In this document: positions 1 through 64,000 of the stretch, in pieces | How positions within the stretch are numbered: the first letter of the stretch is position 1 | How the letters are laid out: every line of letters starts with the position of its first letter | Source of the DNA: Naegleria gruberi | Lineage: Eukaryota | Reading direction: 5' to 3' (one strand) | Assembly: GCA_000004985.1 (NCBI GenBank) | Contig: GG738864.1 | Length of the DNA stretch: 64,000 nt | The notes under the pieces: generated by a model | What the model saw: the letters and a program-made list of their open reading frames with translations, nothing else | What the model was told of the DNA's origin: nothing | The model's database searches: none | Program-made: the position numbers and the translations under genes

Positions 1-697
1 CAAGAAGACCAACAAGAATTCCAAGAAGGAAGGATCTGACAAGTTCACTGACGAGGAAAGAATTACTATTTTGAATGAACTTGGAGGAATTAATGGAAGA
101 TCAGATCGGTGTGTCAAATGTTTTAGAATGGTAGAAATGGCTATCCATTTCATTCAAGCCAATACTGTCTCTGTTAGCTCTCTTTCTTCAAACATTTTAG
201 AAAAACCACTTGTTCAATATTTGGAAAAAGATTTGATGATGACAGGAGCCAGACAACTCTTCGGTGCTTCATTGTCCTCCATGATACGTATCAAACATTT
301 GGATAATTTATGGGAATTATTGGAATCACATCTCACTGTTGATTCATTCTCTTCAGTTCATGCAAATTACAGAAAGGAATTGAGCAAAGATTTGGAACAA
401 ATCCTCCTCACAAAGGTTGCTCCTAAAATTGATCTTAAAGTTTTCTTGTCAGCCCTTAAAGAAGCAATTCAAACTCACTTGACAGAACCGTACTCGGACA
501 TGAACCAAGATTTAAAACAATGGCTTTCCTATTTACCTATTCCAGATAATTTTGTTCAAGGTACTGGTGAGCATGCCAATTCTGAATTGGAAACAATTTC
601 TGACTTTACATGGTTTAAACATGTTCCAGATAATTTGTTTACCTTGGCAATGGCTTTGGAGGTTTTCAAAACATTGGAGACTTTGGTAAAACAATAA
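1..697 (+). CDS. Hypothetical protein, C-terminal fragment. The reading frame is open from base 2, so the gene begins upstream of the window.
   Basis: The 71..697 ORF stays in frame back to position 2 (KKTNKNSKKEGSDKFTDEERITILNELGG...), so the window truncates the 5' end. TAA stop at 695-697. No domain recognised. Confidence 0.45.
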   Translation, partial: KKTNKNSKKEGSDKFTDEERITILNELGGINGRSDRCVKCFRMVEMAIHFIQANTVSVSSLSSNILEKPLVQYLEKDLMMTGARQLFGASLSSMIRIKHLDNLWELLESHLTVDSFSSVHANYRKELSKDLEQILLTKVAPKIDLKVFLSALKEAIQTHLTEPYSDMNQDLKQWLSYLPIPDNFVQGTGEHANSELETISDFTWFKHVPDNLFTLAMALEVFKTLETLVKQ

Positions 698-737
698 ACT
701 TGTTTTAAATTCAAAGATATGATTTATTCAAAGTTTA

Positions 738-3260
738 CTAAACGAGTTTATAATACTTGACTTCTGACATCATTACTTCAAAAATTTCTCTTGCAATGAG
801 GTTACTAGTTGAAGTGTAAGTGAAAATCCAAACACGAGCATTTCGTTCTACCAAGTAACATACTTTCTTCAATGTATGTCCAGAGTAGGTTGTTGAGGCT
901 AGCTCTACAATTTTTGCCTTCAGAGTTGGGACTTCACCCTCTGTTGAATCCACTTCAGAGTTTGATTGTTGAGAGTAGAGTGAAACTTCATAATCTACAT
1001 TCTTTACAGAAACAATTGTGCACGTCTTGAGAACTTGCTCCTTGAAAGTGGTGGAGTAAAATTGTTCAAGCAAGCTTCCACTATTTTCCATTGACACTCC
1101 TGTGAAGTTTGAAGCTTGTGCTCCATAATCTTCTATTCTATTCTTGTAGGTAGTATTTCCAAAATTTACATAGGTCACAAAAACATTTTCCAATGTTTCT
1201 CTAGATCTTGTTTGGTTTGGATTCTTGTTGGCAAGATATTGAATAGGATGATAGAGAATGAGTTTGTAATCCTGAGATCTCTTTCCAAAATCACCAACGC
1301 CAAAGTGTCGCACCATTTCATCCTCTCCAGAACAAGCATCTGCCTCTATTCTAAGTGATGGAATAAAGCACATTGGTACAGACAATACAATACCATCCCC
1401 GTCCAAATTTGAGGTCTTTCTCTTGAGATCAGAAATGGATTTGACTGTGAAAAATTCCTTTACAAGAATGTCAATCCAAGCAGCACCATCAATTGGTGGA
1501 ATATTGTTATTACTATACACGAGATTACTACTGAATATTTCTGCTGCATCCTCATCTTCGAACATGGAACCTCCAATACTTGAAAATGCAGCTGAGAGTC
1601 TCTTTTTCATCTTTTTAGAATTGTTTTGTGCAATGGTGTTTGAATTTTTTCTCTTGGAAATGATATCATTATTAGGAGAGGTACAATCTGCTGTTTTATC
1701 AACAGAATCCACAAGACCTGAAGTATTAGATGAAGAACGGCTGAGATTTCCACTATTTCTATTGGATGATGGAGGACTCACTGTTAATTTGGAAATGTCA
1801 TCATGATTAGTTGATGTTGGAGGTGTACCATTTCCATTATTGAATAATTCCTGTTGAATATTAATCGAAGGAATCAACAAGCCCTTTGTTGGTACAGTTA
1901 AATTCAATGAATATCCCAGAATATTCTCAGATTCCCTCCTTGTTGTTGTTAGCATTAAACAATACAATAATCCATTAGAATCTTGAATAAAGTAAATCTT
2001 CTTGTACAATAATTTCTGTGGTAACAATTCATGGTGAAATTGAATAATAAAGTAGAGAGCCTTCTTCTCTGGTTGAATATGTTTATCCACCACATGAGTA
2101 ATTCCCTTCACTAATTTTGGTTCGAGCATTGTTGAATGACTACTAGAGGATGACGATGAAGGAGATGATGGAGAAGGTGAAGCAGCAACAACAGAAACTT
2201 GTCTCATCATACTCGATGAAGGTGTTCTATGTAAATTATTATTACCACCCGAAGAAGAACAAGAATTTGATGAATCATAATTCCTCGACAATTCTTGAAT
2301 ATCTTCAATGGCCAACTGGGCCTCCTTCTCAATACTATGTGGTGAGAAGGTTACATAAATCTCCAGGAAATCCTTCTCAAAGTTTCTATCATAGCTGGAG
2401 AAGAAGATTTTTTGTTGAATATTGTTATTTGTGTTGCTCGTTGTTGTTGTGGCGCCATTTTGTTGTTGAGAATTTACTTGGGTCGTAGATAATTGGTTAT
2501 TATTGGCGGGAGAATTTGTTAAAGAATTTGTGTTCACTGGTGTTGGAGGTTGAAGGCTTGCTGATGATGGTGAAGAAGATGATGACGATGATGATGATGA
2601 TGGTGGAGATTGGCTTATATTAATATTATTATTATTATTACTATTATTTACATTATTTAATTGTTGTTGTTGTGGGGAATAATTAGAAATATTATTGCTA
2701 TTACTACTTCCATATTGAAGTAATTGTACTTTCCAATCGTGAGGTAAATAGACAGAGTAGTATAATTCGGTAATTAATTGGAGAGATTCCACTGATTGGA
2801 GTTGAATAGGAATGATCGTATGATCTGATGATGACGAGGAAATCATTGATGATGTATGATGATGAAAAGTACTTCCACCACTACTCGAATATTGATGATG
2901 AACAAAAGTACCACTACTTCCATTACTAGTAGATGGTTGATGATGGTAATTAATATTATTATTATTTGAAGAGGATGATGAGGTACCAATCATGAGTGGT
3001 GAATTACTTCTCGAGGTATTGAGTGGATCGCCACTTCTTGGAGTTTCGGCTACTTGATTCGAATTTGTCATGGTGGTAACAGCTACTTGATTGGTGCCTG
3101 TGAGGAAATTCATTCGACCACGACTGAATTTTCTGCCACTATTTGATGGTGATGATGAATTACTGTTACTACCTCCATTATTCGAAACATTGCTTGGGTA
3201 GTGCATGGATACGGATGATTTGCTGTCTTCATCTCGAGATCCTGAAGAAACGTTTCCCAT
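738..3260 (-). CDS. Large N-myristoylation-motif protein with long S/N/Q low-complexity tracts and a conserved-looking C-terminal globular region. Function unknown.
   Basis: The 738..3299 ORF is long and uninterrupted on the minus strand. The first ATG is at 3260 and gives MGNVSSGS..., which fits the N-myristoylation consensus M-G-x-x-x-S. Poly-S, poly-N and poly-Q tracts are present (the CAA/AAT/TCA repeats visible at 2560-2700). The C-terminal roughly 250 aa are non-repetitive. Confidence 0.55.
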   Translation of the reverse strand: MGNVSSGSRDEDSKSSVSMHYPSNVSNNGGSNSNSSSPSNSGRKFSRGRMNFLTGTNQVAVTTMTNSNQVAETPRSGDPLNTSRSNSPLMIGTSSSSSNNNNINYHHQPSTSNGSSGTFVHHQYSSSGGSTFHHHTSSMISSSSSDHTIIPIQLQSVESLQLITELYYSVYLPHDWKVQLLQYGSSNSNNISNYSPQQQQLNNVNNSNNNNNINISQSPPSSSSSSSSSSPSSASLQPPTPVNTNSLTNSPANNNQLSTTQVNSQQQNGATTTTSNTNNNIQQKIFFSSYDRNFEKDFLEIYVTFSPHSIEKEAQLAIEDIQELSRNYDSSNSCSSSGGNNNLHRTPSSSMMRQVSVVAASPSPSSPSSSSSSSHSTMLEPKLVKGITHVVDKHIQPEKKALYFIIQFHHELLPQKLLYKKIYFIQDSNGLLYCLMLTTTRRESENILGYSLNLTVPTKGLLIPSINIQQELFNNGNGTPPTSTNHDDISKLTVSPPSSNRNSGNLSRSSSNTSGLVDSVDKTADCTSPNNDIISKRKNSNTIAQNNSKKMKKRLSAAFSSIGGSMFEDEDAAEIFSSNLVYSNNNIPPIDGAAWIDILVKEFFTVKSISDLKRKTSNLDGDGIVLSVPMCFIPSLRIEADACSGEDEMVRHFGVGDFGKRSQDYKLILYHPIQYLANKNPNQTRSRETLENVFVTYVNFGNTTYKNRIEDYGAQASNFTGVSMENSGSLLEQFYSTTFKEQVLKTCTIVSVKNVDYEVSLYSQQSNSEVDSTEGEVPTLKAKIVELASTTYSGHTLKKVCYLVERNARVWIFTYTSTSNLIAREIFEVMMSEVKYYKLV

Positions 3261-3436
3261 GAGTTGTTTGTGATGAGTTGATAATAGGAAAGATGGCAAG
3301 GGAAACGATGCTTTCTGTTGCCAGTTTAGAGAAGCTTTTTTTTGCTGTTGTCACATAATTGGAGATTGATGACAGATAGCATGGAATTGGCATACATGAC
3401 AGTACGTTAACAAATAAGGTGGACAAGAGAACCTTT

Positions 3437-3765
3437 AGTTTTTAATTATGCATAGCACTCAACCAAGATTTTTCACATTATAATTTTGTCTAAAACGAGA
3501 AGACTCTAGTTGATTGTAAGCAGATTGGTTTTTTCATCTGAAAGAATGAATCAAAGAATGAATTGATAGTCTTCTTTTGGTTTAGAAAAGGTCATTAATG
3601 AACTTCGAAATGTTTTAATGAATTGTAATGGCAACATTAGGTTCGTTTAGTTTAAAATGAAAAGAACCATGCATCAAATAAGATCACGTTATGAAGTCAC
3701 ATACAGTTGTTGCTCAAAATATTTTGAATCACGTTCTGAAAAACTCCAGTAAATAAATTCTATTA
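3437..3765. repeat. Copy A of a diverged direct repeat of about 270-330 bp. Copy B is at about 4600-4865.
   Basis: Shared blocks by eye: 'tttttaat(t/a)atgcatagca', 'ttttcacatta', 'tgtctaaaa(c/a)gagaa', 'tagttgattgtaa', and 'gaattgtaatggcaacatt...aaatgaaaagaacca...atcaaataagatcacgttatgaagtcacat...gttgttgctcaaaatattttgaatcacgttctgaaaa'. Copy A carries an extra roughly 80 bp insertion. Confidence 0.55.
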
Positions 3766-3923
3766 TTTCTATATCCAAAAGGAATAATTTTTTAGATATT
3801 TAATATTATTGACATGTACATTGATTATGGATTTATAGAATCGTTTCACAATTGTGTATTACGCATAATAGTATTTAATAGTATTATGAAATTCCTAATA
3901 TTAAAAAATTATTAAAATAAAAA

Positions 3924-4478
3924 ATGTCGCAAGATGAAGAACAAATTCCTTGTCCTTTAGATTTCTCTTTCAAATCATCACTACTCATTCAAAAATTCGA
4001 AACGGAACATTGTAAACAACTCAGAGAATTAACCTTGGTTGTGATCGGAGCCTTTAGGAAACAATCAGATAATATGAGCAACAATTTTACAAAGTTTATG
4101 GTTGCATGTTTGGATAAATCAAGTGGAAAGTACTTTTCTGTTTGTATGGTCGGAACTGGATTCACTCAAGAATTAAGAGAGGACCTTTCGAGTAGATTAT
4201 CTCAATTGATTATTCCAGAACCATTGGAAAATTATGTTTTCAATAAGGATCAAATGGCAGAGGTATGGTTTCGACCAGTTACAATATTTGAAATTCAAGT
4301 GGCTGATATTTGTCTATCTGGTATTCATAAGGCCGGTTTTGGAGTGTTTAAGGAGGGAAGTGGTTTAGGATTGAGATTTCCAAGATTTGTTAAGGAAAGA
4401 AAATTTATGAAGCCAGAGGATATTACTACTGTGGATGAATTAATTAAATTGTACAAAATAATGAATAATTATTATTAA
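3924..4478 (+). CDS. Stand-alone ORF encoding only the C-terminal OB-fold/adenylation-adjacent part of an ATP-dependent DNA ligase (ligase I/III-like, including conserved motif VI). Likely a gene fragment, relic or neo-gene.
   Basis: ATG at 3924 in an A-rich context (aataaaaaATG). The protein contains ...LTLVVIGAFRKQ..FSVCMVGTGFTQELREDL...EVWFRPVTIFEIQVADICLS...GLGLRFPRFVKERKFMKPEDITT. LRFPRF..R.DK is ligase motif VI. The ORF has none of the N-terminal catalytic KxDGxR core. It is distinct from the LIG4 gene at 36770-40029. Confidence 0.55.
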   Translation: MSQDEEQIPCPLDFSFKSSLLIQKFETEHCKQLRELTLVVIGAFRKQSDNMSNNFTKFMVACLDKSSGKYFSVCMVGTGFTQELREDLSSRLSQLIIPEPLENYVFNKDQMAEVWFRPVTIFEIQVADICLSGIHKAGFGVFKEGSGLGLRFPRFVKERKFMKPEDITTVDELIKLYKIMNNYY

Positions 4479-4599
4479 TTATTATTAATTATTTATATAT
4501 AGTATTAATAATTATAAAATTAATTTGGTGAGTTTACAAAGGGAAATTATCCTTTTTATTAAGGTGATTTTCAAATTTTGGATTGACCTTCTGTTAGTT

Positions 4600-4865
4600 T
4601 TTAATAATGCATAGCATCTTTTCACATTAGTTGTGTCTAAAAAGAGAAAACGCTTGCTGAATGTTTAGTTGATTGTAAAGCATTGGAGAAAATGAATTGG
4701 CAGAAAAGTACACAAATGAACCTCAACTTGTTAATGAATTGTAATGGCAACATTTCACGTTTCCTTTACAATGAAAAGAACCAATCATCAAATAAGATCA
4801 CGTTATGAAGTCACATCTCGTTGTTGCTCAAAATATTTTGAATCACGTTCTGAAAACTATTTATT
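4600..4865. repeat. Copy B of the diverged direct repeat (see 3437-3765). It overlaps the 5' leader and start of the next ORF.
   Basis: Aligns by eye to 3437-3765 at roughly 75-85% identity. It lies directly upstream of, and partly within, the 4744..5379 ORF. Confidence 0.55.
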
Positions 4866-4950
4866 GAAAGCTCTCCAATCCCAAACAACCAACTCATCAA
4901 AAAAACAAAACAATTCAAAATACTTACAAAAATTGAAACTCAATTGCAAG

Positions 4951-5379
4951 ATGAAGAATTTAGCAACACCTATGGTTGAACCATGTTATTTCTTTTTCAA
5001 TGGAGGTTGTTATAGACCTTGCGGTCATTCTCACTGTCCACCTCAACACGAATTGGCAATTTGGAAACAAATTTGGGCTAAAAGAAACTCAAAGAAACAA
5101 AAATACCAAACCGGTGTTTCCAATGAAGAAATGGAATATTTCAAGAAGAAGATGAGAGAGTATTTGGAACAACAAGAAGAAATGAATATGAAAATCAGAA
5201 TGCAATCCAGAGAAATTGAAAGACAACACGATACTATCAATGCCATGAAATGTCAAAGATCATCATTGATTGCTGCTCAATCACCAGTAACTGTTAATAA
5301 TAATTATGTAAATGTTGTGAATGTTCCAGAAAATGGTAATTTCAGAATTAGAACCACTCATACCAGATATTTGCAATAG
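4951..5379 (+). CDS. Small protein with a CCCH-like Cys/His cluster followed by a charged coiled-coil region. The start is uncertain: the ORF is open from 4744 inside repeat B.
   Basis: The 4744..5379 ORF has an in-frame ATG at about 4951 (MKNLATPMVEPCYFFFNGGCYRPCGHSHCPP...). The C-x7-C-x3-C-x3-H spacing is close to, but not a canonical, CCCH finger. A heptad-like charged segment (EYLEQQEEMNMKIRMQSREIERQ) follows. Confidence 0.4.
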   Translation: MKNLATPMVEPCYFFFNGGCYRPCGHSHCPPQHELAIWKQIWAKRNSKKQKYQTGVSNEEMEYFKKKMREYLEQQEEMNMKIRMQSREIERQHDTINAMKCQRSSLIAAQSPVTVNNNYVNVVNVPENGNFRIRTTHTRYLQ

Positions 5380-5546
5380 ATAGACAAGAAATTTCCAAAT
5401 ATGTAAATTGAAAAAAATGTAAAAAAACAAAAAAATGTAAAAACAAACAAAATTAATAAAAATAATTTCAAAAAATTTCTTTATTCAACTTTTTCACAAA
5501 CATTAAAAACTCTTCACACTATTCTCTTCTATTTTTCTATTATTAT

Positions 5547-7082
5547 TTAAAAAGGATTTCTTTGATTGAAAATTTGTGGTTGATAATTCAAATGATATGG
5601 ATAGTATTGAGTTGGATGTTGTCCGTAATAGAGAGTTCTCTGTCTAATTGGAATGTGATGATTATTGGCAGGAATATGTGGCATGTAAAAGACAGGAGCT
5701 GCTTCAGTATTATCAGCTGCATGCAAACTTCTAACTTGTGGTTGACCAGTTTGTTGTTGAGGAGGAGCTCCTTGTTGTTGTTGTTGACCTTGGGCAGGAG
5801 CTTGTTGTGGAGGAGGACCCATTGGTTGACCACCTTGTTGTGGTTGACCACCTTGTTGTTGCTGTTGTTGTTGTTGAGGAACAGGTAATGGTTGTTCTTG
5901 ACCTCCACTAATACAGAAAACTTCACTCTTAGCCAAACATCTAACATTAAAAGGTCCAACAAAGACTGGATTCACACAAATAAAATAGGAACATCCCGGA
6001 GTTGTTTGTAAAGCTCCGCCCCACATGATAATGAATGGAATTTTACCACTTCTTGGTGGAGCTGCAGCTTGTTGATTGACATTAATTAATCTGACATCAT
6101 CTACAACATATTCTCTGTTTTGATCTCTGATTTGGAATACACTGACTGAGAATTGATCGAAATTGAAATTTTCAGAGAATTCCAAGAATTGAGTTGTGTT
6201 GAATTGCCATTGAGCATTAGCAACTGGTTGACTAATGTTGAAACTACCAGATGATAATGAAAACATGCCTGATTTGGCAAAACAGACACCTTCATCAGCT
6301 TGATTAGTTTGGTTATTACTCTTTGGATCAACTCCTGCTTCATTCGAAACTAACTCTGCACACAAGTAATACATGTTACCATATTTGACATCTGGCATTG
6401 TTGGAACCAGATATGATAACTCACCAAATGGCTTACTCTTATCAAGAATATATGAATTCTTTGAGTTTTCTACTTGAGTATCAGCTTGTTGACCACCATT
6501 CTTCCACAAACTAATGGAAATTGAAATTGAACCCTGAGCACCATTTTCAACACCATTTCCAAAGAATTGACTATATACAACTGAGTAGTTTTGGCCAGTG
6601 AACCATTTGGTATATTGTTGTGGATAATCCAATGTCAAGTAAGGTCTTCTTGGAGCTCCACCAGAGTTGACCAAATCTGGATTGTAAGAACAATAGAAAC
6701 CACCAACTGCATAACAATCAGTAGAGTGAGTAATTGAGGTATTAGTAGGATTGAGACATGCATAATAGGAACAGCTTTGAGTTGCATTCACTGGAATGAC
6801 CCAAGGGACGTAACCAGAAGCTCCTGGAATGTTAACTTCACTTGTCATGACTAATTCATCAGCTTGATCTTGTCTTTGTCTGTACAGTGTGAGTGTTGCA
6901 TTTTGTCCACTCAAGACTCCACCACCAATGTAGAGTAAGGGAAGGACACGACCTGTCGGAAGAACTGCGGTGTTATCCGGGATAATTACATACAAGGCAG
7001 TGGTGGTGAGGGAAATTGCCAATATATAGAAAAGTGCAAGTAGCAAAATTGAATAGCTATACTTCATTCGATTGTTGTTCAT
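5547..7082 (-). CDS. Secreted or cell-surface glycoprotein with a C-terminal P/Q/G-rich, prion-like tail.
   Basis: ATG at 7082 (aaaaaaaATG). The N-terminal hydrophobic segment (SILLLALFYILAISLTTTA) looks like a signal peptide or signal anchor. There are many N-x-S/T sequons and Cys pairs. The last roughly 120 aa are Q/P/G repeats, the CAA/CCA repeats at 5740-5880. Confidence 0.6.
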   Translation of the reverse strand: MNNNRMKYSYSILLLALFYILAISLTTTALYVIIPDNTAVLPTGRVLPLLYIGGGVLSGQNATLTLYRQRQDQADELVMTSEVNIPGASGYVPWVIPVNATQSCSYYACLNPTNTSITHSTDCYAVGGFYCSYNPDLVNSGGAPRRPYLTLDYPQQYTKWFTGQNYSVVYSQFFGNGVENGAQGSISISISLWKNGGQQADTQVENSKNSYILDKSKPFGELSYLVPTMPDVKYGNMYYLCAELVSNEAGVDPKSNNQTNQADEGVCFAKSGMFSLSSGSFNISQPVANAQWQFNTTQFLEFSENFNFDQFSVSVFQIRDQNREYVVDDVRLINVNQQAAAPPRSGKIPFIIMWGGALQTTPGCSYFICVNPVFVGPFNVRCLAKSEVFCISGGQEQPLPVPQQQQQQQQGGQPQQGGQPMGPPPQQAPAQGQQQQQGAPPQQQTGQPQVRSLHAADNTEAAPVFYMPHIPANNHHIPIRQRTLYYGQHPTQYYPYHLNYQPQIFNQRNPF

Positions 7083-7439
7083 TTTTTTTTGAGTTGATAA
7101 AGTTTTTGAATTTTATGGAAAATTTATTGTAAAGTGAAAGATGCCTAATATGGTAATTGGAATTTTGAGGAATTGGTAATGGATGGATAAAATGCATGTT
7201 ATTTCCTTCTTCCTTTTTCAATTTATGCAATCTTTACATTCGGATACTTTACAAAATTGTTCAGTCGTTGTAACTTTCTAATATAACTTTCCAATAAATA
7301 ATAATTAACTAATTAATACTAAAATTTTCAAACATTGTTAGTATTGAAAAATGAAAATTATTCATTGTCACTTAAACTTTCTCTGTTCTATCAAGTTCCA
7401 TCGAAATTCTATTAGAAACATTTAGTCAATCAGAAAAAA

Positions 7440-8015
7440 ATGAATGGATTTTATAACTGCATACGAGAAACTTTAAAAGCAGCTTTCTCATTAATAGATC
7501 TATCACAATCTTCATCAAATATCCATCCCGAAGTTGAAATTGGGTAAGTCACTTGTCAATTAATTTAACAAACAAGTGAAAGAACAAACAGAGAGTTTTT
7601 AATGAATCCAATAATTATTTGTTATCGAAAATGGTATCACGAATGTTTAATTGAAGGATCTTGCAATTCCATTCGTATTAGTTTTCGTATAAATGGTGAC
7701 GATGAAATTTCCCGAATTCTTATTCGAAAGTTTATGAGAATAGTCCACAATAGAGCCGAATCTTTAGAAATTCTCAGAAGAAAACCCATCTCTGGGTATG
7801 ATATCACCTTCCTCCTCACTCTTTCCCATTTACAACAAATGAATCATGAGCTATTAATTGATTCCATTTTGAATTTTATAAAAACCTCAACAGAGCTACT
7901 TGTCAATCAACCATTTTCATATGACAGTTTTCCAATATTTGTAAAGATGAGAGGAAGACTCTTGGCAAGGAAAGAGATTTTTGCAGGCACTTGCATTTTG
8001 ACTGACAGGAAATAA
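7440..8015 (+). CDS. Hypothetical two-exon protein of about 175 aa.
   Basis: Predicted join(7440..7543, 7592..8015). ATG at 7440 in an aaaaaaaATG context. GTAAGT donor at 7544. A 48-nt intron ends ...aacag, and exon 2 then reads in frame into the 7602..8015 ORF. No domain recognised. Confidence 0.4.
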
Positions 8016-8490
8016 ATTTTTAAGAATTTACAATTTTGGACAATACAAACATGTTTGATTGGATTACAATGTTTATTGTTAATGGAAAGACACATTAAAA
8101 TTGTTTAAAATATCTACTATCGTTTCATCATGTGATTGATAAGTTTCGTACAAAGTCAGTATCCATTTAGAAACCATTTATAAAACCATTGATGAACTAA
8201 TTTCAATATGCCAAGTCACAACCTCTTATATCATGTTGTTGATTAATTTGTGCGCGAACATGATCGATTAATAAAACTGAAAATCTATCACAACATCCTG
8301 ATGAATAGTGAAAGCAACCAAAATTAGTCCTCTTAACTGGATATAGTCATACCATTGCCATCTATCTAATAAACTTTCGAATTGTTTAGTTGTAACGTTC
8401 TTAGTGCCTATTCCTGTAATTTTGCCGTAAGAAAGATATCATTAGGTATTACAAACAAATCAAAAAAAACCACAAATATCTCTCGATAGA

Positions 8491-9036
8491 ATGATAACAA
8501 CAACAACGAATGAATCGACACTTGAGTGCAGTGTTGCAGAAATGAGCTGTTGTTGTTGGGAATGCACTAGTGAATGTTTTAATATTGCAAAGGGATCATT
8601 TTCGAATAGTTCAATAATAGACGAAACTAAACAATCTGAAACTGTAATTCTTGATGAAAATTATTTGGATAAACTGATTGATCTGGAATTGAGGAATGTT
8701 CCATCTTCATTGGGATTGGTGTGGAGTAAATTATCTTGCACATCAAATCCTAATGAATTTCTCTTCAAAACTAATCCAAACACAGTTTCGTCGTCTTCTC
8801 AAAAGTGTTATCATTTCTCTAGCAGTGAAGCTTCTAGTCATACAATATCTAATACCTGTCAACCAGTTTCGAATATCCATCAAGCAGAAAGCGCAACTAA
8901 ACTGTCAAAGAAAAAGAAACCAAAAAAGGATAACAACAAGCCAAACTATAGAGTTAGGTTTTCGTATAACAAATTCGAAGAAATTGAATTTAGAAAATCA
9001 AATCCTAAAAAAAAGTTTATCATTTTCAAAGAATAA
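8491..9036 (+). CDS. Hypothetical small Cys/Ser-rich protein. Weak call.
   Basis: ORF with ATG at 8491. There is an N-terminal Cys cluster (MSCCCWEC..C) and a basic C-terminus (KKKKPKKDNNKPNYR). No homology recognised. Confidence 0.3.
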   Translation: MITTTTNESTLECSVAEMSCCCWECTSECFNIAKGSFSNSSIIDETKQSETVILDENYLDKLIDLELRNVPSSLGLVWSKLSCTSNPNEFLFKTNPNTVSSSSQKCYHFSSSEASSHTISNTCQPVSNIHQAESATKLSKKKKPKKDNNKPNYRVRFSYNKFEEIEFRKSNPKKKFIIFKE

Positions 9037-9068
9037 AATCCAAAATCGATAATATTCGAATTTAGGAT

Positions 9069-10241
9069 TTAGTTTCTTTTCCTATTCGAAGCCAGAATAA
9101 TTTGTCTTATAACAGTTGGACCATACCTATCGAACCATCTCTTCCTCAACCAGCTCACCACCACAAACGAAACTGAATTAATAGAAAATGGAAGAAAGCA
9201 AGCCCACAGAAAAACATCCAAAATTATTCTCGAATAAATTACATTAGGATTGAAAACAAATCTCCAATAAGTTACAATAATCAAATAAAACATCAAGTGA
9301 TAGCCATTCCAAAATCGAGAACTTGTTGTAAAATTCAATTTCTCATCAATAAATTCTCTAATATTCAAAATGAGAACAAACCACATGAAGAAAATTGGGA
9401 CGAAATGGACGAAAACATATCCGAAAGACCAAGTGGCCAATCCATAATACAAGTAAGCAAAATTTGCCACAATTGTCAAACCCTGAGCTGGAAAGAAAAA
9501 GTAAAACCATGAAATTCTTCTCAACCATCTGAATTTTTTCACAGTCGTTGTAAACACAACAAGTGAACACAAACAATAACTCCAAAAACACATCCACACC
9601 CAATAGCCCTCCATATTCGTGTAGGGAATGTAGATTAGGATCATCATGACAGTTACTAGATAGTGAGCGACCTCAATTATTTTCCTTGTTAAATTCTTGT
9701 CGTCTTCCTTTCGAAAAACTCTATTCGAAATGTCGACAAATCTCTTATCCAATTTAATTAATTTAAGATGGTCTGTATTTTCTTCAGAAATGGCAACATC
9801 TTGATTCTCCTCTTTCAATGCTTGATTCAAATGTTCCTCTAAATTAATAAGAAACAAGTAATTTACCAATGGACGAATCAAAACTAAATGAACCATCACT
9901 GCAAACGAAACAAAAAAGAAACAAGCAATCACTGCATTACTTCCAGATTCATTTGAAAAACTCTCTCTCATACACGTCCATATAAACTCTGGAATTTTAG
10001 CTAAAATTTCCCAAATCGAATAATTTTCCACTAAATAAACTAAATGTTCAAGCAGTGACGAAAGTTCCGATTCATGTTTATAGTTATTTGTAAAAATTTG
10101 CTTTTCCGTATCATCATGATGATGAAAAACCTGATAAATTTGCTCATGTAGAAAATTCGTTACATTCCTCATCAATTGTTCACCATCAAAGAATCCAATA
10201 AAACCCTCTGAGTGGATGATATCCGAATATTCACTTGCCAT
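9069..10241 (-). CDS. Multi-pass integral membrane protein of unknown family.
   Basis: ORF 9069..10259. The likely start is the second ATG at 10241 (aaaaaaaaaATGgca; MASEYSDIIHSEGF...). At least 7 hydrophobic helices are present (e.g. VIACFFFVSFAVMVHLVLI, YLVTVMMILIYIPY, WMCFWSYCLCSLVVF, WFYFFFPAQGLTIVANFAYLYY, FVHFVPIFFMWFVLIL, LMFYLIIVTYW, ILDVFLWACFLPF). Confidence 0.6.
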   Translation of the reverse strand: MASEYSDIIHSEGFIGFFDGEQLMRNVTNFLHEQIYQVFHHHDDTEKQIFTNNYKHESELSSLLEHLVYLVENYSIWEILAKIPEFIWTCMRESFSNESGSNAVIACFFFVSFAVMVHLVLIRPLVNYLFLINLEEHLNQALKEENQDVAISEENTDHLKLIKLDKRFVDISNRVFRKEDDKNLTRKIIEVAHYLVTVMMILIYIPYTNMEGYWVWMCFWSYCLCSLVVFTTTVKKFRWLRRISWFYFFFPAQGLTIVANFAYLYYGLATWSFGYVFVHFVPIFFMWFVLILNIREFIDEKLNFTTSSRFWNGYHLMFYLIIVTYWRFVFNPNVIYSRIILDVFLWACFLPFSINSVSFVVVSWLRKRWFDRYGPTVIRQIILASNRKRN

Positions 10242-10518
10242 TTTTTTTTTGATTGGCATGATGTGAATTGGATTACAATGATGTTTAATTGAAAGTCCTT
10301 AATGACTATCAAAAATATAAATTTAAGTATGTGTTATGATTGGCCAAAAACTACAAAAATCAAGTGCTCCAATTTGGTAATATATTGTGGGATGGAAAAG
10401 GTATTTGTAATGCTCAGCGGATAGTCCTACAATTTAGGAAGAGCAGGACAAGAATATGTTCACAAAGACTTTACAGTTGAGCCTTAATTCAGAGTGATGT
10501 TGTAAAACGACTACCTCT

Positions 10519-12522
10519 TTATTGAGTCAACTTTTGCTTTTTGAGTGGCCCTTCAGTTGTCGTTGTTGAGCTTTCTTGTTCTTGCTTTATAATAGGTTGT
10601 AAAGGTGGCATTGCAAAAGGAGGTGGTAAAGGTTTTCCGAGTGGCATTCCACCCATTGGATTAAGATAGGGATTATTCATTGAAGGTGGCGGGAATGGTG
10701 AATTTTGGAGAAGTTGAGTAGGATTTGGCAAGAGTGGCATTCCACCAGGAATATTAGAGCTGAGTGGTGGAAGTTGTGGAAGAGATGAACCTGGTTGGAA
10801 GTGAACTGCCATATCTTCAAGATTGGTTAATCCTGGTTTTTGTGGTGTTGTAATAAGTCCAGTTTGATTTGGTAAGAGGAGAGAGCTCGTGGAAGGGGTA
10901 AGATTTACAACTGGTGGCTGTGGAATTGTATCACTTGGAGTCAGTGATGGCATTGGCCATGTATTTGGTGTGGCTTGTTTCTCCTTCTTCTTTGGTTCTG
11001 GTTTCTTGGTTGTTGATGATTTAATCTTTTTAAGAAATACATCTGGTTTGGAAAAGACAGCAAATTGGGATGAAATCTTACTCATTACGAGTTTGTAAGA
11101 ATTACTTGCCATATCCTTTCTGAAAATACTAATATAAAAACAAAACTTTCCTCTCCAGCTAAGAGCCTTTTTCTCGGTTGGCCAAAAGAGTTCAACAACC
11201 CAATTTCTTGTTGTAGGATCCTCAGTAAAACTGTATGTAATAACAGGTGTGCATTCAAGTCCAGTCGCAAATTCTTTAAATTCCTCCTCTTGTCCATTAT
11301 TACCTGAAGCGCAGAGGGTGAAATGAGTCGGATCCACACTATTGATAATATCATCGAATGGTGTGAAAGGAATGCTACTATCTAAAAGTCCAGCACTATC
11401 AATCATGGTACCAGGCGAATCTGCCCCATTATTAGAGCTAGCATTGTTGTTGTTTGGAGGGAATAGAGATGGATCAATATTGGCATTGGTTTCTTTGGCT
11501 GATTTTTTCTTCTTTGGTGATAGCTCAATATTTTTTGGTTTGTTTGACTTTTTGTCTGTTGTGGTTGTGTTTTCCTTTGGACTAATAGGTGGAATTGTTG
11601 GGAAGGGTTGTGCCACCCTGACCTTAGTGGGCGAAGCAGAGCTCTCCTGACTGTTGGAGCTTTCACTCTTTTGTTGTTGTAATTGCTTGTAGGATTTGAA
11701 TACTTTTGGCATGGCAACTGGTGGATCTTCACGTTTTGGTGGTGCAACACTGATACTCAAAAGGTTTTCAGCAGCAGTGGCCTCCGAGCATTCTGAATCA
11801 TTGGATTCTTCACTTTCATCGGCTGCTGGTTCTATTGTGAGAATTGGAACTGTTGATGATGATGAAGGAGGAGGTGGCAGCAATGTCCCCTGATTATTAG
11901 TGGCTCCATTAGCAAGAGAGTAAGGTGACATAAATGGACCATTGAGTGGTATTGTTGATGGCAGTGGCGTGATTTTTCGTTTTCTCATCTGTGTTAAATT
12001 CTTCAATAATTTCAATTCCACAAAATATCTACTGTGTGGTGTATTTCCTTTCAATTCAAAGAACTTTTCATTCGGTTCGAGTCGGAACTGTATCATGATG
12101 AGAATTGTTTTGATGATGGGCACAACCAAATGGTGATGATGGTTGAAATAAAAATTTTCGCAACCATGATATGATGATGAAGATTGTCATGTTGGTGGTT
12201 GCAAGTATTATTAGGACACAATTAGAAAAAGGTCAAAATTATATCATCAACTATTAACAACAACACATACTTCATAGTGGTGAGTTCTAAAGAGAATGTC
12301 CTTTGGAGATTCCTCTTGATTTTTGATTTTTCTAGAGGTCACTAGAACATTTACATCGGCATCTCTGTTGGATGTATCGACAAAGACAGCACTAGAATGT
12401 TGTAAATATAACAAATTGGTAAATAAATTGAATGTTTTTGCAACATACCTGTCGATTTGGTTCATCCATTTCAGTTCAATTTTGTGAAAATTCTTCTTGG
12501 AAGAGTTCTTGGATTCATTCAT
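10519..12522 (-). CDS. Hypothetical Pro/Ser-rich, probably nuclear, protein with conserved-looking N- and C-terminal blocks. Two exons predicted.
   Basis: Exon 1 is complement(12271..12522): ATG at 12522, MNESKNSSKKNFHKIELKWMNQIDRYVAK...THHYE, then a GTATGT donor. The exon 2 acceptor is probably at about 12087 (..atacag|TTC), reading ...FRLEPNEKFFELKGNTPHSRYFVELK... and continuing in the 10519..12129 ORF. It contains a lysine-rich NLS-like stretch (KKSNKPKNIELSPKKKKSAKE) and a C-terminal conserved block, GLECTPVITYSF..WVVELFWP. Family not recognised. Confidence 0.45.
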
Positions 12523-13251
12523 GATATCAATTAATCGGCTCTGTATTACTAAAAGAATGATATGATGGTGATGATGTAATCAAGTCGGTATGGCATCAAA
12601 GACGAGATCGTGTTGATAATTATATTATTATTAGATCCACATAAGAGTCATCATCATCAAATAATATTCATAGTACAAGCACAAGAATCATATTAATTTT
12701 AGAACAACAACAATGTAAGCTCTTATCAGAGTTCATATCAAACACTTACCAAAATATCTAACAATGATGATAATAATAATATTCCTTTTCTTTCAAATCG
12801 TAACAACAACTTGTTCTTATTGTATTGATGATGATAAATATCCAATACAAAAAATCCGAAATTGTATTTTCTTCTTGTTGTCGTTGCAAAGCAGAGTTGT
12901 GCGGTTCTTGCTTGTTGTGATGTGGTGTTTGAAGCTTTTAAAAAAAATTCAAGCCGCAACTTTAATTCTTTTTATTGGTTGAATTTTTTCTTGGCTTGGT
13001 TACAACGGTGATGAGTTCCTTTTTGCTTGTCATGGTGGCAAGTTCCCGCAAGCAATGAAGAAAGAATCTTTTTGCCGCCAAGAAGGAAAAAATGAAATAG
13101 GAAAATACGCAAACATTCTTATGTGAGGTGGTTAGATAATTGGGCTTTTGCTACTTGACTAAGCAATAAATTGGATATCGGAAGATATGGATAATGTACA
13201 ATTTGATATTTAAATTGATGAATAATATCGAAAGTAATTGATGATGATGAT

Positions 13252-15238
13252 TTATTTCTTGCAATTAGCTTGTTCAATTACGTGGGTCAAATTGAAGAGG
13301 GCAGAGAACTCAGTGATGAGCAAATTTTCATCAAATTGGAACCAATTGATAACACGATACTTTACGTGGCAACCTTTCTTGTTGAATTGAGAAATGTTCT
13401 TTGAGAAACCAGCATATAAATTATTGACTTCAATCTTACTTGTAATATCCTCTGTGATGTTGACTAAAGTATCAAAGAAGCTTGCAAAGTTGTCAATGAT
13501 TTGTTTCTTACCCTTCACATTATTGGATCCTATTGGAATATTGACCTGTGAATCGATGGCAAACAAACTATCCAATAGTGGAATGTCTCTTTCAACTTGT
13601 CCTTTCTGGAAGAGATGAACTCGCTTGATAATTTCCTCATCTCTTGTGGATTTAACACTTTGTTTGTTGGAGTTATCAATGTGAATCAATTTGGAACTCT
13701 CTTTGGCAATATCATAATTGGAACCAATACTTTGTTTAAAATTGAAAAAGTTGCTTGGATCATACTTTCTCTTGATTTCCAATAATCTATTGTAGAAATC
13801 TCCATAATATTCACTCTTCCAATTTGGTAACTTGTCATCAATATAGTTAACGTAAGCACCATCGAAATTGTACTTGACTTTGGAGTAAAATTCTTCAATC
13901 CATTTAGAATTTGTTGTATGTTCTTCCTTCCTATCAAAAATTGCCTTAAACTCAAAGGTAAATTCAGCATTTCTTCTATAGAATGCAGTGGACTCGAGAG
14001 GAATTTCACGAACTCTGCCACCAACATGAGAAAAGATAACCATAGAATGCTTTGATGGTCTATTCTTGACATATTTGTAAATGGTTGCAACAAAGTCACC
14101 ATTGAAATTTCCCAAATTAACCAGGCCAGACTTGACAATACCATATCTATTCTTAATATCAGTAGTGCCAGATGAGAAGGTTTTCATAAATTCTGGGAAT
14201 GTTTGCTTTTTGTGGAAACTCAAAATTCCATTCATTGAGAGGAATGGTTCAATCAATCTTGTTCCCTCTGCAAAATCTCCATTGTAAACAAAAGTCAAAC
14301 AGAATTGATCTTGTAAAATATTAGGGACTTGGAAGAAGAGACCATAAGCAGTCATCTCCTTTGGAATTGATTGAGTCCAGTGATTATAGAATTGCAATAC
14401 ATTAAGCGATTGTTCAAAAGTCCAACATATTTGTGAGGTCATGATTGGTTTCGATTGGTAAACTCTTGTCTTTATGGCAGTCATTACTCCAAAATTACCA
14501 CCACCTCCACCTCTGAGAGCCCAATATAAATCAGGATATGAATTATTATTCACATGAACATAGTCACCATTTGCCAAGACCACATCAAATTCAATAACTT
14601 GATCACTTCCCAATCCATAGGAACGAGACAACATGGAATAGCCTCCTCCCAAAGTAAATCCTGAAACTCCAACCTATAGAGATGAATTATTAAAAGAAAT
14701 TATTAAGAAAAAGATGCAAGAACAAACATACATGTGGACAAGTTCCAGCAACAGGAACAAATGGAGCCAAGGCTGGATAAATTGTATTCCATTGCAATCC
14801 AGCTTCAATATAAGCAATTCCATTCACGGTATCGATAACTTGTGTCTTGTTGAAATATCTCATATCCAACACAAGTTCAGGATTCAATGAATAACCAACA
14901 GCTGAATGTCCACCACATTTAGCACTAAATTGCACTTGATATTTGGATGCAAATTTGACAGTTTCCTGCACATCACGTACATCCAATGGCAATACTACCA
15001 CACGAGGTCTAATCTGATACGAACCATTATCGATATAAATTGATTCATTATACAAATGTGCAAGTTGTGAATTCGATTCAGTACTACTAATTAATTGACC
15101 TTTCAATTTTGCAGTCAGTTCGTGATAGGGAATATTCGACACATGACTAATGGCCGTGATCGGATCCAACAACAAGATACATTCAACAATAAACAACACA
15201 ACAGCAGAGATAATCAGCTGATATCGGAGTCGAGACAT
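13252..15238 (-). CDS. FAD-linked oxidoreductase of the berberine-bridge-enzyme-like / vanillyl-alcohol-oxidase fold (PCMH-type FAD-binding domain). Secreted.
   Basis: complement(join(13252..14673, 14732..15238)). ATG at 15238 (MSRLRYQLIISAVVLFIV..., a signal peptide). Exon 1 ends ...AGTCPH|GTATGT. A 58-nt phase-0 intron follows. Exon 2 begins VGVSGFTLGGGYSMLSRSYGLGSDQVIEFDVVLANG...ALRGGGGGNFGV. These are typical BBE/FAD_binding_4 motifs. Confidence 0.8.
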
Positions 15239-15552
15239 TTTTTTGTAATTTAATTCAATGTGTGAGAAGTATATATTTACTGTTGTTGATTTCAAAGACA
15301 GGAGTGTAAGATAATAGCACAGTTACATTCATACAAGTCGATTCGCCATCTTTGAACTGGGGAAGGATGTATTTCAAGGATTGCTGCGGAGGAAATAATT
15401 GGTGCGAGGCAAAAAAAATGAATAATACGTTCTCTAGCATAACCATATGGAGTTGTTTAAAAGATTTTAAATGGATGCTAATCGATTTGAAAATTGATGG
15501 TAATCTTTGATCTAGCTCACCTAATACATTTTTTGTAAATAATTTTACAATA

Positions 15553-18456
15553 ATGGTGGGCAATCTTCTCAGTTTTTCTACTTCTAACTGGAAAGTAGAA
15601 AAAATGGCATCACACCAAGCAGAGGAAATTTATTCATGTGCTAATAATCATGATCGGAATGATGTGATGATGAGTAGTAGTAATAGTGTTGTTATTAATG
15701 ATCGTCGCGGAATTTTCAAGTCAATTCCTAAAGAAGTTATTTTACAAATTTTCTGTTACTTGTATAAACCAGAAGAGTTTCAAGGCTTTGCGTTGACTTG
15801 TAAATTATGTTATGAAGTGTACGCTGAGGAAATGTCAATGAGTTTGGATGGAATTAGATTGGATTATTTGAATGGTGTGGATCGAAGTGGAAAACCTAAT
15901 CGATTGATTGAATTATTTTCTATGAATGATGGAATGTCGGCTGACAAGTTGGCCATTGATTATGATAGTTACTTTAGAAAGAAGGGGGAATTTTATGAAC
16001 AGTATTTAGTGGATGAGATTCCAAAGTGCACTAACAAAAAGCTTGATAATGAGGATGACATAGTGGATGAAGAGGAATACCTGGAAGAAATGCAAACATG
16101 TATTCCATACCAGGGCGAATCGTCTAATGATTCTGATGAAGAAGAGAGTGAGGAAAGGAAAAAGGTATTCAAATTTCCATTTGTAAATACTTTAGAAAAA
16201 TTCAAAGAGAGATTGAATGAAATTCTGAAAAACAATGCTATGGCTAAAAAGGTAACGGAATGTCTGAATCATTTTAACAATACTACAAAGACCAATGTTA
16301 GATTCATTATTGCAGGTGGATTTGTTACACATCTGGTATCTAATTGTGGTTGTTGTGATATTGATATTTTCACAATTTCTAATGGGTCTAGTGACGAAAT
16401 TATCGATCATTCACTGAAACAAGTATTAACTCATATTGCTATGGAGCTTCGAAAGGAAAAGGTAGATTATAATATATTAAAGACTAATGGCACATTGAAT
16501 CTATTACCAATTACCAATGGAATTAAATCCAATCTGTGTCACAGATATCCAGATGCTGGTCCTATGGATGAAGATGAACTCCCTTGCCAGTTCGTATTGA
16601 GAAGAGTACAATCAATTGAAGAATTAATGTGCTTCTTTGATATTGATTGTTGTAGATTTTGTTACGATTTTGAGAGTGTGTACACCATATTGGAAGGGCT
16701 TAGATCCATGAAATTTAAACTCAATTTTGTTGCCAGACGTCATATTCACACTGGTCTCTATGTAAATAGAGCCATCAAATATAGTAGAAGAGGATTGGAT
16801 ACACTGTGTGTTGATTTGCACCCATTTGAACACAGACTCCATGCACAAACATTCATGACATGGCTCAGAGAATTTTTAAGCTCACATTTCACGGGAATGG
16901 CTGATGAGGGAGACTATGATGATCCATACTTTAATGACGAATCTTGGAATGGTTTTAACACAATAGCTCCATACATGTATATTGACAAGTATGCTGGAGA
17001 TTCTGACTTTGACGAAGAGCCTTACTATTCTATCGTATTGAAAAGTTTGGATTATTGGCTTGTGAAATGTGTTTTGGATAATGGATTGCGTGATGCAATG
17101 TATTCATTCGAGGCAAATGGTGATTACAGGGATGGAAGATGGACGAATGCATTAAAGGATATCACGATAGTGCATAACGTAGAGAAAAATCCTGTTATCG
17201 AGTCAATCATTGAGCACATTGAAAAATATGATATTCACTACTTTTGTCATACCATTGAAGAGTTACTCATCAAACATCCATCCATGTACATTACTGAAGG
17301 TTATTTGGATAGCCATCTCAAAAGCAAGTATGGATTCGATAGGTGCTACTTGTGCAATCAATACAAGATGGACGGCTTTAAATCCATGTGTCACAAATGT
17401 AAATATTGGAATATTGGAATGGAAAAGATGCATAGAGATCTTTCTGGAAAAGTTGCAATCGTTACAGGAGGAAGATGTAAAATAGGTTATGAAACTAGTT
17501 TGCTATTATTGAGAATGAAAGCAACTGTAGTGGTCACAACAAGATTTGGCTTTAATGCACTCTCGAAATTCCAGAAAGAAAGCGACTATAAGGAATGGAA
17601 AGATAATTTGATTATTTACCCTCTGAATTTGAAACATGGACCATCAGTTGTGGAATTTACAACATTTATCAAATCAAAATTCAAGCATGTGGACTTTTTA
17701 GTGAATAATGCAGCTCAAACAGTAAGAAGGCCAGTACCATATTTCACACCTTTGGTTGCAATTGAAAAAAGCCACTCACAATCTTTATATTTGCCATTAG
17801 GATTGGAAGAGAATAGCAGTGAATCCAACACAACACTAGCAGTCAAGGATCTCACCAAACAATTGGTGAATAATGCTCTCAATAGTACTCTTGAAGCTCT
17901 CACTCCGGAGGATTCTACCTATGAATTTAGAAAGGAATTGGATAAGTTTGGTGAATTAATTGATCATCGAACTAGACATACTTGGAATATGGCTCTAAAT
18001 GAAACAAGCACTGCTGAAATAATTGAATGTCAAATGGTGAATAGTATTGCTCCAACACTTTTAGTTTCCAAATTGACTGATTTGCTGAGACCTCAATTGA
18101 GTGATGAGGAATTACTGTCCATTGATTTTGAAAATAACTCACCATATTCGTATGTGGTTAATGTAACTTCACATGAGGGCTCTTTCAATACTACAGGAAA
18201 AACAGATTTCCACATTCAAACCAATCTTTCTAAGGCATCACTCAACATGTTGACGCATTCAGCCGCTAATCAACTTGCCAAACAAGGAATATTGATGAAT
18301 TCGGTGGATGTTGGTTGGATTTCTTCATCTATTCCAACATTTAAAGATCCACCTTTAAAATGTATTGATGGTGCTTACAGAATTTTACATCCAATCCTCA
18401 CCAATTCCACCAGTTATGGTAAATTATTCAAAGACTATAAAGTTGTTGAGTGGTAG
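15553..18456 (+). CDS. Multi-domain protein: an N-terminal F-box-like motif, a central Pol-beta-type nucleotidyltransferase-like motif, and a C-terminal short-chain dehydrogenase/reductase (SDR) Rossmann domain.
   Basis: Uninterrupted 967-aa ORF with ATGs at 15553 and about 15604. The F-box-like motif is IPKEVILQIFCYLYKPEEF. The NTase-like signature is RFIIAGGFVTHLVSNCGCCDIDIF (hGG-x12-DhDh), with a further acidic motif FFDIDCC. The SDR signatures are LSGKVAIVTGGRCKIGYETSLLL (TGxxxxIG) and LVNNAAQ. The canonical YxxxK Tyr is not obvious (..QTNLSKASL..). Confidence 0.65.
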   Translation: MVGNLLSFSTSNWKVEKMASHQAEEIYSCANNHDRNDVMMSSSNSVVINDRRGIFKSIPKEVILQIFCYLYKPEEFQGFALTCKLCYEVYAEEMSMSLDGIRLDYLNGVDRSGKPNRLIELFSMNDGMSADKLAIDYDSYFRKKGEFYEQYLVDEIPKCTNKKLDNEDDIVDEEEYLEEMQTCIPYQGESSNDSDEEESEERKKVFKFPFVNTLEKFKERLNEILKNNAMAKKVTECLNHFNNTTKTNVRFIIAGGFVTHLVSNCGCCDIDIFTISNGSSDEIIDHSLKQVLTHIAMELRKEKVDYNILKTNGTLNLLPITNGIKSNLCHRYPDAGPMDEDELPCQFVLRRVQSIEELMCFFDIDCCRFCYDFESVYTILEGLRSMKFKLNFVARRHIHTGLYVNRAIKYSRRGLDTLCVDLHPFEHRLHAQTFMTWLREFLSSHFTGMADEGDYDDPYFNDESWNGFNTIAPYMYIDKYAGDSDFDEEPYYSIVLKSLDYWLVKCVLDNGLRDAMYSFEANGDYRDGRWTNALKDITIVHNVEKNPVIESIIEHIEKYDIHYFCHTIEELLIKHPSMYITEGYLDSHLKSKYGFDRCYLCNQYKMDGFKSMCHKCKYWNIGMEKMHRDLSGKVAIVTGGRCKIGYETSLLLLRMKATVVVTTRFGFNALSKFQKESDYKEWKDNLIIYPLNLKHGPSVVEFTTFIKSKFKHVDFLVNNAAQTVRRPVPYFTPLVAIEKSHSQSLYLPLGLEENSSESNTTLAVKDLTKQLVNNALNSTLEALTPEDSTYEFRKELDKFGELIDHRTRHTWNMALNETSTAEIIECQMVNSIAPTLLVSKLTDLLRPQLSDEELLSIDFENNSPYSYVVNVTSHEGSFNTTGKTDFHIQTNLSKASLNMLTHSAANQLAKQGILMNSVDVGWISSSIPTFKDPPLKCIDGAYRILHPILTNSTSYGKLFKDYKVVEW

Positions 18457-18495
18457 CTTTGTTTGTACTGGCAAGAAACTTGGCAAATTATTAGT

Positions 18496-20816
18496 TTATT
18501 GCACTAAACATTTCTTTTGTGGACGAACTTTACTACAATAATTGTCATCTCTGGTGACGGCAATTGTTCTCAAAATGACACTACTCAAATCATCAATGCC
18601 ATATCCTGTTTTGGAGCTAGTTTCAATATAAGTGGCACAACCCATCTTTTTGGCCATCAACTCTCCTTGTTCGAATGTGATTGGTTTTTCTTCATATTTA
18701 AGAATGAACTCCTTATTAAGAATTGAATCAGTACGATAGTCAATCTTGGTATTCACTAATGCCACAGGAGTGTCAGGACAGTGGTGTCTGATTTCTGGAA
18801 GCCATTTGGTGACAACATTGAAAAATGAAGCCTCTGACACACAACTAAAGTTCACTAAGAACAAAGATGTCCCTGGGTAGGACTATTACAATATTATTAC
18901 AAAAAATATAATTTCAATACTTACCAATGGACGCAATCTAAATAATATTAAGAAAACAAAAATAAAAATGATTAATTACCTATCATAATCTAAAATTGAT
19001 TAATTTCAATTAAATCCATTCAAAAAAAACTTACCTTCAGGACCAGCAGTATCCCTTTGTAAATGTTAACAATTATTAAAGAGATAGCTCAAATAACTTA
19101 CCATAGACCGATTGAATAAGTCTTGTCTTCAACTTTTACACTGATATTGTGATTGTCAAACACAGTTGGAATATAATCATTTGGATAATCTCCAGAAGTA
19201 TACCGTATTAATAGTGTTGTTTTACCAACTGCTCCATCTCCTACCGCAACAACCTTAAAAACACCATAAGGAGGATACTTGTCTAACATTTCAACCACAT
19301 GAGAATAGTTTAAAAGTTCAGACTTGGAACAATACTGTCTACCATCTGTACGTTGTTTTACCTCCTCAATTTTCAATGTTCTTTCAATATTCTTCTTTTC
19401 AACTTTTGACATGATGGCTTGAACAGCTTGAATGAGATTTTCCTTGTAATTTGACTTTTTACGTAAATAGGAATCGAAAATTCTTGATTGAGTGGTATCA
19501 AAAACATATTTACGAAGCACATAATCATAGGAACCAACAGTTTGCTTTGATGCCTTCTTAAAATCACTCAATTTTTTGAAATAAAAATCTTCCCAATATT
19601 GATCTTCAGTTGTTAAAGTGCAAATTCTCAATGATTTGGAAACCAAATGTAATTTCATTAAATCTTGAATGCTAAGAAATGATAGAACTGTTCTGAAAAT
19701 GTCATCATTCACCTTCTCATTAAATAAGTCAATATTAAATGAGCTTGTTTCTGATTTGATTATTGATTTTCCATCTTTCTTACTTGAAGTAATAGACGTA
19801 GTTGTTGGTGGAGAAACTGTAAAAACGTCAGGAGTCTTTTGAAATAATCCTCCAACTACAAAATAAGTAATAGAGGAATCAGTGGAAGGAATTTGCACAA
19901 GAGCATGAAGTACAGGTTGAGCTTCTTCCTTATTAGAATCATTGAAAATGGATGAAAGAGAATGAGTTGTATCAATCTTCCAACCTTGGCTAACATTTCC
20001 CAAATCAAGACATGTACAATCTGTGAAATTTTGATTTTGATTACAACCACCAACACTATACAATGTGTTTCCTTCCAAAACCATTGAATGTCCATATCTA
20101 GCAAACTGTTCACTCAAATTTGATGCAATAATCTCAGCATTAACTACCAATCTGTCAACACTCTCTACCAATGAATCAAGTGAAATCTTAATTGTATCTC
20201 TAATAATGGAATTAGCTGTTTTACCTCCATGAATATACCACTCTCCTGTTTCCTGATTCAAAACAGATGCATGATGATATCTCTTTGCAATTTGTTGTGA
20301 ATTTGATTCAATTTCCACAACTTTCCATTCAAATGTAGTCAAATTCAATTTGAATAATTCATTGGATGCAAAGCTATTATTATCATAACCACCAAACACA
20401 AATAATTGATCCTTAAAAACCACAGCTGATTGACCATAACGAGGAGAAATCAAATCTGATCCACTAGTCTGTAACTGTGTCCATAAATTATGTTCAAATT
20501 GATACAACCAAACATCTTTATGAAAACCATTCGATTTACCACCAAATAAAATCATTTCGTCTCGATTTCTCAAATAGGCAGAGTGACAATTTCTTGCACA
20601 TGGAATTAATTGTTGTTCTTGTTGATCAATTGATGTTAAATTCCTCCACAATTGTGTTGTAACATTAATTTCAATTAGATCATTACAATAAATGAGTGGT
20701 CTTGCTGAGGAAATGTCTGGATTTTTAATATAACCTCCGAATAGATAGATTTTATTGTTGTCTCTGTAAACACCGCTGTGACCAATACGAAGTGGTAGTG
20801 TGGAGAGTAATGACAT
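18496..20816 (-). CDS. Kelch-repeat beta-propeller, an F-box-like motif, and a C-terminal Rac/Rho-family small GTPase domain in one polypeptide. Five exons including three micro-exons.
   Basis: complement(join(18496..18882, 18925..18937, 18980..18989, 19035..19054, 19102..20816)). ATG at 20816 (aaaaaATG). The Kelch motifs are KIYLFGGY, MILFGGKS, QLFVFGGYDN, EWYIHGGK and TLYSVGGCN. The F-box-like motif is IFRTVLSFLSIQDLMKLHLVSKSL. The GTPase G1 motif is KVVAVGDGAVGKTTLLIRYT..IPTVFDN..YSIGLW. The micro-exons spliced with GTAAGT/GTAATT donors restore W|DTAGPE|DYD|RLRPL|SYP...LFLVNFSCVSEASFFNVVTKWLPEIRHHCPDTPVALVNTKIDYR. Introns are 42-47 nt. Confidence 0.8.
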
Positions 20817-21001
20817 TTTTTTTAAAGTTGTTTTGCAAAGTCATGAATCAAAAGTTCAGTGTTCCCTTGATGTAAAATGGAAAGAATCCAAAAATGTTTT
20901 TTAAACCATTTACTTTGAAAATTGGGCTAGCAGTTTGGTTAAATATTTGAAATGGATAAGTCTACAGCATTGAAATTAATGTTAATAACATATGATAAAA
21001 A

Positions 21002-21119
21002 GACTACAGCACCACAGGTTCCCAAGTTGTCTCCAACCTCAGTACTGATGTGGCTCGACGATGCTTAACTTCTCAAATCGGACGGGATGAGGTGCATTCA
21101 TCGTGATATGGCCGTAGCC
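21002..21119 (-). rRNA. 5S ribosomal RNA gene, copy 1 of 3.
   Basis: The minus strand reads GGCTACGGCCATATCACGATGAATGCACCTCATCCCGTCCGATTTGAGAAGTTAAGCATCGTCGAGCCACATCAGTACTGAGGTTGGAGACAACTTGGGAACCTGTGGTGCTGTAGTC followed by TTTTT. It is 118 nt with the 5S consensus blocks (CGGCCATA, CCCGTCCGAT, AAGTTAAGC, AGTACT, GGGAA, GGTGCTGTAG). The 5'/3' ends can pair as helix I, and an oligo-T Pol III terminator follows. Confidence 0.85.
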
Positions 21120-21341
21120 ATTCATTACCTCAAATTGTCAAATATAAATCTTTTATTGTTTATTGATGACTTGCTTCAATTTGATCAAGACATATTCAAC
21201 AAACTTTCCTTGAGATGGAGAGAAAATTTCATGCCCACACTATTAAAGACTTCCTCTTCATGAATTCCTTGCGCACAACAAAACTGAATTCTAACATGAT
21301 TCTCAATACGTGTCATTCAATAAATACTTTTAAAAAAAATA

Positions 21342-23474
21342 ATGACAGGCAAAGAACAAAATACTCACCAGATTCTCCCCAAAGCTTCCTCTAACGCTCT
21401 ACAAACAGTACAATCAGAACAATATGATTATCTTGAGGACCAAAATGTCGATGAGTTAATTTGTTCAATTTGTTTGTTTCCGTTTGTTGATCCAATTTCA
21501 CATAGTACATGTGGAAATACCTTCTGTTCAACATGTGTGGAAAAGGTTGTGAATTGTCCAATGTGTGGTGAAGATGAATTCAAGAAGAATTGTTCACCAA
21601 GTGCAAAGGTGGTCATAAACATGTTGGATAAATTGAAAGTTAGGTGTGGAATGTGCAAGACAATTGTCCCAAGAGGCGAACTGAAAGACCATCAAGACAA
21701 ATATTGTCCACTCCATGGAGCCTATCAACAAGTTGAAGAATTAAAGAAGAAGTTGGAAGCAGAACACCTTGAAAAGCTTGAGATTGCTCAAAAAGAACTT
21801 GAAGAAAAGATGAAAAGTTTGCAAGTAGATCATGAACAATATTTGCAAAAAGCACAAGAGAATTTGACAAGGAGAGAAGAGGAATTACTCCAACAAGCAA
21901 AGAAAAAAGAAGAATTGTTGGAAAACCAAATGAAGGAACTTAAAAATCAAGTTGTGGCCAGAGAGAAATTTGAATCAACCAACAAACCTATCCATTTAAA
22001 TGTTGGTGGAACTATTCTTACTGTTTCATTGGGAGCTTTTATTCACAATGAAAGAGAACCTGATAATTTATTCAAGAAAATGTTCACTGGCGAGTATCCA
22101 TTGTATCAAACTCCATCAAAGAAATTCAATGATCCTATTTATTTCATTGATTGTGATCCAGTTATTTTCAAACTCATTCTTGATTGGTTGAAATTTGGTA
22201 TCATTGGAAATGAATTGAGTGATGACATGAAACAATCACTTTTATGTTCTTGCAATTCGTTCGGTATTGAAAATATAACCAAACATTTAAAGGAGAAACA
22301 CAAACAAGTAGCCAAGATGTCACAATTTGACTTTATGAATGTTGTCAATCTTGCAAGAAGTCAAAAAAGCAAACTAAATTTGAGTGGCCTTGATTTAAGA
22401 AAATTAGTGTTAAACAGTACGGATTTGAAGAATGCAGAAATTCTTGGATCTGACTTCAGTGGAATGAATTTGAAAAACACTGATTTCAAAGGAGGAATCT
22501 TGATAGGATGCAATTTCAGTAATTGCACTTTAACAAGTGTAAGAATTCAAGATTGTAATTTGGAAGGATGTGACTTTTCAAATACTATCTTTAAAAATAC
22601 TGACATTTTGAAAAACAATTTGTCAGGTGCCAATTTTGAAAATGCTCAATTTGAAAAGTGCAAAATTCAATGGCATTTTAAAAAGGGAAGAGATAATAAT
22701 TTGAAATATTGTAAATTTGTTGATTGTAATTTCGACGGATCAATATTTGAAGAAATTGATTTTTTTGAATCTATTTTATCATCAAGTAATATATTTAATA
22801 CTGGAACAATCAAGAATGCAGATTTAAGACAATGGAAAGATTTATCCAAATTCAAAGAAATGAAATTTGATTCATGTGTGTTTAATTTTACTGAAGAAAC
22901 AACAAAGGATATCATAGTTCCATTTGAATGTGATATTATTGACTTTGAAACCTCTTTGGCATTATATTCACATACTGAAAGTAAAGCAATTCCTCAATTA
23001 CTATATAAGGGAACAAGAGATGGATTTAATGGTTATTCCTTTCATCCTAAATGTGATAATCGCGGCCCAACATTAACAATTATCAAATCAGAACATGACC
23101 AAATATTTGGTGGATTTACCTCTAAACCTTGGACATCAAACAGATCACCACAGACCTATGTTTCAGATGAATCTGCATTTATTTTCAAAATTGAAAAAGA
23201 TTCAACAAATCAAAATTATCAATTTAGAAAATTCAATATCAAACAAGATAAGAAACAATATGCTATTAACGTTTTTGAAGGTTTTTTGCCAAAGTTTGGG
23301 GAAGACATTTATATTTGCAATGATTGTGATTCTCAAAATCAATCATATTCAGGATTAGGCTATGCTTATGAATCACCAAACAACTTTTCGAGCAATGAGA
23401 CACAAAGCTATTTGGCAGGAAGTTCCCCTTTCAAAGTTAAAGAAATAGAAGTTTTTCTTATTAAAAATTATTAA
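21342..23474 (+). CDS. RING finger, TRAF-type zinc finger, coiled coil, BTB/POZ (KCTD-like), pentapeptide repeats and a C-terminal TLDc domain.
   Basis: ATG at 21342 (aaaaaaaataATG). The RING is CSICLFPFVDPISHSTCGNTFCSTCV..CPMC. The TRAF-zf-like part is KVRCGMCKTIVPRGELKDHQDKYCP. The coiled coil has KK..EE repeats. The BTB part is IHLNVGGTILTVSLGAF...FIDCDPVIFKLILDWLKFG. The pentapeptide repeats are NLSGLDLRKLVLNSTDLKNAEILGSDFSGMNLKNTDFKGGILIGCNFSNC... The TLDc part is LLYKGTRDGFNGYSFHPKCDNRGPTLTIIKSEHDQIFGGFTSKPW. Confidence 0.8.
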   Translation: MTGKEQNTHQILPKASSNALQTVQSEQYDYLEDQNVDELICSICLFPFVDPISHSTCGNTFCSTCVEKVVNCPMCGEDEFKKNCSPSAKVVINMLDKLKVRCGMCKTIVPRGELKDHQDKYCPLHGAYQQVEELKKKLEAEHLEKLEIAQKELEEKMKSLQVDHEQYLQKAQENLTRREEELLQQAKKKEELLENQMKELKNQVVAREKFESTNKPIHLNVGGTILTVSLGAFIHNEREPDNLFKKMFTGEYPLYQTPSKKFNDPIYFIDCDPVIFKLILDWLKFGIIGNELSDDMKQSLLCSCNSFGIENITKHLKEKHKQVAKMSQFDFMNVVNLARSQKSKLNLSGLDLRKLVLNSTDLKNAEILGSDFSGMNLKNTDFKGGILIGCNFSNCTLTSVRIQDCNLEGCDFSNTIFKNTDILKNNLSGANFENAQFEKCKIQWHFKKGRDNNLKYCKFVDCNFDGSIFEEIDFFESILSSSNIFNTGTIKNADLRQWKDLSKFKEMKFDSCVFNFTEETTKDIIVPFECDIIDFETSLALYSHTESKAIPQLLYKGTRDGFNGYSFHPKCDNRGPTLTIIKSEHDQIFGGFTSKPWTSNRSPQTYVSDESAFIFKIEKDSTNQNYQFRKFNIKQDKKQYAINVFEGFLPKFGEDIYICNDCDSQNQSYSGLGYAYESPNNFSSNETQSYLAGSSPFKVKEIEVFLIKNY

Positions 23475-23659
23475 AAATTTTACAATTCTGAGGAGAAGAA
23501 GAAATTTCCACTCAAATTGGAGGAAAAGATCTAGCACTCTATTTGTCATATTGAAATATGTAACTCTCAAATACTGTAGAACCATACTCGTTTGGGAAAT
23601 TCCATATAAAAATTATATATAAAATAGTTAAATTCAATGTATTATTGAGATATGAGTTT

Positions 23660-25033
23660 CTAATTAAGATAATTGTGTAATTTTAAATATTTGATTCCAT
23701 CCAGGTCTACACACTTATTCTTCAGTTGTAATTTTTTCAAAGTGCTAATTTGAGAAAGGTAATCCCATCCGTATGAGTCAATTGAGTGCTCAGAATGTGA
23801 TATGTCAAGCTCAGTAAGCGATGGCAGTTTTGAAATTTCACAAATTTCAGTCCTGCTTAACTTGCTATTCGACAAATCTAAAACTCTCAAATTTTCCAAC
23901 CTTGAAATCATTGTAAATTCCATTCCACTCAATCCAGTATTTGAGGCATTGAGGTATGTCAAATATTTCAATTTGGAAAAATTGATATAGTTAGTAGGAT
24001 CGTTCAATCCACTTGGTTTCTTGTCACGGATTGAAAGATACTCTAATTTTTGTAAACCTTCTATTAGATGTTTGAGACCTGAGTAGTTGGCATTCTCAAT
24101 AGTTAAGCGAGTCAAATTTGGTAAAGTGGACAAATGTTTACACCCTAATTCTCCAATCTCGTTATCAGTTATATCCAAACTTTTCAGTGAGCTCATTTTG
24201 GCTATATGATTACACCCCTCACAGGTTATATTACAATTTCTCAAAGAAAGTGACGTTAAACTATTCATTGTAGAAATTATTTGTAATGTGTTGTCCATAT
24301 TAATTTTCTCCAATGAGAGAGAATCTAACTCAGTTAAATTAACTAAATGATTGATTTTCGCAGAGTCCAATCTAAAAATTTCAATATTATTGGCATCCAT
24401 TGAAAGATCTCTCACCTTAGTCAATTTTGAAATATTCTTCAACGTGTTCTCAATTACTTCACCCTGTTCATGTTCATTCACAAAAGAACATTTCAAACTT
24501 GTTAAACTATTTTTCAGTTCCAAAAGAAATGCAAAATCTCTACTTTCAGGAAAATAACATCCACCCACATTCAAAACTCTAAGATTTTTCAATTTTGTCA
24601 AATATTCTGGTTTGGGAGCTACCATTTCTCGCCTCTCAACAATCAATGTTTCTAAATCGCTCAAATCACCAGCAAGACATTCAACTTCCAAACCAAAATA
24701 CAATTTCTTCAATTCCAAATAATGTAACTTCTTCATAAATCCCTTCTTACAATATTCTACAAAACTCATAACCATTACACGATTCCGATCGCCATCATCA
24801 CCTCCTCTATTATTATTGTTATTATTACTATTATATTCTATCGACATGGGAATACAAAATCTAATCCAATCAGTCCATTTTCTACAAATTAAACTCAAAT
24901 CCTTGATCAAATATTTAGATGAAAAGTAGGGAAGAATAGAGTACAATACAACGTCATCCGATAATTTTCCAAACTCTCCATCGTAGAGAATTTTAATTCC
25001 TCCTCCTCTTCTGAATTTGTGTGTTGTTGCCAT
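23660..25033 (-). CDS. F-box-like / leucine-rich repeat protein (RNI-like LRR).
   Basis: ATG at 25033. The N-terminus (VVLYSILPYFSSKYLIKDLSLICRKWTDWI) resembles an F-box. The remainder is LRRs of about 24-28 aa with L..L.L..N.I consensus (LTELDSLSLEKINMDNT..., LTSLSLRNCNITCEGCNHIA..., LKSLDITDNEIGELGCKHL...). Confidence 0.7.
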   Translation of the reverse strand: MATTHKFRRGGGIKILYDGEFGKLSDDVVLYSILPYFSSKYLIKDLSLICRKWTDWIRFCIPMSIEYNSNNNNNNRGGDDGDRNRVMVMSFVEYCKKGFMKKLHYLELKKLYFGLEVECLAGDLSDLETLIVERREMVAPKPEYLTKLKNLRVLNVGGCYFPESRDFAFLLELKNSLTSLKCSFVNEHEQGEVIENTLKNISKLTKVRDLSMDANNIEIFRLDSAKINHLVNLTELDSLSLEKINMDNTLQIISTMNSLTSLSLRNCNITCEGCNHIAKMSSLKSLDITDNEIGELGCKHLSTLPNLTRLTIENANYSGLKHLIEGLQKLEYLSIRDKKPSGLNDPTNYINFSKLKYLTYLNASNTGLSGMEFTMISRLENLRVLDLSNSKLSRTEICEISKLPSLTELDISHSEHSIDSYGWDYLSQISTLKKLQLKNKCVDLDGIKYLKLHNYLN

Positions 25034-25155
25034 TTTTTAATAAATTAAATACAATTATTTACAATTAATTTATTTAACAGTTTTATTTAATTTAAATATT
25101 TAACAATTATCCTAATTTATTTAACAGATTTCAACTTTATTCGCGATTTGAAGGA

Positions 25156-26145
25156 TTATTGGGTCTTGTTGATACACTTCTTACATGCCTCACAATGGCA
25201 TGCACATTTACAATTCCCGAGTTCAATGTTCAATTCTTTGATACCTTCAATCTCTTCAGTTTTCTCTACCAAAGTTGTTTGTAAATTATGAACAACTTCA
25301 GGGTGAGATAGTTGCTTAAAGTAGTTCATAATATCAAGGCACTTTTTCTTCAAGAGCTCAATATCTTTCTTCAAAAATTCATTGTCATGCTTTAAGATTT
25401 CATTATCTTTCTTCAAGAACTCAACATCTTTCTTCAAATTCTCAACGTCCTTCTCCAAAGACTCATTTTGCATTTTAAACATTCCATTATCTCTATTCAA
25501 AGACTCATTGTCTTCTATAACCATAGTTATTAGCTTGTTTTGATTTTGGTACTGCTTATCATGCATGCTCTTAGAGACCTCGTCCTCTTGAACAGATACA
25601 CCAGAACCATCAACAACCTCATTATCCTTTGAACTTGGCATCTTGGTGTTCTCCATATTATCAGCAACAGGAGTTGTTAAATTTCTTACCGAACCACTAA
25701 TAAATTGTTCCAAACTGCTCTCTTCCACACTTCTATTATTCACTTCCACTGACTCCTTAATAAGCTGAACAAGCTTGTTGAAGTATTTTTTCCAAAAAGC
25801 AACAGGGAGACCAAGAAGAGTTTCTCCAAACTTTTTCTCTGTTTCAAAGTGCAACTCAAAAGCCTTCTCAATTTCAACAGAAGAAACATTAGAATGTTCC
25901 TTCTTGAATTTTTGATCCCAGAAATGAAGAACGATACGCCTGGCTACATTCTTGTTGGATTTCATCACCTCTTTCAAAGCCTTGGAGACCTCCTTTTCTG
26001 ATGAAAAATCAAATAACAACTCATTAGAAATAAATAGCATGTGATGAACAATGTCGAAAACAAGCTTACGAAGATCTTTATCTTTGTATTTGCCATTAAT
26101 GACGTTCTTCAAGATAATAATTTGTTCGGTCGTCACTGGTTTCAT
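25156..26145 (-). CDS. Coiled-coil protein with tandem approximately 8-residue repeats and a C-terminal Cys cluster.
   Basis: ATG at 26145 (MKPVTTEQIIILKNV...). A repeated LKKD/EFLKKD unit (DVENLKKDVEFLKKDNEILKHDNEFLKKDIELLKKK) is encoded by imperfect roughly 24-bp tandem DNA repeats at about 25360-25480. The C-terminus is CKCACHCEACKKC. Confidence 0.5.
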   Translation of the reverse strand: MKPVTTEQIIILKNVINGKYKDKDLRKLVFDIVHHMLFISNELLFDFSSEKEVSKALKEVMKSNKNVARRIVLHFWDQKFKKEHSNVSSVEIEKAFELHFETEKKFGETLLGLPVAFWKKYFNKLVQLIKESVEVNNRSVEESSLEQFISGSVRNLTTPVADNMENTKMPSSKDNEVVDGSGVSVQEDEVSKSMHDKQYQNQNKLITMVIEDNESLNRDNGMFKMQNESLEKDVENLKKDVEFLKKDNEILKHDNEFLKKDIELLKKKCLDIMNYFKQLSHPEVVHNLQTTLVEKTEEIEGIKELNIELGNCKCACHCEACKKCINKTQ

Positions 26146-26391
26146 TAGTAAGGTTTGAGTGTTTTTTTTGAGGTTGTTTTTTACCGCCGAAACCTCAATA
26201 CTCAGCTAGCTACCAGAATTAGTTCATCTTGTGCTTGGAGTCTAGCCTTGTTGTTGAAAACAATGAACAAACAAAATTATTGTTTTATCACAAAAGAACC
26301 ATAGCAACTAGTTTACCACTTCATTTCCCACTTCGTTCTATACCATCTTTCAAAATGAATATAAAGAGGTTTCATTCACGTCAAAAAAGTT

Positions 26392-27749
26392 TTATTTACT
26401 CAAGTTAATAGCCTTCAATTCTGAGATAACATAGTCACCACATAAAACAGATGGATACTTTTCAGATTTCCATTCTTCCTTAATTGGACCAATATCTTCA
26501 TCAGCAGCAACGTGTGAGAATAAGGTAGAAGAAACTCTCCACAATGGACGACCAGCTTGCTTTTGTCTTTCAACAGCTTCTAAAGTTTCTGGAATAACAG
26601 CAACTTCATGGTATCCAGACATGATGGTACCACCAGTCAACCATTCCAATTGCTTACCAGCTTGCAATAATAAACAGCCCTTTGGGACTTTAACTTGGAG
26701 CTTTTTACCACTTCTGAGCCAGATGAACAAGCCTGGATATCTAGAAGCAGAGTGAATGGTAATAAAGTTCAAATCAAAGTGGAAACCAGCAAGAACAGTA
26801 CCCAATTCGTTATACTTATTGAGGTCAGAACCAGTTGGAGCAAGTAAATGTCTACCATACTTTAACAAGCTGGTCAATTTATCCTTTTCGAGTCCTAAAC
26901 CTAATGCCAACATTTCACTGACAGTGCCAACTGCATTGACCATATTGTTGGCCCAACTAGTTTCCAATAATTTCAATCATCCATCATCATCAACATATTA
27001 ATTACAATTATTCCGATAACAATTATCAAATTTCCGAAAATTCACATTATTATGTGATGATAGTGTACAATAAATCAATGAATAAATAATTGATTGATAA
27101 TAATATGAAACAAACCTGTCCATCTTTTCCATCCAAATATCCTTGAAAGCTTCTGGGACTACATTTGGTTGATTGAGACCTGGGAACTAATTGTTTGAGG
27201 TTAGAATTTAATAATATTATATAGTAATATTTACCTTAGTTTCTTTTGATTGGGAAAATTAATTAATTAATTAAATAAATTAAAAATTAAAAAAAACTAA
27301 ATATTAATTCCCTAATTTGGTACCTACCTGGATTTTGATTTCCTACTGGATGGAAAAATCTCCATTTAGGGTCTGTTCCCTTGGTTGGACTATCAAATAA
27401 TTAATACTGTCAATTGAGAAACAACTTACGTTGGCTTGCTTTCAATGTCATCTGGTAATGAAGTGGCAATATATTCGGTGTTATCTCTTGGACGTTCAGT
27501 TTTTTCAGGTGTGGCACCAATTTGATAAGACCATTCTGGATGAACGTCTTTCATCTTGACTTCAGTTGGTTGAGCATAATAATCTTCCATCATATCCAAA
27601 AAATCAGAAGCAGTTTCAAAAGTGACTCTAGGGTCTCTAATAATCAATGCAGAAGTTTCACGGAATGATTTATAAATTCTATCAACATCTTCTTGTTTAA
27701 CATTTCCTGAGAGATAGTCAGCAAGATCGACAATTTGAATTTCCTCCAT
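26392..27749 (-). CDS. 2-oxoglutarate/Fe(II)-dependent dioxygenase-family protein. Multi-exon.
   Basis: Exon 1 is 27426..27749 (ATG at 27749; MEEIQIVDLADYLSGNVKQEDVDRIYKSFRETSALIIRDPRV, an N-terminal DIOX_N-like region). Short exons lie in 26977-27425 (e.g. ..TPTKGTDPKWRFFHPVGNQNP, 50-55 nt introns with GTAAGT/GTAGGT). The last exon is 26392..26976 and carries an HxD...H iron-binding triad (AGFHFDLNFITIH ... SGYHEV) and an R-x-S motif (RVSSTLF). Internal exon boundaries were not fully resolved. Confidence 0.65.
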
Positions 27750-28005
27750 TATTATTATTAGTAGTGGGGTGTGAATAGTTGAAAAAAGTGAGCGGTAGTG
27801 TTGTGCGCTTTTTTTTTGTGTTGAAAAATTTATTTAACGGGAGTCTCGTTCGCTTTATGAAAATGTCCATTAGTGGTTGGCTCAGTGTGAGGTGGGTACT
27901 TGTAAGATAATCGATTGATTTTGAAATTTAGTTGACTTGCTCGATTTTCACCATTTCGAGTTGGTTTGGGTGTGTAGTCAACCGTAGGTTATAGTGGTAT
28001 GTTGT

Positions 28006-29115
28006 TTACAATGAATAGTATTCGGTATAATTACAGACACGTTCCTTAATGAGTTCAAAATAGAGAGATTGATTGAGTTTGGTGGCACACCAGATTTTGG
28101 TTAGTGGAGTGGAATCGGTTTCAGATGCATTTTCCACCAGTTCTATAATGCCTTCTTTTGGTTTTTCATCATAGAGTATAACTGGTACCTGTTTCAGTTC
28201 GAATAGTTGAGGATATAATAGAAAAGTTGATGTGCATGTATCGTAGGTGCATGACTCTAAGGAAATTTTGAGGAATTCTCTTCTCAATTTTACAATTGGA
28301 GGGATTTTGTCCAAATCGTCAGTCTTGTTAATCAAGTCAACCAGAATTTTTAGATTTTCTGCATCAATGACGTGTAAATTGGCGACTGATAATTCAAACA
28401 GGTAGACTTTTTCACTCAAATATTCAATTACCATCTTGGCAGCTTTTCCATCACAAAAGAAATTAGTTTCACTTTGATTGACTTCGTTGGCTGGTTCATT
28501 GGTGAAAATGGCACCTCCCATAATAACAATCATTTTAAGTTTTTGCTGGACTATCTTTCTATGGTGTTCATTCACTAATAATCGTGCCAAATTAGTCATT
28601 GGTCCAATACTGAACCATGTGAAATAATTATCAGGTGCACCTTCCATCAATTTAATCATTTCCTCAACATAATTGTCATTTCCAATAATTTCTAAATCAC
28701 CAATAGCATTCAATGGATTCAACTTGGCCAAATCTCCCAACTCATTATGAACCCTCTCAAATTCATAATCCTTATACCATTGTGCTTCGGAGAAACAATG
28801 CCCATTCACAGGATCCATTCTCTCCATAGCTCCAACAAATAACTTGGTTCCCTTCTTTAAAAATCCAGTATCCTGTTGTATTCTCTGAATACATTCGGCT
28901 GCCTTTTCCAAATTCAATGAAAGTCCCTTGACAATACTCACTGCACAAACATTGATGGAATGTGGTCTTCCCAACACGGAAGGAAATGATAAAGTTTGTG
29001 TCGCTGTAAAATTGGTCAGGGCAAATACATCATCAATACCAATATCAGTATCGAAAATGACATGATGATCACCTGCATAATGGGATAAAACACTCAGTGG
29101 GGTTTGTTCTAACAT
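28006..29115 (-). CDS. Inosine-uridine-preferring nucleoside hydrolase (IUNH) family protein.
   Basis: ATG at 29115. The N-terminal fingerprint is VIFDTDIGIDDVFAL (DxDxxxDD aspartate cluster). Length is 369 aa. Confidence 0.8.
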   Translation of the reverse strand: MLEQTPLSVLSHYAGDHHVIFDTDIGIDDVFALTNFTATQTLSFPSVLGRPHSINVCAVSIVKGLSLNLEKAAECIQRIQQDTGFLKKGTKLFVGAMERMDPVNGHCFSEAQWYKDYEFERVHNELGDLAKLNPLNAIGDLEIIGNDNYVEEMIKLMEGAPDNYFTWFSIGPMTNLARLLVNEHHRKIVQQKLKMIVIMGGAIFTNEPANEVNQSETNFFCDGKAAKMVIEYLSEKVYLFELSVANLHVIDAENLKILVDLINKTDDLDKIPPIVKLRREFLKISLESCTYDTCTSTFLLYPQLFELKQVPVILYDEKPKEGIIELVENASETDSTPLTKIWCATKLNQSLYFELIKERVCNYTEYYSL

Positions 29116-29453
29116 TTTTTTAAATTATTTAATCTGCAATCTGTTACAACAAAGTCATCATATACAATAATCAATTTCTACTCTCCCATTTATCAATATC
29201 TCCACTAGTTAGTTGATAAAGTGAGCACAAAACAGTTCAATCTGTTATGTCTATGAGAGTTGAATAGAGGAAGGCAAAACCGTTAAATTTTTAAAAATTC
29301 CCTCCAAAAAACCAAACATTATTCCGTTACACACCAGAAAATCTTTAAAAAAAAATACACTTAGCACCGCTTGCTGCTGTTGCTCTCAAAGATTGTGTGA
29401 TCATTTTCCATCGCACAAACAAAATAATATCCAAATAATTCATCATCATCACC

Positions 29454-30452
29454 ATGAATATTCCAAGACCTCAACAACAGTCGTCTCTCCTGACTGAATC
29501 ACTTCTCTCCTCTTCGGTTCCTTCCCATCAATATATGAATTCGTCAGTGTTATCCTCCTCCGTGTCGAATAATCTTTCATCTAATTTGATAAAACACACT
29601 CCACATAATCCACTTTTAATGTCCTCTCAAGTTATGAAGACTTATCAAGATGTTTTCAAAGATGAAAAGATTAAGAAACAACAACAAGAACTTGTGGAGA
29701 AGAATGAACAAATTTCCAAACTCGTATCACAAATTGACTCTATGGAAGATCAATACTCTACCGCCCAAACTAAACACGAAAGAGATTTACAAGATTTAGA
29801 GATTAGACTGAGGAAGGAGTATGAAGAAAGAGAAGAGGAATTGAAGAAATCTCACGAAGCAAAGCTTGCTGCATTGAATGAAGAAAGAAAGAACGAATTT
29901 GAAACTAGTCAACAAAAGATTATTGAACAGGAATATCTCATTAAGGATATCCAATCTCAACTCAATTTGACAGACTCTAAGGATATTGTTAAAACTCTCA
30001 CCAAGTTTATTAAAAAGTATAAGAAGGAAAAGGAAGCTAACAAATCTCTGGAAGAAAGAGGTAAACAAATGCTTGCCAATCTTAATGATGTTGTAAAGAA
30101 ATATAAGGAATCAAAGGAGTCTGCAGAAAAGGAATTTGATAAGAAGAATAGAGAAATTGAAGGACAAAAGAAGGAAATTATGACATTGAGAATGGAACTT
30201 GCAGTAGTTCAACGTCAATTGGAATATAATAGAACTCATATGGGTGTTGGATTTGATACTGATACTGAGGATGGTTCTTCATTATTTAATCCAAGCTCTC
30301 CAACTACAAGCGTTTCAAGTTTCAGTGTTAGCAGTCCATCTAAGAGTCCTTCCAAAGCACTGACTCCAAAGAAGATGTTTGGTATGCCTCAAAAGAAAAC
30401 CATTACTCTTTCTCCAAATCCACTCAAGGATATCACCAATTTATCTCACTAG
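29454..30452 (+). CDS. Coiled-coil protein with an S-rich C-terminus. Hypothetical.
   Basis: ATG at 29454. Long E/K-rich heptad region (KIKKQQQELVEKNEQISKLVSQIDSMEDQYSTAQTKHERDLQDLEIRLRKEYEEREEELKKSHEAK...). The C-terminus is an SP-rich tail. Confidence 0.5.
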   Translation: MNIPRPQQQSSLLTESLLSSSVPSHQYMNSSVLSSSVSNNLSSNLIKHTPHNPLLMSSQVMKTYQDVFKDEKIKKQQQELVEKNEQISKLVSQIDSMEDQYSTAQTKHERDLQDLEIRLRKEYEEREEELKKSHEAKLAALNEERKNEFETSQQKIIEQEYLIKDIQSQLNLTDSKDIVKTLTKFIKKYKKEKEANKSLEERGKQMLANLNDVVKKYKESKESAEKEFDKKNREIEGQKKEIMTLRMELAVVQRQLEYNRTHMGVGFDTDTEDGSSLFNPSSPTTSVSSFSVSSPSKSPSKALTPKKMFGMPQKKTITLSPNPLKDITNLSH

Positions 30453-30674
30453 GTCAATGTGTAATAGCAATGTCATGTGTGTGAAACACCTGACAAATGC
30501 TTTACAAATTCTTATAAATTTTATCGATTGTATTAATATTTTGTAATTAAGGTACACCAAACTCTCCAAATCAGGTAATCACTAATTGATTTTTCAATAA
30601 GTGAAACCTTTCTTTCCAAATCCATAATTTTTCATGCTTCACTCCATCACCAATCATCAAAACACTGTTAAAAA

Positions 30675-32468
30675 ATGCACCAATCAACACCCACGAACTC
30701 TCCATCTCTCAACAACCAGCAACACCTCATCAAACCTGTTGTTATTACTGCAGTAATTTTATTACTATTCGCTACCTTTTATTCTCACCAACAAACTATC
30801 ACTGTAAAAATTGACTCTTCCCTTCTTGGCAATAAGATCAATCAAGACATATTCGGAGTCAATTATGCAGAAGAGGCTAATTTGCAAGCTGTTAAATATC
30901 CAGTCAATAGAAAGGGAGGTAATTCTGATACTCGTTTTAATTGGGAACAAAATATTCATAACACTGCTCAGGATTGGTACTATATGAATATTCCAGATAG
31001 TGTTCAGAGCGGGAAAACTCTTCCAGATGGTTCAACAGCAACGGTTTTTGTTGATACTTCTAATAAGTACAGTTCAAAGGCAATGCTGACAGCTAGTTTG
31101 ATTGGTTATACTCCATTGGATGATCGTGTGAAAAAATGGGGATTTTCAGTTGCCAAGTATGGTAATCAATTGGAAACTGAATGTAATGGTAGTAATGGAG
31201 CTAGTTGGTGTATGAGTGATGCTGGTAATGGTAAAATTTCATCAACAACCTACATTACATCAAATAGTCCATCAGATACTTCGAAAACAATAGACGAAAC
31301 ATATGTTAGAAACTGGATTAAATTCATGAAGAGCAGAAATACACCAGTCAAATTCTGGTCACTCGACAATGAAATGGATTTATGGCATTCCACCCACAGA
31401 GATGTCCATCCAAACAAGGTCACCTATGATGAGATGTGGACACTTACTCAAAAATATGCTGCAGCTATTAAGGCAGAAGATTCAACAATTACAACCTTTG
31501 GACCAGCCTCTTGGGGACATTGTGGTTATTATTATTCACCTACTGATGGTTGTTCGAGTGGAAGTGATCGTAAGGCTCACTCTGACATGCCACTCTTGGA
31601 TTATTACTTGTCAAAAGTTTGTGAATATAAGAAGAGTAATGGAGTCTTGCTGGTTGACTATTTGGATGTTCATTACTATCCACAAGCAAGTGGAGTTTAT
31701 GATGTCCATCAAACATCAGACACTAATGCAGAACTTAGATTGAGAACTGTTAAGAGTTTGTATGATTATAATTATGTGGATGAAAGTTGGATTCCTTCTG
31801 CAGAATCGAATGGTCCACTCTCAAGAGTCGCCTTAATTCCAAGAATGAAATCATCCATTGCAAAATATTGTCCACAAATGAAGTTGGCCATCACGGAATA
31901 TAACTTTGGAGCTGACAATATTTGGTCCTCTGCCTTGGCTCAAGTTGAAATTTTGAGTATTTTCGGTAGAGAGGGAGTTGACTTGGCCACACGTTTTACA
32001 GTTCCAAAAGATGGTTCAATGGTCGAGAAATCATTTAAATTTTACTTGAATTATGATGGAAATGGAGCTAAGGTCGATGGATACTATGTCAATACCACAA
32101 GTTCAAATATAGATAGTGTTGGAGCTTATTCATTCGTGAATAGTGAAACCAGCACCATGTATGTCATTTTAATCAACAAGTTGACCTCTTCCACCAATGT
32201 TAATTTGCAAATATTGGGCAGTGCTGGTAAGGGAAAGACAATCACAACATGGACGTTCAGTTCTCCTGGAACCATCACCAAGAGCAGTCAAACAAGTACG
32301 ACTAGTTCTGTAGATGGAAGCGCCACAATTACATTGAGTGGAAGAAGTGCCAATTTATTGATTGTTCCATCTGTTTCGGTCTCAGCAAATTCTGCTCTTG
32401 TTGGTGCTGGTTTTTCGTTGGGAATGATTAGTTGCTTGCTATTCATCTTGTTTAGTGTATTATTGTAA
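30675..32468 (+). CDS. Secreted or membrane-anchored glycoside hydrolase, probably GH44-like (TIM-barrel endoglucanase-type). C-terminal hydrophobic tail, possibly a GPI signal.
   Basis: ATG at 30675 (aaaaaATG). The N-terminal hydrophobic segment is VVITAVILLLFATFY. The motif NRKGGNSDTRFNWEQN resembles the R(W/L)GGN..(R)YNWE motif I recall from GH44 enzymes. The C-terminus (ALVGAGFSLGMISCLLFILFSVLL) is hydrophobic. Family assignment is from memory and not searched. Confidence 0.55.
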   Translation: MHQSTPTNSPSLNNQQHLIKPVVITAVILLLFATFYSHQQTITVKIDSSLLGNKINQDIFGVNYAEEANLQAVKYPVNRKGGNSDTRFNWEQNIHNTAQDWYYMNIPDSVQSGKTLPDGSTATVFVDTSNKYSSKAMLTASLIGYTPLDDRVKKWGFSVAKYGNQLETECNGSNGASWCMSDAGNGKISSTTYITSNSPSDTSKTIDETYVRNWIKFMKSRNTPVKFWSLDNEMDLWHSTHRDVHPNKVTYDEMWTLTQKYAAAIKAEDSTITTFGPASWGHCGYYYSPTDGCSSGSDRKAHSDMPLLDYYLSKVCEYKKSNGVLLVDYLDVHYYPQASGVYDVHQTSDTNAELRLRTVKSLYDYNYVDESWIPSAESNGPLSRVALIPRMKSSIAKYCPQMKLAITEYNFGADNIWSSALAQVEILSIFGREGVDLATRFTVPKDGSMVEKSFKFYLNYDGNGAKVDGYYVNTTSSNIDSVGAYSFVNSETSTMYVILINKLTSSTNVNLQILGSAGKGKTITTWTFSSPGTITKSSQTSTTSSVDGSATITLSGRSANLLIVPSVSVSANSALVGAGFSLGMISCLLFILFSVLL

Positions 32469-32965
32469 AATAAATTGAAAAAAATGTGAACTAGTGAGTT
32501 TTTAACAAACATGTGTGTAAGAACAAAATATATTTCGCTATTATAAACATGTTGTTCATGATGGACTAATTGCAAAAAAAGCAATGCTTGCCCTTCTCTT
32601 TTTCGACATTGAAATATTCTCATCAATTTTGGGCACTACAATTCCCCCTACATTGTTCGGTTTACAATAATTGTTCCCTTTTAACATGTTGGGTGATAGG
32701 CATGGAATAGACATATCATACAACCAACCTTGGCACAATACCAACTCGGTGCATTACTAAATCAAATATAAGGCTAACATGTTATCCCATATTACTCCCA
32801 ACAATTTCATATTTTGCCAACACAAAAACGTGGTCTTTGATATTTCAAACGCCGTATCGGCACAACACTCCAAAAAAACCAAATTGTTGTTTGTAATTGG
32901 TGGTGAACAGCAATTCGCGTTCCTCTCTTCAAACAACAACACACAGCAATAACTTTATTTTAAAA

Positions 32966-35900
32966 ATGCAACCCGACGATCGTTTCACTTCTTCTCTGTC
33001 ATTATCGCACTCTTTACCAAATCCGAACCAGAGTAACAACAATAATAACATCAACAACAATAATCAAGGGAGTAATCGTGCAAATAATAAAACAACAAGG
33101 GTTGGAGGGCATCAGCAGCAATCATCAGGGTTTTATCCACAGCAGCAGCAACAGCAACAACATTTTAATAATTTATTTCCTCAACAAACTCAACAAATGA
33201 TGATACAAGAACATCACCAACAACATTCCTTACGACAATCTCCTGTACCACCATCATCCACAATGCAACAACACCCTGCAACCATGTACAATTATAATTC
33301 CTCCTCACCAATGAATTCACCAATGAATAATAATAATATGAATAATATGAATAACACTCCTAATCATCATTCAAGATTCAATACCTCATCACAAGTAACC
33401 TCTACATCAGTACACCAATCATCAATGCACTACAATACTAACAATAACATTGGAAATAATTACGCAATTAATTCCTCAACAAGTGCACCTTTCAATAATT
33501 CAACCAATACTACTAATACTACTACAACAAATCAGTTCTCATCAGGGAATAATACATTTTCCGATTTCTATTCGGCGAAGGCTCAGCAATCTAATTCTAA
33601 ACCTGGTGAATTGGGTCAGAACACTAATATGCTGCTCACAAATTCGGGTTCTGTACACACAAACACTAACTACCAAAATGTATATAAGAACGATCATCTA
33701 CTCACAACTAGTCAATTAATACCCAATACTAATAACATGCCAAACCAAACATACAACGATTTCAATATCACAACAAACCAATTACAATCGTCTTCTCCAT
33801 CTATTCATTCACCTAATTTTCACTCCTCTTCATCTAGTGACAAGAATAGCAATACTGTGATTGAGCTACCAAAACCCAAAAAGAAGACCAAGTCAAAACC
33901 TCCTGCCGGAGTTGGTCAATTAAGTTTTACCATTCCACCAATAGCATCGGAAGAACGGTTTGATGATGTTTCTGAAGCAGTTGCATTTAGTGGAACTAAG
34001 CTTTTCCCCATTGCCTGTGTGGCTTGTAGGCAAAGACACAAAAAGGTTTGTTATTTACACTAGTATCAATGTTTTTTAATCATCTTTGCAAAAATTGGTT
34101 ATTCGGATTAATATAGTGTGATAGAACCATTCCATCTTGTTCAGGTTGTTCTTCTAAAGGTATTGAATGTCAATATAGAACTCCAAGAAAGAAAGGAAGG
34201 GCACTGCAAAGTAATGATGGATTTCAAACTTTTACCTCACTAGATGAAATCAAGTATATCCCACAATCCCAAGGTTTTACCGATACTGAAACAGTAATGA
34301 ATGCTACGATGCCTTCTAATTCTCTTTCTGTCAGTCCACCAAAGGATTTGGGTATTGATGATATTGTAACGAAGAAGAGAAAGAAATCACAAAAGAAGGA
34401 AGAATCTGTCCCTAAGAAGTTGGCTGTAGACAGATTACCAACACTAAAAAATGTTGAAACATCACCAAATATTCAAATAGTCAATGTAAATACTAACAAT
34501 GATTATCAACAGCCAACACTAGTTCAACGCAACCAAACCCCTTCTCCAAAACAAGACATCTCCAATAGAATTCAAATTCCTTCAATCAGTCCTTCTGAAC
34601 TTTATGATTCTCCACAAACACAACTTTCTACCGTCACTCCATCAAATAATTATCTGGCAATTCAAAGTAATACTAATAACTTTCCTCTCTTAGCTTCTAA
34701 TGTTGTCCAGCCTGATTTAGCTCCATTTAACGATCCAAATGCGACTGTTGATACAATATCTCAATTACTTGTGCTTTTACTTTCATCTAACAACCAATCT
34801 AATGTTGCTAGCTTGATAAAGGATATTCTCAATAATGGAGATGGGGAAGGTCTTAAAAAATTATTGGGAACCACCTTTGGTTTGGAGAGTTTTATTACCA
34901 CTAATGAGCGTCTTAATATTTCCGCAATCAAAAAAAGAACTGTTGACTTGTATGATGAGATTATTAGTTTTGGCTATCCAATACTTAGTTCCCAATACAT
35001 TGATGAGGCCCTCTCAGCAACAAATATCAGAGCTTACTCGAATGAAAATTTAGCACTCATTTATGCCATTCATGCTGTTACATGTCAAAGACTCTGTGAG
35101 TTGGAGCAAGCCAAACAGGCATACCATAAGAGTTTAATGGAGCTAAAGGAGACTACCGACAAACATAATTTGATTGTGATTGCCACCTATTGCAATTTGG
35201 CCCTTTATTGTGGAGGCACTGGAGATACAGACACTGCTCAACAATTACTGGCATCTGCTGAGATATATTTGCTAAATAGACGAAAATTCAAATTGCAAAC
35301 AAATGATACTAATTTGGTTTTGAATTTTATTGGATGTGACGATTCTACATCATCATTCACCCTTTTTGATAATCTTTCAAATGACGAATTCAAAGTTGAA
35401 AAGTTAAAGGAAGTGTGCTCTGTAGCAGCATATTTAGGTTCTGGATCATCAAAGCCAAGTATTTACATGATTTTAAGAGGTTACTCTTTTGCTGAGGAGA
35501 TTGGAGTTTTCTTATCTGAATGTTTATTACTTTTTGAGGGAAAAATTACTAAAAAGGATTTGAATATTCTAACCAAACCTATAGATGCCAATACATTCTC
35601 TGATTATTTAGGAGTACTGTCAAGAGTTGAGAGTGCCTACTCTGGACATGAGTCTGCTAGACCGTATTCAAGTTTGCAGATGAAATTGGCAGCATCCCTA
35701 CTTCTTTGTGTGCTAGGAGGATCTCGAGCTTGGGTTCTCCATAGAGCTGGTATTAAGGGACCAATTATCGAAGAGTACGCCTCACAAGTAACTAGTTTGA
35801 CCACAACCGAGGGATTCTTGTTACTTCATTCATTGACAATACAGTTTGTTGCTAAAGCACTGGAAATACATTATGAGACAGTTTGCGATGCAGAAAGTGG

Positions 35901-36246
35901 TTTAAGGAAGAACAATGACTTGTTGGAATTGTATCAAACCATGTTCACATGTTTCAATTCACTTGTCGAGTTGAGTAAGAGATTTACGCGTATTTTAAGG
36001 TTTTATCCTAATCTTTTACATATCACGGCTATTAAATTGATGTCAAGAGGGTTCACGGGAGAGTCCATTGACCTTGTGATAAAGAACATGCACCCACAAA
36101 CAAGCCCTCATTTTAGATCAGATAATAATTTACAAAATCCTCAAACCGCTGGAGATCACACTGCTGTTGGTAATGAAGTCAAATTCAACTTTGACCAATT
36201 GCTATCTAATTTTATTGCCACCACTATGAAATCACCTTTTAATTGA
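32966..36246 (+). CDS. Zn(II)2Cys6 (GAL4-type) binuclear-cluster transcription factor with a long N/Q-rich N-terminus and a large C-terminal regulatory region.
   Basis: join(32966..34045, 34117..36246). ATG at 32966 (aaaaATG). Exon 1 ends ...IACVACRQRHKK|GTTTGT. A 71-nt intron follows. Exon 2 begins CDRTIPSCSGCSSKGIECQYRTPRKKGR, which completes CxxCxxxxxxC-x6-CxxCxxxxxxC. The join reads in frame into the 34297..36246 ORF. Confidence 0.75.
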
Positions 36247-36469
36247 ATAAAATTCCATCTAGGATCTGCATTTTGTACAAGGTTAAATTCAGATTAATTC
36301 TCAAAGGTATCAAAAACTGCGCTCAAATATTCAATTATTTGTTTAGCTATTTGGAAATGCTGTTATTACTGTTGGCAATGTATCTTAAACTCAAATTGAA
36401 TTTTACCATTAGTATCTTACATTATTACTCTATTACTGCAGTTTAGCAAATGGAATTCTCAAATAAAAA

Positions 36470-36587
36470 GACTACAGCACCACAGGTTCCCAAGTTGTCT
36501 CCAACCTCAGTACTGATGTGGCTCGACGATGCTTAACTTCTCAAATCGGACGGGATGAGGTGCACGAATCGTGATATGGCCGTAGCC
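36470..36587 (-). rRNA. 5S ribosomal RNA gene, copy 2 of 3.
   Basis: Same 118-nt sequence as copy 1 except a 3-nt change (..GATTCGTGCACC..). An oligo-T terminator follows (+ strand aaaaa at 36465-36469). It shares about 45 bp of 5'-flank with copy 1 (attcattacc(t/a)caaattgtcaaatataaatct(t/c)ttattgttt). Confidence 0.85.
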
Positions 36588-36769
36588 ATTCATTACCACA
36601 AATTGTCAAATATAAATCTCTTATTGTTTCCTTGCGATGGAGAAAATTTCAATATTGTAAAAATTATGAAATATAAACTTGGGAATTTAAATGAATCCGT
36701 GGTGTTGCAATTTTTCATTTCTACAAAGTCTAGTAGTGAGAACATTATACATCTTTTATATCTTTACAA

Positions 36770-39700
36770 TTAGACAGAGATTTCTGGAATTAATCTTCTT
36801 TCTTCTACACATTTCCTAACCCAATCCCCAGAGACAAGTTTGAGGTTTACTCTAGCTGCCTTTCTCTTTAGTGATTGTAAGCGGGTGGTATTTTCACTCT
36901 CATCATGCACAATATGTGTCACTTCAGTGGTGAGTAAATTACTGACCTTTCCTCCGTGTAAACGAATGTAAACTTCCAAAGTGTCCAATCCAAGAATCAG
37001 TTCTGAGCTTGGATCTCCAAACTTTTCATACTTGTCAATAAAAGCTACAACTCCCTTGAAGAATGATGTTTGTGATGTTTTAATCTCGTATCGTGAATTA
37101 ATCATATCAATTTGCTTTGAGTCTAGAACGAAATACTTGGATGAAAGTGAGGCTAATTGAAGCGAGTTTCTCAATGATTCCACCGTAGCATCAAACAAAT
37201 ATTCATCTTGAAATTCGTCCATTTGCTCTTTGAATGAGAGCAATGTGGCTTGAGAAGTATAAATCATGTATCCTGGATGGAATCTCTGCAGAGAGCCATA
37301 TATTACCGATTCAATCAACCACTTGTAATGAATAATATCGCGATCTCCTAGTGGATTCTTTCTATTTTGTGAGGAACTTATCCAATTTCTTACAGTAATA
37401 TCTTTATAAATTCATTTACATTAAAAGTTAAATTTGAAACTTACTATTAGTATTGGCAGCGATGAGATATTGATTCTTATGATCGTTAGGGTTCTGAACT
37501 TTAGTTCCACTATTGGAAACTATCAATTGTTCAATATCATACTTGGATTTATGTTCGTCTCCATTGAAAACAACAAATTCCAATCCTTTAAATAAGCTAG
37601 AGGTCTTATCCAGTTTAGACATATCATAATCAAAGAAATGTGAAACAGCAGCTGTTGCCTTTCTTGATTTTGGTTCCACTTCTGTAAACGTTCCATCAGG
37701 ATTTTGAACCATCTTTTTTCTCTTTTGTTTCTTGATATCATTGTGTGAAACAACAGAGTCCATATTGGCAGCTCTTCTCTTGTGATTACCATTCCTTGAT
37801 ATTTCAATCATTTCCTCTAATCCTTGTAAATCCAGACATTCATTCCAATCCTTATCGTTTCTTATTGATACAACTCTTGGGAATCTTAGTGTGACTCCTG
37901 TTTTAAATTTGGTACTCTCCTGAAAAGAGTATCCCTTAATTTCCAAAATCTTGGAACTTGAATTGTTAATAAAACTTGAAAATAAAAACCTACTGTTTCG
38001 GTTCAATATATACATCAGGCATTTCACCTGCTCCTGGAATCCATTGACCATAAAACTTAGGCAACTTGGTCTTGTCAAAAGGCTTCCAATGAGATTCTAA
38101 ATCTTTTTGTAGAGCCAACAATTCAATGTTGGTATATCCACTTCCTACTTTACAAAATGAGTGAAAAACTTGATTTTCATTGCTTGCTTCATTTTCCTCA
38201 TCCAAATTATCGAGAGCATCCGTGTTCCCCAGACTGTGTTTTGACCTTGTGGCTACAGCTAACAGAAAGTGTGAAACTGATTTTCTCTTAAATTTGGTTC
38301 CATAGAATCCTCCAACAATAATTACATCCAATGTCTCACCCATACCATCGACATGATCAGGTTTCAATTTGATCCACTTTCTCTCACCTGGAATATAGAC
38401 GCCTCCTGTTGGTTTGAGCATGATACCTTCATCTCTATTCATGATGGCAATATCCAACTGCTCGTAAACTTCCTTCTCTGATGATACTGGAGTTTGAGGT
38501 ACCAACTCGAGAACATGGCTCTGGAGATTAATGATATTCTCCAGATAGGTTCTTCTCTTCTTGAGTGGATATTGTGATAGGTCCTTATCTTTCAAATAGA
38601 CTAAATCAAAGACCATGTAGCAAAATTGTTCATTTGTATCGGATGTATCATTCAGAGCATGAGTTCTATTGTGTCCAAATTCCTTAAAGGCCTCCAGCTC
38701 AGTATTCCAAATGAGAAACTCTCCATCTAATATACAAACTTTTGCCTTGATATTATTTCTAATGATGGGTGAAAACTTTGGACCGTACAAGCTCGTATAG
38801 TCCTTGCCATTACGTGTAAAGAACATGATTTCAGATTCCTTCTTGTGTACCAGGATACGTTCTCCGTCATATTTGGGTTCAATGACATATTCATCAGAGG
38901 AGAGAGTTTCAGCCAATTTAGCTGGATGCAACAATGAAGCAAGCATTGGTTTGAACATTGAAAAGACTCTCAATTCAGCTGTTGTGAATTTAAACTTTGG
39001 ATCGAGACACTTTGTAATGACCTCTCTCAGATCAGTACATGAATTGAACAACTCGAGTGCATTCGGATGAAAATGATTCAGAATAGTGGTGTGTTGAGTT
39101 CCAATTCTTAAATCTTTGAGAATAATTCTGAGAATCCACTTTTGTTCAAAGCATGAAGTGCTCTTGAGAATGTCCAACAGAATCTTCTTTTTTTTATCAT
39201 TATCCCCAGCCATTGATAGTTCAGTTAGTTTTTCATTAATAAAGAATACAGTTAGATTTTTCGATGAGGACCAACCTCTCTTTTGCAAGACTTGAAAGCA
39301 AATATCCGAAAAGCTGTTTCCAGTTCCTTTAGATGGATCTTTCCACTTTTTCAATCTCAGAGCATCTTCACACGTTTGTGGAAGAGCCAGAATTTCAATA
39401 TAATACTTGGCAATTTTCGACTCTTTCAAGCCATAAGTCAGTCTTTCTCTATCCAATTGAGGGAGAAGTAATCTCATAAATTGAAACAAATCACTTCGAC
39501 AACTCACGAAAATCTTATCAAAGATTGCCTTCTTCTCCTTATGTTTGTTATTTTCCGAAAGTTTTTCAAAGTATTTACACAATGTTGCAAATTGAACCCT
39601 ACACGATGGAAGGTTAGGATCATACACTGGTGGAGGATGAGCAGGTAGAGGTGTTCCATTCGAATTACCAATCATACCAGCAAAGAGATTGTTATTATTA

Positions 39701-40029
39701 TTAATATTTTGTTCATTGTTGGTTCGAGATGAATTTTCCTTATTGTGAAGGGTATTACTTTTAGTACTATTGGCACCACTCGTTTGAGAGTTTGATTTAC
39801 TAGTATCGTCATCTTCATCTTCATCATCGTCATCATCAGCATTGATGAATATATCCATTCGTGAGTCGTTCATCATGGCACGAACGGCCGATGGACAACT
39901 GTTTTCAATTTCTTCATCGTTGTGTAGTATTAGATTATTCATATTGTTGCTGTGCTTGTTGTTGGTTGTTGTTTCCGAAAGAGTTTCATCCTCATCATCA
40001 TCCACAACAAGGAAGGGATTTCTAAACAT
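36770..40029 (-). CDS. LIG4: DNA ligase IV (ATP-dependent DNA ligase with tandem C-terminal BRCT domains). Three exons.
   Basis: complement(join(36770..37401, 37445..37956, 37994..40029)). ATG at 40029 (aaaaaaaATGttt). An acidic/N-rich N-terminus leads into the catalytic core with motif I, EPKYDGERILVH. It continues ...LDGEFLIWN..., GIMLK, ..RKWIKLKPDH, and an OB-fold ending GEMPDVYIEPK. A 37-nt intron (GTAGGT...caag) joins it to HSKILEIKGYSF...LRFPRVVSIRNDKDWNEC (motif VI) and BRCT1 (LFKGLEFVVFNGDEHKS...). A 43-nt intron (GTAAGT) leads to a linker plus BRCT2 (GGKVSNLLTTEVTHIVHDE...). Confidence 0.85.
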
Positions 40030-40218
40030 TTTTTTTAATTTATTCAAACGAAAACTTTTGGCGCCAAAATACACAATTTGAAATATATTTGGATCCAGAA
40101 TTGTGAAAGATCAATTTCTTATTTGGTGATAATTATGAATGAACAATGATTTTCAAAGGCTTGTTCAAAAAATTTGCCCAAACTACAATTATATGAGGAA
40201 CAAACATAAATCAATTAT

Positions 40219-42237
40219 TTAATTTAACCACCAATCAAAATCTGAGCCATTCGAATTTGCTCCATTGATATTGTTTTGTGAATTAGTTGGCTGTACATTT
40301 GTTTGTTGGAAAGATTGTTGAACTGCATTGGTTGGATAAATTGGTTGAACTTGTTGTACATTTGGTTGTAAAGATGGCTGTCCACTAACTTGTTGGAAGG
40401 TTCCACTCACCCGTTTTGGTTGAGGCAAAGGTCTTGGAATTCTTTCATTCGAAACTGATCGTGGGAAGGTCTTGTTTGGAGAGGTTGGACTGAGTCCATT
40501 ATTTGTGTTCTCATTATTTGTTGAGGTTGGTGTTGGTGTTGCACTGTTATTTGGAGTGGTTGTTGTAGAAATTGTGGTAGCAGATTTATGCCTTGAAGCC
40601 AAAGCTGCAAATCCAGTCAGGGATGTATTCCTTTGTGGAATACTTGGTGTAGCTCCATTGTTTGAGGTGACCACAATTTGAGTGCCATTATTGTTGTTAC
40701 CATTATAACCACTATTATCTCTTGGTATTACCTTTGGTGGAGATTGAGATCGTTGTTGTGGAGAGTCATCAGAGAAAAATCCCCACACTGTATTATCCTG
40801 AATGGATGATGATGATGGAGCATTAAGAATATTTGGTTGTTCCATTTCAGTTGTGAATTGATCAAAATTTTCAGTAGATATAGAATTCTTCATGGCAAGT
40901 AAATGTTTTGGTAGTGGTGGTAATTTTCTAATTGGTTGCTGAGCGTCGTTAGCTGGTTGCTGTTCCATATTAATTGTAGGAGAGGTATTATCCTCAAAGC
41001 TCAGCAAATCATCTACAACCTCAACTTCTGGAATTGTCTGCTCCTTGAAATTTTCTCCAATATGTAATAACATTTTGGCAATCACTGGTTTGTGATCACT
41101 TGTACAAATTGTAATCTCTGATGAATATTGAAGAACTTGAATTCTAGCATTGTACTTGAAAAATATTCTGTCACACCATGAAGGAACTCTCTCTTTTTTG
41201 GAGCTGAAAATATTGGAAATGTCATTAAAATCAATTCCAATAAGATCACTTGGATCAAATGATTTACACTTGTAAGTAGGAATGAAATCCAATGTTCCAG
41301 CTTCATGATATCCTTTCAGAATTTTACCAAGTCGTTTCTCCTTTTGTAATTGGTCACACTTGTAGAGAATGGCCAATCGTCCCTGTGAAATCTTTTTAAT
41401 CACCTCTGCACAACTAAAATCACTATCAATACGGTAATTAAAATCTCCAATAATAATCACAAAATCATCGTTTGTGGTTATTGATACATTCTTATTGGTG
41501 CTGTTGTGAAATTGTAAAGAACTGTTGTGAATTAGAGAAGGATCTTCCACTGCCTTGCTAATAATTGAATTCAAAGCTGCATTTCTTTCCAATAATTTTT
41601 CTGTGTGAGCTGGAAGATGAACATTGATAAAATTGAGTCTAATATATTCCATAAATTGTAATATTATTTGATGATGATGAATTTAATATGAATAATAATC
41701 CGATAATAATTATAATCATTATAATATTATTAATAATATAAATATTATCAATATTAATAAATTAAATAATTATTAAACATACTGTCTATTAAACAATTTA
41801 AATCTAACACTGACAGATCCCTTGTTTCCGAGAGCTCTCGAAAATCCCTCTCTCACCTCACTCACCATACAAGGAGAGCAATATCTAGCCAATTTAAACT
41901 GCACCCACACAAATATACATAATCCAACCAACTGATGGCAAGCAATACAATCATACGATGGAAAAACCTCAGATAGAACTGATCTCCATACAGAAGCAGC
42001 CTCTGTCTGCTCAGTAATCAATGCCTTGGCATTCATCTCAATTTCCTGAAAACCTAACACGATAATATCAGGCACTGAACCATCACTCTCATCAATGAAT
42101 AATTTTGAAAAGTATCGTTGTAGATAGGATCGGTTTGGTTCCTGAGAGGCTACATTCCACGTACAGGCATGAACTAGTAAAGTCTCTGGAATTTCCTTGT
42201 CGAACGATGAAGGATAATTCTTTCCGTTGTGCATCAT
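40219..42237 (-). CDS. Inositol polyphosphate 5-phosphatase (EEP-fold IPPc domain) with an N/S/P/Q-rich C-terminal tail.
   Basis: Exon 1 is 41773..42237 (ATG at 42237; MMHNGK...VLGFQEIEM...WRSVLSEVFP..., the GFQE motif). An AT-rich roughly 120-nt intron lies at 41653-41772. Exon 2 (40219..41652) carries NVHLPAH, IIIGDFNYRID, PSWCDRIFFK and TSDHKPV motifs. The exact splice junction was not determined. Confidence 0.8.
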
Positions 42238-42709
42238 TGTTTTTAATTCTGTTGGTATTTAAAATTGATTTTAATATTATGTAACCTGTTATAGAGAGAA
42301 GAATTAATGATGAGGTGATGTTGCTGTTGTTGTTATTTGTTTTTTTGAAAGAGATTCTCTATTGATGATGAATTGGTTCTCTCCTTTCAATCCACAATCG
42401 GGTTGTTCTTTCTCACTTTTCGTTTTTTTTGATGTTTGTTTCAAATTAATAACAGTATGAACAGTAAATAGCAGCTGTATTATTATTAATAATGAATTCA
42501 AGTATTAATAATATTGTTTCCTCAAAGAAATGCATTCCAATTGATTTATGGTTTCTCTACACTTGTTATACAACCTTGGTCTGTCAAAAATTTGCCGCCA
42601 TAAAAACCGTTAAACAAGTTTCAAAAAATAAGTTAAATATTTTTGAACAGACAAAACAATCACTTCCAACCCACACTCGAATATAACAACAAAAAAAATC
42701 AAAACATAG

Positions 42710-44134
42710 ATGAGCGACTCCAAACTATGCTCCTGTGGTGTTCCCGTCAAAACTTCAACCGTTAGAAAGGAGGGACCTAACAATGGCCGACCATATATGC
42801 ACTGCGAGAAGAGAGATTGTAAATTCTTTGAATGGGCCGATCAACCTTCTTCTTCATCATCAGGCTTTGGTGGTGGATTCAAGAAGCAACAAACAAATTC
42901 TTCATCATCATCAGGCTTTAATTTTGCCAAATCAAATAATAGTAGCAGCAGCTCATCTTCCTATGGAAAATCATTGTCAACAGCAGCTGCTGATCCTAAT
43001 ATTCCTCCAAAGTGTGCAAGCCATCACGAAGATGCCATTCTCAGAAAAGTAAAGAAAGAAGGACCGAATAATGGAAAGTTGTTTTGGTCTTGTGCTAGGG
43101 ATAAGGAAGAGGCTTGCAAGTTTTTTGAATGGTTTAAGGGAAATGATGCTGATGTGGAACATTTGGTTAATGTGAATCCTTCTTCCGCTACCTCGACTGT
43201 TTCTAGTAATGGAGAGGACAAGAAGAGAAAATTTGATGATTCTGAAGATTCGAATACTTTCGAATCAGATAGCAAAAAGGTCAAGGATGATACACCATTT
43301 GAGTTATCTAGTTATTTGCAAGATGAATCATGGAAGGAATTGTTGGATAAGGAATTCCAAAAGTCATACTTTAAGAAATTGAACCAATCTGTTGCTAAGG
43401 AATATGAGGAAAAGCCAAAAACTGTCTATCCAAAGAAGGATGAAATCTTTTCTGCTCTCAATGTTTGCCCATTTGATAATGTAAAGGTTGTAATTATAGG
43501 ACAAGATCCGTATCCTCAATGGTATGCTCACGGAATGTCCTTCTCTGTAAAGAAGGGTGTTACAGTTCCAAAATCCTTACAAAATATTTATCAAGAATTG
43601 GGTAGTGATTCTGATTTGGATAAGCCATTCACAGAACCTGATCATGGCTATTTAATGGGTTTGTTTCTTTACATTTTGAATATTATTGTTAATATCAGTT
43701 TGTTACATTTTCACATAATGTTTATCTATCTGAACAGGTTGGGCTGAACAAGGAGTTCTTTTGTTAAATGCTGTCCTTACAGTTGAGAAGGGAGCTTCCA
43801 ATGCACACAAGGTACGTATTTTTAATGCTTTCTTTATTGAGCTTATTCTAAAATTTAAATTATTCATTATTAGGGCATTGGATGGGAAACTTTTACTGAT
43901 GCTGTCATTGAACAATTGGCAAAGAAGAAGAATCTAGCCTTTTTATTATGGGGTAAAGATGCACAACAAAAAGGAGCCAAAGTTGACAAGAAGAATAATT
44001 TGGTCATTACTACCTCTCACCCTTCACCATTCTCTGCTGATAAAGGATTTTTAGGATCCAAATGTTTCTCTAAATGTAATCAATACTTGGTTCAATGTGG
44101 AATTGAGCCAATTGATTGGTCAAATCTCAATTAA
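42710..44134 (+). CDS. UNG: Uracil-DNA glycosylase (UNG family) with two N-terminal zf-GRF zinc fingers. Three exons.
   Basis: join(42710..43658, 43738..43811, 43874..44134). GRF finger 1 is CSCGVPVKTSTVRKEGPNNGRPYMHCEKRDCKFFEWAD. Finger 2 is CASHHEDAILRKVKKEGPNNGKLFWSCARDKEEACKFFEWF. The UDG core is VVIIGQDPYPQWYAHGMSFSV (water-activating loop GQDPY), then ..DHGYLMG|WAEQGVLLLNAVLTV..|..FLLWGKDAQQK...HPSPFSADKGFLGSKCFSKCNQYL. Introns are 79 and 62 nt (GTTTGT..acag; GTACGT..ttag). Confidence 0.85.
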
Positions 44135-44257
44135 TTTATTAAATCAAAACAATGTATTATTCATCAATTCAATCGTTAATTATTACAATTAACTTGGAAC
44201 AACCATAAAACAGAAGAAAAAAATGTCTCAACTTCCTCCACTATTAGAATCTCCTAA

Positions 44258-44848
44258 CCATGTGCAGCAGTGGACTATAAATTTGGCTGCCCTGGTGTTC
44301 ATTCTAATTGGGTCATTCCGCAAATTCTAATGCAAGGTGCCTATCCGAAAGAGTTTGAAGCATTCCAAGACTTTTCCTTGGTCGTGAATGTTTCCGAGCA
44401 TGCATTCTTTGGTAGTTATAGAAACTATATTGAGAGGAATCCCAACACAATTCGATATTTGCATTTGCCCATTGCTGATTATTCCATTGCTCCAGATGAA
44501 GATCTCATTGAATTGGTGAGTAAGGTTGTTCTTTTAATTGAGGAGGGATTAGCGAGCAACAAGAGGGATAATTTTAAAGTTTACATTCACTGCCTTGGAG
44601 GGAAGGGGAGATCCGGAACATTGACTAGTCTTGTATTTGGTTTGCTCTATAATCGACAATTTTCCAAGACGAAAGAGAGAGAACTGATGAAGGGAGAGGA
44701 AGTTCTCCAGTGGATTCAGAAATTCTTTGAAACCAGATCTACTCCATTCTATCCTATTAAGGACTATTCACCAGAAACTGATGAACAATGTGAACAAGTT
44801 AAACGTTTGATGGAATATTTCAATAACAAGTTAAAAGATGGAAATTAA
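44258..44848 (+). CDS. Dual-specificity / atypical protein-tyrosine-phosphatase-like protein (CX5R active site).
   Basis: The ORF is open from 44258 and the track starts it at GTG 44270. The first in-frame ATG is at about 44330 (..ILMQGAYPKEF). The PTP signature is VYIHCLGGKGRSGTLTSLV (HCxxGxxRSG). An upstream ATG at 44223 is out of frame, so the true 5' end is unresolved. Confidence 0.6.
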   Translation, partial: PCAAVDYKFGCPGVHSNWVIPQILMQGAYPKEFEAFQDFSLVVNVSEHAFFGSYRNYIERNPNTIRYLHLPIADYSIAPDEDLIELVSKVVLLIEEGLASNKRDNFKVYIHCLGGKGRSGTLTSLVFGLLYNRQFSKTKERELMKGEEVLQWIQKFFETRSTPFYPIKDYSPETDEQCEQVKRLMEYFNNKLKDGN

Positions 44849-44889
44849 TTATCGTTCTTTCAAAGATACAATAGAGAAATTGATGTTGG

Positions 44890-47430
44890 TTACATGTAAT
44901 ATTTATTCTCTTCAACTTGTAATTGTTCTCGTTCGTCCTTCTCTAATTGTATGGAATATCTCATAAAGGTGTCGCCACAAACTAAACTCTTGACAACACT
45001 CTCCAAACCATCCAACAAATCTATTTGCCCGTAACCAGCCATAATTTTAGTCACATGAATGTCTCTCGTTTGTTGTGAAATATTGAGCGGAGTCGGAGAG
45101 TGAATTAACAAATAGGTCTCAATTATTTCTTCTTGTTTCTTTGCTCTGTCGGATGGTTTCTTCAAACTCTTATAGAACATGACATCCTCTAAGAAATTCA
45201 AATTCTCCTCAGAACATTCCTTCTTACAAAAACTTCTAAATTCTTCTCTCAAGTTTGGATTGAACAAGACTCTTTCAAATTCCAAATTTTGCTTGAAAGT
45301 TTCCATTTGCTTGACTGCCTTCTTCAATTCCTGTTGGTGAATCATATTTCGAGCAACAATGACAAATACTTGACATGTTAATCCTTCTTCCTCAATTGAC
45401 ATGTTAACTTTTGTTACAGAAATAGTGACAGGTGTATCAAATCCAAGTGGTGAAACGAGAATAGATTCCCATCTTGTTTTAGTTTCAGATAATTCCTCCA
45501 ACTTTTTCAACACATCACCATTCGTTTCACTTTCTTTTCCACTTTCGTCTCCATATTTCAAATAGTCCCCTATGAGACTTCTCGATTTTGTGAGAAATCT
45601 ACTCTCAAAAGCATTATTAAAATTAATCAACTTTCCATTATTGGCATGTGCAGTCACAATGAAATCATCAATACTATTCATAATGACTCTTATCTTTTGC
45701 TCAGAGAGTGACATCTTTTCCAATAATCTTTGCATGAGCTCATTGTCCTGAGTGAGCAATTGTTGAGAAGCATCCAAGGTCTGTAACATGTTATTGACAT
45801 CTTTTGAAAGAATTCCCAATTCATCATTTCCAACTGAAGGTACTCTTTGATTACTGTCATTATTGAGTGTAATTTCTCTGACAGCCCTTGTCAATTTTAA
45901 TACTCTTCTCAAAATGATAAATTCTAAAAAGAGAATTACAGAAATGGAAAGAATAATAATCATGGCAGTCATGACACCCCATGTAATAAAGAAAGAGGTA
46001 ATTCCCAACGTATAGACATCTCTAGGAAAGTCAGTTTTCATTACAAATGTATTTGTGCGAGTAATGTCATAAAATTGTTGATAAACTGTCATTCTAGTTT
46101 CTTCAGTTTCGGATTCTCCACATTGTCTATTGAGAACTGATTGAGTATTTCTGAGCTCAGTATAAGTGGCTGATTTTACAAAATCTCCAGTGTTATTTGT
46201 CCAGTTTCTAACATTTGTAGAGTCTATAATAGTCGGTTTCCAATCTCTTGTTTGTTGATTAATGGAATTGGTCAACTCACTGTCTCTCATCTTGTCAATT
46301 GTCGAATAATCTGATTCAGACATTGTTGATTTCAAAAATGAAACCTTATCATTACTATTATCCAAATTATACATTGTCAAACAAAGTTGAGTTCTTTCAG
46401 ACATGTCACTCATCAAATCTCTTGTTTGAAATCTTGCAAAAACAAGAACTCCATAACTTTTCAAATAATCCGTGTCTTGAATTGGCATTGCACTCAATAA
46501 CATGATATTAGGATAATTCTCCTCTTCAGAAATTCCCCACTTTGTATCATTAGGATATTTCATCATTTGTGAAAAACTTTGAATTGGTGAGAAAATTCCA
46601 ACATTTTTCGTCGAGGTCACTAACATGTTCTTTTTCAATTGATTACCGACTGATGTGTCAAGACTTTGTAATTCTATAGGTATGTAATCGAGTTCATATC
46701 CATTGTAACAACCTAAACCTTTCAGAAGAGTTCCATTCAGATAATAAATCAGAGCATAATTGACATGTGTCGCCAATTGATATTGACAGTGAAGATAATA
46801 CTCTAGATATTGAGTGGCTTTCTGCTGAGCATCTATTCCTGTATTATTCACCACCACGACAGTATCTCCAAAACATGCATATTCAAACACTCGTCTTTCA
46901 TATAAGAATTTGTATACAATTATTCTAAACTAAACCTACCCTGTCAAAGTTACCAAATCATCAGACAATGCCCTTGTCGACCTCTTTGCATCCTCCAAAG
47001 CTATCGATCTCTCCACACTCAAAAAGGAAATATTAAAAGCCACCAACAAGGTCGCCAAAACCAAGGCAACCAACAAGAGAAATAACGAAACCAAAACTGT
47101 AATCGTTTTAAATCGTAAACTTTTCAATTTTCTTATCAAACTCTCACATGCAAGTCCATTTCCATGTTGATATTGCTGTAGATGATAAAAAGAAGATGTA
47201 GCTGATTTTTTTAATTGTGGAATGTCCAATCGTCGTGGTGTTGTAATTATTGACTTGTTTTCATGTGATGTGAAAATTTGTTGTTGATAATTGTTGTGTT
47301 GGTTGAGTAGAGAGGTTGAAGAATTGGAAGAGTTGGTGGGTGTGTTGGTCAATTCGAGGTGAGGAAGGTTTTTGAAGAATTTGCTGGTGGGAGAATTTGA
47401 ACTGTTATTGTTTGTTGTTGTGGTGGTCAT
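44890..47430 (-). CDS. Receptor-like RGS protein: a cytoplasmic N/S/T-rich tail, TM1, a roughly 330-aa extracellular sensor-like domain, TM2, HAMP, PAS, and a C-terminal RGS domain. Two exons.
   Basis: complement(join(44890..46894, 46940..47430)). ATG at 47430 (MTTTTTNNNSSNSP...). TM1 is ITVLVSLFLLLVALVLATLLVAF. Exon 1 ends ..DLVTLTG|GTAGGT, with a 45-nt intron. TM2 is LGITSFFITWGVMTAMIIILSISVILFLEFIIL. The HAMP motif is LKLTRAVREITLNNDSNQRVPSVGNDELGILSKDVNNMLQTL. The PAS-like segment is IRVIMNSIDDFIVTAHANNGKLINFNNAFESRFLTKSRSLIGDYL. The RGS segment is FERVLFNPNLREEFRSFCKKECSEENLNFLEDVMFYKSL...SPTPLNISQQTR...GDTFMRYSIQL. Confidence 0.75.
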
Positions 47431-48094
47431 GGGTTTCGTTTTGTTTTTTTTGATGTTTAGAATAGAATGGACGGGATTGGCAGTCTTGTGAAGTGGCTGT
47501 TGTGGAGACCTTATTGTAAAGTGAAGAGTCAAAATATTTTCCCTAAACGAAAAATAATACCTTAAATGGGAAGTTAATGGATGAATAGTAGGACCAAACT
47601 TTGCTTCATTTTCAATTCATCTTCCTTCTCCTGCTGTGTATTTTGGATAAATTGTAATTCAGGTGTGATGACCGAATAGTTCTGCATCAATTTCCAATAA
47701 TTACTCGACAAGCAAGCCTTTGATCCAATTTAAATTCTTTTGTAGTACTCTTGATGAGGGAATAACTTTTTCTTTGATCTTGCTCCTTGAGGACCTTCAT
47801 TGCAAAATTCTTTTCTAATTCTTGTTGGTGTTATCAAAACCATTAAATTGTTCTTCATCAATTTGTTTCCGAAAAATATTCATACCATTTCAATGAGACA
47901 CTTAGTTGTTGGGGTATTTAAAGTTTATATTACTGATGATGGTATCCAATCCAACGATCACACCACTATTAAGATGTTTCATGGCTTGTCCTCAATCCAG
48001 CATTTTTTTTGTAAATTTTGAACTCGAAACTTAAAACAATTTCAATGAAATAGTAAGGAGTTAAGGACAATAAAGGAGTAAAGGACAATAAAAA

Positions 48095-48212
48095 GACTAC
48101 AGCACCACAGGTTCCCAAGTTGTCTCCAACCTCAGTACTGATGTGGCTCGACGATGCTTAACTACTCAAATCGGGCGGGATGAGGTGCATTCATCGTGAT
48201 ATGGCCGTAGCC
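48095..48212 (-). rRNA. 5S ribosomal RNA gene, copy 3 of 3.
   Basis: 118 nt, identical to copy 1 except two substitutions (..GATTTGAGTAGTT.. / CCCGCCCGAT). An oligo-T terminator follows (+ aaaaa 48090-48094). Its 5'-flank diverges from copies 1-2 after about 9 nt. Confidence 0.85.
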
Positions 48213-48498
48213 ATTCATTATCTTAAAATTAAGAATTATCAACTTGGGATTTTTGCAATCAATCTTTGCATTGAATTTTAGATTGGTCAATCATAGTTTT
48301 ATTCAAGAATTAAGCATTGCTTCCGTAATGAAAGACGATTCTCTTGAAATTAGTAGTAACTCCGAAAATCTGATAATAAATATGATGTTTATTATCTATT
48401 TAAATAGTAGTACTAAAAGACATGATTCAAGTTCATGTTGAGATATGATTCATGTGCATGGTGCACAAAATAACAATAACATTTGAATCTGGCTGTTA

Positions 48499-49728
48499 TT
48501 AAGTTTCCAATTTTAATTTTGAGTGATCCTTTCTGAAAAACCGTTCCACTGCCGAATTTTGGAATGTATAGTCATATTCACCTTTTCTTAACAGGTTAGA
48601 GCTGAAAATTATCTGTGCTTGTTTTGCAGGAATGGTTGCTAATATAACCTCACTTTTTTCTGGCTCAAAAAGCAAAACTTTTACCAACTTTTTAAAGTAC
48701 TTGTAGGCTCTTTCTTTTTTCTGCAATTCGTCAAGATGAAAATGGATATCTTTTCGAACAAGCTTTTCCAATCCAAGCAAATCAACTTGACCATCAGACA
48801 TCCTTTCAACTTTTTGCATGTAAATAATGTTGTTTCCTGTTATATTGATAATTTCCAAAACAAGAGCTGAATCTTCTATTCCAAATTCAGCCTTTAAGAA
48901 TTCTCTAGCAAATTCGTTAGATGGTGAAAGCTCATTAAGAGTAACTCTACCACCACCCAGTGAAATTGATTGTGCTGCAACTCCATCAGAGGACAGCATG
49001 AGTAATCCAAAAGGCCTTCCACTACAACTGACATCTCGCCAAAAAGCAATAAACTTGTTTGTAATTTCTGGGTTTCTGTTGGCTCCATCAATTACAATGA
49101 TAGGGCATTGCTCTTTCATTATCTCCAAATAGTCCCTTAAAGTATGGAAAATTACAAAGTCTGTTGCCTCTTCTTGAACAGAAATCAGTTTAAGCTTAAT
49201 CCCAATATCTTTCCAAGAGTTTCCACTTTCCAAATTAACATAAATATAGGTTTGGGGATTCAGTTCTTGCAAAACCACTTGCAGCATTGTGGTTTTCCCA
49301 ATACCACTCTCTCCATAAAAATACCACATTAACTGTTTCTGAATATTGCATGATTGCATTGTCTTAATGGCTCTAGAAAATTCTCGTGAAAATATAGGCT
49401 CCTTGATTTTTGGAATGAAGTGGACAGTTTTCTCAGCAAAGAAAGTATTATTTAGCAGAATGAGTTTATCAGAAAACTCTTTGACTTGAACCACTATTTT
49501 GTTATTTTGATATGAATAGCCAATGTACACAGCAATGGAGACCAAGATTGTACCAATTACCATCACAATCACACCCGCATAATTAAAACAAGTGAAAAAT
49601 GTGGAATTCTTCTTTTCACTTTTTGCTTGTTCTTCTGCCAACAACAATTTATTGTTTTCTGGAGATGAATCCTCAAAGTCTGGAAGAACATGTACGGGCT
49701 GAACGTTATTGCTTTCATTGGGGGACAT
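48499..49728 (-). CDS. Membrane-anchored P-loop NTPase (Walker A/B), possibly a STAND/AAA-like ATPase.
   Basis: The ORF is open to 49737 and the ATG is at 49728 (aaaaaaATG; MSPNESNNVQP...). A single TM is near the N-terminus (FFTCFNYAGVIVMVIGTILVSIAVYIGY). Walker A is WYFYGESGIGKTTMLQVV. The Walker B-like motif is CPIIVIDGANR. Confidence 0.6.
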   Translation of the reverse strand: MSPNESNNVQPVHVLPDFEDSSPENNKLLLAEEQAKSEKKNSTFFTCFNYAGVIVMVIGTILVSIAVYIGYSYQNNKIVVQVKEFSDKLILLNNTFFAEKTVHFIPKIKEPIFSREFSRAIKTMQSCNIQKQLMWYFYGESGIGKTTMLQVVLQELNPQTYIYVNLESGNSWKDIGIKLKLISVQEEATDFVIFHTLRDYLEIMKEQCPIIVIDGANRNPEITNKFIAFWRDVSCSGRPFGLLMLSSDGVAAQSISLGGGRVTLNELSPSNEFAREFLKAEFGIEDSALVLEIINITGNNIIYMQKVERMSDGQVDLLGLEKLVRKDIHFHLDELQKKERAYKYFKKLVKVLLFEPEKSEVILATIPAKQAQIIFSSNLLRKGEYDYTFQNSAVERFFRKDHSKLKLET

Positions 49729-50104
49729 TTTTTTCAACAGTATTATAAGGCTCAGTAAAAGAGTTAATTGTCGAACGGAATCGGATTAACATTTTCTTCT
49801 TTCCATTTCTCTTCTGTTCTTTTCAACTTCATATGCAATTTCAGGAGGCATTCCATTTCTCTGATCCTGTAGTTTTTACTGAATTGAGGCTATGGAACCA
49901 AATAAACAAATGCTCATCATTAGAATTAGGACCTTCAATGGTCAAGAGAAGCAACATTTCCATTCATAATGTAAAGAGTTTTGTCTGGTGATGAATGCGT
50001 TATTTTCTCATTAAAAAGTTGGAAACTAAAAGTTAAGTGCAAAGTCAGCCGTGGAGGGGCGATTGGACAAATTGTCAAAACCTCTTTTAGATTGAGTTGA
50101 CCAT

Positions 50105-52090
50105 TTGTTTGTTGCCATATTAAAAAAAAATGAAAAGGAACTCTGGTATCTTCTGACCACTTTCATTCTCACAGTGTTCTTCTTTGTACATGTTTCTGCT
50201 GATCTTGGTTGTTCTATCACAACAACCAACAATCAAGTTATTGATTTATCTGTTTTAGATCAGATGGGCGTTTTTAATGCCTCTGGTATGGATCCAAACT
50301 TTAATTATTACTTGTAAGTTTCAAAGTTGACATCACAAAGTAACTTTTTTTACACATGCGAAAAGTAAAATTTGTACGGGAGGTGCAAATCCCAATTCTC
50401 GTCTCTGCAACTTTACCTCTCAAGGTTTCCAGTACTCTTCTTTGTATGAACTTTGCTATCCAATTGGAGCTACCAACCCAAGAATTAGTTTTATAAATCC
50501 AAGTTCTGAACAAGAAGGTGTTTCCATTGTTCATTCTGAAATTGTAGCATCAGATGGTGTTCTAAGAAAGCTCAAAATTAATCTAGTTTGTGATTATGCT
50601 CTAGAAACTCCAAAGTTTACTTTTATGAGTGAGTCAAAGGAAGGTGGAGTGATTACCTATCTATTTTCAGGAAGAACCAAATATTCATGTCCACCAAAGC
50701 CAAAGGTTGTAGATTGTACCATTAAAACAACTAGTGGTGTAGTATTGGATCTATCTGTTTTGGATCAGAGTAATGGATATGTTGTTTCTTCAACAAATGA
50801 TCCTTCTTGGAATTATTACTTGTAAGTTTAGATCAGTTCAGTTTACTTATTCGTCCTTTTCAATATAGCAATGTGTGCAATATGATTAACAAACCAAGCA
50901 CTGAAACTTGTACAACGACATCCCAAGCATATCAATATTCTAAAACTTACAACGTTTGCTTCCCTATTGGTTATGGAGCCAATCCAATTTTGAGTTTTGT
51001 AAATCCAGCCAAAGAAAGAGAAGGTGTTAAAGTTGTTCATAGTGAGATTTACAATACCGATGGAGTGGCTAGAAAGCTTGAATTACGTTTGTATTGTGAT
51101 AGAAACGCCCAAACTCTCCCAACATTCCAATTCATTGGTGAAACAAGAGAGGGTGGTGTTATTACTTACCAATTTTCTGGTAAAACTAAATCAGTATGTC
51201 CTGCACTCCCAGAAATTCCAAAACAATGGGGTGGATTGAATTATATTGATTTGGATGATTATTCCAATAGAATCGTCTCCTATCGTCTAGATTCATTCAT
51301 TGGACAACCAACATTGAATGTGCAAGTTTTACCATCAAGTTCAATCCAAAAGTACCTTTTTATGATTAGTGACTGTACAAAGAATAGCTGGAGTTCAACA
51401 TTCAAGTTTGATAATTCCTCATTCTTGCAAAATTATGGATGTGTTTCTATATTTAGTCAAGTTTCGAACGAAACAAATCCAGTCCCTCTTTCAATTAGTT
51501 TCACTCAACCAAGCTCTGAGATGATGTTAGTAATTCAAACAAGTACCAACCAGGAAATGGTAAACATGGGCAATACCAACTCATACACTGTCCAACCATC
51601 TAGTGTTAGATATAACTTGATATATTCAAGAAAGATAATGTACAATTATAAGGAACTAAAGCTTAATGAAGAGTTATCCATTTCCCAAAAGGATTCTGAA
51701 TTGTATTTGGCAACTGTTAAATTCCCTGCCAATTCGTACCTGAAACTCAATTGTTATCAAATCAAAGATATTTACGTTAGCAAAGAGGTTGCATGGAATA
51801 CTGCTCAAGAAATTGTATCCTCTGATTATCATTTAACCAAATCTGGAGTTCTTTATATCTACTCTGGAGAGACACAAGTTGAGTACAAACTTGTAATTAT
51901 TGGAAATGCTTATTTGTATACAAGCGTAGTAGATTTTGTTTATACCTCTAACACAGTAACAGGTCTTTCCCTGTCATTGGCAGCGAGTATTTTCATTCTG
52001 GCACTGGTTATTGTAATTGGTATTGTTGTAATCATCAAATTGAGACAAAAACAAAACAATTTGGGTGATTTGAAAGTTAGACTCAATTAA
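50105..52090 (+). CDS. Type I membrane protein with three mannose-6-phosphate-receptor-homology (MRH)-like domains, a C-terminal TM and a short cytoplasmic tail. Three exons; the start codon is unresolved.
   Basis: join(50105..50313, 50366..50821, 50869..52090). The signal peptide (LWYLLTTFILTVFFFVHVSA|DLGC) is in an ORF with no in-frame ATG. The repeated unit is C-x..-VIDLSVLDQ...NFNYY|F-x-(I/V)C...C..TSQ.(F/Y)QYS..Y.(L/V)C(Y/F)PIG...(I/L)SF(I/V)NP...EG(V)..VHSEI...DGV.RKL...L.CD......P.F.F..E..EGGVITY.FSG.TK..CP. It occurs three times (exon 1/2, exon 2/3, exon 3). Introns are 52 and 47 nt (GTAAGT). The TM is GLSLSLAASIFILALVIVIGIVVIIKL. Confidence 0.6.
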
Positions 52091-52230
52091 AAACTGCTGC
52101 CCCTAAATTATGCAATAAATTACTAGTTCTCCCTAAATCTAACTGTCGTCAAAGGACTTGTTTAAACTGAACCAAGGTTGCAAGTATTAATTATTTGCAA
52201 AAGTTTGGAAAATACTGCACACTTCTTGCT

Positions 52231-54300
52231 CTATCTTGTCTTTTTCTTTAGTTTTTTGGATACTAAAAGTTGTTGCTTTTGAACTTGCATGTTTTCTTGT
52301 GTCCAAAAATCAAAATGCAATAAGGAACTATTCTCTAAACTAGTAGAATTATCAATGATACTGTTGTTTGGGTGATGTTTCAGATATTTGAGACCTGATA
52401 GTGAGGAAATCATGGATGATATTATCAAAGTTTGTAATTTTGGAAGATTTGTTGAAATCTTGCTTCTCAGATCAGGATCTTTGGAACGGAGTGTTGTCTC
52501 CTCATTCTCAAAGTAATAGCCAATGATTTGGAGGGAAATCAAGTTTGGTAGTGCTGGTAATCTTTCTAGTTGAATGTATTGCATTTTCGATTCGAGGTTA
52601 ATGTCATAGGTTGACCATCTTTCAATATGAATGGTGCGTAGTGTTGTTTGACATTCGTATTTGGATAGATCTTTAAGAGCGAGTGATAAATCTCTACCTA
52701 GGGCCTGTATACAATCGAATGAAATATCCTTCATATGATGAAAGTGTTGTATCAGTTTGATGTTATCCACTCCTCGACAATACGAACCAAAGCAATGCAA
52801 TGATTCAAGTTTGATGAATCTTTTCAACAATATCAAGCTTTGAACTTTCTGTAGACTGTCCACTTGTAAATGTTTAAGATTTAAAGGTAATTTTTCAATA
52901 AAGGCATCGAAATCACTTTGAGAATTTCTAAAATCACAATAGTGGTCTATATATTCAACCTTAATGATGGAGAGTGATTGGAGTTGCGAACATTCACATA
53001 ACTGATCCAATACCAAATGCCTTATTTCTGGTGTCAAACTATAAAATTTACAAAAAGAAATGTCAAAATGTTTCAAATTAGTGGGAAATTTCAAATCACA
53101 TTCTAGATCACTCAAAATACATTTGTTCAACGTTATATTTTCCAAATGAGGTAAATTACTTAATATTTCTTTCATGGATCCTTCATAATAGTGAATCTCC
53201 AGTATTGTTAATTTTTGAAAATAACAGAGCTTGATACACCTAGACTCTTGGTCGATAATTCGTAATGATACAATATTTGGATAATCAATTTGAAAGGTTT
53301 CTTCACACAATACAGCATTAGTATGTTCAAAAGACAACTCGGTTAATTTACATGAATTTTTCAAAACCTTGCTAACAAATGTCTTGTATAATTCACAATC
53401 TTTAGCTTCCTCTGCTGTATATTTGATATTTTTCAATGTTAATGATTCAAGATTTTGTAATAGACCAGAAATCACTCCACTTAACAATTCCAATCCACTC
53501 TTTTCATTATCCATTGAATCAAAATCTAAAGCACTACTCATTGCCTGGTTACAAAAAGTTGAAGAATTAATTTCCAAACCTTTAATTCCACTCCAAAATG
53601 TTTCAAAATTTGCAAACAGACAACTTGATTTTGGCCTCAATTTGTTTACACCCTTTTTAGCTCTACTCTTTCCACCTTTCTTCCTATCAAGATTTGTCAA
53701 ATTTCTATGCAAATCCTCATCAATCTTAACCAATAATCCAAGTGGAAAATCCTTCAGTTTATCAAAGACAATCCTCCGCACTCCATTCACAAACTTTCCC
53801 ATAAAAACACTTCTAAAGTATTTCATCCTCTCAATTTCCTCCTTTGATCTGAAATAAAAGTTGAACAATTCATTACTTCCCAATAAGCCTTCCTTCACCT
53901 TCATGAAAGCTCTATGGTACACCTCCTTACAAATATTCAACTCTCTAACTTGACCTGATTCCAAATACATTCCGAATATTGATTCAGACCATCTGTTCAA
54001 AGGCCTAATTTTCAAACAACCTTCTCTTACGGATAAACAATTTAATATTTGATAAATTAATTCTAGTGGCAGATTTTGTAAAATGTTCTTCCCGTGTACA
54101 AACATTATTTCATTCTTGTTTTTAATTGATTTGGATTTGTTTAATTGTTGCTTTTTCCGAGTTGGGTTTTGTTTTTTTCCTTCTTGTTGTTTTCTATTTG
54201 AATGATTTTCTTCATCGTCATATTTTGATAACACACTCCATTGATTTACACTATTGCATCCATCATCATTATCGAAATCATAATCATCAAACAATGACAT
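52231..54300 (-). CDS. F-box / LRR-type protein (RNI-like).
   Basis: ATG at 54300 (aaaaaATG). An acidic/basic N-terminus is followed by an F-box-like segment, ILQNLPLELIYQILNCLSVREGCLKIRPLNRW. The C-terminal roughly 450 aa are irregular LRR-like repeats (LESLTLKNIKYT..., LTELSFEHTNAVL..., LTILEIHYYEGSMKEILSNLPHLENITLNKC...). Confidence 0.65.
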   Translation of the reverse strand: MSLFDDYDFDNDDGCNSVNQWSVLSKYDDEENHSNRKQQEGKKQNPTRKKQQLNKSKSIKNKNEIMFVHGKNILQNLPLELIYQILNCLSVREGCLKIRPLNRWSESIFGMYLESGQVRELNICKEVYHRAFMKVKEGLLGSNELFNFYFRSKEEIERMKYFRSVFMGKFVNGVRRIVFDKLKDFPLGLLVKIDEDLHRNLTNLDRKKGGKSRAKKGVNKLRPKSSCLFANFETFWSGIKGLEINSSTFCNQAMSSALDFDSMDNEKSGLELLSGVISGLLQNLESLTLKNIKYTAEEAKDCELYKTFVSKVLKNSCKLTELSFEHTNAVLCEETFQIDYPNIVSLRIIDQESRCIKLCYFQKLTILEIHYYEGSMKEILSNLPHLENITLNKCILSDLECDLKFPTNLKHFDISFCKFYSLTPEIRHLVLDQLCECSQLQSLSIIKVEYIDHYCDFRNSQSDFDAFIEKLPLNLKHLQVDSLQKVQSLILLKRFIKLESLHCFGSYCRGVDNIKLIQHFHHMKDISFDCIQALGRDLSLALKDLSKYECQTTLRTIHIERWSTYDINLESKMQYIQLERLPALPNLISLQIIGYYFENEETTLRSKDPDLRSKISTNLPKLQTLIISSMISSLSGLKYLKHHPNNSIIDNSTSLENSSLLHFDFWTQENMQVQKQQLLVSKKLKKKTR

Positions 54301-54380
54301 TTTTTAATTAAATAAATAATAAATCTTAATTAAATATTGATGATTATTAATACTAATAATTAATTTATTCCTCAAAAAGA

Positions 54381-54881
54381 TTATCCAATATGATCAGCAG
54401 CTCTTTGATAAAATTGATTATGTTCACTCGTAAAGGAAGGAATCATTTCATGTTCATGTTCCTTAAGAAATTCTTCATCTCCTGCTTGCTTATTTCTCAT
54501 ATAGACAAAACACTTGACAATACTACCAACATTCCATTCCGATGATTCAGGAACAGATGTAACAATCACCTCAATAGGAATTCTATTATAATGTCCAGTA
54601 TCACATCCTTCAAATATATCCAACTCTTCCAAATGTTTGGCATCAACCACTCGGTAAACTTCTCCTTCAATTTGATGACCAATTCCTTCTGAATCAAAAA
54701 GGTATGGTACTTTTCTCTCTCCAGCAACAATCAGTGGATACTTGTTGAGTGTTTTAGCATGGGCCAATAATTTACAACATGGATAGTGGACCATTTTGTG
54801 TTCATAGTTGGCCATTCCTGTTTTCAAAGTTCCGTACACATAGATGAGCGTGCCCATTTCTTCATGTTGTTGTGTTGCCAT
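54381..54881 (-). CDS. Gamma-glutamyl cyclotransferase-like (AIG2/GGACT-fold) protein.
   Basis: ATG at 54881 (aaaaaaaATG). IYVYGTLKTGMANY matches the GGCT-like YxYGSL/TLK.G motif. Length is 166 aa. Confidence 0.7.
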   Translation of the reverse strand: MATQQHEEMGTLIYVYGTLKTGMANYEHKMVHYPCCKLLAHAKTLNKYPLIVAGERKVPYLFDSEGIGHQIEGEVYRVVDAKHLEELDIFEGCDTGHYNRIPIEVIVTSVPESSEWNVGSIVKCFVYMRNKQAGDEEFLKEHEHEMIPSFTSEHNQFYQRAADHIG

Positions 54882-55230
54882 TTTTTTTGAAAGATCTTCA
54901 CTAGTTTTATGAAAGGTGGAGAATCTCTATTGAAAACATGAATACTAATTGTAATCAATGATAATTATTAGTTATGCAACCAACCCATGACCTCCGTGAG
55001 TGTTGACCAAAACAGTGCAACTTAGATCTTGATCTCAACTTAATCGTAATCTCAATTGTTTAACTCCAACTGCAAATTTCCAACTATTCCAATATAGGCT
55101 AAGGAGCAATTTATGCTTGTAATTTGAAGAACCTTTAGAGATTTCACAAGAATTCTTCCAACATCTTAATGAAACATGTTTAATTGTTTAAGGATGTTAA
55201 ATCATCTTTCAAAATACTGAAAGTTCAAGT

Positions 55231-56847
55231 TTACATAATTCTAGCACCTGCATCCCACAAATATTGTAAAATTCTTGTAGCCTTCTCCATGTCACTATGC
55301 AATAGAGCTTTAGAAGCAATTGAAAGAACTGTCCAATTTTCACAATCCTTGTCGTCCAGAGGAGCTCCATTTTCCACCAAAATTTTCACTACCTCTTCAA
55401 ACCCATATTGAACTGCATCCATGAGAGGTGAACGTAAGTTTCCATCTCCTTTCAAATTGTAACCCAGTGAGATTAAATGACGAATATTGTCAAGCTTATT
55501 ATTCCACATGGCATATTCGAAAGCTTGCTTCTTAAGAATGTCAAATTGAGGATTGGCAGCAATATAATCCTTAAATGATTCCACTTCACACATTCCCGCT
55601 GTTTTCAAGAATAACTCTTCATTGTCCAAGTGAAGAGTTACCACTTGTTTAGTCAATATTACACGACTTTTGTGAGATTTTAGAATAATCCCAAGAGGTG
55701 AATGATCAGGAATTGATACTGGAACAATTTCAGGCATTTCTTCAACAATTCCTCTCTTTACCATGCAAACATTTTCATCAGTTTCAAAGATGGACTTGCT
55801 GATAGAAACTGAATTATACTCGATAATGTCGTCAATGTCTTGGACAGAGAATTGAACTTTGAGACATGGATATGAGTCCATATCAGCAAAATTAATATAA
55901 AACCAATTAGCATAACCAAAGTATTCATTTCTTTCCTCTGAGGAAACACTTTCCATAACCAACTTATCATTGGTGAACATTGGAAGAATACTATTCAATG
56001 CAAGACCTTCCTCCAATGAGAATATTTTCCTATCAACCATATCAACAATCATATTCAACACTTTGGCAACGTTAGTAAATGCCTCAAATCCATGCTTTGA
56101 TGAATCAACAAGTGCCAAAATCTCTGGACACTTTCTATTCCAATAGTGAGCTCCAAGTGTGTAGGCAAATGGCTTTTCACTCGGATCAAAACCCTTATTA
56201 AAATCAAATATCAGCTTGATAGAATGTCCCCCTCCTCTAACATCATCAAAGAAATCCATTCCAGGTCTAACAATTTCATGTTCACAATAATATTCAAATC
56301 GACTTTCCAAATTCTCAGTCAAACAATCGTGCAACTCTTTTTCCTTTCTTTCCTGCAATTGAGCCTTCAACAACTCCAACTTGAGCTTTTTAGCACTGGA
56401 AAATCTTCCCTTCAATTGTTGTTTTTGTGAAGTTAGATCTAACTTTCTCTTTAATGAAGTAGTATCATTACCATCTGAAAATAATTGTTGCTGATTATTG
56501 GTGCTGCTAATAGATGATTTTTCGTCTTCTTGATCATCATTCTCAATATTTTCCCAATCGGAATCATCTTGATCAAGTAATTCTTCAATCTTTTTCGTGT
56601 AATTGGAAAATTTGGAAAAGATATCATCACCATGCCATGGAGCATATAATTGTGGCACATAGCATGTTTTCCATTCCTCTTTCGAATAATAGTCGTATAA
56701 TTCCTTTCGATATTCATTCACAGAGGCACCTCTCTGGTCCAACTCTGCGAACTTTTGCAAAACTTCAACGGAAGGTCGAGGTTTTGGATTTTGATATTTG
56801 CTATTACGTAGTGGAGGCATTTTTCTATCAATTGCTTTTAAAATCAT
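55231..56847 (-). CDS. Hypothetical protein with C-terminal ankyrin repeats.
   Basis: The ORF is open to 56937 without an ATG. The first in-frame ATG is at about 56847 (MILKAIDRK...). C-terminal ANK-like repeats are present (GNLRSPLMDAVQYGFEEVVKILVENGAPLDDKDCENWTVLSIA...). The acidic middle region (DQDDSDWENIENDDQEDE) is low complexity. Confidence 0.5.
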   Translation of the reverse strand: MILKAIDRKMPPLRNSKYQNPKPRPSVEVLQKFAELDQRGASVNEYRKELYDYYSKEEWKTCYVPQLYAPWHGDDIFSKFSNYTKKIEELLDQDDSDWENIENDDQEDEKSSISSTNNQQQLFSDGNDTTSLKRKLDLTSQKQQLKGRFSSAKKLKLELLKAQLQERKEKELHDCLTENLESRFEYYCEHEIVRPGMDFFDDVRGGGHSIKLIFDFNKGFDPSEKPFAYTLGAHYWNRKCPEILALVDSSKHGFEAFTNVAKVLNMIVDMVDRKIFSLEEGLALNSILPMFTNDKLVMESVSSEERNEYFGYANWFYINFADMDSYPCLKVQFSVQDIDDIIEYNSVSISKSIFETDENVCMVKRGIVEEMPEIVPVSIPDHSPLGIILKSHKSRVILTKQVVTLHLDNEELFLKTAGMCEVESFKDYIAANPQFDILKKQAFEYAMWNNKLDNIRHLISLGYNLKGDGNLRSPLMDAVQYGFEEVVKILVENGAPLDDKDCENWTVLSIASKALLHSDMEKATRILQYLWDAGARIM

Positions 56848-56929
56848 GTCTTGATTTTCCTGCGTTTGCTGGTTTAATTGACTGTTTACAATGATGTTTT
56901 CACAGTCAACTGGCAAGCTATTAAAAAAA

Positions 56930-57781
56930 ATGAGCAAACGAAATAGAAAAGATTTTGAAAATATTCAATTGACTAATTCGGAGGAAATAGACTTCACTAG
57001 TAATAATAACAATATATTGGAAGAGAAATCAAAAACAATTGTAAAACTCGAACATCAACAACAGGAAATATTTTCCGATGATATTTGCTTTGAAATAATT
57101 TCCATGATTGATGATTCGTGGTTTATTCTAAATAATTGCTCATTAATTTCAAAACAATTCTTTAATGTGATCAAGGAACGTTCAAAACTCGATATTGAAT
57201 TTACAAAAGAATTAACAGAGAAACGAGTTGAATTATTCATGAAAAGTCAATTTGTGAATAGTATTGTTAATGTTAGATTTTCTAACTATTTTCTTGAACA
57301 AGTCAAGTTCATCAGTGAAATGAAACAATTGACATCACTTGATATTTCTTACCATAATATTGGTGATGAAGGAGCCAAATACATAAGTGAAATGAACCAA
57401 TTGACATCACTTAATATTGCTACCAATCGAATTAGTGATGAAGGAGCTAAATTCATCAGTGAAATGAAACAATTGATAATACTTGATATTTATGAAAATG
57501 AAACTGGTGTAGAAGGAGCCAAATACATAAGTGAAATGAAACAATTGACATCACTTAATATTTATGAAAATGAAATTGGGGATGAAGGAGCTAAATACAT
57601 CAGTAAAATGAAACAATTAATATCACTTAATATTGCTAACAATCGAATTGGTGTAGAAGGAGCCAAATTCATCAGTGAAATGAACCAATTGACATCACTT
57701 TATATTTATGGCAATGAAATTGGTGATGAAGGAGCCAAACTCATCAATGAAATGAAACAATTAATATCACAAATACTATAA
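56930..57781 (+). CDS. Leucine-rich-repeat protein (RNI-like / LRR_6 type) with near-identical tandem 24-residue repeats.
   Basis: The ORF is open from 56891. The likely start is 56930 (aaaaaaaATGagc; MSKRNRKDFENIQL...). Eight or more repeats of ISEMKQLTSL(D/N)I..N.IGDEGAKYI are encoded by roughly 72-bp tandem DNA repeats at 57290-57780. Confidence 0.6.
   Translation: MSKRNRKDFENIQLTNSEEIDFTSNNNNILEEKSKTIVKLEHQQQEIFSDDICFEIISMIDDSWFILNNCSLISKQFFNVIKERSKLDIEFTKELTEKRVELFMKSQFVNSIVNVRFSNYFLEQVKFISEMKQLTSLDISYHNIGDEGAKYISEMNQLTSLNIATNRISDEGAKFISEMKQLIILDIYENETGVEGAKYISEMKQLTSLNIYENEIGDEGAKYISKMKQLISLNIANNRIGVEGAKFISEMNQLTSLYIYGNEIGDEGAKLINEMKQLISQIL
57290..57780 (+). repeat. Coding tandem repeat, about 72 bp by about 7 copies (LRR units).
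   Basis: The unit 'tcagtgaaatgaaacaattgacatcacttaatatt...ggtgatgaaggagccaaatacata' recurs with few substitutions. Confidence 0.6.
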
Positions 57782-57880
57782 CTGAATGACCGCATTGCTT
57801 TGAAATGTTGCTTTTTAAAAATTGGAATTTTTAATATTCAATTGAAGATTATTACTTTTATTAATTTGTTTTCATAAGAT

Positions 57881-59086
57881 TTAAGAGTAGATTTGCAAAT
57901 TCAAGCAATTTGTAACAAAACTCTCAGCAGAAACTGGAAGGGCATTTAAAAATCTCAAACCAGCATAAACAAAGGAATTATTCAAATCAATGACACGTTC
58001 ATTCTTGATCAATCCACCTAAGATCAAGTTGGCTGCATGGTTTGAATGAATTGAGCCAGGGATCTTGTCCAAATTCTTGATAGTTTCTCCCATTCTTGTA
58101 TCAGTGACACCAGCAGGATTGACAACATGTAAAACTAATTGTTTTTGATTGGCGTACTTTCTGCTCATTTCCTTAAAGTTTCTAACCACATCGGAAGAGC
58201 TATAATCCAAATTATTCTCATGTTGATTTTGATTGTCATTGTTATTGAGAATGAATTGGAACATTCTGGAGAATTCGAATAGGAAAGTTTTGGTAATTCC
58301 ATAAGGACCCATCAATTTTCCATGATAACCAGCTCCACTTGCAACAACTACAACATGTTTAGGCAATCTAGAATCAATATTTCTATTCTTGGCTTGTTTC
58401 ATTGCAGGCAAAACTGTATTCAATGTACCAAAAATGTTGACTTGGAATTCTTGATAAATTACATCTTCTTCATCTTGAATGTTTTCTCCTTTTTTATCGG
58501 TTTTACCGCCATTTTGAGAAGAGAATTCTCTGGAAAGGATTTGAGAATTGGTTGCTGCACTGGCAATAACCATATCATAATCTTGTTCAGTGACAACTTT
58601 CTCAATTTCCTTTCTGTCACAAATGTCACAATCTCTAACTTGAATGTCAACTAATTCTTTCAAGTTTCTACTGGAAAAGGTTGAGTAAATTTCCTCTCTA
58701 ACCCTTTCTAATTTATCCAAATTTCTAGAAACAAGAGTGAGTGTTTTCTTTTCATTTGAAACTTGACCAAGTTTAGTTCTCTTTTGAATCAACCATTGAT
58801 TGCAAATTGACTTGGCAAGTGACAAACCAATTCCACAACTTGCTCCAGTAATGAGAATACTGTTGGAATCCAAGGTTGGAGTTTGCTCACTAACAGAGAG
58901 AGTCAATTGATAGAAGAATCTGAAAAACTGAACCATCAAATTGAGGAATGAAACTGCTGGATAGAGAGTGACCACGAAAACGAATTCGAATAATTCATTG
59001 ATGAGGTGGCTTGGGCAAATTACATCATCTCTATTGAAGAGGTAATGTTTGATGTTGTTGAGAATGATTCTTGGAGAAGTGTCCAT
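57881..59086 (-). CDS. Short-chain dehydrogenase/reductase (SDR) with an N-terminal hydrophobic segment.
   Basis: ATG at 59086. The Rossmann motif is ILITGASCGIGLSLAKS (TGxxxGxG). The active-site region is VVVASGAGYHGKLMGPYGITKTFL (S...YxxxK). An N-terminal helix (VVTLYPAVSFLNLMVQFF) suggests a membrane or ER anchor. Confidence 0.75.
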   Translation of the reverse strand: MDTSPRIILNNIKHYLFNRDDVICPSHLINELFEFVFVVTLYPAVSFLNLMVQFFRFFYQLTLSVSEQTPTLDSNSILITGASCGIGLSLAKSICNQWLIQKRTKLGQVSNEKKTLTLVSRNLDKLERVREEIYSTFSSRNLKELVDIQVRDCDICDRKEIEKVVTEQDYDMVIASAATNSQILSREFSSQNGGKTDKKGENIQDEEDVIYQEFQVNIFGTLNTVLPAMKQAKNRNIDSRLPKHVVVVASGAGYHGKLMGPYGITKTFLFEFSRMFQFILNNNDNQNQHENNLDYSSSDVVRNFKEMSRKYANQKQLVLHVVNPAGVTDTRMGETIKNLDKIPGSIHSNHAANLILGGLIKNERVIDLNNSFVYAGLRFLNALPVSAESFVTNCLNLQIYS

Positions 59087-59239
59087 TGAATTTGAATTAT
59101 TTTTTAAAGATGGGAATGGTAATGGAGAAGATATGTGTTCGATTTAAAGAGATTTTATGGTTTGAATTAGGCCAGAAATGTGATATGGCCTTAATGTTTG
59201 AAGAACCCAAATTGTATAATTTAGAAGTAATGAATGTAA

Positions 59240-59245
59240 GGGGTT

Positions 59246-59276
<31 letters not shown>

Positions 59277-59312
59277 TGCAGAAGGTCTAGGGTTCGATTC
59301 CCTATGACTCCA
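59240..59312 (+). tRNA. tRNA-Ala (anticodon UGC).
   Basis: GGGGTTATAGCTCAGTTGGTAGAGCGTCTGCTTTGCATGCAGAAGGTCTAGGGTTCGATTCCCTATGACTCCA, 73 nt, cloverleaf-compatible. The acceptor stem is GGGGTTA/TGACTCC with the G3:U70 wobble that is the alanine identity element. The anticodon loop is CTTTGCATG (TGC). The T-arm is GGTTCGATTCC. Discriminator A. No CCA is encoded. Confidence 0.9.
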
Positions 59313-59313
59313 C

Positions 59314-59317
59314 TTTT
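59314..59317 (+). terminator. Pol III oligo-T terminator after tRNA-Ala.
   Basis: TTTT immediately (2 nt) downstream of the tRNA 3' end, with a second T-run at about 59322-59325. Confidence 0.5.
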
Positions 59318-59633
59318 GCTATTTTGATTAGTGTAATAAGGAAGCAAACTCCGTTGGCAACGAACGGAGTATGAGGACAAACTATGACATTCATTATTAC
59401 AACAATATGATTTAACTGTTGAGTTTCGTTTTTACAATACTTGAATTCTGCGTGAAAGGAGAAACTTATTTTGGAAGTGTATATTTTCTGAAAGGAACCT
59501 TGTTTTTCTTGAATATGCACGTGCTTACGGAGAAACTTCTTCCAGGAGTTAATGTTTCCCCCAAGGCACATATTGTCATAATAGCTATAATTGACCAGAC
59601 AATGCATTGATATTATTGAAATATTGAAAAAAA

Positions 59634-60004
59634 TGTCTCGTTCATTGTTTCTTACAAGCAGAACTTGTTTAATTGCCTTAGTTGCTGTCCTCTTGGTTTC
59701 TTCATTCCTATCTGAAACAGTTATTGGTTTCGAATGTAACCAAGTTGACTGTCCTCCTGGTTATGACTATTGTGCATGCAGAGGATTCACATGCTCATGT
59801 TCTCGTTATCCTCAACAACAAGCAAACATGGTCGAAAAGAAAATTCCTGTCAGGGAAAGAAGTTGTGGAACTGAAGTTTGCGGAGAAAATTGTTATTGTA
59901 ATGGATATGAATTCAAATGTGTTTGTCCATTTGAAAAAGCAGACACATATGAAAATGTTGCTGAGAATGAATTGTTTGATGCCATCTATGATGAAGAAGA
60001 GTAA
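59634..60004 (+). CDS. Small secreted cysteine-rich protein.
   Basis: ATG at 59634 (aaaaaaATG). The signal peptide is MSRSLFLTSRTCLIALVAVLLVSS. The mature region holds about 14 Cys in C..C/CxC patterns (ECNQVDCPPGYDYCACRGFTCSCS...CGTEVCGENCYCNGYEFKCVCP). The C-terminus is acidic. Confidence 0.5.
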
Positions 60005-60102
60005 ATGTGTGGCATTCAGATAGAATATTAGAAACAATAATAAACAAATTGTTGTTTCGAAATGCAATTCTAGCTTTTAATGAACTTTATATTTCAAAAA
60101 AA

Positions 60103-61404
60103 ATGGCCAAACTTGAGAGTATTTTCGATTTACTTATCAATTATTCGGAAGAAACACCAGAAATACAACCGACTACTCTATTCGATTCTCTTCCAGACGA
60201 AATCATTCAACTCATTCTGACCTTTCTCCTTCCCGACTACCATACCATCACCCAACAACCAAAGTGGTGGAAGAAATACTTCCACACCAACGATCCAAAT
60301 CTAAAACATGAACATTTCGACCCTGGAAATCCCGAAACTCTTCTCACACTCCTCAGTTTTGCAAGTTTAAACAAGTTTCGTTTCAGAATTGAGTTTAATG
60401 AATATTTCCATGAAATGTTCAATGCCTCTTTCAAAATCAATGCTCTCCTCTCTACTAAAGCGAATCCAGACTCTGGCAATATGACCTACCAGGGTGATTG
60501 GGGAAATCTATTGAGAGAGGCAAATTTATTTGGAAGATATTATTTGGCGAAGGAGATTGGATGTTTGACTCAATTGGAAGATGATGATTCGGATGGTAGT
60601 GTGAATTTACCTTGGGAAATGGTTGATATTGGAGAGGAGGAGGATATTGATGAATATATGAGAAATCAAATGAAATTATTGGAAACTAGATATGAGGAAG
60701 AGGAGGATTATTTGATTCGTTATTTGGTTGAAATGTTTGGAATTAAGAGAGAATTTCAACCCCATTTCACATCAACTGTTTTGGTAGAAACAATTTCTGA
60801 TTCGAATAAATTGGATATGAGTGGGAAATCATTGGAAGTACATATAAGCTCAAATATAGATTCTCAATTTTGGACTGAATGGGAAAGTAAATGGTATGAT
60901 AGATTGAAATCCTTTATTTTCGCCACCATTACAATTGACAAATCCTTCCCAATTGAACCAATTACTTTTCCTGATAATATTATTGAATTGAATATTGTGA
61001 CCAAAACTAATTCCAATCCACAATTTATCTTCCCAAATGTCAGAAAACTGACCATAACAGCATATGATTCAAACTCTTTACATTTTATTAACAGGACATC
61101 GTTTCCAAAACTAACTAATCTTAAACTAACCATTCCAATAGAAACACGACTCAATAATAGAGAAATATTTAACGAATTGGATAGTCTTTGTGTTGAGTAT
61201 AATTATTTCGAGTATTTAAATGAGGATGTTGAGGATTTCCTGAATTTGAAACCAAAACATTTATTAACTTATCAATATGCACTCAATCCAAAAAAAGAAC
61301 TAAATCAAATTCCAAGATTATACAATCATGGTGAATATAATAATATTAGAGTTTCACTCAGTGATGCCACACTCGGCACTTTTTATTCCATGACCTATGA
61401 ATGA
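60103..61404 (+). CDS. F-box-like domain protein. Hypothetical.
   Basis: The ORF is open from 60007. The likely ATG is at 60103 (aaaaaaaATGgcc; MAKLESIFDLL...). The F-box-like motif is LFDSLPDEIIQLILTFLLPD. The remainder is unassigned, with weak LRR-like periodicity (LTITAYDSNSLHFINRTSFPKLTNLKLTIP). Confidence 0.5.
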   Translation: MAKLESIFDLLINYSEETPEIQPTTLFDSLPDEIIQLILTFLLPDYHTITQQPKWWKKYFHTNDPNLKHEHFDPGNPETLLTLLSFASLNKFRFRIEFNEYFHEMFNASFKINALLSTKANPDSGNMTYQGDWGNLLREANLFGRYYLAKEIGCLTQLEDDDSDGSVNLPWEMVDIGEEEDIDEYMRNQMKLLETRYEEEEDYLIRYLVEMFGIKREFQPHFTSTVLVETISDSNKLDMSGKSLEVHISSNIDSQFWTEWESKWYDRLKSFIFATITIDKSFPIEPITFPDNIIELNIVTKTNSNPQFIFPNVRKLTITAYDSNSLHFINRTSFPKLTNLKLTIPIETRLNNREIFNELDSLCVEYNYFEYLNEDVEDFLNLKPKHLLTYQYALNPKKELNQIPRLYNHGEYNNIRVSLSDATLGTFYSMTYE

Positions 61405-61482
61405 GGTGAGCAAATATTCGAAATCAAAGTAAACTCAATTTATTGTAAACTTGTGAACTTGGAATAAAAAACCCCAAAAAAA

Positions 61483-63321
61483 ATGTCTTTACATGATCAA
61501 GATGCTGACTGCAGTTTGGTAATCATCAATCTTATCGATTTCCGTACAAAAGACAACATGTCCAAAGATGATCAAATTAATATTCAATTTTTATTAGAAA
61601 AATTCAGAAACAAATTTACTAATCAAATGCTCGGGTCTTTACGATACCAGAAAAAGAAACAATTTCTGATTAGAACTCCCTATCCGAGCATCCCTTTGGT
61701 TTTTTATCGTGATCGTGATTTATTTTGTCAAATTCTTGATAAAAATCGACAAATCCAAGATTATCTTTCGTGGTTCATTGTTTGGATGAAAGATTATGAG
61801 ATTATGAAGAAGATTGCCTTGTATAGCACTTTTGCACTTGCAGAATTGTTTTCTGAATTGAAAAAGCATCGAAAGGAGGTGTGGTACAAGGATTTGAGTG
61901 AAGATTTTGAGTTTTGGAAGGAATTTGTTCGACAAGATTCGTATAATTTTGATAGCATTACATTGGCTTCACCAAAAATTCTGGAAAATGTTGGGAAGGT
62001 CAAAGCATTGATTAGTATTCGGCCTGAGTGTTTTTTACATATCAGTAACAAGATGAAAAAGAATACTGAGCTAATTATTGCTGCATGTGAACAATCGGGA
62101 AATTTCTTCAGATATTTACCTTCCTACTTGCTAAAGAAGAAAATGGTATTGAATGCATTAGAGAAGAACACAGATATTGATTTGAAACTCATTCCAGAGA
62201 AAATGTGGGATGCAGAGATTGCACACACTGCTGCCAAATTTAAACCGTACCACTTGCAGGACATTCCTAAAACTTTCGTCACTAGAGAAATTGTCGAGAT
62301 GGCCATTGGACAAGAAGGATTTGGATACGTCTTCCATCAAGTGAAAAATCCAGCTTTAAGGAAAGATGAAGAGTTGTCAATAATTTGTTTGAGAAATGGA
62401 GGAAATTTGGATAATTTGGAAAGATCAGCAATTACTAAGAACATTGCCATGGTCGCTGTTGAAAAAGATGAATATAATTATGTGAGACTTTCAGATGATT
62501 TTAAAAATGATTTGGACATTTGTTTGTCTGTATTGAAAAAGAGTGGATGTGCTCTATACGAAATGTCGGAAGAAATGAAAGCAAATAGACAAATTGCCTT
62601 ACAAGCTGTCAAGACCAGAGCAAGTGCTCTCTACTACCTACCAACTCACTTCCTCACCGATAGAGAAATTGTCCTCCTTGCATTTAGTCATGGTGAACCT
62701 CTTTCATATGATTTCGATTACTATCCACCCTATTACTTCTCTCAAACTCAACTTGCTGAAAGAAGCAATCATGTTCATCAAAGAAAAAACTATCCACCTC
62801 TCATCGAACTCATTCCAAAAGAATTCTTCATCAATGATCGAGAATTGATTCTACAAATGACCAAACAATTTCCACACATTCTTCCCACTGTTCCAAAAGA
62901 TATTATCAATGATAGAGAATTTTGGCAGGATTGTTTGGCAATCAATGGAGATTGCATTGAATTTGCCCCACCAGAATTTAAGAATGATTTTGAATTGTGT
63001 TGCATTGCCTTAAAAAATTATAGAAATTCAATTGTTCATTTTCCTGTTGAAGTTCAATCAGATCCACGAATTTTCAAGTTATTAATGGAAACTGTTCCAC
63101 ATGATAAGAGATTTAGAAATAAGGTTGCTCGAGAACTCAAAGATTTGGTGATTGAGTTCCAATTTGAAAATCGATCCAATGGTACAGCTTCTCAGAACAT
63201 TGGAAAGAGCATTGCAACTATTCCCAATTCAGATTTATACAATAATTCCAAGCTGAAGAAAATGAGGGCACAAGACTTGGAGGATAACTATTTAGGATGT
63301 TATGTTCCAATAAAAGATTGA
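61483..63321 (+). CDS. DUF4116-repeat protein.
   Basis: ATG at 61483 (aaaaaaaATG). Several roughly 45-aa repeats end in ...(I/V)(A/L)..A(V/C)(K/E)..g.aL.Y(L/M) (IIAACEQSGNFFRYLP, IAMVAVEKDEYNYVRL, ICLSVLKKSGCALYEMS, IALQAVKTRASALYYLP, CCIALKNYRNSIVHFP). These match DUF4116 architecture. Confidence 0.55.
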   Translation: MSLHDQDADCSLVIINLIDFRTKDNMSKDDQINIQFLLEKFRNKFTNQMLGSLRYQKKKQFLIRTPYPSIPLVFYRDRDLFCQILDKNRQIQDYLSWFIVWMKDYEIMKKIALYSTFALAELFSELKKHRKEVWYKDLSEDFEFWKEFVRQDSYNFDSITLASPKILENVGKVKALISIRPECFLHISNKMKKNTELIIAACEQSGNFFRYLPSYLLKKKMVLNALEKNTDIDLKLIPEKMWDAEIAHTAAKFKPYHLQDIPKTFVTREIVEMAIGQEGFGYVFHQVKNPALRKDEELSIICLRNGGNLDNLERSAITKNIAMVAVEKDEYNYVRLSDDFKNDLDICLSVLKKSGCALYEMSEEMKANRQIALQAVKTRASALYYLPTHFLTDREIVLLAFSHGEPLSYDFDYYPPYYFSQTQLAERSNHVHQRKNYPPLIELIPKEFFINDRELILQMTKQFPHILPTVPKDIINDREFWQDCLAINGDCIEFAPPEFKNDFELCCIALKNYRNSIVHFPVEVQSDPRIFKLLMETVPHDKRFRNKVARELKDLVIEFQFENRSNGTASQNIGKSIATIPNSDLYNNSKLKKMRAQDLEDNYLGCYVPIKD

Positions 63322-63599
63322 GTTTTGATTTTGAATTCAACACACAAGATTTATTTGAGAGGAAGTGAATGGAATTCTTTCGATTGCTTTTTGGGAGGCT
63401 ATTTGCAAGCAGTATGACTTGTAACAAATCAATACTATCCACATCACTAGTTCCCAATCAAGCTACCGAATAATGCAAGTTACAGTGTAGTTTACATAGT
63501 ATTACTAGAGGGAAATTTACAATTAATTTGGTAGACAATTCAAGCAGACAGCTTCTTAGACAGCCTGGTGAATTGACCAAATTCAAATTTACAAGGGAA

Positions 63600-64000
63600 T
63601 TACTGCTTATTTTCTTGTTGTTGGTTTTGTTGCAAGTAAAGTTGGTATTGTTGTTGTTGATGTTGTTGATAAAGGGCATATTGTTGTTGATACATTGGAT
63701 GCATCAAGATTTGTGCTTGCAAGTTGTGTACCATTTGCTTGAGTTCGGAAATTTCGGCACCTTGTTTTTGTTGTTCTCTGATTAATATCGAGAGCAGAGT
63801 ATTATCTTGATTATTATTTGGTTGCTTGACTGCTACAGTTGTTGTGGAGGAGGAGGATGATTCTGCAGTAGTGGATGAGTGGTGATCATACTTGGCCTTC
63901 TTTAATTGTGGTTGTTGTGGAGTAGAGTCAATCGTGTTTGTGAATAAATCCATTTCATCAAAATCACAACTACCTCCATCCAAAAAGACTTGGTCTTCAT
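63600..64000 (-). CDS. Q-rich protein whose gene runs off the window end (63600..63983 is the in-window ORF span; the ORF track's first residue is not a true start, so a terminal-exon assignment is unverified). Hypothetical.
   Basis: Minus-strand ORF 63600..63983. Its ORF-track translation ends in a Q/Y-rich, coiled-coil-like tail (ISELKQMVHNLQAQIL..QQYALYQQHQQQQYQLYLQQNQQQENKQ). Confidence 0.35.
   Translation of the reverse strand, partial: EDQVFLDGGSCDFDEMDLFTNTIDSTPQQPQLKKAKYDHHSSTTAESSSSSTTTVAVKQPNNNQDNTLLSILIREQQKQGAEISELKQMVHNLQAQILMHPMYQQQYALYQQHQQQQYQLYLQQNQQQENKQ

What the first reader, a model, noticed from the sequence alone, without database searches (positions are those of the whole stretch)
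3437..4870. Orphan DNA-ligase OB-fold mini-gene bracketed by a ~300-bp diverged direct repeat
The 3924-4478 ORF encodes only the C-terminal OB-fold / motif VI part of an ATP-dependent DNA ligase (..CMVGTGFTQELREDL..LRFPRFVKERK..). It has its own A-rich ATG context. It clearly differs from the intact LIG4 at 36770-40029, so it derives from a ligase I/III-type paralogue. It sits between two copies of a roughly 270-330 bp repeat (3437-3765 and 4600-4865, about 75-85% identical, with one copy carrying an roughly 80 bp indel). The second copy forms the leader and start of the downstream small-protein ORF at 4744/4951-5379. This looks like a local segmental duplication or gene-fragment capture that may have produced a truncated ligase relic or a neo-gene, plus a duplicated promoter/leader module.
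Basis: partly seen in the sequence, partly recalled or inferred. Interest (0 to 1): 0.6.

Follow-up and report, generated by a model that had tools for sequence, protein, structure and literature searches.

The report
Stand-alone ligase OB-fold gene, Naegleria
This Naegleria gruberi locus carries a small intact gene that encodes only the last domain of DNA ligase I, has lost residues that full-length ligases conserve in that domain, has one sister copy elsewhere in the genome, and sits between two copies of a ~300-bp upstream segment: a real but modest case of a new gene born from a gene fragment.

Summary
ORF 3924-4478 (+), annotated as NAEGRDRAFT_66795 (184 aa), encodes only a DNA-ligase-I-type OB-fold domain. 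No adenylation or DNA-binding domain lies nearby. A direct repeat flanks it: 3435-3742 and 4594-4856, with 227 of 248 aligned columns identical and 75 indel bases.

New findings:
- **Paralogue.** N. gruberi has a second copy, NAEGRDRAFT_74433 (49% identical), with the same start and many shared derived residues. One truncation was therefore followed by a duplication.
- **Lost ligase residues.** The protein keeps the fold core and LRFPRF. It has lost residues that are 87-100% conserved in 113 Lig1s, including the motif VI Asp-Lys and the human R771 equivalent.
- **Signs of selection.** The ORF is still open, the alignment to human LIG1 has a single one-residue gap, and codon usage matches host genes. 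In a substitution-only simulation about 1% of ORFs stayed open at comparable divergence.
- **The repeat is a local duplication.** It is not a transposon, LTR or RNA gene. Its gene-proximal 130 nt are almost indel-free and hold two ATCACGTTNTGAA boxes and a 14-bp palindrome found nowhere else in the window.

Best reading: a lineage-restricted, non-catalytic neo-gene made from a ligase fragment, with a duplicated promoter-proximal module shared with the neighbouring orphan gene. Expression, parent gene and function are untested. Interest is modest.

The parts
738..3260 (-). Upstream divergent gene: low-complexity ORF with no Pfam domain. Its likely ATG (MGNVSS...) is at 3260-3258. It bounds the 660-bp intergenic region that holds repeat copy A and leaves no room for upstream ligase exons.
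   Evidence: ORF list, sequence read directly, no Pfam hit.
3435..3742 (+). Repeat copy A (308 bp), 181 bp upstream of the mini-gene ATG.
   Evidence: Local alignment to 4594-4856: 227/248 identical, z = 76 against shuffles. Also.
3613..3742 (+). Gene-proximal, almost indel-free core of copy A. It contains box 1 ATCACGTTATGAA (3683-3695), the palindrome TCAAAATATTTTGA (3714-3727) and box 2 ATCACGTTCTGAA (3728-3740).
   Evidence: Blocks: 117/126 identical with 6 indel bases, against about 69 indel bases in the 5' part; the boxes occur only inside the two repeat copies in the window.
3924..4478 (+). Mini-gene NAEGRDRAFT_66795 (XP_002677864.1, D2VDC5), 184 aa. Residues ~13-35 look like a degenerate remnant of the ligase motif V region. 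Residues 36-179 form a Lig1-type OB-fold with a degenerate motif VI (LRFPRFVKERKFM).
4594..4856 (+). Repeat copy B (263 bp), 116 bp after the mini-gene stop and 94 bp before the ATG of the next gene. It carries the same boxes (4797-4809, 4842-4854) and palindrome (4828-4841).
4744..4950 (+). Open in-frame leader running from copy B into the downstream ORF. Its coding status is doubtful.
   Evidence: ORF list. A prokaryote-style gene call on an environmental contig starts at the ATG equivalent to 4771. The codon-usage signal is weak. The equivalent frame in copy A is closed by a stop (read).
4951..5379 (+). Downstream orphan gene NAEGRDRAFT_66796, 142 aa. By eye it has a C-x7-C-x3-C-x3-H pattern. 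It has no Pfam family and no homologues.

Best explanation
**What it is.** The window is Naegleria gruberi chromosomal DNA. ORF 3924-4478 is a real, lineage-restricted protein-coding gene. It arose when the 3' end of a ligase-I-type gene, from about motif V to the native C-terminus, was copied without the DNA-binding and adenylation domains and gained a new start codon. That truncated gene later duplicated, giving this copy and NAEGRDRAFT_74433 on another scaffold.

**Shown.**
- The product folds as a ligase OB domain.
- It keeps the fold core and the LRFPRF segment. That segment includes the equivalents of human F872, R871, R874 and R879.
- It has lost the equivalents of D758, G767, G769, R771, D881 and K882.
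- There is no adenylation domain at the locus, so it cannot be a ligase.
- Its reading frame has stayed open and almost free of indels through divergence that should have closed a neutral sequence.

**Inferred.**
- It acts as a non-catalytic OB-fold module, most plausibly binding duplex or nicked DNA, or competing with or modulating ligase I at such sites.
- The flanking ~300-bp direct repeat is a local duplication of a promoter-proximal segment. As a result the mini-gene and the neighbouring orphan gene each have the same cis module just upstream: two ATCACGTTNTGAA boxes around a 14-bp palindrome. They are therefore probably co-regulated.
For: **Identity and domain**
- Organism and annotation.
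- OB-fold only: Pfam PF04679 at E 4e-16; human LIG1 757-899 at about E 1e-19.
- AlphaFold2 with a 33-sequence alignment gives pLDDT 88.5. The best Foldseek hits are human LIG1, rmsd 1.8 A over 146 columns.
- No other ligase domain lies nearby, and it is not LIG4-derived.

**Paralogue**
- P0012 = NAEGRDRAFT_74433 is 49% identical with the same N-terminus.
- The two share derived states that are absent or rare in 113 Lig1s, such as D49, N53, T56 and Q82. Both are about equally far from Lig1 (30.5% and 28.2% identity).

**Residue retention and loss**
- Tallied from the table: 23 of 47 scorable columns that are at least 80% conserved in Lig1 are kept.
- Lost are D37, G46, G48, R50, D161 and K162, which are 87-100% conserved.
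- Among the 62 short OB-domain hits, P0001 and one unrelated protein (P0130) lack both the loop residues and the motif VI Asp-Lys. P0012 lacks the loop residues, and its annotated product ends before motif VI.

**Constraint**
- The chance of 184 stop-free codons in sequence of this composition is 1e-6 to 1e-7.
- In a substitution-only simulation, 1.1% of ORFs remain open at 73% amino-acid identity and 0.2% at 66%.
- The neighbouring repeat shows 75 indel bases at only ~9% substitution divergence. The ORF aligns to human LIG1 with a single one-residue gap.
- The frame-specific codon-usage margin is 0.25-0.28 nats per codon, equal to that of long genes in the window.

**Repeat**
-. There is no homology beyond it.
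- Indels are concentrated in the distal part.
- The boxes are unique to the repeat within the window.
Against: - No expression data could be reached. Neither gene is mentioned in the searchable literature.
- No orthologue appeared in 5.8 billion protein clusters, 1.84 billion representatives or JGI metagenomes. Conservation beyond N. gruberi is therefore unproven, and dN/dS could not be computed because the paralogue's DNA was not retrievable.
- The paralogue's annotated product stops at 127 aa, so that copy may be decaying.
- Loss of invariant residues is equally what a decaying fragment would show.
- The AlphaFold model leans on an alignment made of real ligases; the single-sequence model was poor (pLDDT 37).
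- The regulatory role of the repeat rests only on its position, its indel gradient and its internal boxes.
- One environmental near-identical strain shows 0 differences in copy B, but with about 1% divergence that is not significant.
Confidence: 0.55

Rival explanations
1. Non-functional relic. The ORF is a dead fragment of a ligase I paralogue left by a partial duplication. It is open only because the truncation is recent or by luck, and it does nothing.
For: Invariant ligase residues are lost. No orthologues exist outside N. gruberi. The paralogue's annotated product is truncated at 127 aa. There is no expression evidence.
Against: The truncated start is shared by two paralogues that are only 49% identical and about equally distant from Lig1, so the truncation is old. 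At that divergence about 1% or fewer of neutral ORFs stay open, even ignoring indels. Indels are frequent in adjacent non-coding DNA but nearly absent from the ORF. Codon usage carries a full in-frame signal.
Confidence: 0.25
2. Transposon-mediated capture. The two repeats are the terminal repeats of a mobile element (LTR/TRIM-like, or a MITE pair) that picked up a ligase fragment.
For: The layout is repeat, 851-bp unique insert, repeat, in direct orientation.
Against: Read directly:
- The repeat ends are not TG...CA.
- There is no target-site duplication (AACCT before copy A, CTATT after copy B).
- No primer-binding site follows copy A, and no polypurine tract abuts copy B.
- No terminal inverted repeats are present.

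No further copies occur in 64 kb, in viral contigs or in JGI metagenome contigs.
Confidence: 0.05
3. Mis-annotated terminal exon. The ORF is the last exon of a full ligase gene whose other exons lie elsewhere.
For: Other short OB-domain 'proteins' in the databases are evidently terminal exons or contig-end fragments of ordinary ligases.
Against: The next gene upstream is on the opposite strand and starts 660 bp away. No adenylation or N-terminal ligase domain lies anywhere on the + strand of the window. The product lacks residues that every real ligase fragment keeps. The paralogue starts at the same methionine.
Confidence: 0.03
4. Foreign origin. The fragment came from a giant virus or other horizontally transferred ligase rather than from the host ligase I.
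For: N. gruberi's own ligase I was not seen among the hits that could be named, so a host parent is not demonstrated.
Against: The best matches are ordinary eukaryotic Lig1s from algae, fungi, animals and amoebozoa, all at 28-38% identity with no special affinity. No close relative exists in IMG/VR viral contigs. Codon usage matches the host.
Confidence: 0.05
5. The repeat is a small structured RNA gene or a coding exon, not a regulatory segment.
For: The core is 92% conserved over 99 nt. An ORF (MKRT...) runs through it in copy B.
Against: There is no Rfam or tRNA hit. Folding energies are no better than shuffles on either strand (z +0.2 to +0.7). All 5 core differences in the MKRT frame are non-synonymous, and copy A's frame ends in a stop (read). 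The codon signal is weak or absent. No protein family contains the peptide.
Confidence: 0.05

Closest known systems
Eukaryotic DNA ligase I (LIG1/Cdc9), OB-fold domain (Pfam PF04679)
   Same: Residues 36-179 align with human LIG1 757-899 at 32% identity. The predicted fold superposes at 1.8 A. LRFPRF is kept (human R871, F872, R874), as are R879, E843 and the W/F and G/F core positions.
   Different: There is no DNA-binding domain and no adenylation domain, so no KxDGxR lysine. The motif VI Asp-Lys (human D881/K882), the G-x-G-K-R loop including R771, and D758 are all replaced. Mean identity to Lig1 OB domains is 33%, against 47% among Lig1s themselves.
NAEGRDRAFT_74433 (XP_002670507.1), the only other family member found
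   Same: It has the same start (MS.xEE), the same truncation point and 49% identity. It shares many derived residues.
   Different: It lies on a different scaffold. Its annotated product ends at 127 aa, after the WF motif. Its DNA and neighbours could not be examined.
Degenerate second OB-fold ORF next to a ligase gene in an unidentified GC-rich eukaryote (L002, Logan ERR13731165_31825; protein P0130)
   Same: It is a separate ~200-aa ORF that is only a ligase OB domain. It starts just before the first OB strand and has a degenerate motif VI.
   Different: It sits 200 bp downstream of a ligase ORF that has its own complete OB domain, and it is 46% identical to that domain. It is therefore a tandem partial duplicate still beside its parent. 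The Naegleria gene has no ligase I next to it, and the two are not specifically related.
Partial gene duplicates and 5'-truncated gene copies that become new genes
   Same: The copy is anchored at the native 3' end of the parent coding sequence and lacks the 5' domains. It has a new start codon and an upstream segment also found beside the neighbouring gene.
   Different: No poly(A) remnant or target-site duplication is present that would mark retroposition. The mechanism of the copy is not identifiable.

Membership tests
ATP-dependent DNA ligase (ligase I type) | Nucleotidyltransferase domain with the motif I lysine (KxDGxR), Pfam PF01068 | tested here: not met
   Pfam finds only PF04679 in the ORF. 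tblastn with four full-length Lig1s finds no adenylation domain within 33 kb.
ATP-dependent DNA ligase (ligase I type) | N-terminal DNA-binding domain, Pfam PF04675 | tested here: not met
   Absent from the ORF and its surroundings.
ATP-dependent DNA ligase (ligase I type) | C-terminal OB-fold domain, Pfam PF04679 | tested here: met
   59.5 bits against a cut-off of 27.5. The structure model matches the LIG1 OB domain.
ATP-dependent DNA ligase (ligase I type) | Intact motif VI (LRFPRF...R.DK) | tested here: not met
   LRFPRF and R159 are kept. Asp (96% conserved) is replaced by Phe161 and Lys (100% conserved in 113 Lig1s) by Met162.
Processed (retroposed) gene copy | Poly(A) remnant at the 3' end and flanking target-site duplication | tested here: not met
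   The 3' flank is a (TAATTATTAT)n-like AT repeat, not poly(A). No short duplication is seen at the insert edges.
Processed (retroposed) gene copy | Lacks introns that are present in the parent gene | not testable with these tools
   The N. gruberi ligase I gene could not be retrieved.
LTR / TRIM-type element | Terminal direct repeats ending TG...CA, 4-6 bp target-site duplication, primer-binding site and polypurine tract next to the repeats | tested here: not met
   The repeats begin TTAG and end GAAAA. The flanks are AACCT and CTATT. No TGG... follows copy A, and the nearest purine run (AAAGGGAAA) lies ~47 nt from copy B.
MITE / TIR transposon | Terminal inverted repeats and multiple dispersed copies | tested here: not met
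   No inverted repeat joins the repeat termini. There are only two adjacent copies in 64 kb, and none in two public collections.
Local segmental duplication | Two adjacent same-orientation copies with sharp homology limits and unrelated sequence beyond | tested here: met
   Alignment z = 76 for the repeat, and z between -0.3 and 1.3 for every flanking comparison.
Known structured RNA families (Rfam) or tRNA | Covariance-model or ARAGORN match | tested here: not met
   Only chance-level Rfam matches, E above 5. No tRNA. No excess folding energy.

The most novel reading that the evidence does not exclude
N. gruberi maintains a small family of stand-alone, catalytically dead ligase-I OB-fold proteins. 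They would act in trans on DNA nicks or on ligase I itself, as a nick-binding factor or a competitive modulator of ligation. This copy would be wired, through a duplicated cis-regulatory module, to be co-expressed with a neighbouring orphan zinc-finger-like protein. That would be a documented birth of a new single-domain gene from the tail of an essential replication enzyme.
Probability: 0.3. Interest if true: 0.5.

Novelty: new variant of a known kind. Interest (0 to 1): 0.3.

Why it matters
If the protein is made and functional, it is a clean natural example of a single domain of an essential, deeply conserved enzyme being released as an independent gene and kept after losing residues that full-length ligases conserve in that domain. 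It would also provide a ready-made isolated ligase OB domain for asking what that domain does on its own, such as DNA binding or interference with ligase I. An independent degenerate OB-only ORF lies next to a ligase in another eukaryote (L002), which hints that such partial duplications recur. If it is not functional, it is an ordinary lineage-specific gene fragment. The duplicated upstream segment with paired boxes is a candidate cis-regulatory element in an organism whose promoters, to my knowledge, are little characterised.

Tried and rejected
**Data that could not be obtained**
- Paralogue DNA and any N. gruberi context. The positional index holds no N. gruberi record: searches failed, and a control gene from the window also failed. 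The absence of P0001 there therefore says nothing about expression.
- N. gruberi ligase I. Twenty representative hits were looked up by name and none is Naegleria, so the parent gene was not identified.
- The AlphaFold-database fold library was not available.

**Searches that found nothing**
- More family members: word-indexed searches with the protein and with the two-paralogue profile, an exhaustive HMMER search, JGI metagenome contigs and viral contigs. Only the two N. gruberi proteins form the family.
- The repeat elsewhere: exact-core scans of viral contigs and JGI metagenome contigs.
- Homologues of the downstream orphan including its leader.
- Literature by locus tags and accessions. 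One RNA-seq paper had no supplementary files held.

**Readings rejected**
- The repeat as an RNA gene: Rfam, tRNA scan and folding were all negative.
- The repeat as a coding exon: no synonymous bias and no codon signal.
- Tandem duplication of a whole repeat-plus-gene unit: no residual similarity exists between the mini-gene segment and the downstream gene segment.

**Weak result**
- The single-sequence AlphaFold run was uninformative (pLDDT 37).
Full report
**Source and observation**

The window is Naegleria gruberi. The 184-aa product of ORF 3924-4478 (+) is identical to GenBank XP_002677864.1 / NAEGRDRAFT_66795, 'predicted protein', on a 441,990-bp contig. GC content is about 34%.

The ORF matches Pfam PF04679, the C-terminal region of ATP-dependent DNA ligases, at E 4.3e-16. 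It matches human LIG1 chains at about E 1e-19, with residues 36-179 aligned to LIG1 757-899. Archaeal ligases come next. LIG3 and LIG4 did not reach E = 1 by sequence.

AlphaFold2 with an alignment of 33 sequences gives pLDDT 88.5 and pTM 0.79, with residues ~31-180 confident. Foldseek places the model on human LIG1 at rmsd 1.8 A over 146 columns. One caveat applies: the alignment consists of real ligases, and the single-sequence run was poor.

**No hidden upstream exons**

tblastn with four full-length Lig1 proteins hits the window in only two places. One is 4029-4469, the OB domain (one query reaches 3954). The other is a LIG4-like gene on the minus strand at 37993-39342.

The gene upstream of the mini-gene is on the opposite strand, with its ATG at 3260, so the intergenic space is 660 bp. 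The LIG4-like gene is read here as multi-exon (36770-40074, minus strand) and has N-terminal, adenylation and BRCT domains. Its OB region is only 25% identical to the mini-gene over 56 residues.

**A paralogue**

An exhaustive HMMER search of 1.84 billion representatives found 1,337 ligase relatives. Only one of them aligns from residue 2: P0012, 127 aa. It is another N. gruberi protein, NAEGRDRAFT_74433, on a 233,110-bp contig.

The two proteins are 49% identical overall and 58% identical over residues 36-116. They start alike (MSQDEE / MSESEE) and share derived states that are absent or rare in 113 Lig1 OB domains. Examples are D49, N53, T56, Q82 and K69. Each is about equally far from Lig1, at 30.5% and 28.2% identity over the shared region.

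The simplest history is one truncation followed by duplication of the truncated gene, with roughly symmetric divergence afterwards. No further member was found in the word-indexed search of 5.8 billion clusters, with a two-sequence profile, in JGI metagenome contigs or in viral contigs.

**What the protein keeps and what it has lost**

I compared the protein with 113 full-length Lig1s.

Kept:
- L38, V39 and G42 of the first strand.
- C74, G77, G79 and F80.
- W115, F116, E123, S132 and G147.
- The whole LRFPRF segment (150-155), R159 and T168.

By the numbering of the alignment, these include the equivalents of human R871, F872, R874 and R879. F872 is one of the two phenylalanines that wedge into the minor groove in the LIG1-DNA structure. 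This rests on my own knowledge of Pascal et al. 2004. Entries with F872A/L variants are listed.

Lost:

| Mini-gene residue | Lig1 consensus | Conservation in 113 Lig1s | Human equivalent |
|---|---|---|---|
| T37 | Asp | 100% | D758 |
| K46 | Gly | 99% | G767 |
| S48 | Gly | 99% | G769 |
| N50 | Arg | 87% | R771 |
| F161 | Asp | 96% | D881 |
| M162 | Lys | 100% | K882 |

R771W is, from my own knowledge, a LIG1-deficiency variant, and a structure of that variant appears.

Residues ~13-35 still resemble the motif V region. K24 sits on the first motif V lysine, while I22, E26 and H29 replace W, K and Y. Several HMMER alignments reach back to query residues 10-24. The copy therefore begins inside the last strands of the adenylation domain and runs to the native C-terminus.

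Of 62 short (<350 aa) OB-domain hits, all keep the G-x-G-(K/R)-R loop and the motif VI Asp-Lys (wherever they cover those positions) except P0001, P0012 and one unrelated protein, P0130. P0012's annotated product ends before motif VI, so only its loop loss could be scored. The other short hits are ordinary ligase fragments. The Naegleria proteins are not.

**Relic or gene?**

- **Open frame.** With the window's composition, a 184-codon frame stays free of stops with probability about 1e-6, or 1e-7 with the ORF's own composition.
- **Simulation.** I applied random substitutions to this ORF. Only 3.8% of ORFs stay open at 81% amino-acid identity, 1.1% at 73% and 0.2% at 66%. If two paralogues at 49-58% identity diverged symmetrically, each lineage sits near 73%.
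- **Indels.** The simulation ignores indels. The neighbouring repeat shows how common they are in unconstrained DNA here: 75 indel bases at only ~9% substitution divergence. The ORF aligns to human LIG1 with a single one-residue gap.
- **Codon usage.** The in-frame codon model, trained on 26 long ORFs of the window, beats the out-of-frame models by 0.25-0.28 nats per codon. Long genes show the same margin.

Together these favour purifying selection on the reading frame since the truncation.

Several points count against this view:
- There is no orthologue outside N. gruberi.
- There are no expression data.
- The paralogue's annotated product is truncated.
- dN/dS is unavailable, because the positional index holds no N. 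gruberi DNA.

**The repeat**

The best local alignment pairs 3435-3742 with 4594-4856 (227/248 identical). Nothing outside these limits is similar: z runs from -0.3 to 1.3 for four flank comparisons, against 76 for the repeat. The layout is therefore repeat, 851 unique bp holding the mini-gene, repeat, then the next gene. It is not a tandem duplication of a whole repeat-plus-gene unit.

Substitution divergence is similar along the repeat (~8-10%), but indels are not evenly spread. About 69 indel bases fall in the distal 122 aligned columns and 6 in the proximal 126.

The proximal core contains three elements:
- ATCACGTTATGAA.
- 18 nt later, the perfect palindrome TCAAAATATTTTGA.
- Directly after that, ATCACGTTCTGAA.

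With one mismatch allowed, the box occurs four times in the window against 0.9 expected, and all four are inside the repeat copies. Even the 8-mer ATCACGTT occurs nowhere else. The exact palindrome occurs only in the repeat copies.

Other identities for the repeat were tested and rejected:
- **RNA gene.** Rfam gives only chance matches. There is no tRNA. Neither strand folds better than shuffles.
- **Coding exon.** In copy B an ORF (MKRTNHQIRSRYEV...) runs through the core into the downstream gene. A prokaryote-style gene call on a 99%-identical environmental contig (L001) uses that ATG. However, the five differences between the copies in that frame are all non-synonymous (M/N, Y/S, S/R), and copy A's frame ends at a TAA just past the repeat. 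The codon signal is weak or absent, and no protein family contains the peptide.
- **Mobile element.** LTR-type and TIR-type features are absent: no TG...CA ends, no target-site duplication, no primer-binding site or adjacent polypurine tract, and no terminal inverted repeats.

I read the repeat as a duplicated promoter-proximal or 5'-leader segment. Copy A ends 181 bp before the mini-gene ATG, and copy B ends 94 bp before the ATG of NAEGRDRAFT_66796. This is inference from position, the indel gradient and the internal boxes.

**Timing**

The repeat copies differ by about 9%, while the mini-gene paralogues are only 49% identical as proteins. Three scenarios are possible:
- The repeat was duplicated long after the mini-gene family arose, for example by later promoter duplication or by relocation of this copy.
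- Gene conversion between copies 1.1 kb apart keeps them similar.
- The mini-genes evolve very fast.

The data here cannot choose between these.

**Origin of the fragment**

The mini-gene is equally distant (28-38% identity) from Lig1s of green algae, fungi, flatworms, mites, dictyostelids and unnamed protists. No close viral relative was found. A host ligase I parent is the default, but N. gruberi ligase I itself could not be retrieved.

The copy is anchored at the parent's 3' end. That fits either a 5'-truncated retrocopy or a partial segmental duplication. No poly(A) remnant or target-site duplication is visible.

An independent analogue exists. In a Logan contig from a GC-rich eukaryote (L002), a ligase ORF with a complete OB domain is followed 200 bp later by a separate 209-aa ORF. 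That ORF is a second, degenerate OB domain, 46% identical to the first. Partial duplication of the ligase 3' end therefore recurs.

**Verdict**

The thing is a new variant of a known kind: a stand-alone, catalytically degenerate ligase-I OB-fold gene with one paralogue, plus a local duplication of an upstream module.

It is already in GenBank as an uncharacterised predicted protein, and the searchable literature does not mention it. Interest is modest (0.3), because function and expression are untested and partial duplicates are common.

Noticed in passing
L002:1-1860 (Logan ERR13731165_31825): In an unidentified GC-rich eukaryote, a ligase ORF with a complete OB domain is followed 200 bp downstream by a separate 209-aa ORF (P0130). 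That ORF is a second, degenerate OB domain, 46% identical to the first, with motif VI R/D/K replaced by V/R/A. It could be a tandem partial duplicate or an alternative terminal exon.
   Followed up: partly
protein P0011 (JGI metagenome, 634 aa, 'DNA ligase-1'): One ligase protein contains two OB-domain stretches in series. The first is degenerate and carries a long insertion; the second is canonical. This is another case of OB-domain duplication in a ligase I.
   Followed up: no
window 36770-40074 (-): LIG4-like gene on the minus strand, split over at least three ORF pieces that I read as exons. It has ligase N-terminal and adenylation domains and two BRCT-bearing pieces.
   Followed up: partly
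L001:1-976 versus window 4562-5541: An ENA metagenome contig (ERZ929261) is about 99% identical to this locus, so a close N. gruberi relative is present in an environmental sample. Within the 142-aa ORF, 4 of 5 differences change the amino acid, one inside the Cys/His pattern (Y to N). There are none in the 263-bp repeat copy B. The numbers are too small to test.
   Followed up: partly
window 4951-5379 (+): The orphan 142-aa protein NAEGRDRAFT_66796 has a C-x7-C-x3-C-x3-H pattern near its N-terminus (CYFFFNGGCYRPCGHSH) and a charged, probably helical middle. It has no Pfam family and no homologue in 5.8 billion clusters.
   Followed up: partly
window 738-3260 (-) and 5547-7082 (-): Both flanking genes are long, low-complexity (poly-N/S/Q) ORFs without Pfam domains. 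The first starts MGN.. (possible N-myristoylation signal). The second has a hydrophobic N-terminus and a Q/P-rich tail.
   Followed up: no
window 4464-4515: An AT-only microsatellite-like tract, (TAATTATTAT)n, begins within the last codons of the mini-gene and runs past its stop codon. It is unlike the A-rich tract after the neighbouring gene (5411-5466).
   Followed up: no
window 19098-20816 (-): An ORF combines Kelch repeats with the start of a Ras-family GTPase domain at its C-terminal end. It is probably one exon of a larger multidomain gene.
   Followed up: no

Follow-up and report, generated by a model that had tools for sequence, protein, structure and literature searches.

The window analyzed here, a 64,000-nt stretch of Naegleria gruberi contig GG738864.1 (assembly GCA_000004985.1), encodes a conserved heterolobosean multidomain protein in which an F-box, a Pol-beta-superfamily nucleotidyltransferase (NTase) assigned by transitivity to family PF26128, a helical linker, and a zinc-ribbon/SDR module are joined in one polypeptide. 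The domain kinds are already known and their combination is a new variant rather than a categorical novelty, but the three-part combination is conserved and unstudied. The protein probably acts on RNA, and we tentatively propose, at somewhat below an even chance, that it serves to tail or repair the 3' ends of RNA and is linked to an SCF ubiquitin ligase.

A conserved three-part protein in Heterolobosea

A first-pass annotation of this DNA had described a single 967-aa ORF with an F-box-like N-terminus, a central NTase-like segment, and a C-terminal SDR domain, a combination that it did not recognize. The ORF and all three domain calls were borne out by profiles, motifs, and the predicted fold (Table 1), while the combination proved not to be unique, but to define a conserved heterolobosean family. 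Eight homologues align to the ORF over its full length, and M18 is an alternative start. Given that the ORF is continuous and that the fusion recurs in five named species (three of Naegleria, together with Willaertia and Acrasis) as well as in many metagenomic sequences, a gene-fusion artefact was ruled out and the fusion is taken to be real. Its carriers are concentrated in Heterolobosea and metagenomic eukaryotes.

The NTase, zinc ribbon, and SDR occur together in at least 32 of the best 162 family representatives (~20%), a recurrence which indicates, as far as sequence comparison goes, that the NTase-SDR fusion has been selected for. Among 88 more distant members of the NTase family, 5 carry the SDR and 12 carry a BTB_2 domain. 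Several paralogues of the fusion family are present in each Naegleria genome, cross-genus sequence conservation of the protein family is 35-51%, and the orthologue from W. magna contains an inserted A20 zinc finger. Of the two linkers, the acidic one (residues 165-204) varies in length among homologues and is unalignable, and the linker domain at residues 429-594 is family-specific and has no recognizable relatives.

Table 1. Features of the fusion gene and of the adjoining locus, in window coordinates
Feature	Coordinates	Strand	Residues	Basis or remarks
BBE-like FAD oxidase	13252..15238	-		two exons; signal-peptide-like N-terminus
Divergent intergenic spacer, fusion gene/oxidase	15239..15552	.		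314 bp; oxidase ATG at 15238
Whole fusion gene, single exon	15553..18456	+	967 aa	uninterrupted ORF; stop codon within coordinates
F-box-like domain	15724..15831	+	58-93	IPKEVILQIF...; PF12937 and family profile
Post-F-box family motif SLDxIRLxYLN ... RLIxLF	15841..15918	+	97-122	alignment
Acidic low-complexity linker	16045..16164	+	165-204	sequence
Pol-beta-superfamily NTase, PF26128 'Gad2'	16165..16836	+	205-428	class II CCA/PAP-like head and neck fold
Catalytic-type motif A	16303..16371	+	A254-G255-G256 ... D269-I-D271	conservation and PcnB register
Strand CQFVLRR	16585..16605	+	near-invariant Q346	beta-strand 141-148 of model
FFDIDCCR and CYDFESVYT, motif-B-like and motif-C-like	16633..16686	+	361-368 and 370-378	conservation, model, alignment
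Neck-helix motif	16765..16794	+	R406...K409-Y410..R413-G414	conservation
Family-specific linker domain	16837..17334	+	429-594	mostly helical
Zinc ribbon	17344..17400	+	C598-x2-C601 ... C613-x2-C616	part of SDR module; invariant Cys
Non-canonical classical-type SDR	17437..18453	+	629-967	PF00106
Dinucleotide-binding loop VTGGRCKIG	17461..17487	+	637-645	TGxRxKxG variant
SDR active-site region	18160..18246	+	NVTSHEG (Ser) and H887-I-Q-T890-N-L-S-K894	alignment

An N-terminal F-box supported by the family profile

Taken alone, the F-box falls slightly below threshold, with PF12937 scoring 19.2 bits against the full protein and 23.8 bits (E 3.9e-5) against the isolated segment, compared to a gathering score of 24.3. 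The assignment is therefore based on the family: PF12937 matched 16 of 24 members and PF00646 13 of 24 (best E 3e-6), and all 18 matches retrieved from the PDB with the family profile were F-box proteins (best E 0.0047). In the motif that follows the F-box, the R, L, and N residues are at least 90% conserved among the 24 members.

The central domain is a Pol-beta-type nucleotidyltransferase

The AlphaFold2 model of the NTase region (pLDDT 80.8) is a confident Pol-beta NTase with an alpha/beta fold, confirming the fold suspected from the letters alone. RNA 3'-end polymerases (CCA-adding enzymes, PAP, and TENT5) account for all of its nearest fold matches. Precomputed PF26128 matches cover this domain in 16 homologues, with E <= 1e-5 for three of them, and since the N. 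gruberi protein is 38-56% identical to its close homologues across the NTase domain, we place it in PF26128 by transitivity. In addition, phrog_1614, annotated as 'nucleotidyltransferase', was matched by the query and by all 6 relatives tested, and Pfam Polbeta was matched by one relative. Searched against the PDB, a narrower NTase profile gave a marginal match to AbiGII (E 0.002), and a broader, 28-member profile gave nothing meaningful.

The Pol-beta signature described in the first-pass annotation is present. FIIAGGF (residues 251-257) and CDIDIF (268-273) are separated by x10, fitting the pattern hG[GS]...[DE]h[DE]h with its 9-13-residue spacing; in the predicted structure they form a strand-GG-helix-strand unit that is in register with GGGVRD..DFD of PcnB. 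The GG, DxD, and FD elements are at least 90% conserved among 145 family representatives and invariant in the close family, and both aspartates of DxD are invariant in the broad family as well. In the neck helix, the R, K, Y, and R do not vary among 28 diverse members, and their conservation across the 145 representatives is at least 90%.

In contrast, the proposal that FFDIDCC forms a downstream acidic beta-strand was wrong. The model places FFDIDCCR at a helix end or turn, and this segment and the motif following it align weakly with RRDxTIN and the following motif of Cca and PcnB, such that FFDIDCC is probably a motif-B-like element rather than the strand bearing a third catalytic carboxylate. 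F362, D363, and D372 are family-wide, and residue 373 is F in this protein compared to G in the usual YDG. Neither of the model strands at 102-115 and 141-148 bears a conserved acidic residue; the conserved residue is instead Q346 (at least 90% among the 145 representatives), and the candidate acidic residues D363 and D372 come after a helix.

The C-terminus is a zinc-ribbon SDR of a widespread subfamily

The C-terminal Rossmann domain was confirmed by a match to adh_short (PF00106; E 3.4e-14, 53.2 bits, with a gathering threshold of 26.6). It has 730 SDR relatives, of which the bacterial ones are 37-40% identical over 99% of the query, and the subfamily is found in the genomes of more than 320 bacterial species from at least 12 phyla, as well as in protists. 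All four zinc-ribbon cysteines are invariant in homologues, and 116 of 120 SDR relatives, some of them bacterial, have CxxC...CxxC.

The absence of the classical YxxxK tyrosine, which had already been remarked upon, was borne out: T890 occupies its position, while the catalytic Ser and K894 are retained. This is a trait of the subfamily, as HxHTNMxK, with Thr for Tyr, is present in 116 of the 120 relatives. The canonical TGxxxGxG loop is also altered, with Lys replacing the central Gly, and the T, G, R, K, and G of the subfamily consensus TGxRxKxG do not vary among 12 diverse bacterial members. NNAAQT (residues 718-723) is a motif of the NNAG type and is separated from NVTSHEG by an insertion of ~140 aa. 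Together with TGxRxKxG, the Ser, the Lys, and the HxH pair, it is near-invariant from bacteria to eukaryotes. By sequence, then, the SDR is a member of a widespread, uncharacterized subfamily in which Thr replaces Tyr.

Genomic context of the SDR and of the fusion gene

Seed searches placed the standalone SDR in clusters of RNA-repair genes only in some Bacteroidota. The Flavobacterium cluster comprises Rnl1, PNKP, TatD, a COG2454 NYN RNase, and the SDR; that of Tenacibaculum RlaP, COG2454, Rnl2, and the SDR; and that of Fluviicola COG2454 and the SDR. Such clusters also occur in Chryseobacterium and Mucilaginibacter, with a gene arrangement that differs between genera. A clade of ~516-aa SDRs is flanked, in two different arrangements, by DEAD-box/DbpA helicases and a cold-shock protein. 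A protein of the 2H/2'-5' RNA-ligase superfamily adjoins the SDR in two bacterial loci, and an N. lovaniensis paralogue of the fusion gene lies divergent to a gene of the same superfamily. One bacterial SDR adjoins a SIR2-HerA system. However, Pfam scans of the 241 same-strand, operon-like neighbors at 80 diverse bacterial loci revealed no universal partner, but rather ~100 unrelated families per tier. Accordingly, the RNA-repair inference is applied to particular clades and not to the subfamily in general.

Gene neighborhood carries little weight in eukaryotes. No gene for RNA repair, be it an RNA ligase, PNKP, or an end-healing enzyme, lies in the window. The fusion gene lies divergently beside a BBE-like FAD oxidase, in which the FAD_binding_4 (E 5e-15) and BBE (E 8e-18) domains are split by a short intron. 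This adjacency had been noted previously, with a shared promoter of roughly 315 bp, and stands, but the functional link attached to it found no support: N. lovaniensis and W. magna have no FAD_binding_4 or BBE neighbor at the four related loci examined. Because the arrangement is not conserved at these loci, coupling to the oxidase was rejected, and the pairing looks accidental.

A possible RNA 3'-end enzyme under ubiquitin control

In support of an action on RNA, we counted the predicted NTase fold, the conserved motifs, the recurrent fusion, and the clade-limited RNA-gene contexts of the SDR. Counted against it were an SDR whose catalytic Tyr is missing and whose Gly loop is non-canonical, an NTase with no assignable third carboxylate, CCA motifs B and D that are not conserved, the lack of significant sequence similarity to Cca and PcnB, an RNA-repair context confined to particular clades, a window devoid of RNA-repair genes, and a bacterial parallel that amounts to an analogy. 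For the link to ubiquitin, we counted the F-box matches, the A20 domain of the W. magna orthologue, and the BTB_2 domains of the distant relatives. RNA-repair enzymes are abundant in Naegleria (PMC4408790), and an F-box fused to Vms1/VLRF-1 has also been found there (PMC6514570).

In the mechanism that we envisage, the NTase would add nucleotides, untemplated, to the 3'-OH ends of RNA, either tRNA or damaged RNA, with D269 and D271 as the putative metal ligands. The zinc-ribbon SDR, which probably binds NADP(H), would work on the terminal ribose or nucleotide of the NTase's substrate, or would gate the reaction via its redox or cofactor state. The F-box would dock the enzyme on Skp1-Cul1, and ubiquitin control might then fall on the level of the enzyme itself or on proteins bound to the RNA client. 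The BBE oxidase, as an unrelated neighbor, would play no part. A more specific version of this scheme is distinctly unlikely: that the zinc-ribbon SDR is an NADP(H)-dependent RNA-end oxidoreductase, acting on the terminal ribose or on damaged sugars, which in Heterolobosea became physically coupled to a CCA/PAP-like NTase so that redox 'healing' is followed by re-extension under SCF-ubiquitin control.

A rather unlikely alternative is that the protein functions in virus-host conflict, with the PF26128 NTase-like domain serving primarily as an effector of immunity or counter-immunity, as in the case of the phage protein Gad2 against Gabija. The domain would make or consume a nucleotide-derived signal, or else attach nucleotides to a target protein; chemical alteration of the nucleotide would fall to the SDR, and the F-box, upon detection, would direct a viral or host target to ubiquitin-dependent destruction. 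PF26128 takes its name from an anti-defence protein, and giant viruses of amoebae show a massive expansion of the fold family, in fusions with ANK, BTB, F-box, and vWA domains. The BTB_2 domains among the relatives, the multiple paralogues in each Naegleria genome, and the SIR2-HerA system beside one bacterial SDR are consistent with such a role as well. However, PADLOC models match neither the protein nor its bacterial SDR relative, the SDR is stable and apparently single-copy across at least 12 bacterial phyla, the 80 bacterial loci have no defence-island signature, and the degree of cross-genus conservation is atypical of arms-race genes.

It is improbable that the protein serves the SCF as a substrate receptor without catalysis of its own, its NTase-like and SDR-like domains being pseudo-enzymes that merely bind a ligand or client for the F-box-SCF ligase. 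The substrate-binding module of F-box proteins is normally C-terminal, and the missing SDR tyrosine, the altered Gly-rich loop, and the YDF of this protein in place of the family-wide YDG might be read as marks of lost catalysis; no third NTase carboxylate was identified, and the strand that positionally matches a conserved acidic strand has an invariant Gln. On the other hand, DxD, GG, FD, and R..KY..R are conserved over at least 145 divergent representatives, the SDR motifs are near-invariant in bacteria and eukaryotes alike, and the F-box is absent from the bacterial relatives. Such near-invariance of the SDR motifs points to a functional active site rather than decay.

The model of the first-pass annotation, that the NTase-SDR protein and the secreted oxidase form a small-molecule tailoring pair within one secondary-metabolite pathway, is highly improbable, for although the two genes are adjacent with a common upstream region and SDRs and BBE oxidases are frequent tailoring enzymes, the oxidase is missing at all four related loci, no other biosynthetic genes lie near the fusion gene, the closest folds belong to RNA enzymes, and the oxidase has a signal-peptide-like N-terminus while the fusion protein, because it carries an F-box, is predicted to be cytosolic or nuclear. 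Nothing positive was found for its broader suggestion of small-molecule tailoring or a signalling nucleotide; the nearest folds are those of RNA 3'-end polymerases, and the informative SDR contexts are RNA-repair and helicase genes.

Should the protein indeed be an RNA 3'-end enzyme, a eukaryotic PF26128 member fused to a second enzyme would narrow the substrate search for 'Gad2' NTases, since two fused active sites should share a substrate. The recurring association of the SDR with RNA ligase, PNKP, NYN RNase, RlaP, and DEAD-box genes would likewise suggest an unexplored RNA-directed redox step, and if the zinc-ribbon SDR acts on RNA ends, redox chemistry would join the RNA-repair repertoire. 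In amoebae and their giant viruses, the NTase fold is joined to an F-box in the present case and to BTB in others, which may point to a tie between ubiquitin signalling and nucleotide or RNA chemistry in protist-virus biology. If this reading is wrong, what remains is a correctly annotated, ordinary lineage-specific multidomain protein.

Comparison with known systems

The NTase domain resembles class II CCA-adding enzymes and bacterial PAP I (PF01743; for example PDB 3h37, 9kma, 3aql, and 1miv) in having GG...DxD at the place of motif A and in the colinear order of the downstream conserved elements, but these enzymes have RRD (motif B) and EDxxR (motif D) where the query has FDxDCC and R..KY..RGF. 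No PF01743 match was found in the query, and the body and tail tRNA-binding domains of CCA enzymes were not detectable in it. E. coli Cca and PcnB did not match the family HMMs significantly by hmmsearch, while an hhalign comparison of the family with them was weakly suggestive (E 0.011).

Classical SDRs, such as FabG and the carbonyl and menthone reductases, share with the query the Rossmann fold, NNAxx, and the catalytic Ser and Lys. They differ from its subfamily, which has Thr in HxHTNMxK, the TGxRxKxG loop, the long insertion after NNAAQT, and an obligatory N-terminal zinc ribbon.

RlaP (PF10127) and the RNA-ligase-associated clusters offer a parallel in that a Pol-beta NTase lies beside RNA-end-processing enzymes, and in that the standalone SDR occurs in such Bacteroidota clusters, once with RlaP itself. 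Nonetheless, RlaP, reportedly named by Burroughs and Aravind in NAR in 2016, belongs to another Pol-beta family without a match to the query, and the association is one of operons in few bacteria rather than a fusion. RlaP extends damaged RNA 3' ends by 1-2 NMP (PMC12776372).

SPbeta-like phages encode Gad2, or Gabija anti-defence protein 2, which is directed against the bacterial defence system Gabija (PMC12904381). PF26128 covers the same domain in homologues of the query, Gad2 is an AlphaFold-predicted nucleotidyltransferase, and the query and its relatives match a phage NTase PHROG; however, at ~400 aa the phage protein stands alone, unlike the eukaryotic F-box/SDR fusion. A tblastn search of 50,697 phage records with the core of the query and two standalone relatives returned no match.

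Finally, although they mostly lack the zinc-ribbon SDR module, the NTase-like ANK, BTB, F-box, and vWA fusions of giant viruses and protists contain the same domain (Foldseek E down to 1e-9; HMM, 2,598 representatives) and, like the N. gruberi protein, carry cullin-RING adaptor domains at the N-terminus.

A conserved nucleotidyltransferase-SDR fusion

The window is AT-rich eukaryotic DNA (GC ~34%) whose genes have their nearest relatives in Naegleria, Willaertia, and Acrasis, which places its origin in a heterolobosean amoeba. The gene under study is one unbroken frame of 967 codons, and the motifs quoted in the first-pass annotation, which had described a fusion of F-box-like, Pol-beta nucleotidyltransferase (NTase), and SDR regions, were all found at the positions assigned to them. 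The NTase-SDR fusion is real and conserved. Alignments with eight homologues extend from the F-box as far as the C-terminal Trp, at 35-51% identity to the 967-aa protein, and HMM parsing of the best 162 NTase-family sequences placed NTase and SDR together in at least 32, usually with a zinc ribbon and often with an F-box. Named species with this fusion are N. gruberi, N. lovaniensis (three paralogues), N. fowleri (two), Willaertia magna (two), and Acrasis kona. Public databases name the homologues 'hypothetical' or 'F-box domain-containing' proteins, and no description of an NTase-SDR fusion, a zinc-ribbon SDR subfamily, or a giant-virus/protist NTase expansion was found in the literature. The protein is assembled from known kinds of domain and makes a good experimental lead, not a categorical novelty.

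One annotated homologue, P0005 (N. lovaniensis C9374_004189), lacks exactly the GG...DxD segment (columns ~420-460 of A1, the alignment with the eight homologues) and has no PF26128 match; the likeliest explanation is an intron wrongly called in the public gene model, ahead of genuine loss. Separately, a metagenomic contig of 1,156 bp codes for a fragment 99% identical to the 967-aa protein, so environmental sampling has reached either the window's organism or one of its very close relatives.

The central domain resembles Pol-beta nucleotidyltransferases

Residues 100-625 had no match in Pfam, in NCBIfam, or by phmmer against the PDB. In a structural model of residues 205-428, AGG (254-256) lies between strand 1 and a helix, with D269-x-D271 on the next strand; this strand-GG-helix-DxD-strand arrangement is common to all Pol-beta NTases. 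Both motifs are invariant in the close family, and among 145 divergent representatives GG/DxD is at least 90% conserved, along with Q346, F362-D363, N391, and R406/K409/Y410/R413. The 'nucleotidyltransferase' profile phrog_1614 was matched by the query and by 6/6 diverse relatives, Pfam Polbeta was matched by one relative, and the AbiEii-type NTase AbiGII gave a marginal profile match (E 0.002). Homologues also carry a precomputed match to PF26128 ('Gad2'), which we take to stand for the phage-encoded Gabija anti-defence protein 2, a nucleotidyltransferase according to its AlphaFold prediction; by transitivity via these homologues, the 967-aa protein would itself belong to PF26128. Given the motifs, the independent sequence matches, and the Pfam family of the homologues, neither a different fold nor an unconserved GG...DxD is indicated, and the earlier NTase call stands. 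The protein has a putative activity like that of Pol-beta NTases.

One detail of that call had to be revised. FFDIDCC, previously taken for an acidic beta-strand, sits at a helix end in the model, and only its first Asp is family-wide. In a weak (E 0.011) but colinear profile alignment to E. coli Cca/PcnB, class II CCA/PAP-type enzymes, FFDIDCC falls on motif B (RRDxTIN), YDG on motif C, and R..KY..RGF on the region of motif D. From the model, conservation, and this alignment, no residue of the NTase domain could be designated the third catalytic carboxylate. The family-wide YDG, whose D and G are each at least 90% conserved, is YDF here, and every close homologue in A1 retains the Gly.

An exhaustive NTase HMM search returned 2,598 cluster representatives at E <= 1e-3, of which 324 reach E <= 1e-10. 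Foldseek against viral structures found the fold to be abundant in protist giant viruses (Pithovirus, Pandoravirus, Bodo saltans virus, klosneuviruses), in proteins that join it to an ankyrin, BTB, F-box, or vWA domain, and 88 more distant representatives carried BTB_2 in 12 cases and SDR in 5. The viral fusions, together with the BTB_2 cases, imply that the NTase domain has repeatedly been joined to adaptor domains of cullin-RING ligases. With this viral distribution in mind, a role for the fusion protein in virus-host conflict can be entertained, but we regard it as rather unlikely.

Family-level support for an N-terminal F-box

Scored over its full length the query reaches 19.2 bits, and the isolated segment reaches 23.8 bits, just below the Pfam F-box-like threshold of 24.3. 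Among 24 family members, 16 match PF12937 and 13 match PF00646 (best E 3e-6), and a profile of the N-terminal region matched 18 PDB chains, 18/18 of them F-box proteins, including Legionella AnkB, FBXW7, Skp2, Dia2, FBXO31, and TIR1. On these family-level matches, the proposal of an F-box-like N-terminus is sound. A family-specific motif, SLDxIRLxYLN...RLIxLF, follows the F-box. That the fusion protein serves simply as a non-catalytic SCF receptor seems to us quite improbable.

Between its NTase core and its linker domain, the W. magna orthologue P0003 carries an A20-type zinc finger (PF01754, residues 488-510, E 6e-7) together with a long acidic/basic insert. A20 fingers are ubiquitin-binding, and the finger fits a link of this orthologue to the F-box/ubiquitin system.

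The SDR belongs to a zinc-ribbon subfamily with a clade-restricted RNA context

Linker residues 429-594, from the NTase to the ribbon, are conserved within the fusion family only, and no structural or sequence relatives of this segment were found. An invariant zinc ribbon, CxxC...CxxC (C598, C601, C613, C616), then precedes the SDR, whose adh_short match is well above threshold. A search with ribbon and SDR alone returned 730 relatives, mostly bacterial proteins of ~456 aa that align with 99% of the query at 37-40% identity. The subfamily, seen in 322 or more GTDB species genomes across at least 12 phyla, has the signature TGxRxKxG, TTRF, NNAAQT, NV[TS]SxEG, and H-x-H-T-N-M-x-K, and the ribbon is found in 116/120 relatives. 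The classical YxxxK Tyr is missing, as had been noted from the sequence; Thr occupies its position in 116 of the 120, which marks its absence as an ancient, conserved trait of an SDR subfamily that is distinct and uncharacterised, as opposed to decay in this gene.

The RNA context of the standalone SDR is recurrent and restricted to particular clades. In Flavobacterium the gene order is an Rnl1-type ligase, PNKP, TatD, COG2454, a conserved 229-aa unknown, and then the SDR; in Tenacibaculum it is RlaP, COG2454, an Rnl2-type ligase, the same unknown, an M90 peptidase, and then the SDR; and in Fluviicola COG2454 precedes the SDR. COG2454 (DUF434/DUF5616) is a predicted NYN RNase (PMC5499597). The repair cluster with the SDR recurs in Chryseobacterium and Mucilaginibacter, and seed searches found it in some Bacteroidota only. 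A divergent ~516-aa SDR clade has DEAD-box/DbpA helicases and a cold-shock protein as neighbors, arranged in two different orders, and in two bacterial loci the gene next to the SDR encodes a 2H protein (2'-5' RNA-ligase superfamily). Across 80 phylogenetically diverse SDR loci, no dominant partner emerged among 108 first-tier and 133 second-tier operon-like neighbors, which fall into ~100 unrelated Pfam families per tier. RlaP, a Pol-beta NTase, extends damaged RNA 3' ends by one or two nucleotides (PMC12776372). An NTase and an SDR are therefore partnered by operon in bacteria, where the NTase is of a different family from that of the fusion, and by fusion here.

Several further observations concern these neighborhoods. 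The conserved ~229-aa unknown, which has no Pfam match, is encoded directly upstream of or near the zinc-ribbon SDR in Flavobacterium, Tenacibaculum, Chryseobacterium, and Aquimarina and may be a partner dedicated to it. Flanking the ~516-aa clade are two or three DEAD-box helicases, one of them DbpA-type, and a protein with a cold-shock domain. In N. lovaniensis, a 2H phosphoesterase (LigT/2'-5' RNA ligase superfamily, AKAP7_NLS-like), an RNA-end-processing enzyme, is divergently paired with the gene for P0005.

Neighboring genes in the window

The first-pass annotation had paired the fusion gene with a BBE-like FAD oxidase and had suggested small-molecule tailoring or a signalling nucleotide modification for the NTase-SDR fusion. 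The oxidase is indeed present and divergent across a 314-bp spacer, but 0/4 related loci (those of three N. lovaniensis paralogues and of a W. magna gene) have a FAD_binding_4 or BBE neighbor, and the other window genes are unrelated housekeeping and repeat-domain genes; the pairing is therefore treated as coincidental, and oxidase-coupled tailoring seems very improbable. The gene immediately downstream of the fusion appears to combine, in this order, Kelch beta-propeller repeats, a sub-threshold F-box, and a Ras/Rho-type small GTPase that a short intron splits, an unusual architecture.

Coordinates of the fusion gene, window neighbors, and related loci
Feature	Sequence	Coordinates	Strand	Description
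Fusion gene	window	15553-18456	+	F-box, NTase, linker, zinc ribbon, SDR
YDG segment	window	16660-16686		residues 370-378; G373F
FAD oxidase	window	13252-15238	-	BBE-like, divergent from the fusion gene
Oxidase C-terminal extension	window	13252-14652	-	last ~110 residues, after the BBE motif; weak SnoaL_2-like match (E 0.0027)
Oxidase intron	window	~14653-14689		short
Downstream gene	window	18496-20816	-	ORFs 19098-20816 and 18496-18864, ~230 bp apart
TLDc protein	window	21342-23474	+	710 aa; pentapeptide repeats, C-terminal TLDc domain
P0003	L011 (W. magna)	6001-9354		orthologue with A20 finger
2H phosphoesterase	L013 (N. lovaniensis PYSW02000020.1)	5059-5520	-	153 aa
99%-identical fragment	L096 (ENA ERZ929261, run ERR1078381, PRJEB11402)	137-1084		metagenomic
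~229-aa SDR neighbor	L004	4310-4999		
~229-aa SDR neighbor	L005	3414-4100		
~229-aa SDR neighbor	L016	9307-9996		
~229-aa SDR neighbor	L017	9242-9895		
~229-aa SDR neighbor	L019	9300-9959		
~516-aa SDR clade	L006	305-5476		gene orders differ among the four loci
~516-aa SDR clade	L008	8697-11641		
~516-aa SDR clade	L087			
~516-aa SDR clade	L093			

Possible function and comparison with known systems

With architecture, fold, and conserved catalytic-type residues in both enzyme domains in hand for the 967-aa protein, we infer RNA as a possible substrate, since the nearest folds to the NTase domain are all template-independent RNA 3'-end polymerases and the standalone SDR has RNA-related neighbors across several unrelated gene arrangements. 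On this circumstantial evidence, we tentatively propose an RNA-directed function for the NTase-SDR fusion, a proposal somewhat short of probable. Naegleria has an expanded RNA-repair toolkit (PMC4408790), and in this genus an F-box is fused to the RNA-quality-control enzyme Vms1/VLRF-1 (PMC6514570).

The NTase fold resembles the head and neck of class II CCA/PAP enzymes, but the domain does not pass the CCA/PAP sequence-motif tests, has no membership of that family at the sequence level, and is therefore not filed there. Similarly, the SDR lies within its superfamily but, compared to canonical SDRs, fails the Gly-loop and Tyr tests, and does so conservedly.

What the first reader, a model, noticed from the sequence alone, without database searches (positions are those of the whole stretch)
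18496..20816. Kelch beta-propeller / F-box / Rac-type GTPase fusion
After splicing, the conceptual protein (about 714 aa) carries 5-6 Kelch blades and an F-box-like helix (IFRTVLSFLSIQDLMKLHLVSKSL). It ends in a complete Rho/Rac-family GTPase with G1 GDGAVGKT, switch II DTAGPEDYDRLRPLSYP, and NTKIDYR (the NKxD box). Atypical Rho proteins with BTB domains (RhoBTB) are known. A Kelch + F-box + Rac arrangement would instead suggest a GTPase built into an SCF-type substrate adaptor. I do not recognise it as a described class.
Basis: partly seen in the sequence, partly recalled or inferred. Interest (0 to 1): 0.6.

Follow-up and report, generated by a model that had tools for sequence, protein, structure and literature searches.

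The report
Kelch–F-box–Rac fusion gene, already catalogued
This is a real, conserved Naegleria gruberi gene that joins a Kelch propeller, an F-box and a Rac-like GTPase lacking its catalytic glutamine in one protein, probably a membrane-tethered ubiquitin-ligase adaptor, but a 2021 Naegleria genome paper already lists this gene and this architecture.

Summary
On the minus strand, five exons (20816-19102, 19054-19035, 18989-18980, 18937-18925, 18882-18496) joined by four GT..AG introns of 42-47 nt give a 714-aa protein. It has a six-bladed Kelch propeller, a divergent but real F-box, a conserved linker and a complete Rac-type G domain ending in a CaaX box (CLVQ).

The fusion does not depend on splicing. 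Exon 1 alone holds Kelch, F-box, P-loop and switch I.

The window is Naegleria gruberi NEG-M. The reference annotation shows only a 203-aa "rho family small GTPase" (XP_002677955.1) that starts at an internal Met and skips the 10-nt microexon.

The architecture recurs in Naegleria, Willaertia, Acrasis, Balamuthia, Stenamoeba, Pelomyxa and Physarum (permuted in some), including an intronless ORF and transcripts. Family signatures are loss of the catalytic Gln61 (Pro here) and a CaaQ farnesylation-type tail. The Kelch is closest to LZTR1.

The claim of novelty fails. Herman et al. 2021 (PMC8296547, Table S8 and supplementary text) list this corrected protein and describe F-box/Kelch plus Rho fusions in Naegleria. 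Function remains untested. The most likely role is a membrane-anchored SCF substrate receptor.

The parts
18496..20816 (-). Whole coding region of the Kelch-F-box-Rac gene: five exons, 714 codons plus TAA at 18496-18498
   Evidence: An in-frame TGA lies 9 codons upstream of the ATG at 20816.
19102..20816 (-). Exon 1 (1715 nt): Kelch, F-box, linker, and G1/switch I/beta1-3 of the GTPase
   Evidence: tblastn is 100% over aa 1-572.
19055..19101 (-). Intron 1, 47 nt, GTAAGT..AAG, phase 2 in Trp572
   Evidence: A 1-nt insertion in the second strain L001 lies here.
19035..19054 (-). Microexon 2 (20 nt), encoding (W)DTAGPE(D)
   Evidence: Identical in L001.
18990..19034 (-). Intron 2, 45 nt, GTAAGT..TAG
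   Evidence: A 2-nt deletion in L001 lies here.
18980..18989 (-). Microexon 3 (10 nt), encoding (D)YD(R). It is skipped in the reference model XP_002677955.1.
18938..18979 (-). Intron 3, 42 nt, GTAATT..TAG
18925..18937 (-). Microexon 4 (13 nt), encoding (R)LRPL
   Evidence: The single difference from L001 is a synonymous TTG>TTA change.
18883..18924 (-). Intron 4, 42 nt, GTAAGT..TAG, phase 0
18496..18882 (-). Exon 5 (387 nt): rest of the G domain, hypervariable tail, CaaX, stop
19827..20798 (-). Six-bladed Kelch beta-propeller, aa 7-330
   Evidence: Pfam PF24681 E 2e-44 and PF24981 E 1.5e-33. Closest solved sequence is LZTR1 Kelch, E 1.3e-25. Closest fold is LZTR1 Kelch in complexes with MRAS/RIT1/KRAS, E 5.6e-18 (on the N. 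lovaniensis orthologue model).
19548..19730 (-). Divergent F-box, aa 363-423. VN replaces the usual LP, and Leu replaces the usual Trp in 'SKSLRI'.
19263..19547 (-). Conserved linker, aa 424-518: long helix, beta-hairpin, long helix in the models. No known fold was matched.
   Evidence: Alignment. AlphaFold pLDDT 81-86 for this stretch. Foldseek found nothing.
18541..19262 (-). Rac-type G domain, aa 519-700, interrupted by the four introns
   Evidence: Pfam Ras E 2.6e-40. Best PDB match is human Rac1, E 5e-58, aligned end to end including the Rho insert.
19218..19241 (-). P-loop GDGAVGKT, aa 526-533, in exon 1
19039..19041 (-). CCT codon for Pro577, at the position of the catalytic Gln61 of Rac1
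   Evidence: Alignment to Rac1.
18499..18510 (-). CaaX box CLVQ, aa 711-714, preceded by basic KVRPQKK
19287..19289 (-). Internal ATG (Met510) used as the start of the 203-aa reference model XP_002677955.1

Best explanation
What is shown. One Naegleria gruberi gene (minus strand, 20816 to 18496, five exons including microexons of 20, 10 and 13 nt) encodes a 714-aa member of a conserved Kelch-F-box-Rho family. Its parts are an LZTR1-like six-bladed Kelch propeller, a divergent F-box, a family-specific structured linker, and a Rac-type G domain. The G domain has intact nucleotide-binding motifs and a Rho insert, but Pro replaces the catalytic Gln61. The protein ends in a polybasic stretch and a CaaX box (CLVQ).

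What is inferred.
- The F-box docks the protein onto Skp1-Cul1, so the protein is an SCF substrate receptor.
- The Kelch propeller is the substrate-binding face.
- The Rac module hydrolyses GTP poorly, so it is mostly GTP-bound or not run by a GAP-driven cycle.
- The Rac module is farnesylated (X=Q) and, with the basic tail, tethers the ligase to a membrane. It may also gate the receptor.

Overall this would be a Cul1-based counterpart of RhoBTB. My confidence that it is one gene with this architecture is about 0.95. My confidence in the membrane-tethered SCF-receptor mechanism is about 0.5.
For: Gene model.
- The ORF and canonical GT..AG introns restore DTAGPEDYDRLRPLSYP exactly as in the N. 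lovaniensis and N. fowleri orthologues.
- In a second strain (L001, 98% identical), indels of 1 and 2 nt fall only in introns, and the only exon indel is 3 nt.
- The same splicing in L001 gives an intact ORF with dN/dS 0.28.

Fusion.
- Exon 1 alone joins Kelch, F-box and the P-loop.
- Local HMMs on the proteins collected here found 27 Kelch-F-box-Rho, 8 Rho-Kelch-F-box and 8 F-box-Rho proteins.
- One of them is an intronless 757-aa ORF.
- Stenamoeba and Physarum members are transcripts, and Balamuthia and Pelomyxa members are gene models. All have Pfam F-box scores above cutoff.

F-box. The family profile hits only F-box proteins in the PDB.

G domain.
- The best match is Rac1, E 5e-58, with Gln61 replaced by Pro.
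- Gln61 is lost in 17 of 19 complete Kelch-F-box-Rho G domains, against 2 of 35 stand-alone Rho hits.

Tail. CaaX ends in Q in 20 of 27 fusion proteins that have a CaaX. In stand-alone Rho it ends in L in 15 of 24.

Kelch. The nearest solved relatives are all cullin-RING substrate receptors: LZTR1, KLHDC3/10/2 and FBXO42.

Literature.
- The same reading, GTPase-dependent ubiquitination, was proposed for Naegleria F-box-GTPase fusions (PMC8296547).
- RhoBTB precedent is in PMC4931677.

Background knowledge (mine).
- X = Q, S, M or A in CaaX favours farnesyltransferase.
- Gln61 is needed for intrinsic and GAP-stimulated hydrolysis.
Against: - No transcript data for N. gruberi itself were available, so the microexon model rests on homology, splice signals and one strain comparison.
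- In the Naegleria clade the F-box lacks the usual Leu-Pro (VN or LN instead) and the usual Trp (Leu instead). The full-length Pfam score is below cutoff. Skp1 binding is untested.
- The domain order (Kelch before the F-box, GTPase after it) differs from classical F-box-Kelch proteins. It is therefore unclear which domain faces the E2.
- Pro at position 61 has not been characterised in Rho proteins, as far as I could check.
- AlphaFold models were only moderately confident (pLDDT 66 and 72) and say nothing reliable about contacts between domains.
Confidence: 0.6

Rival explanations
1. Two genes, as the reference annotation implies: a stand-alone 203-aa small Rho GTPase (XP_002677955.1) starting at Met510, and an unannotated or non-coding upstream ORF with Kelch and F-box.
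For: The only N. gruberi protein on record at this locus is the 203-aa model P0178, which starts at the ATG at 19289.
Against: - There is no stop codon between the F-box and the P-loop. The ORF is open for 509 codons upstream of that Met.
- The F-box, linker and G-domain spacing is conserved across the aligned homologues.
- Two complete proteins from other organisms show the same order: P0009, an intronless ORF from a metagenome contig, and P0043, a Stenamoeba transcript.
- The reference model also deletes the conserved DYDR of switch II by skipping the 10-nt exon.
- Herman et al. corrected the model to the long form.
Confidence: 0.03
2. A scaffold that does not work through SCF. The F-box is a degenerate relic that no longer binds Skp1. 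The protein would then work as an atypical, membrane-bound Rac-like protein whose Kelch propeller binds cytoskeletal or other partners, with no ubiquitin-ligase role.
For: - The Naegleria clade replaces the Leu-Pro and Trp positions of the F-box.
- The full-length Pfam F-box score is below cutoff.
- The F-box part of the AlphaFold model has low confidence (pLDDT 51-66), and the fold search gave nothing.
- Many Kelch proteins bind actin (background knowledge).
Against: - The F-box segment is among the best-conserved parts of the family.
- The profile hits exclusively F-box proteins.
- Amoebozoan members and P0009 keep canonical LPxE...W F-boxes with Pfam scores far above cutoff.
- The nearest Kelch relatives are all cullin-RING ligase (CRL) substrate receptors.
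Confidence: 0.2
3. A built-in GTPase client, by 'Rosetta stone' logic. The LZTR1-like Kelch propeller binds a small GTPase, either its own Rac module in cis (autoinhibition or a pseudo-substrate, as proposed for RhoBTB) or other Rho/Ras proteins in trans as ubiquitination substrates. The Rac module would then be a regulatory partner of the propeller rather than mainly a membrane anchor. This overlaps with the best explanation and is not exclusive of it.
For: - LZTR1 Kelch is the top match by sequence (E 1.3e-25).
- It is also the top match by fold. Those entries are LZTR1 Kelch bound to MRAS, RIT1 or KRAS in the GDP state (9mez, 9mey, 9mf0).
- LZTR1 is the CUL3 adaptor for RAS-family GTPases (PMC8185703, PMC8154269, PMC11420953).
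- After the family itself, the best Kelch matches include amoebal Kelch-BTB proteins.
- Copromyxa and Rhizamoeba encode Rho fused to Kelch and BTB.
- The RhoBTB autoinhibition model is described in PMC4931677.
Against: - The margin of LZTR1 over KLHDC2/3 and FBXO42 is modest.
- The RAS-contacting residues of LZTR1 were not examined.
- No reliable prediction of contacts between domains was obtained.
Confidence: 0.25
4. A decaying paralogue or pseudogene in a very large, fast-turning-over Rho family. The odd microexons and loss of Gln61 would be signs of decay.
For: N. gruberi has more than 80 Rho genes, and birth-and-death evolution is reported for some GTPase groups (PMC8296547).
Against: - The ORF is intact in two strains, with dN/dS 0.28.
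- All nucleotide-binding motifs are intact.
- Pro61 and CaaQ are conserved across genera rather than being private lesions.
Confidence: 0.03

Closest known systems
Naegleria F-box/Kelch-GTPase fusions catalogued by Herman et al. 2021 (BMC Biol 19:142, Additional files 4 and 10)
   Same: It is the same protein. The corrected sequence beginning MSLLSTLPLRIGH... is listed as a N. gruberi 'Rac'. Paralogues are labelled 'Kelch, F-box'. The authors give the same functional suggestion, GTPase-dependent ubiquitination.
   Different: - The table row for this protein prints 'BTB' as the extra domain and the ID XP_002672362.1, not XP_002677955.1. Pfam finds no BTB.
- In the text I could read, the paper does not mention the Gln61 loss, the CaaQ signature, the microexons or the amoebozoan relatives.
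RhoBTB (atypical Rho fused to tandem BTB domains; Cul3 adaptor)
   Same: A Rho-family G domain is covalently joined to a cullin-RING adaptor module. The G domain is atypical and is thought not to be run by ordinary GEF/GAP cycles. RhoBTB3 also carries a CaaX (PMC4931677).
   Different: - The adaptor module is an F-box (Cul1/Skp1), not BTB (Cul3).
- The G domain is C-terminal here and N-terminal in RhoBTB.
- A Kelch propeller is present.
- Naegleria also has genuine RhoBTB genes.
LZTR1 (Kelch-BTB-BACK; CUL3 adaptor for RAS, MRAS and RIT1)
   Same: It is the closest solved Kelch propeller by sequence and by fold. It is also a CRL substrate receptor that deals with small GTPases.
   Different: LZTR1 has BTB-BACK domains, no F-box and no G domain. 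The GTPase is a separate substrate there, not a fused domain.
F-box/Kelch proteins (human FBXO42, plant FBK family)
   Same: An F-box plus a Kelch propeller in one SCF substrate receptor. FBXO42 is among the best sequence and fold matches.
   Different: The order there is F-box then Kelch (background knowledge). Here it is Kelch then F-box, with a GTPase in the position C-terminal to the F-box.
FBXL2 (F-box protein with a C-terminal CaaX box; geranylgeranylated; background knowledge)
   Same: An SCF receptor tethered to membranes by C-terminal prenylation.
   Different: FBXL2 uses LRRs and a bare CaaX tail (CVIL, GGTase type). Here the CaaX belongs to a whole Rac-like domain and is of the farnesyl type (X=Q).
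GTPase-deficient atypical Rho proteins (Rnd1-3, RhoH; background knowledge)
   Same: Residues needed for hydrolysis are substituted, with predicted constitutive GTP binding. Rnd proteins are farnesylated.
   Different: Those are stand-alone small proteins. The substitution here is Gln61 to Pro, with Gly12 retained.

Membership tests
Rho family small GTPase (Rac-type) | P-loop G1 GxxxxGK[ST] | tested here: met
   GDGAVGKT at aa 526-533, identical to Rac1.
Rho family small GTPase (Rac-type) | Switch I Thr35, G3 DxxG, G4 [NT]KxD, G5 SA[KL]-like | tested here: met
   YIPTVFDN, DTAG, TKID and ETSSKT all align to the Rac1 motifs.
Rho family small GTPase (Rac-type) | Rho insert helix between G4 and G5 | tested here: met
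   The alignment to Rac1 runs through residues 121-137 with a single one-residue gap.
Rho family small GTPase (Rac-type) | Trp56, the Rac-specific determinant (background knowledge), and best match to Rac rather than Cdc42/Rho | tested here: met
   GLWDTAG is present. Rac1/2/3 score E about 5e-58 and Cdc42 about 6e-54. The NJ tree is too weak to place it within Rac.
Rho family small GTPase (Rac-type) | Catalytic Gln61 | tested here: not met
   Pro577 aligns with Gln61. Gln is lost in 17 of 19 family members. It is therefore an atypical Rho.
Rho family small GTPase (Rac-type) | C-terminal CaaX prenylation box | tested here: met
   CLVQ preceded by KVRPQKK. Actual prenylation cannot be tested here.
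F-box protein / SCF substrate receptor | F-box sequence motif (about 40-50 aa, three helices) | tested here: met
   The family profile hits only F-box proteins in the PDB, best E 5e-8. The isolated segment scores 23.2 bits against a cutoff of 20.5 for PF00646. The three short helices in the model have low pLDDT.
F-box protein / SCF substrate receptor | Conserved Leu-Pro at the start and Trp near the end of the F-box | tested here: not met
   VN replaces LP, and Leu replaces Trp in 'SKSLRI'. The trailing W of 'DQYW' is kept. Canonical residues are present in P0009 and in the amoebozoan members.
F-box protein / SCF substrate receptor | Binding to Skp1 and assembly with Cul1-Rbx1 | not testable with these tools
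   No complex prediction or experiment is available here.
Kelch beta-propeller | Five to seven Kelch repeats with GG doublet and Trp spacing | tested here: met
   Pfam PF24681 E 2e-44, with Kelch_1/3/4 in three to four stretches each. Six blades appear in the alignment and the model. Fold matches to Kelch domains have TM about 0.7 normalised to the target.
RhoBTB | Tandem BTB domains C-terminal to an N-terminal Rho domain | tested here: not met
   No BTB hit at E<=1 in Pfam. The G domain is C-terminal.
LZTR1 / BTB-Kelch Cul3 adaptors | BTB-BACK domains following the Kelch propeller | tested here: not met
   No BTB or BACK hit. Only the Kelch propeller resembles LZTR1.
Kelch-F-box-Rho family of amoeboid protists (as catalogued for Naegleria by Herman et al. 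2021) | Domain order Kelch, F-box, conserved linker, Rho, with full-length alignment to other members | tested here: met
   Identity is 44% over 99% of the length to N. lovaniensis and 42% to N. fowleri. The alignment is collinear. Local HMMs give kelch-fbox-rho.

The most novel reading that the evidence does not exclude
The gene belongs to an old, uncharacterised family shared by Heterolobosea and Amoebozoa. The family either dates back to an early eukaryotic ancestor or was exchanged between amoebae. In it, a hydrolysis-dead (Pro61), farnesylated Rac module is welded to an LZTR1-like Kelch propeller and an F-box. That would make it a Cul1-based analogue of both RhoBTB and LZTR1. The GTPase would be a built-in membrane anchor and/or a built-in client of the propeller, giving spatially restricted ubiquitination at membranes of amoeboid cells. 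The published catalogue does not state the Pro61 and CaaQ signatures, the amoebozoan relatives (including the permuted Rho-Kelch-F-box form) or the LZTR1 link, as far as I could read it.
Probability: 0.35. Interest if true: 0.55.

Novelty: already known. Interest (0 to 1): 0.3.

Why it matters
As a discovery it adds little, because the gene and its architecture are already in a published catalogue of Naegleria GTPases. It still has practical value in three ways.

1. The RefSeq/UniProt entry for this locus (XP_002677955.1 / D2VDD3, 203 aa) is truncated. It also lacks a 10-nt microexon that encodes part of switch II. The five-exon model should replace it.

2. The family-wide loss of Gln61, the CaaQ tail and the LZTR1-like propeller give concrete, testable hypotheses for a class of GTPase-E3 fusions that nobody has studied experimentally.

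3. The same three domains occur in Balamuthia, Pelomyxa, Stenamoeba and Physarum, and in the brain-eating amoeba N. fowleri. Any function found would therefore bear on membrane and cytoskeleton regulation in amoeboid cells generally.

Tried and rejected
I used a family alignment instead.
- AlphaFold of the full-length N. lovaniensis orthologue gave only pLDDT 66 and pTM 0.48, so I drew no conclusions about contacts between domains.
- AlphaFold of the window's F-box plus linker (aa 355-520) gave pLDDT 72 overall, but 51-66 in the F-box. Foldseek against the PDB found nothing (best E = 1). The fold-level test of the F-box and any identification of the linker therefore failed.
- A neighbour-joining tree of 90 Rho domains with 200 bootstraps was unresolved. 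Support was 0.44 for the Naegleria orthologue group and 0.06 or less deeper. It cannot say whether the heterolobosean and amoebozoan fusions share one origin.
- A Kelch-only HMM ranking put amoebozoan fusion proteins among the best matches outside the family, but interleaved with Kelch-BTB proteins, so it is not decisive either.
- Loci for P0007 and P0178 were not on record.
- Literature searches for Kelch/F-box/Rho in Amoebozoa and for Naegleria microexons found nothing relevant.
- No synteny was seen between this locus and the N. lovaniensis or N. fowleri loci.
- There is no second copy in the window.
- I rejected separate genes, a pseudogene, and RhoBTB or LZTR1 membership, for the reasons given under the rival explanations and the membership test.
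Full report
**1. What is in the sequence**

The window is AT-rich (about 34% G+C) and eukaryotic. The neighbouring ORF 21342-23471(+) is, residue for residue, Naegleria gruberi NEG-M protein XP_002677869.1 / EFC45125.1. The window is therefore N. gruberi nuclear DNA.

On the minus strand an ORF runs from the ATG at 20816 to a TAA at 19098-19100. An in-frame TGA lies nine codons upstream of that ATG. The ORF ends ...KTYSIGLW.

Taking GT at 19101 as a donor and joining four further segments gives a 2145-nt reading frame of 714 codons plus TAA. The exons are:
- 20816-19102 (1715 nt)
- 19054-19035 (20 nt)
- 18989-18980 (10 nt)
- 18937-18925 (13 nt)
- 18882-18496 (387 nt)

The four introns are 47, 45, 42 and 42 nt. 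All are GT..AG, and three start GTAAGT.

**2. Is the gene model right?**

Several independent lines say yes.

- The three microexons restore WDTAGPEDYDRLRPLSYP. This string is identical in the N. lovaniensis and N. fowleri orthologues and matches Rac1 at every position except one.
- A metagenomic contig from a second N. gruberi-like strain (L001, about 98% identical) has the same structure.
  - Its only indels that are not multiples of three (+1 and -2 nt) lie in introns 1 and 2.
  - The one exon indel is 3 nt.
  - The one change in a microexon is synonymous.
  - Spliced the same way, L001 gives an intact ORF ending ...KKCLVQ, with 15 synonymous and 16 non-synonymous differences. That is dN/dS 0.28.
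- Short introns are normal in the relatives. They measure 50-57 nt in N. fowleri and 46-57 nt in Willaertia. An annotated Willaertia paralogue also has a 10-nt microexon in the same switch II region.

What is missing is transcript evidence from N. gruberi itself.

**3. State of the reference annotation**

The only N. gruberi protein on record at this locus is P0178, which is XP_002677955.1 / EFC45211.1 / D2VDD3. It is a 203-aa "rho family small GTPase".

- It starts at an internal Met (ATG at 19289).
- It uses a weak alternative donor 4 nt downstream of the GTAAGT of intron 2.
- It skips the 10-nt microexon.
- As a result it reads PEGKLRPL instead of PEDYDRLRPL.

It therefore misses the Kelch and F-box parts and damages switch II.

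**4. The fusion does not depend on splicing**

Exon 1 alone encodes the Kelch propeller, the F-box, the linker, the P-loop GDGAVGKT, switch I and strands beta1-beta3. That already excludes the "two genes" reading.

Independent support:
- The same domain order is one uninterrupted 757-codon ORF on a metagenomic contig (L004 8001-10274).
- It is present in Trinity transcripts of Stenamoeba stenopodia.

**5. Domains**

*Kelch (aa 7-330).* Pfam gives PF24681 E 2e-44 and PF24981 E 1.5e-33. There are six blades.
- The closest solved relatives by sequence are LZTR1 (E 1.3e-25), KLHDC3, KLHDC10, KLHDC2 and FBXO42.
- By fold, using the orthologue's model, the top five hits are LZTR1 Kelch bound to MRAS, RIT1 or KRAS. 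FBXO42, KLHDC3 and KLHDC2 are among the next hits.
- All of these named relatives are substrate receptors of cullin-RING ligases.

*F-box (aa 363-423).* It is weak in the full protein (E 5e-3 to 7e-3, below cutoff). A profile of ten family segments matches only F-box proteins among all PDB chains: FBXO3 at E 5e-8, then FBXL5, beta-TrCP, FBXW7, SKP2 and others. Every family segment matches the Pfam F-box models.
- The Naegleria clade has VN or LN where most F-boxes have LP, and Leu where most have Trp.
- P0009 and the amoebozoan members keep the canonical residues.

*Linker (aa 424-518).* It is conserved within Heterolobosea and modelled with pLDDT 81-86 as helix, hairpin, helix. It has no detectable structural relative.

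*G domain (aa 519-700).* Pfam Ras scores E 2.6e-40. The best PDB match is human Rac1 (E 5e-58), aligned end to end including the Rho insert.
- G1, Thr35, DTAG, TKID and the G5 motif are intact, and Trp56 is present.
- The catalytic Gln61 is replaced by Pro.

*Tail.* The protein ends KVRPQKKCLVQ, a polybasic stretch plus a canonical CaaX box with X = Q.

**6. The family**

A profile search of 1.84 billion representative proteins was combined with local HMMs. Among the proteins collected there were 27 with the order Kelch-F-box-Rho, 8 with Rho-Kelch-F-box and 8 with F-box-Rho.

Named sources:
- Heterolobosea: N. gruberi (at least one paralogue, XP_002676274.1), N. lovaniensis (two), N. fowleri, Willaertia magna (two on one contig) and Acrasis kona.
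- Amoebozoa: Balamuthia mandrillaris (two), Stenamoeba, Pelomyxa schiedti (both orders) and Physarum polycephalum (permuted order).

For the five amoebozoan members I checked with Pfam, all hits are above cutoff.

Two signatures mark the fusion proteins.
- Gln61 is lost in 17 of 19 complete Kelch-F-box-Rho G domains (Pro 10, Gly 5, Ser 1, gap 1). Among stand-alone Rho hits it is lost in 2 of 35.
- The CaaX box ends in Q in 20 of 27 fusion proteins that have one. Stand-alone Rho hits end mostly in L, 15 of 24.

Balamuthia P0051, Willaertia P0034 and Physarum P0010 share the exact DTAGPEDYDRLRP(L) string with the window protein.

Whether the heterolobosean and amoebozoan proteins share one origin is not settled. 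The G-domain tree is unresolved. The Kelch ranking places them near each other but interleaved with Kelch-BTB proteins.

**7. How it most likely works**

*Shown:* a conserved, selectively maintained protein with a CRL-receptor-type propeller, an F-box, and a nucleotide-binding-competent Rac domain that lacks the catalytic Gln and carries a farnesyl-type CaaX box and a basic tail.

*Inferred:*
- The F-box recruits Skp1-Cul1-Rbx1.
- The propeller presents substrates.
- The Rac module hydrolyses GTP poorly. This follows from the established role of Gln61 in intrinsic and GAP-stimulated hydrolysis.
- The Rac module is farnesylated. This follows from the established preference of farnesyltransferase for X = Q, S, M or A.
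- Together with the basic tail, it places the ligase on a membrane.

RhoBTB is a precedent for a GTPase that gates a CRL adaptor. There, the G domain is proposed to hold the first BTB domain in an autoinhibited state (PMC4931677).

LZTR1 is a precedent for a Kelch propeller that handles small GTPases. Its propeller recruits RAS-family GTPases to CUL3 (PMC8185703, PMC8154269, PMC11420953). By domain-fusion logic the propeller here may bind a GTPase, its own or another. I treat that as a lead, not a result.

The unusual order, with the propeller before the F-box and the GTPase after it, leaves open which domain faces the E2.

**8. Comparison with what is known, and novelty**

Herman et al. 2021 (BMC Biol 19:142, PMC8296547) analysed the Ras superfamily of N. 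fowleri and N. gruberi with manual correction of gene models.

- Additional file 10 (Table S8, sheet N. gruberi) lists under "Rac" a corrected protein beginning MSLLSTLPLRIGHSGVYRDNNKIYLFGG... This is identical to the present model over the roughly 400 residues kept in the stored text.
- Sister entries are labelled "Kelch, F-box", "Kelch, BTB, F-box", "Kelch" (XP_002676274.1, my P0007) and "F-box".
- Additional file 4 makes three relevant points.
  - Kelch motifs also occur.

Two oddities remain:
- The row prints ID XP_002672362.1*, not XP_002677955.1.
- It prints "BTB" as the extra domain, although Pfam finds no BTB. This is probably a BTB-Kelch label from the conserved-domain database.

Not found in what I could read of that paper: the Gln61 loss, the CaaQ signature, the microexons, the LZTR1 affinity and the amoebozoan relatives. 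These are modest additions to a known catalogue entry, and nothing about function has been tested by anyone.

**9. Verdict**

- Observation: confirmed.
- Interpretation: right about the architecture and the plausible SCF link, wrong about novelty.
- Rating: already known, low to moderate interest. The main concrete outcomes are a corrected gene model for a mis-annotated RefSeq entry and a set of testable family signatures.

Noticed in passing
window 21001-21119 (-), 36469-36587 (-), 48094-48212 (-): Three dispersed 5S rRNA genes, all on the minus strand (Rfam 98-105 bits). The first lies 184 nt upstream of the fusion gene's ATG, in the same orientation. Two copies share a roughly 35-nt upstream block, and all end in a T run. 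They are solo copies, not a tandem array.
   Followed up: partly
window 19030 / 18980-18989, versus reference protein XP_002677955.1: The RefSeq/UniProt model for this locus (203 aa, D2VDD3) starts at an internal Met and skips the 10-nt microexon through a weak alternative GT donor. This replaces the conserved DYDR of switch II with GK. It looks like an annotation error rather than an isoform, but only RNA data can tell.
   Followed up: yes
window 18883-19101; L002 7706-8052; L003 7664-7918; L006 4282-4951: The switch II coding region is an intron hot spot in this family, and no positions are shared. N. gruberi has four introns within 17 codons. N. lovaniensis and N. fowleri have one, in the second Arg of DRLR. 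Willaertia has two, flanking a 10-nt microexon. The intron after GKT that N. lovaniensis (both paralogues) and N. fowleri share is absent in N. gruberi.
   Followed up: partly
window 21342-23474 (+): The divergent neighbour XP_002677869.1 combines a Cys-rich N-terminus, BTB_2 (aa 217-286), pentapeptide repeats (aa 339-437) and a TLDc domain (aa 532-707). This is another unusual multidomain protein with a cullin-adaptor-type domain.
   Followed up: partly
window 15553-18456 (+): A convergent 967-aa ORF with a short-chain dehydrogenase C-terminal half (adh_short, E 3e-14) and an uncharacterised N-terminal 600 aa. Its stop is only 39 nt from the stop of the fusion gene, so the 3' UTRs must overlap or be very short. 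The exact ORF product is not in the protein collection.
   Followed up: no
window 59240-59313 (+): tRNA-Ala (TGC), 72 bits in Rfam, also found by ARAGORN.
   Followed up: no
proteins P0090 (Copromyxa protea) and P0097 (Rhizamoeba saxonica), transcripts: These amoebozoan transcripts encode a Rho domain fused to Kelch and BTB domains. That is a RhoBTB- or LZTR1-like combination in which the GTPase, the propeller and a Cul3-type adaptor sit in one chain. It parallels the F-box version studied here.
   Followed up: partly
L006 (Willaertia magna contig JBEGDK010000101.1): Two Kelch-F-box-Rho paralogues (ABK040_012226 and ABK040_012229) lie on the same 141-kb contig, three locus tags apart. This suggests local duplication.
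   Followed up: no
PMC8296547, Additional file 10 (Table S8), N. gruberi sheet: The row holding this protein's corrected sequence prints ID XP_002672362.1* and extra domain 'BTB'. The reference model at the locus is XP_002677955.1, which does not occur in the stored table, and Pfam finds no BTB. This is possibly a row or ID slip, or a BTB-Kelch label.
   Followed up: partly

What the first reader, a model, noticed from the sequence alone, without database searches (positions are those of the whole stretch)
21002..48212. Three dispersed, near-identical 5S rRNA genes in one 27-kb stretch, all on the minus strand, two sharing a ~45-bp 5' flank
Copies at 21002-21119, 36470-36587 and 48095-48212 differ by only 2-3 substitutions. 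They are interspersed among Pol II genes at about 12-15 kb spacing rather than sitting in an rDNA repeat. Each ends in TTTTT (the A-runs on the + strand). Copies 1 and 2 share the upstream block attcattacc(t/a)caaattgtcaaatataaatct(t/c)ttattgttt, while copy 3 diverges after about 9 nt. This implies either a conserved upstream promoter element or a recent duplication unit larger than the gene. Together with tRNA-Ala at 59240, the window is unusually dense in Pol III genes. The substitutions could also mark variant or pseudo 5S copies.
Basis: partly seen in the sequence, partly recalled or inferred. Interest (0 to 1): 0.5.

Follow-up and report, generated by a model that had tools for sequence, protein, structure and literature searches.

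The report
Three catalogued Naegleria 5S rRNA genes
The window is Naegleria gruberi scaffold_20, and the three elements are ordinary, already published members of that amoeba's ~279-copy dispersed 5S rRNA gene family; the flank shared by two of them comes from a small local DNA duplication, not from a long conserved promoter.

Summary
Rfam finds three full-length 5S rRNA genes on the minus strand at 21001-21119, 36469-36587 and 48094-48212 (98-105 bits, threshold 38). Each ends in a T5 run.

The window is Naegleria gruberi NEG-M scaffold_20, shown by exact protein matches. A 2012 census of 279 N. gruberi 5S genes lists copies at 117000, 132468 and 144093. Their spacings (15,468 and 11,625 bp) match the window exactly, so the three copies are already published. 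Naegleria rDNA sits on an extrachromosomal circle without 5S, so dispersed 5S genes are expected.

The genome holds about ten such triplets (about 4 expected), so the local density is modest.

Copy 1 carries the modal similarity value. Copies 2 and 3 are minor variants hitting otherwise invariant positions. The internal control region is identical in all three.

The 42-bp flank of copies 1 and 2 is absent from three independent Naegleria-type 5S genes, so it is duplication-derived. Copy 2 also carries, further upstream, a diverged copy of copy 3's promoter region.

What recurs across 5S and tRNA genes is a TATA-like stretch near -25 and AATGAAT at the start. This is suggestive only.

Verdict: known and ordinary.

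The parts
21001..21119 (-). 5S rRNA gene copy 1. It carries the modal census similarity value, so it is inferred to be the canonical sequence. Published as R33531, scaffold_20:117000-117116.
   Evidence: RF00001 105.4 bits. Canonical three-way junction fold, -41.5 kcal/mol. Identical to the 5S in metagenome locus L003. Census similarity 0.75, shared by 161 of 279 copies.
21120..21161 (-). Upstream block of copy 1 (-1 to -42): AATGAAT abutting +1, TTTATATTT (TATA-like) at about -29 to -21. 40/42 identical to copy 2.
20995..21000 (-). Pol III terminator T-run (CTTTTTAT on the gene strand). Homology between copies ends here.
36469..36587 (-). 5S rRNA gene copy 2, a variant with GAA to TCG at nt 21-23 that loses the terminal G-C pair of helix II. 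Published as R33822.
   Evidence: RF00001 97.9 bits with a non-canonical pair flagged. Fold -38.3 kcal/mol. Pair 21-59 is broken only in this copy. Census similarity 0.725.
36588..36655 (-). Copy-1-type upstream block of copy 2 (-1 to about -68): the 42-bp shared block plus GAAATTTTCTCCATCGCAAGGAAAC, which matches copy 1 at -111 to -85.
36648..36697 (-). Distal block of copy 2 (-61 to -110), homologous to the whole proximal promoter region of copy 3 (-2 to -52). It includes CCCAAGTT and a TATA-like element, so copy 2 has two stacked promoter blocks. The TATA-like elements are 61 bp apart.
   Evidence: Local alignment score 41 over 52 columns; 0 of 4000 random 60-mers reach it. Blastn 29 bp at 86%, E=3e-4. 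Pattern matches at 36599 and 36660.
48094..48212 (-). 5S rRNA gene copy 3, a variant with T38C (loop C) and A49T (the first of the two conserved adenines, 'AA', in Rfam's helix III consensus). Published as R33821.
   Evidence: RF00001 99.7 bits. Fold -41.4 kcal/mol. Both positions are invariant in the other 7 sequences. Census similarity 0.733.
48213..48264 (-). Upstream promoter region of copy 3: ATAATGAAT abutting +1, GATAATT at about -28, CCCAAGTT at -36.
59240..59312 (+). tRNA-Ala(TGC). Its upstream CCCAAATTGTATAATTTAGAAGTAATGAATgtaa resembles the 5S promoters.
   Evidence: Alignment to copy 1 P=0.004 and to copy 3 P=0.008 against random 60-mers.

Best explanation
These are three autonomous Pol III transcription units of the dispersed nuclear 5S rRNA gene family of Naegleria gruberi NEG-M. 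The family has about 279 copies scattered over at least 117 scaffolds. The 18S/5.8S/28S genes live on an extrachromosomal circle that has no 5S.

Each unit is about 0.2 kb and fits in a 0.5-1 kb gap between protein-coding genes. The gaps are divergent, convergent and tandem for copies 1, 2 and 3 respectively. Each unit has a TATA-like A/T stretch at about -30 to -20, AATGAAT abutting +1, a 119-nt gene and a T5 terminator. The gene's internal control region (box A at 50-57 onward, box C at 80-97) is identical in all three copies.

Copy 1 carries the modal census value. Copies 2 and 3 are minority variants of the kind expected in a large family evolving by birth-and-death under purifying selection.

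The copies spread by small DNA-level duplication or rearrangement of the unit, not by retroposition, because untranscribed upstream DNA was copied too. Copies 1 and 2 share about -68 to +125. Copy 2 additionally retains, at -110 to -61, a diverged copy of the copy 3 promoter.

Shown: identity, location, structure, flank homologies and prior publication. Inferred: transcription of each copy, the role of the upstream motifs, and the order of the duplication events.
For: Rfam scores of 98-105 bits. Canonical folds. Compensatory changes at two helix pairs in related sequences. Exact matches of five window ORFs to N. gruberi NEG-M proteins on a 441,990-bp contig. Spacings identical to scaffold_20 entries in PMC3369914 Table S1, with similarity values that track the 0, 3 and 2 substitutions. 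The same paper reports no rDNA linkage, an ICR and a TATA box. The rDNA circle carries only 18S/5.8S/28S (PMC5805870). Flank homologies and their limits. The 42-bp block is absent from independent 5S loci. Enrichment of an A/T run (6/9, P=0.006) and of AATGA/TGAAT at -12 to -1 (5/9, Bonferroni-corrected 3e-4 and 1e-3). Box A (AGTTAAGC at 50-57) and box C (16 of 18 specified positions at 80-97) were read directly from the sequence against the consensus quoted.
Against: No expression data were available, so transcription of each copy is inferred. Calling copy 1 canonical rests on sharing the modal similarity value, which does not prove sequence identity with the other 160 copies. The upstream-motif statistics rest on nine genes that are not fully independent: copies 1 and 3 share ancestry, and the two tRNA-Glu genes in L004 may be duplicates. 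The motif was also noticed before it was tested. The direction and order of the flank rearrangements cannot be resolved from three copies.
Confidence: 0.9

Rival explanations
1. Copies 2 and/or 3 are decaying pseudogenes, either not incorporated into ribosomes or not transcribed, and not functional variants.
For: Their substitutions hit positions invariant in all seven other Naegleria-type sequences, including a different lineage. Copy 2 loses a helix II G-C pair and 3.2 kcal/mol and 7.5 bits. Copy 3 changes a conserved loop C U and the first A of Rfam's conserved 'AA' (alignment). Only 7 and 27 of 279 census entries share their similarity values.
Against: Both score about 60 bits above threshold. 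They keep the whole fold, an identical internal control region, a promoter-like flank and an intact T5 terminator. There are no indels or truncation, unlike the 15 or so short entries in the census.
Confidence: 0.3
2. The whole 42-45-bp block shared by copies 1 and 2 is a conserved upstream promoter element kept by selection.
For: 40/42 identity next to unrelated DNA. It contains a TATA-like element at the position where the published census reports a TATA box.
Against: Copy 3 and the independent 5S genes in L002, L004 and L006 lack the block beyond short motifs. Homology between copies 1 and 2 continues further upstream with an indel, as expected for common descent. The 18-mer core occurs only at copies 1 and 2, plus the diverged distal block of copy 2.
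Confidence: 0.08
3. The copies are 5S-derived SINEs or retroposed 5S transcripts.
For: They are dispersed, short and near-identical, with unrelated flanks.
Against: They are full-length 119-nt genes with no tail, no poly-A and no target-site duplication. Homology ends 6 nt after the gene, while untranscribed upstream DNA is shared, which RNA-mediated copying cannot produce.
Confidence: 0.02
4. The three copies form a degenerate tandem 5S array, as the 'tandem arrangement: Y' entry in the 2012 paper's Table 1 would suggest.
For: Same strand. Census copies are more clustered than a uniform scatter: 101 of 279 have a neighbour within 16 kb, against 20% expected.
Against: The spacers are 11.6 and 15.5 kb of unrelated protein-coding genes with no repeat-unit homology beyond about 0.2 kb. 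Genome-wide the smallest gap is 462 bp and only 9 gaps are under 2 kb.
Confidence: 0.03

Closest known systems
Naegleria gruberi 5S rRNA gene family as catalogued in PMC3369914 (PLoS One 2012, Table S1)
   Same: These are the same three loci: scaffold_20 117000-117116, 132468-132584 and 144093-144209, with identical spacings. The paper reports no rDNA linkage, an ICR and a TATA box.
   Different: The paper starts the gene 3 nt further in (at T4 of the Rfam model). It marks the arrangement as 'tandem', which its own coordinates do not support. It does not describe flank homologies or similarity to tRNA upstream regions.
Dispersed 5S rRNA genes of Schizosaccharomyces pombe, Neurospora and other filamentous fungi (from my own knowledge: dispersed copies evolving by birth-and-death, and an upstream TATA required for Pol III genes in S. 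pombe)
   Same: Single 5S units scattered among Pol II genes. Near-identical coding sequence with unrelated flanks. A TATA-like element about 25-30 bp upstream, also present at tRNA genes.
   Different: A different eukaryotic supergroup (Heterolobosea). The copy number is roughly ten times that of S. pombe. The rDNA is extrachromosomal. The AATGAAT motif at the start is not the fungal consensus.
[quoted passage not shown]
   Same: A two-part upstream architecture: an A/T-rich TATA-like stretch plus a short motif at the start site, alongside internal promoter boxes.
   Different: The motif sequence differs. No functional test exists for Naegleria.
5S-derived SINEs
   Same: Dispersed 5S-like sequences.
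   Different: No tail, no poly-A and no target-site duplications. These are full-length genes with their own terminator and shared upstream DNA.

Membership tests
5S rRNA (Rfam RF00001) | Covariance-model score at or above the gathering threshold over the full model | tested here: met
   105.4, 99.7 and 97.9 bits against 38, model positions 1-120.
5S rRNA (Rfam RF00001) | Three-helix-junction secondary structure, supported by covariation | tested here: met
   All three fold to the canonical Y shape. Two pairs show compensatory double changes in L005 and L006. That is only two sequences, probably from one lineage.
Eukaryotic Pol III 5S gene (type 1 promoter) | Internal control region: box A about +50-64, box C about +80-97 | tested here: met
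   AGTTAAGC at 50-57 fits N[GC][CT][CT]AANC. GAGGTTGGAGACAACTTG at 80-97 fits 16 of 18 positions of the box C consensus quoted. Identical in all three copies. PMC3369914 also reports an ICR.
Eukaryotic Pol III 5S gene (type 1 promoter) | T-run terminator directly after the gene | tested here: met
   CTTTTTAT after all three copies.
Eukaryotic Pol III 5S gene (type 1 promoter) | TFIIIA encoded in the genome | not tested
   PMC3369914 reports no TFIIIA found in N. gruberi by BLASTp/PSI-BLAST. I did not search for it.
Eukaryotic Pol III 5S gene (type 1 promoter) | Actual transcription of each copy | not testable with these tools
   No expression data available.
Tandem 5S rDNA array | Head-to-tail repeats of gene plus homologous spacer | tested here: not met
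   The spacers are 15.5 and 11.6 kb of unrelated coding DNA, and homology is limited to about 0.2 kb.
rDNA-linked 5S | 5S located within the 18S-5.8S-28S unit | tested here: not met
   No other rRNA in the window. The N. gruberi rDNA circle carries 18S, 5.8S and 28S only (PMC5805870).
5S-derived SINE / retropseudogene | 3' tail or poly-A, target-site duplications, no shared upstream DNA | tested here: not met
   Homology ends 6 nt after the gene, upstream DNA is shared, and no flanking direct repeats were found.

The most novel reading that the evidence does not exclude
Naegleria Pol III genes, both 5S and tRNA, share an upstream core promoter: a TATA-like stretch at about -30 to -20 plus an AATGAAT initiator-like motif at the start, sometimes preceded by CCCAARTT at about -35. 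If TFIIIA is truly absent, as PMC3369914 reports, this element could carry much of the 5S promoter function. Naegleria 5S transcription would then depend more on upstream sequence than the classical type 1 scheme allows. The stacked double promoter of copy 2 would be a natural variant of this arrangement.
Probability: 0.3. Interest if true: 0.4.

Novelty: already known. Interest (0 to 1): 0.13.

Why it matters
It matters little. The loci, their copy number, their separation from the rDNA and their TATA box and ICR were published in 2012, and dispersed 5S genes are well known in other eukaryotes. The modest added value is threefold. First, flank homology shows DNA-level spread of about 0.2-kb units, not RNA-mediated spread, and copy 2 carries two stacked promoter blocks. 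Second, a short upstream motif pair shared by 5S and tRNA genes could be tested genome-wide as a heterolobosean Pol III promoter. Third, the published 'tandem arrangement' label is not supported by the paper's own coordinates.

Tried and rejected
1. A yeast or fungal origin, my first guess from 34% GC and long ORFs. Pfam domains and the ligase IV homologues rejected it.

2. Synteny of the 5S gene next to ligase IV in Willaertia magna. The look-up of P0002 found no record.

3. Retrieval of deposited N. gruberi gene models or further scaffold sequence.

4. Collection scans for the 5S core 22-mer. They gave one metagenome contig (L002) and nothing in the prokaryotic genome or viral collections.

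A concatenated four-frame peptide worked and gave four loci.

6. A promoter-like site at 34294 (+): AATCCCAAG, 20 nt, then GTAATGAAT|GCTACG. It is not above chance: score 23-25, and 14% of random segments do as well.

7. A degraded copy-3-type distal block upstream of copy 1. Not supported (P=0.39 and 0.97).

8. Other RTAATGAAT sites in the window lack any TATA or CCCAA context and are mostly inside ORFs.

9. A permissive Rfam scan found no further small RNA genes in the window.

10. The sigma-70 promoter and intrinsic-terminator scan is not applicable to a eukaryote and was uninformative.
Full report
**Observation.** An Rfam scan of the whole window gives exactly four hits above threshold. 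Three are full-length 5S rRNA genes on the minus strand, at 21001-21119 (105.4 bits), 48094-48212 (99.7) and 36469-36587 (97.9), against a gathering score of 38. The fourth is tRNA-Ala(TGC) at 59240-59312. A permissive scan adds nothing credible.

Copy 2 differs from copy 1 by three adjacent substitutions, GAA to TCG at nt 21-23. Copy 3 differs from copy 1 by T38C and A49T. All three genes are followed by TTTTAT. Copies 1 and 2 share 40 of 42 nt directly upstream. Copy 3 shares TAATGAAT and 13 of 15 nt, then diverges.

**Source of the window.**
- The window is 34% GC and compact, with long ORFs.
- Pfam domains are protist-like: Kelch+Ras, BTB+pentapeptide+TLDc, and CHASE4+HAMP+RGS.
- The DNA ligase IV ORF is closest to Willaertia magna (71% identity) and Acrasis kona (51%), which places it in Heterolobosea.
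- Five window ORFs are exact matches to Naegleria gruberi NEG-M RefSeq proteins on a 441,990-bp contig.

**Prior knowledge.** PMC3369914 (PLoS One 2012) searched the JGI N. gruberi assembly and lists 279 putative 5S genes in its Table S1. Scaffold_20 has entries at 117000-117116, 132468-132584 and 144093-144209. These give spacings of 15,468 and 11,625 bp, exactly those of the window copies.
- Their similarity values (0.75, 0.725, 0.733) differ by 3/120 and 2/120, matching the substitutions I count.
- The window therefore starts at scaffold_20:96,001, and all three genes are already catalogued (R33531, R33822, R33821).
- The same paper states that the genes are not linked to rDNA, that they have an internal control region and a TATA box, and that TFIIIA was not found.
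- PMC5805870 shows that the 14,007-bp rDNA circle of N. gruberi carries only 18S, 5.8S and 28S.
- Dispersed nuclear 5S genes are therefore the expected state in this organism.

**Census.** I re-analysed Table S1.
- There are 279 entries on 117 scaffolds; 264 are at least 112 nt long, and 161 share copy 1's similarity value.
- The median same-scaffold gap is 34 kb. The smallest gap is 462 bp, and only 9 gaps are under 2 kb.
- 101 of 279 copies have a neighbour within 16 kb, against 20% expected for a uniform scatter over 41 Mb.
- There are 10 consecutive triplets within 27.2 kb, against about 4 expected.
- The family is dispersed with mild local clustering. This window is one of about ten such loose clusters and is not an outlier.
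- The paper's 'tandem arrangement: Y' is not borne out by its own coordinates.

**The genes themselves.**
- All three fold into the canonical three-way junction. Copy 2 loses the terminal G-C pair of helix II: -38.3 against -41.5 kcal/mol.
- I recovered five further Naegleria-type 5S sequences (L002-L006). One came from a metagenome scan for the 5S core. Four came from searching for spurious ORFs that gene callers had placed across 5S genes.
- In the eight-sequence alignment, L005 and L006 carry compensatory double changes at two helix pairs (C-G to U-A and A-U to G-C). The positions changed in copies 2 and 3 are invariant in all the others.
- Box A (AGTTAAGC at 50-57) and box C (80-97, 16 of 18 consensus positions) are identical in the three copies. 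This was read from the sequence against the consensus quoted.
- Copy 1 is thus the likely canonical gene. Copies 2 and 3 are minority variants, and I cannot tell whether they are functional.

**Flanks.** Homology between copies stops 6 nt after the gene. There is no tail, poly-A or target-site duplication, so a SINE or retroposon origin is rejected.

Upstream, the flanks are a mosaic.
- Copies 1 and 2 share -1 to -42, plus a further 27-bp match (89%) displaced by about 46 extra bp in copy 1. Their common unit is roughly -68 to +125.
- Copy 3's entire proximal region (-52 to -2) is homologous to a distal block of copy 2 at -110 to -61. The alignment scores 41 over 52 columns, and 0 of 4000 random 60-mers reach that score.
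- Copy 2 therefore carries a copy-3-type promoter block stacked on a copy-1-type block. The two TATA-like elements are 61 bp apart.
- Copy 1 has no such distal block.
- Shared untranscribed DNA means the copies spread at the DNA level. The order of events cannot be resolved from three copies.

**Promoter or duplication scar?** The independent 5S genes in L002, L004 and L006 do not have the 42-bp block. As a whole, the block is therefore a product of duplication.

Shorter features do recur.
- The tRNA-Ala upstream region (CCCAAATTGTATAATTTAGAAGTAATGAATgtaa) aligns to the copy 1 and copy 3 promoters, with P=0.004 and 0.008.
- Nine genes were compared: four 5S genes, tRNA-Ala, and the tRNA-Met and two tRNA-Glu of L004.
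- An A/T run of at least 8 nt lies in -35 to -15 in 6 of the 9, against an intergenic background of 0.23 (P=0.006).
- AATGA or TGAAT lies in -12 to -1 in 5 of the 9. P is 3e-7 and 1e-6, or 3e-4 and 1e-3 after correction for all 1024 5-mers.
- Caveats: the motif was noticed before it was tested; copies 1 and 3 share ancestry; and the two tRNA-Glu genes may be duplicates. With those removed the signal would be only marginal.
- I found no paper on Naegleria Pol III promoters in the held library.

**Context.**
- Copy 1 lies in a 525-bp gap between divergent genes (ATGs at 20816 and 21342).
- Copy 2 lies in a 523-bp gap between convergent stop codons, at 36246 and at the ligase IV stop at 36770.
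- Copy 3 lies in a gap of about 970 bp between tandem genes.
- There is no consistent relation to Pol II gene orientation.

**Verdict.** This is a real feature, correctly read by the first stage, but it is ordinary and already published. The only mildly new points are the stacked promoter of copy 2, the DNA-level origin of the shared flank, and a candidate upstream motif pair common to 5S and tRNA genes.

Noticed in passing
window 59190-59239 (+), upstream of tRNA-Ala: CCCAAATTGTATAATTTAGAAGTAATGAATgtaa resembles the 5S promoters (CCCAARTT, TATA-like element, RTAATGAAT). The post-hoc composite CCCAARTT.{0,1}KATAWT occurs 3 times in the window against 0.03 expected, each time upstream of a Pol III gene.
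   Followed up: partly
L004 1-1354 (ENA ERZ929261, k127_101776): A dense Pol III cluster in 1.35 kb: tRNA-Glu, a 121-nt 5S variant with a 2-nt insertion in loop C (92 bits), tRNA-Met, tRNA-Glu and a partial tRNA at the contig edge. Spacing is much tighter than anything in the window.
   Followed up: partly
L001, L003 (ENA ERZ929261, PRJEB11402): A public 'metagenome' assembly holds contigs identical to N. gruberi NEG-M: ligase IV at 100% and a 5S identical to copy 1. The sample evidently contained N. gruberi or a very close strain.
   Followed up: no
P0054-P0057; window 21087-21263 (+), 36555-36773 (+): Short ORFs that read across or antisense to 5S genes and their promoters have been called as proteins in public collections (69-192 aa, no Pfam domains). 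These are spurious 'proteins' derived from 5S rDNA.
   Followed up: partly
PMC3369914, Table 1 versus Table S1: The paper scores N. gruberi 5S as 'tandem arrangement: Y', but its own coordinates show no tandem arrays (smallest gap 462 bp, median 34 kb). Its gene start is also 3 nt inside the Rfam 5' end.
   Followed up: yes
L005 6297-6411, L006 374-492: The 5S genes of another Naegleria-like lineage carry CCAC/GTGG to CTGC/GCAG compensatory changes in the same helix. L005 also has U to C near the 3' end.
   Followed up: partly
window 44890-46890 (-): An ORF combining CHASE4 and HAMP domains (bacterial-type sensor modules) with a C-terminal RGS domain. This is an unusual eukaryotic signalling architecture.
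   Followed up: no
window 19098-20816 (-) and 21342-23474 (+): A Kelch-propeller ORF ends in the first third of a Ras/Roc GTPase domain, so it continues after an intron. Its divergent neighbour combines BTB, pentapeptide repeats and TLDc. 5S copy 1 sits between their start codons.
   Followed up: no
window 34260-34315 (+): AATCCCAAG, 20 nt, then GTAATGAAT|GCTACGATGCC at the start of ORF 34297-36246 looks like a 5S promoter plus gene start. It is not above chance in an unbiased alignment test.
   Followed up: yes
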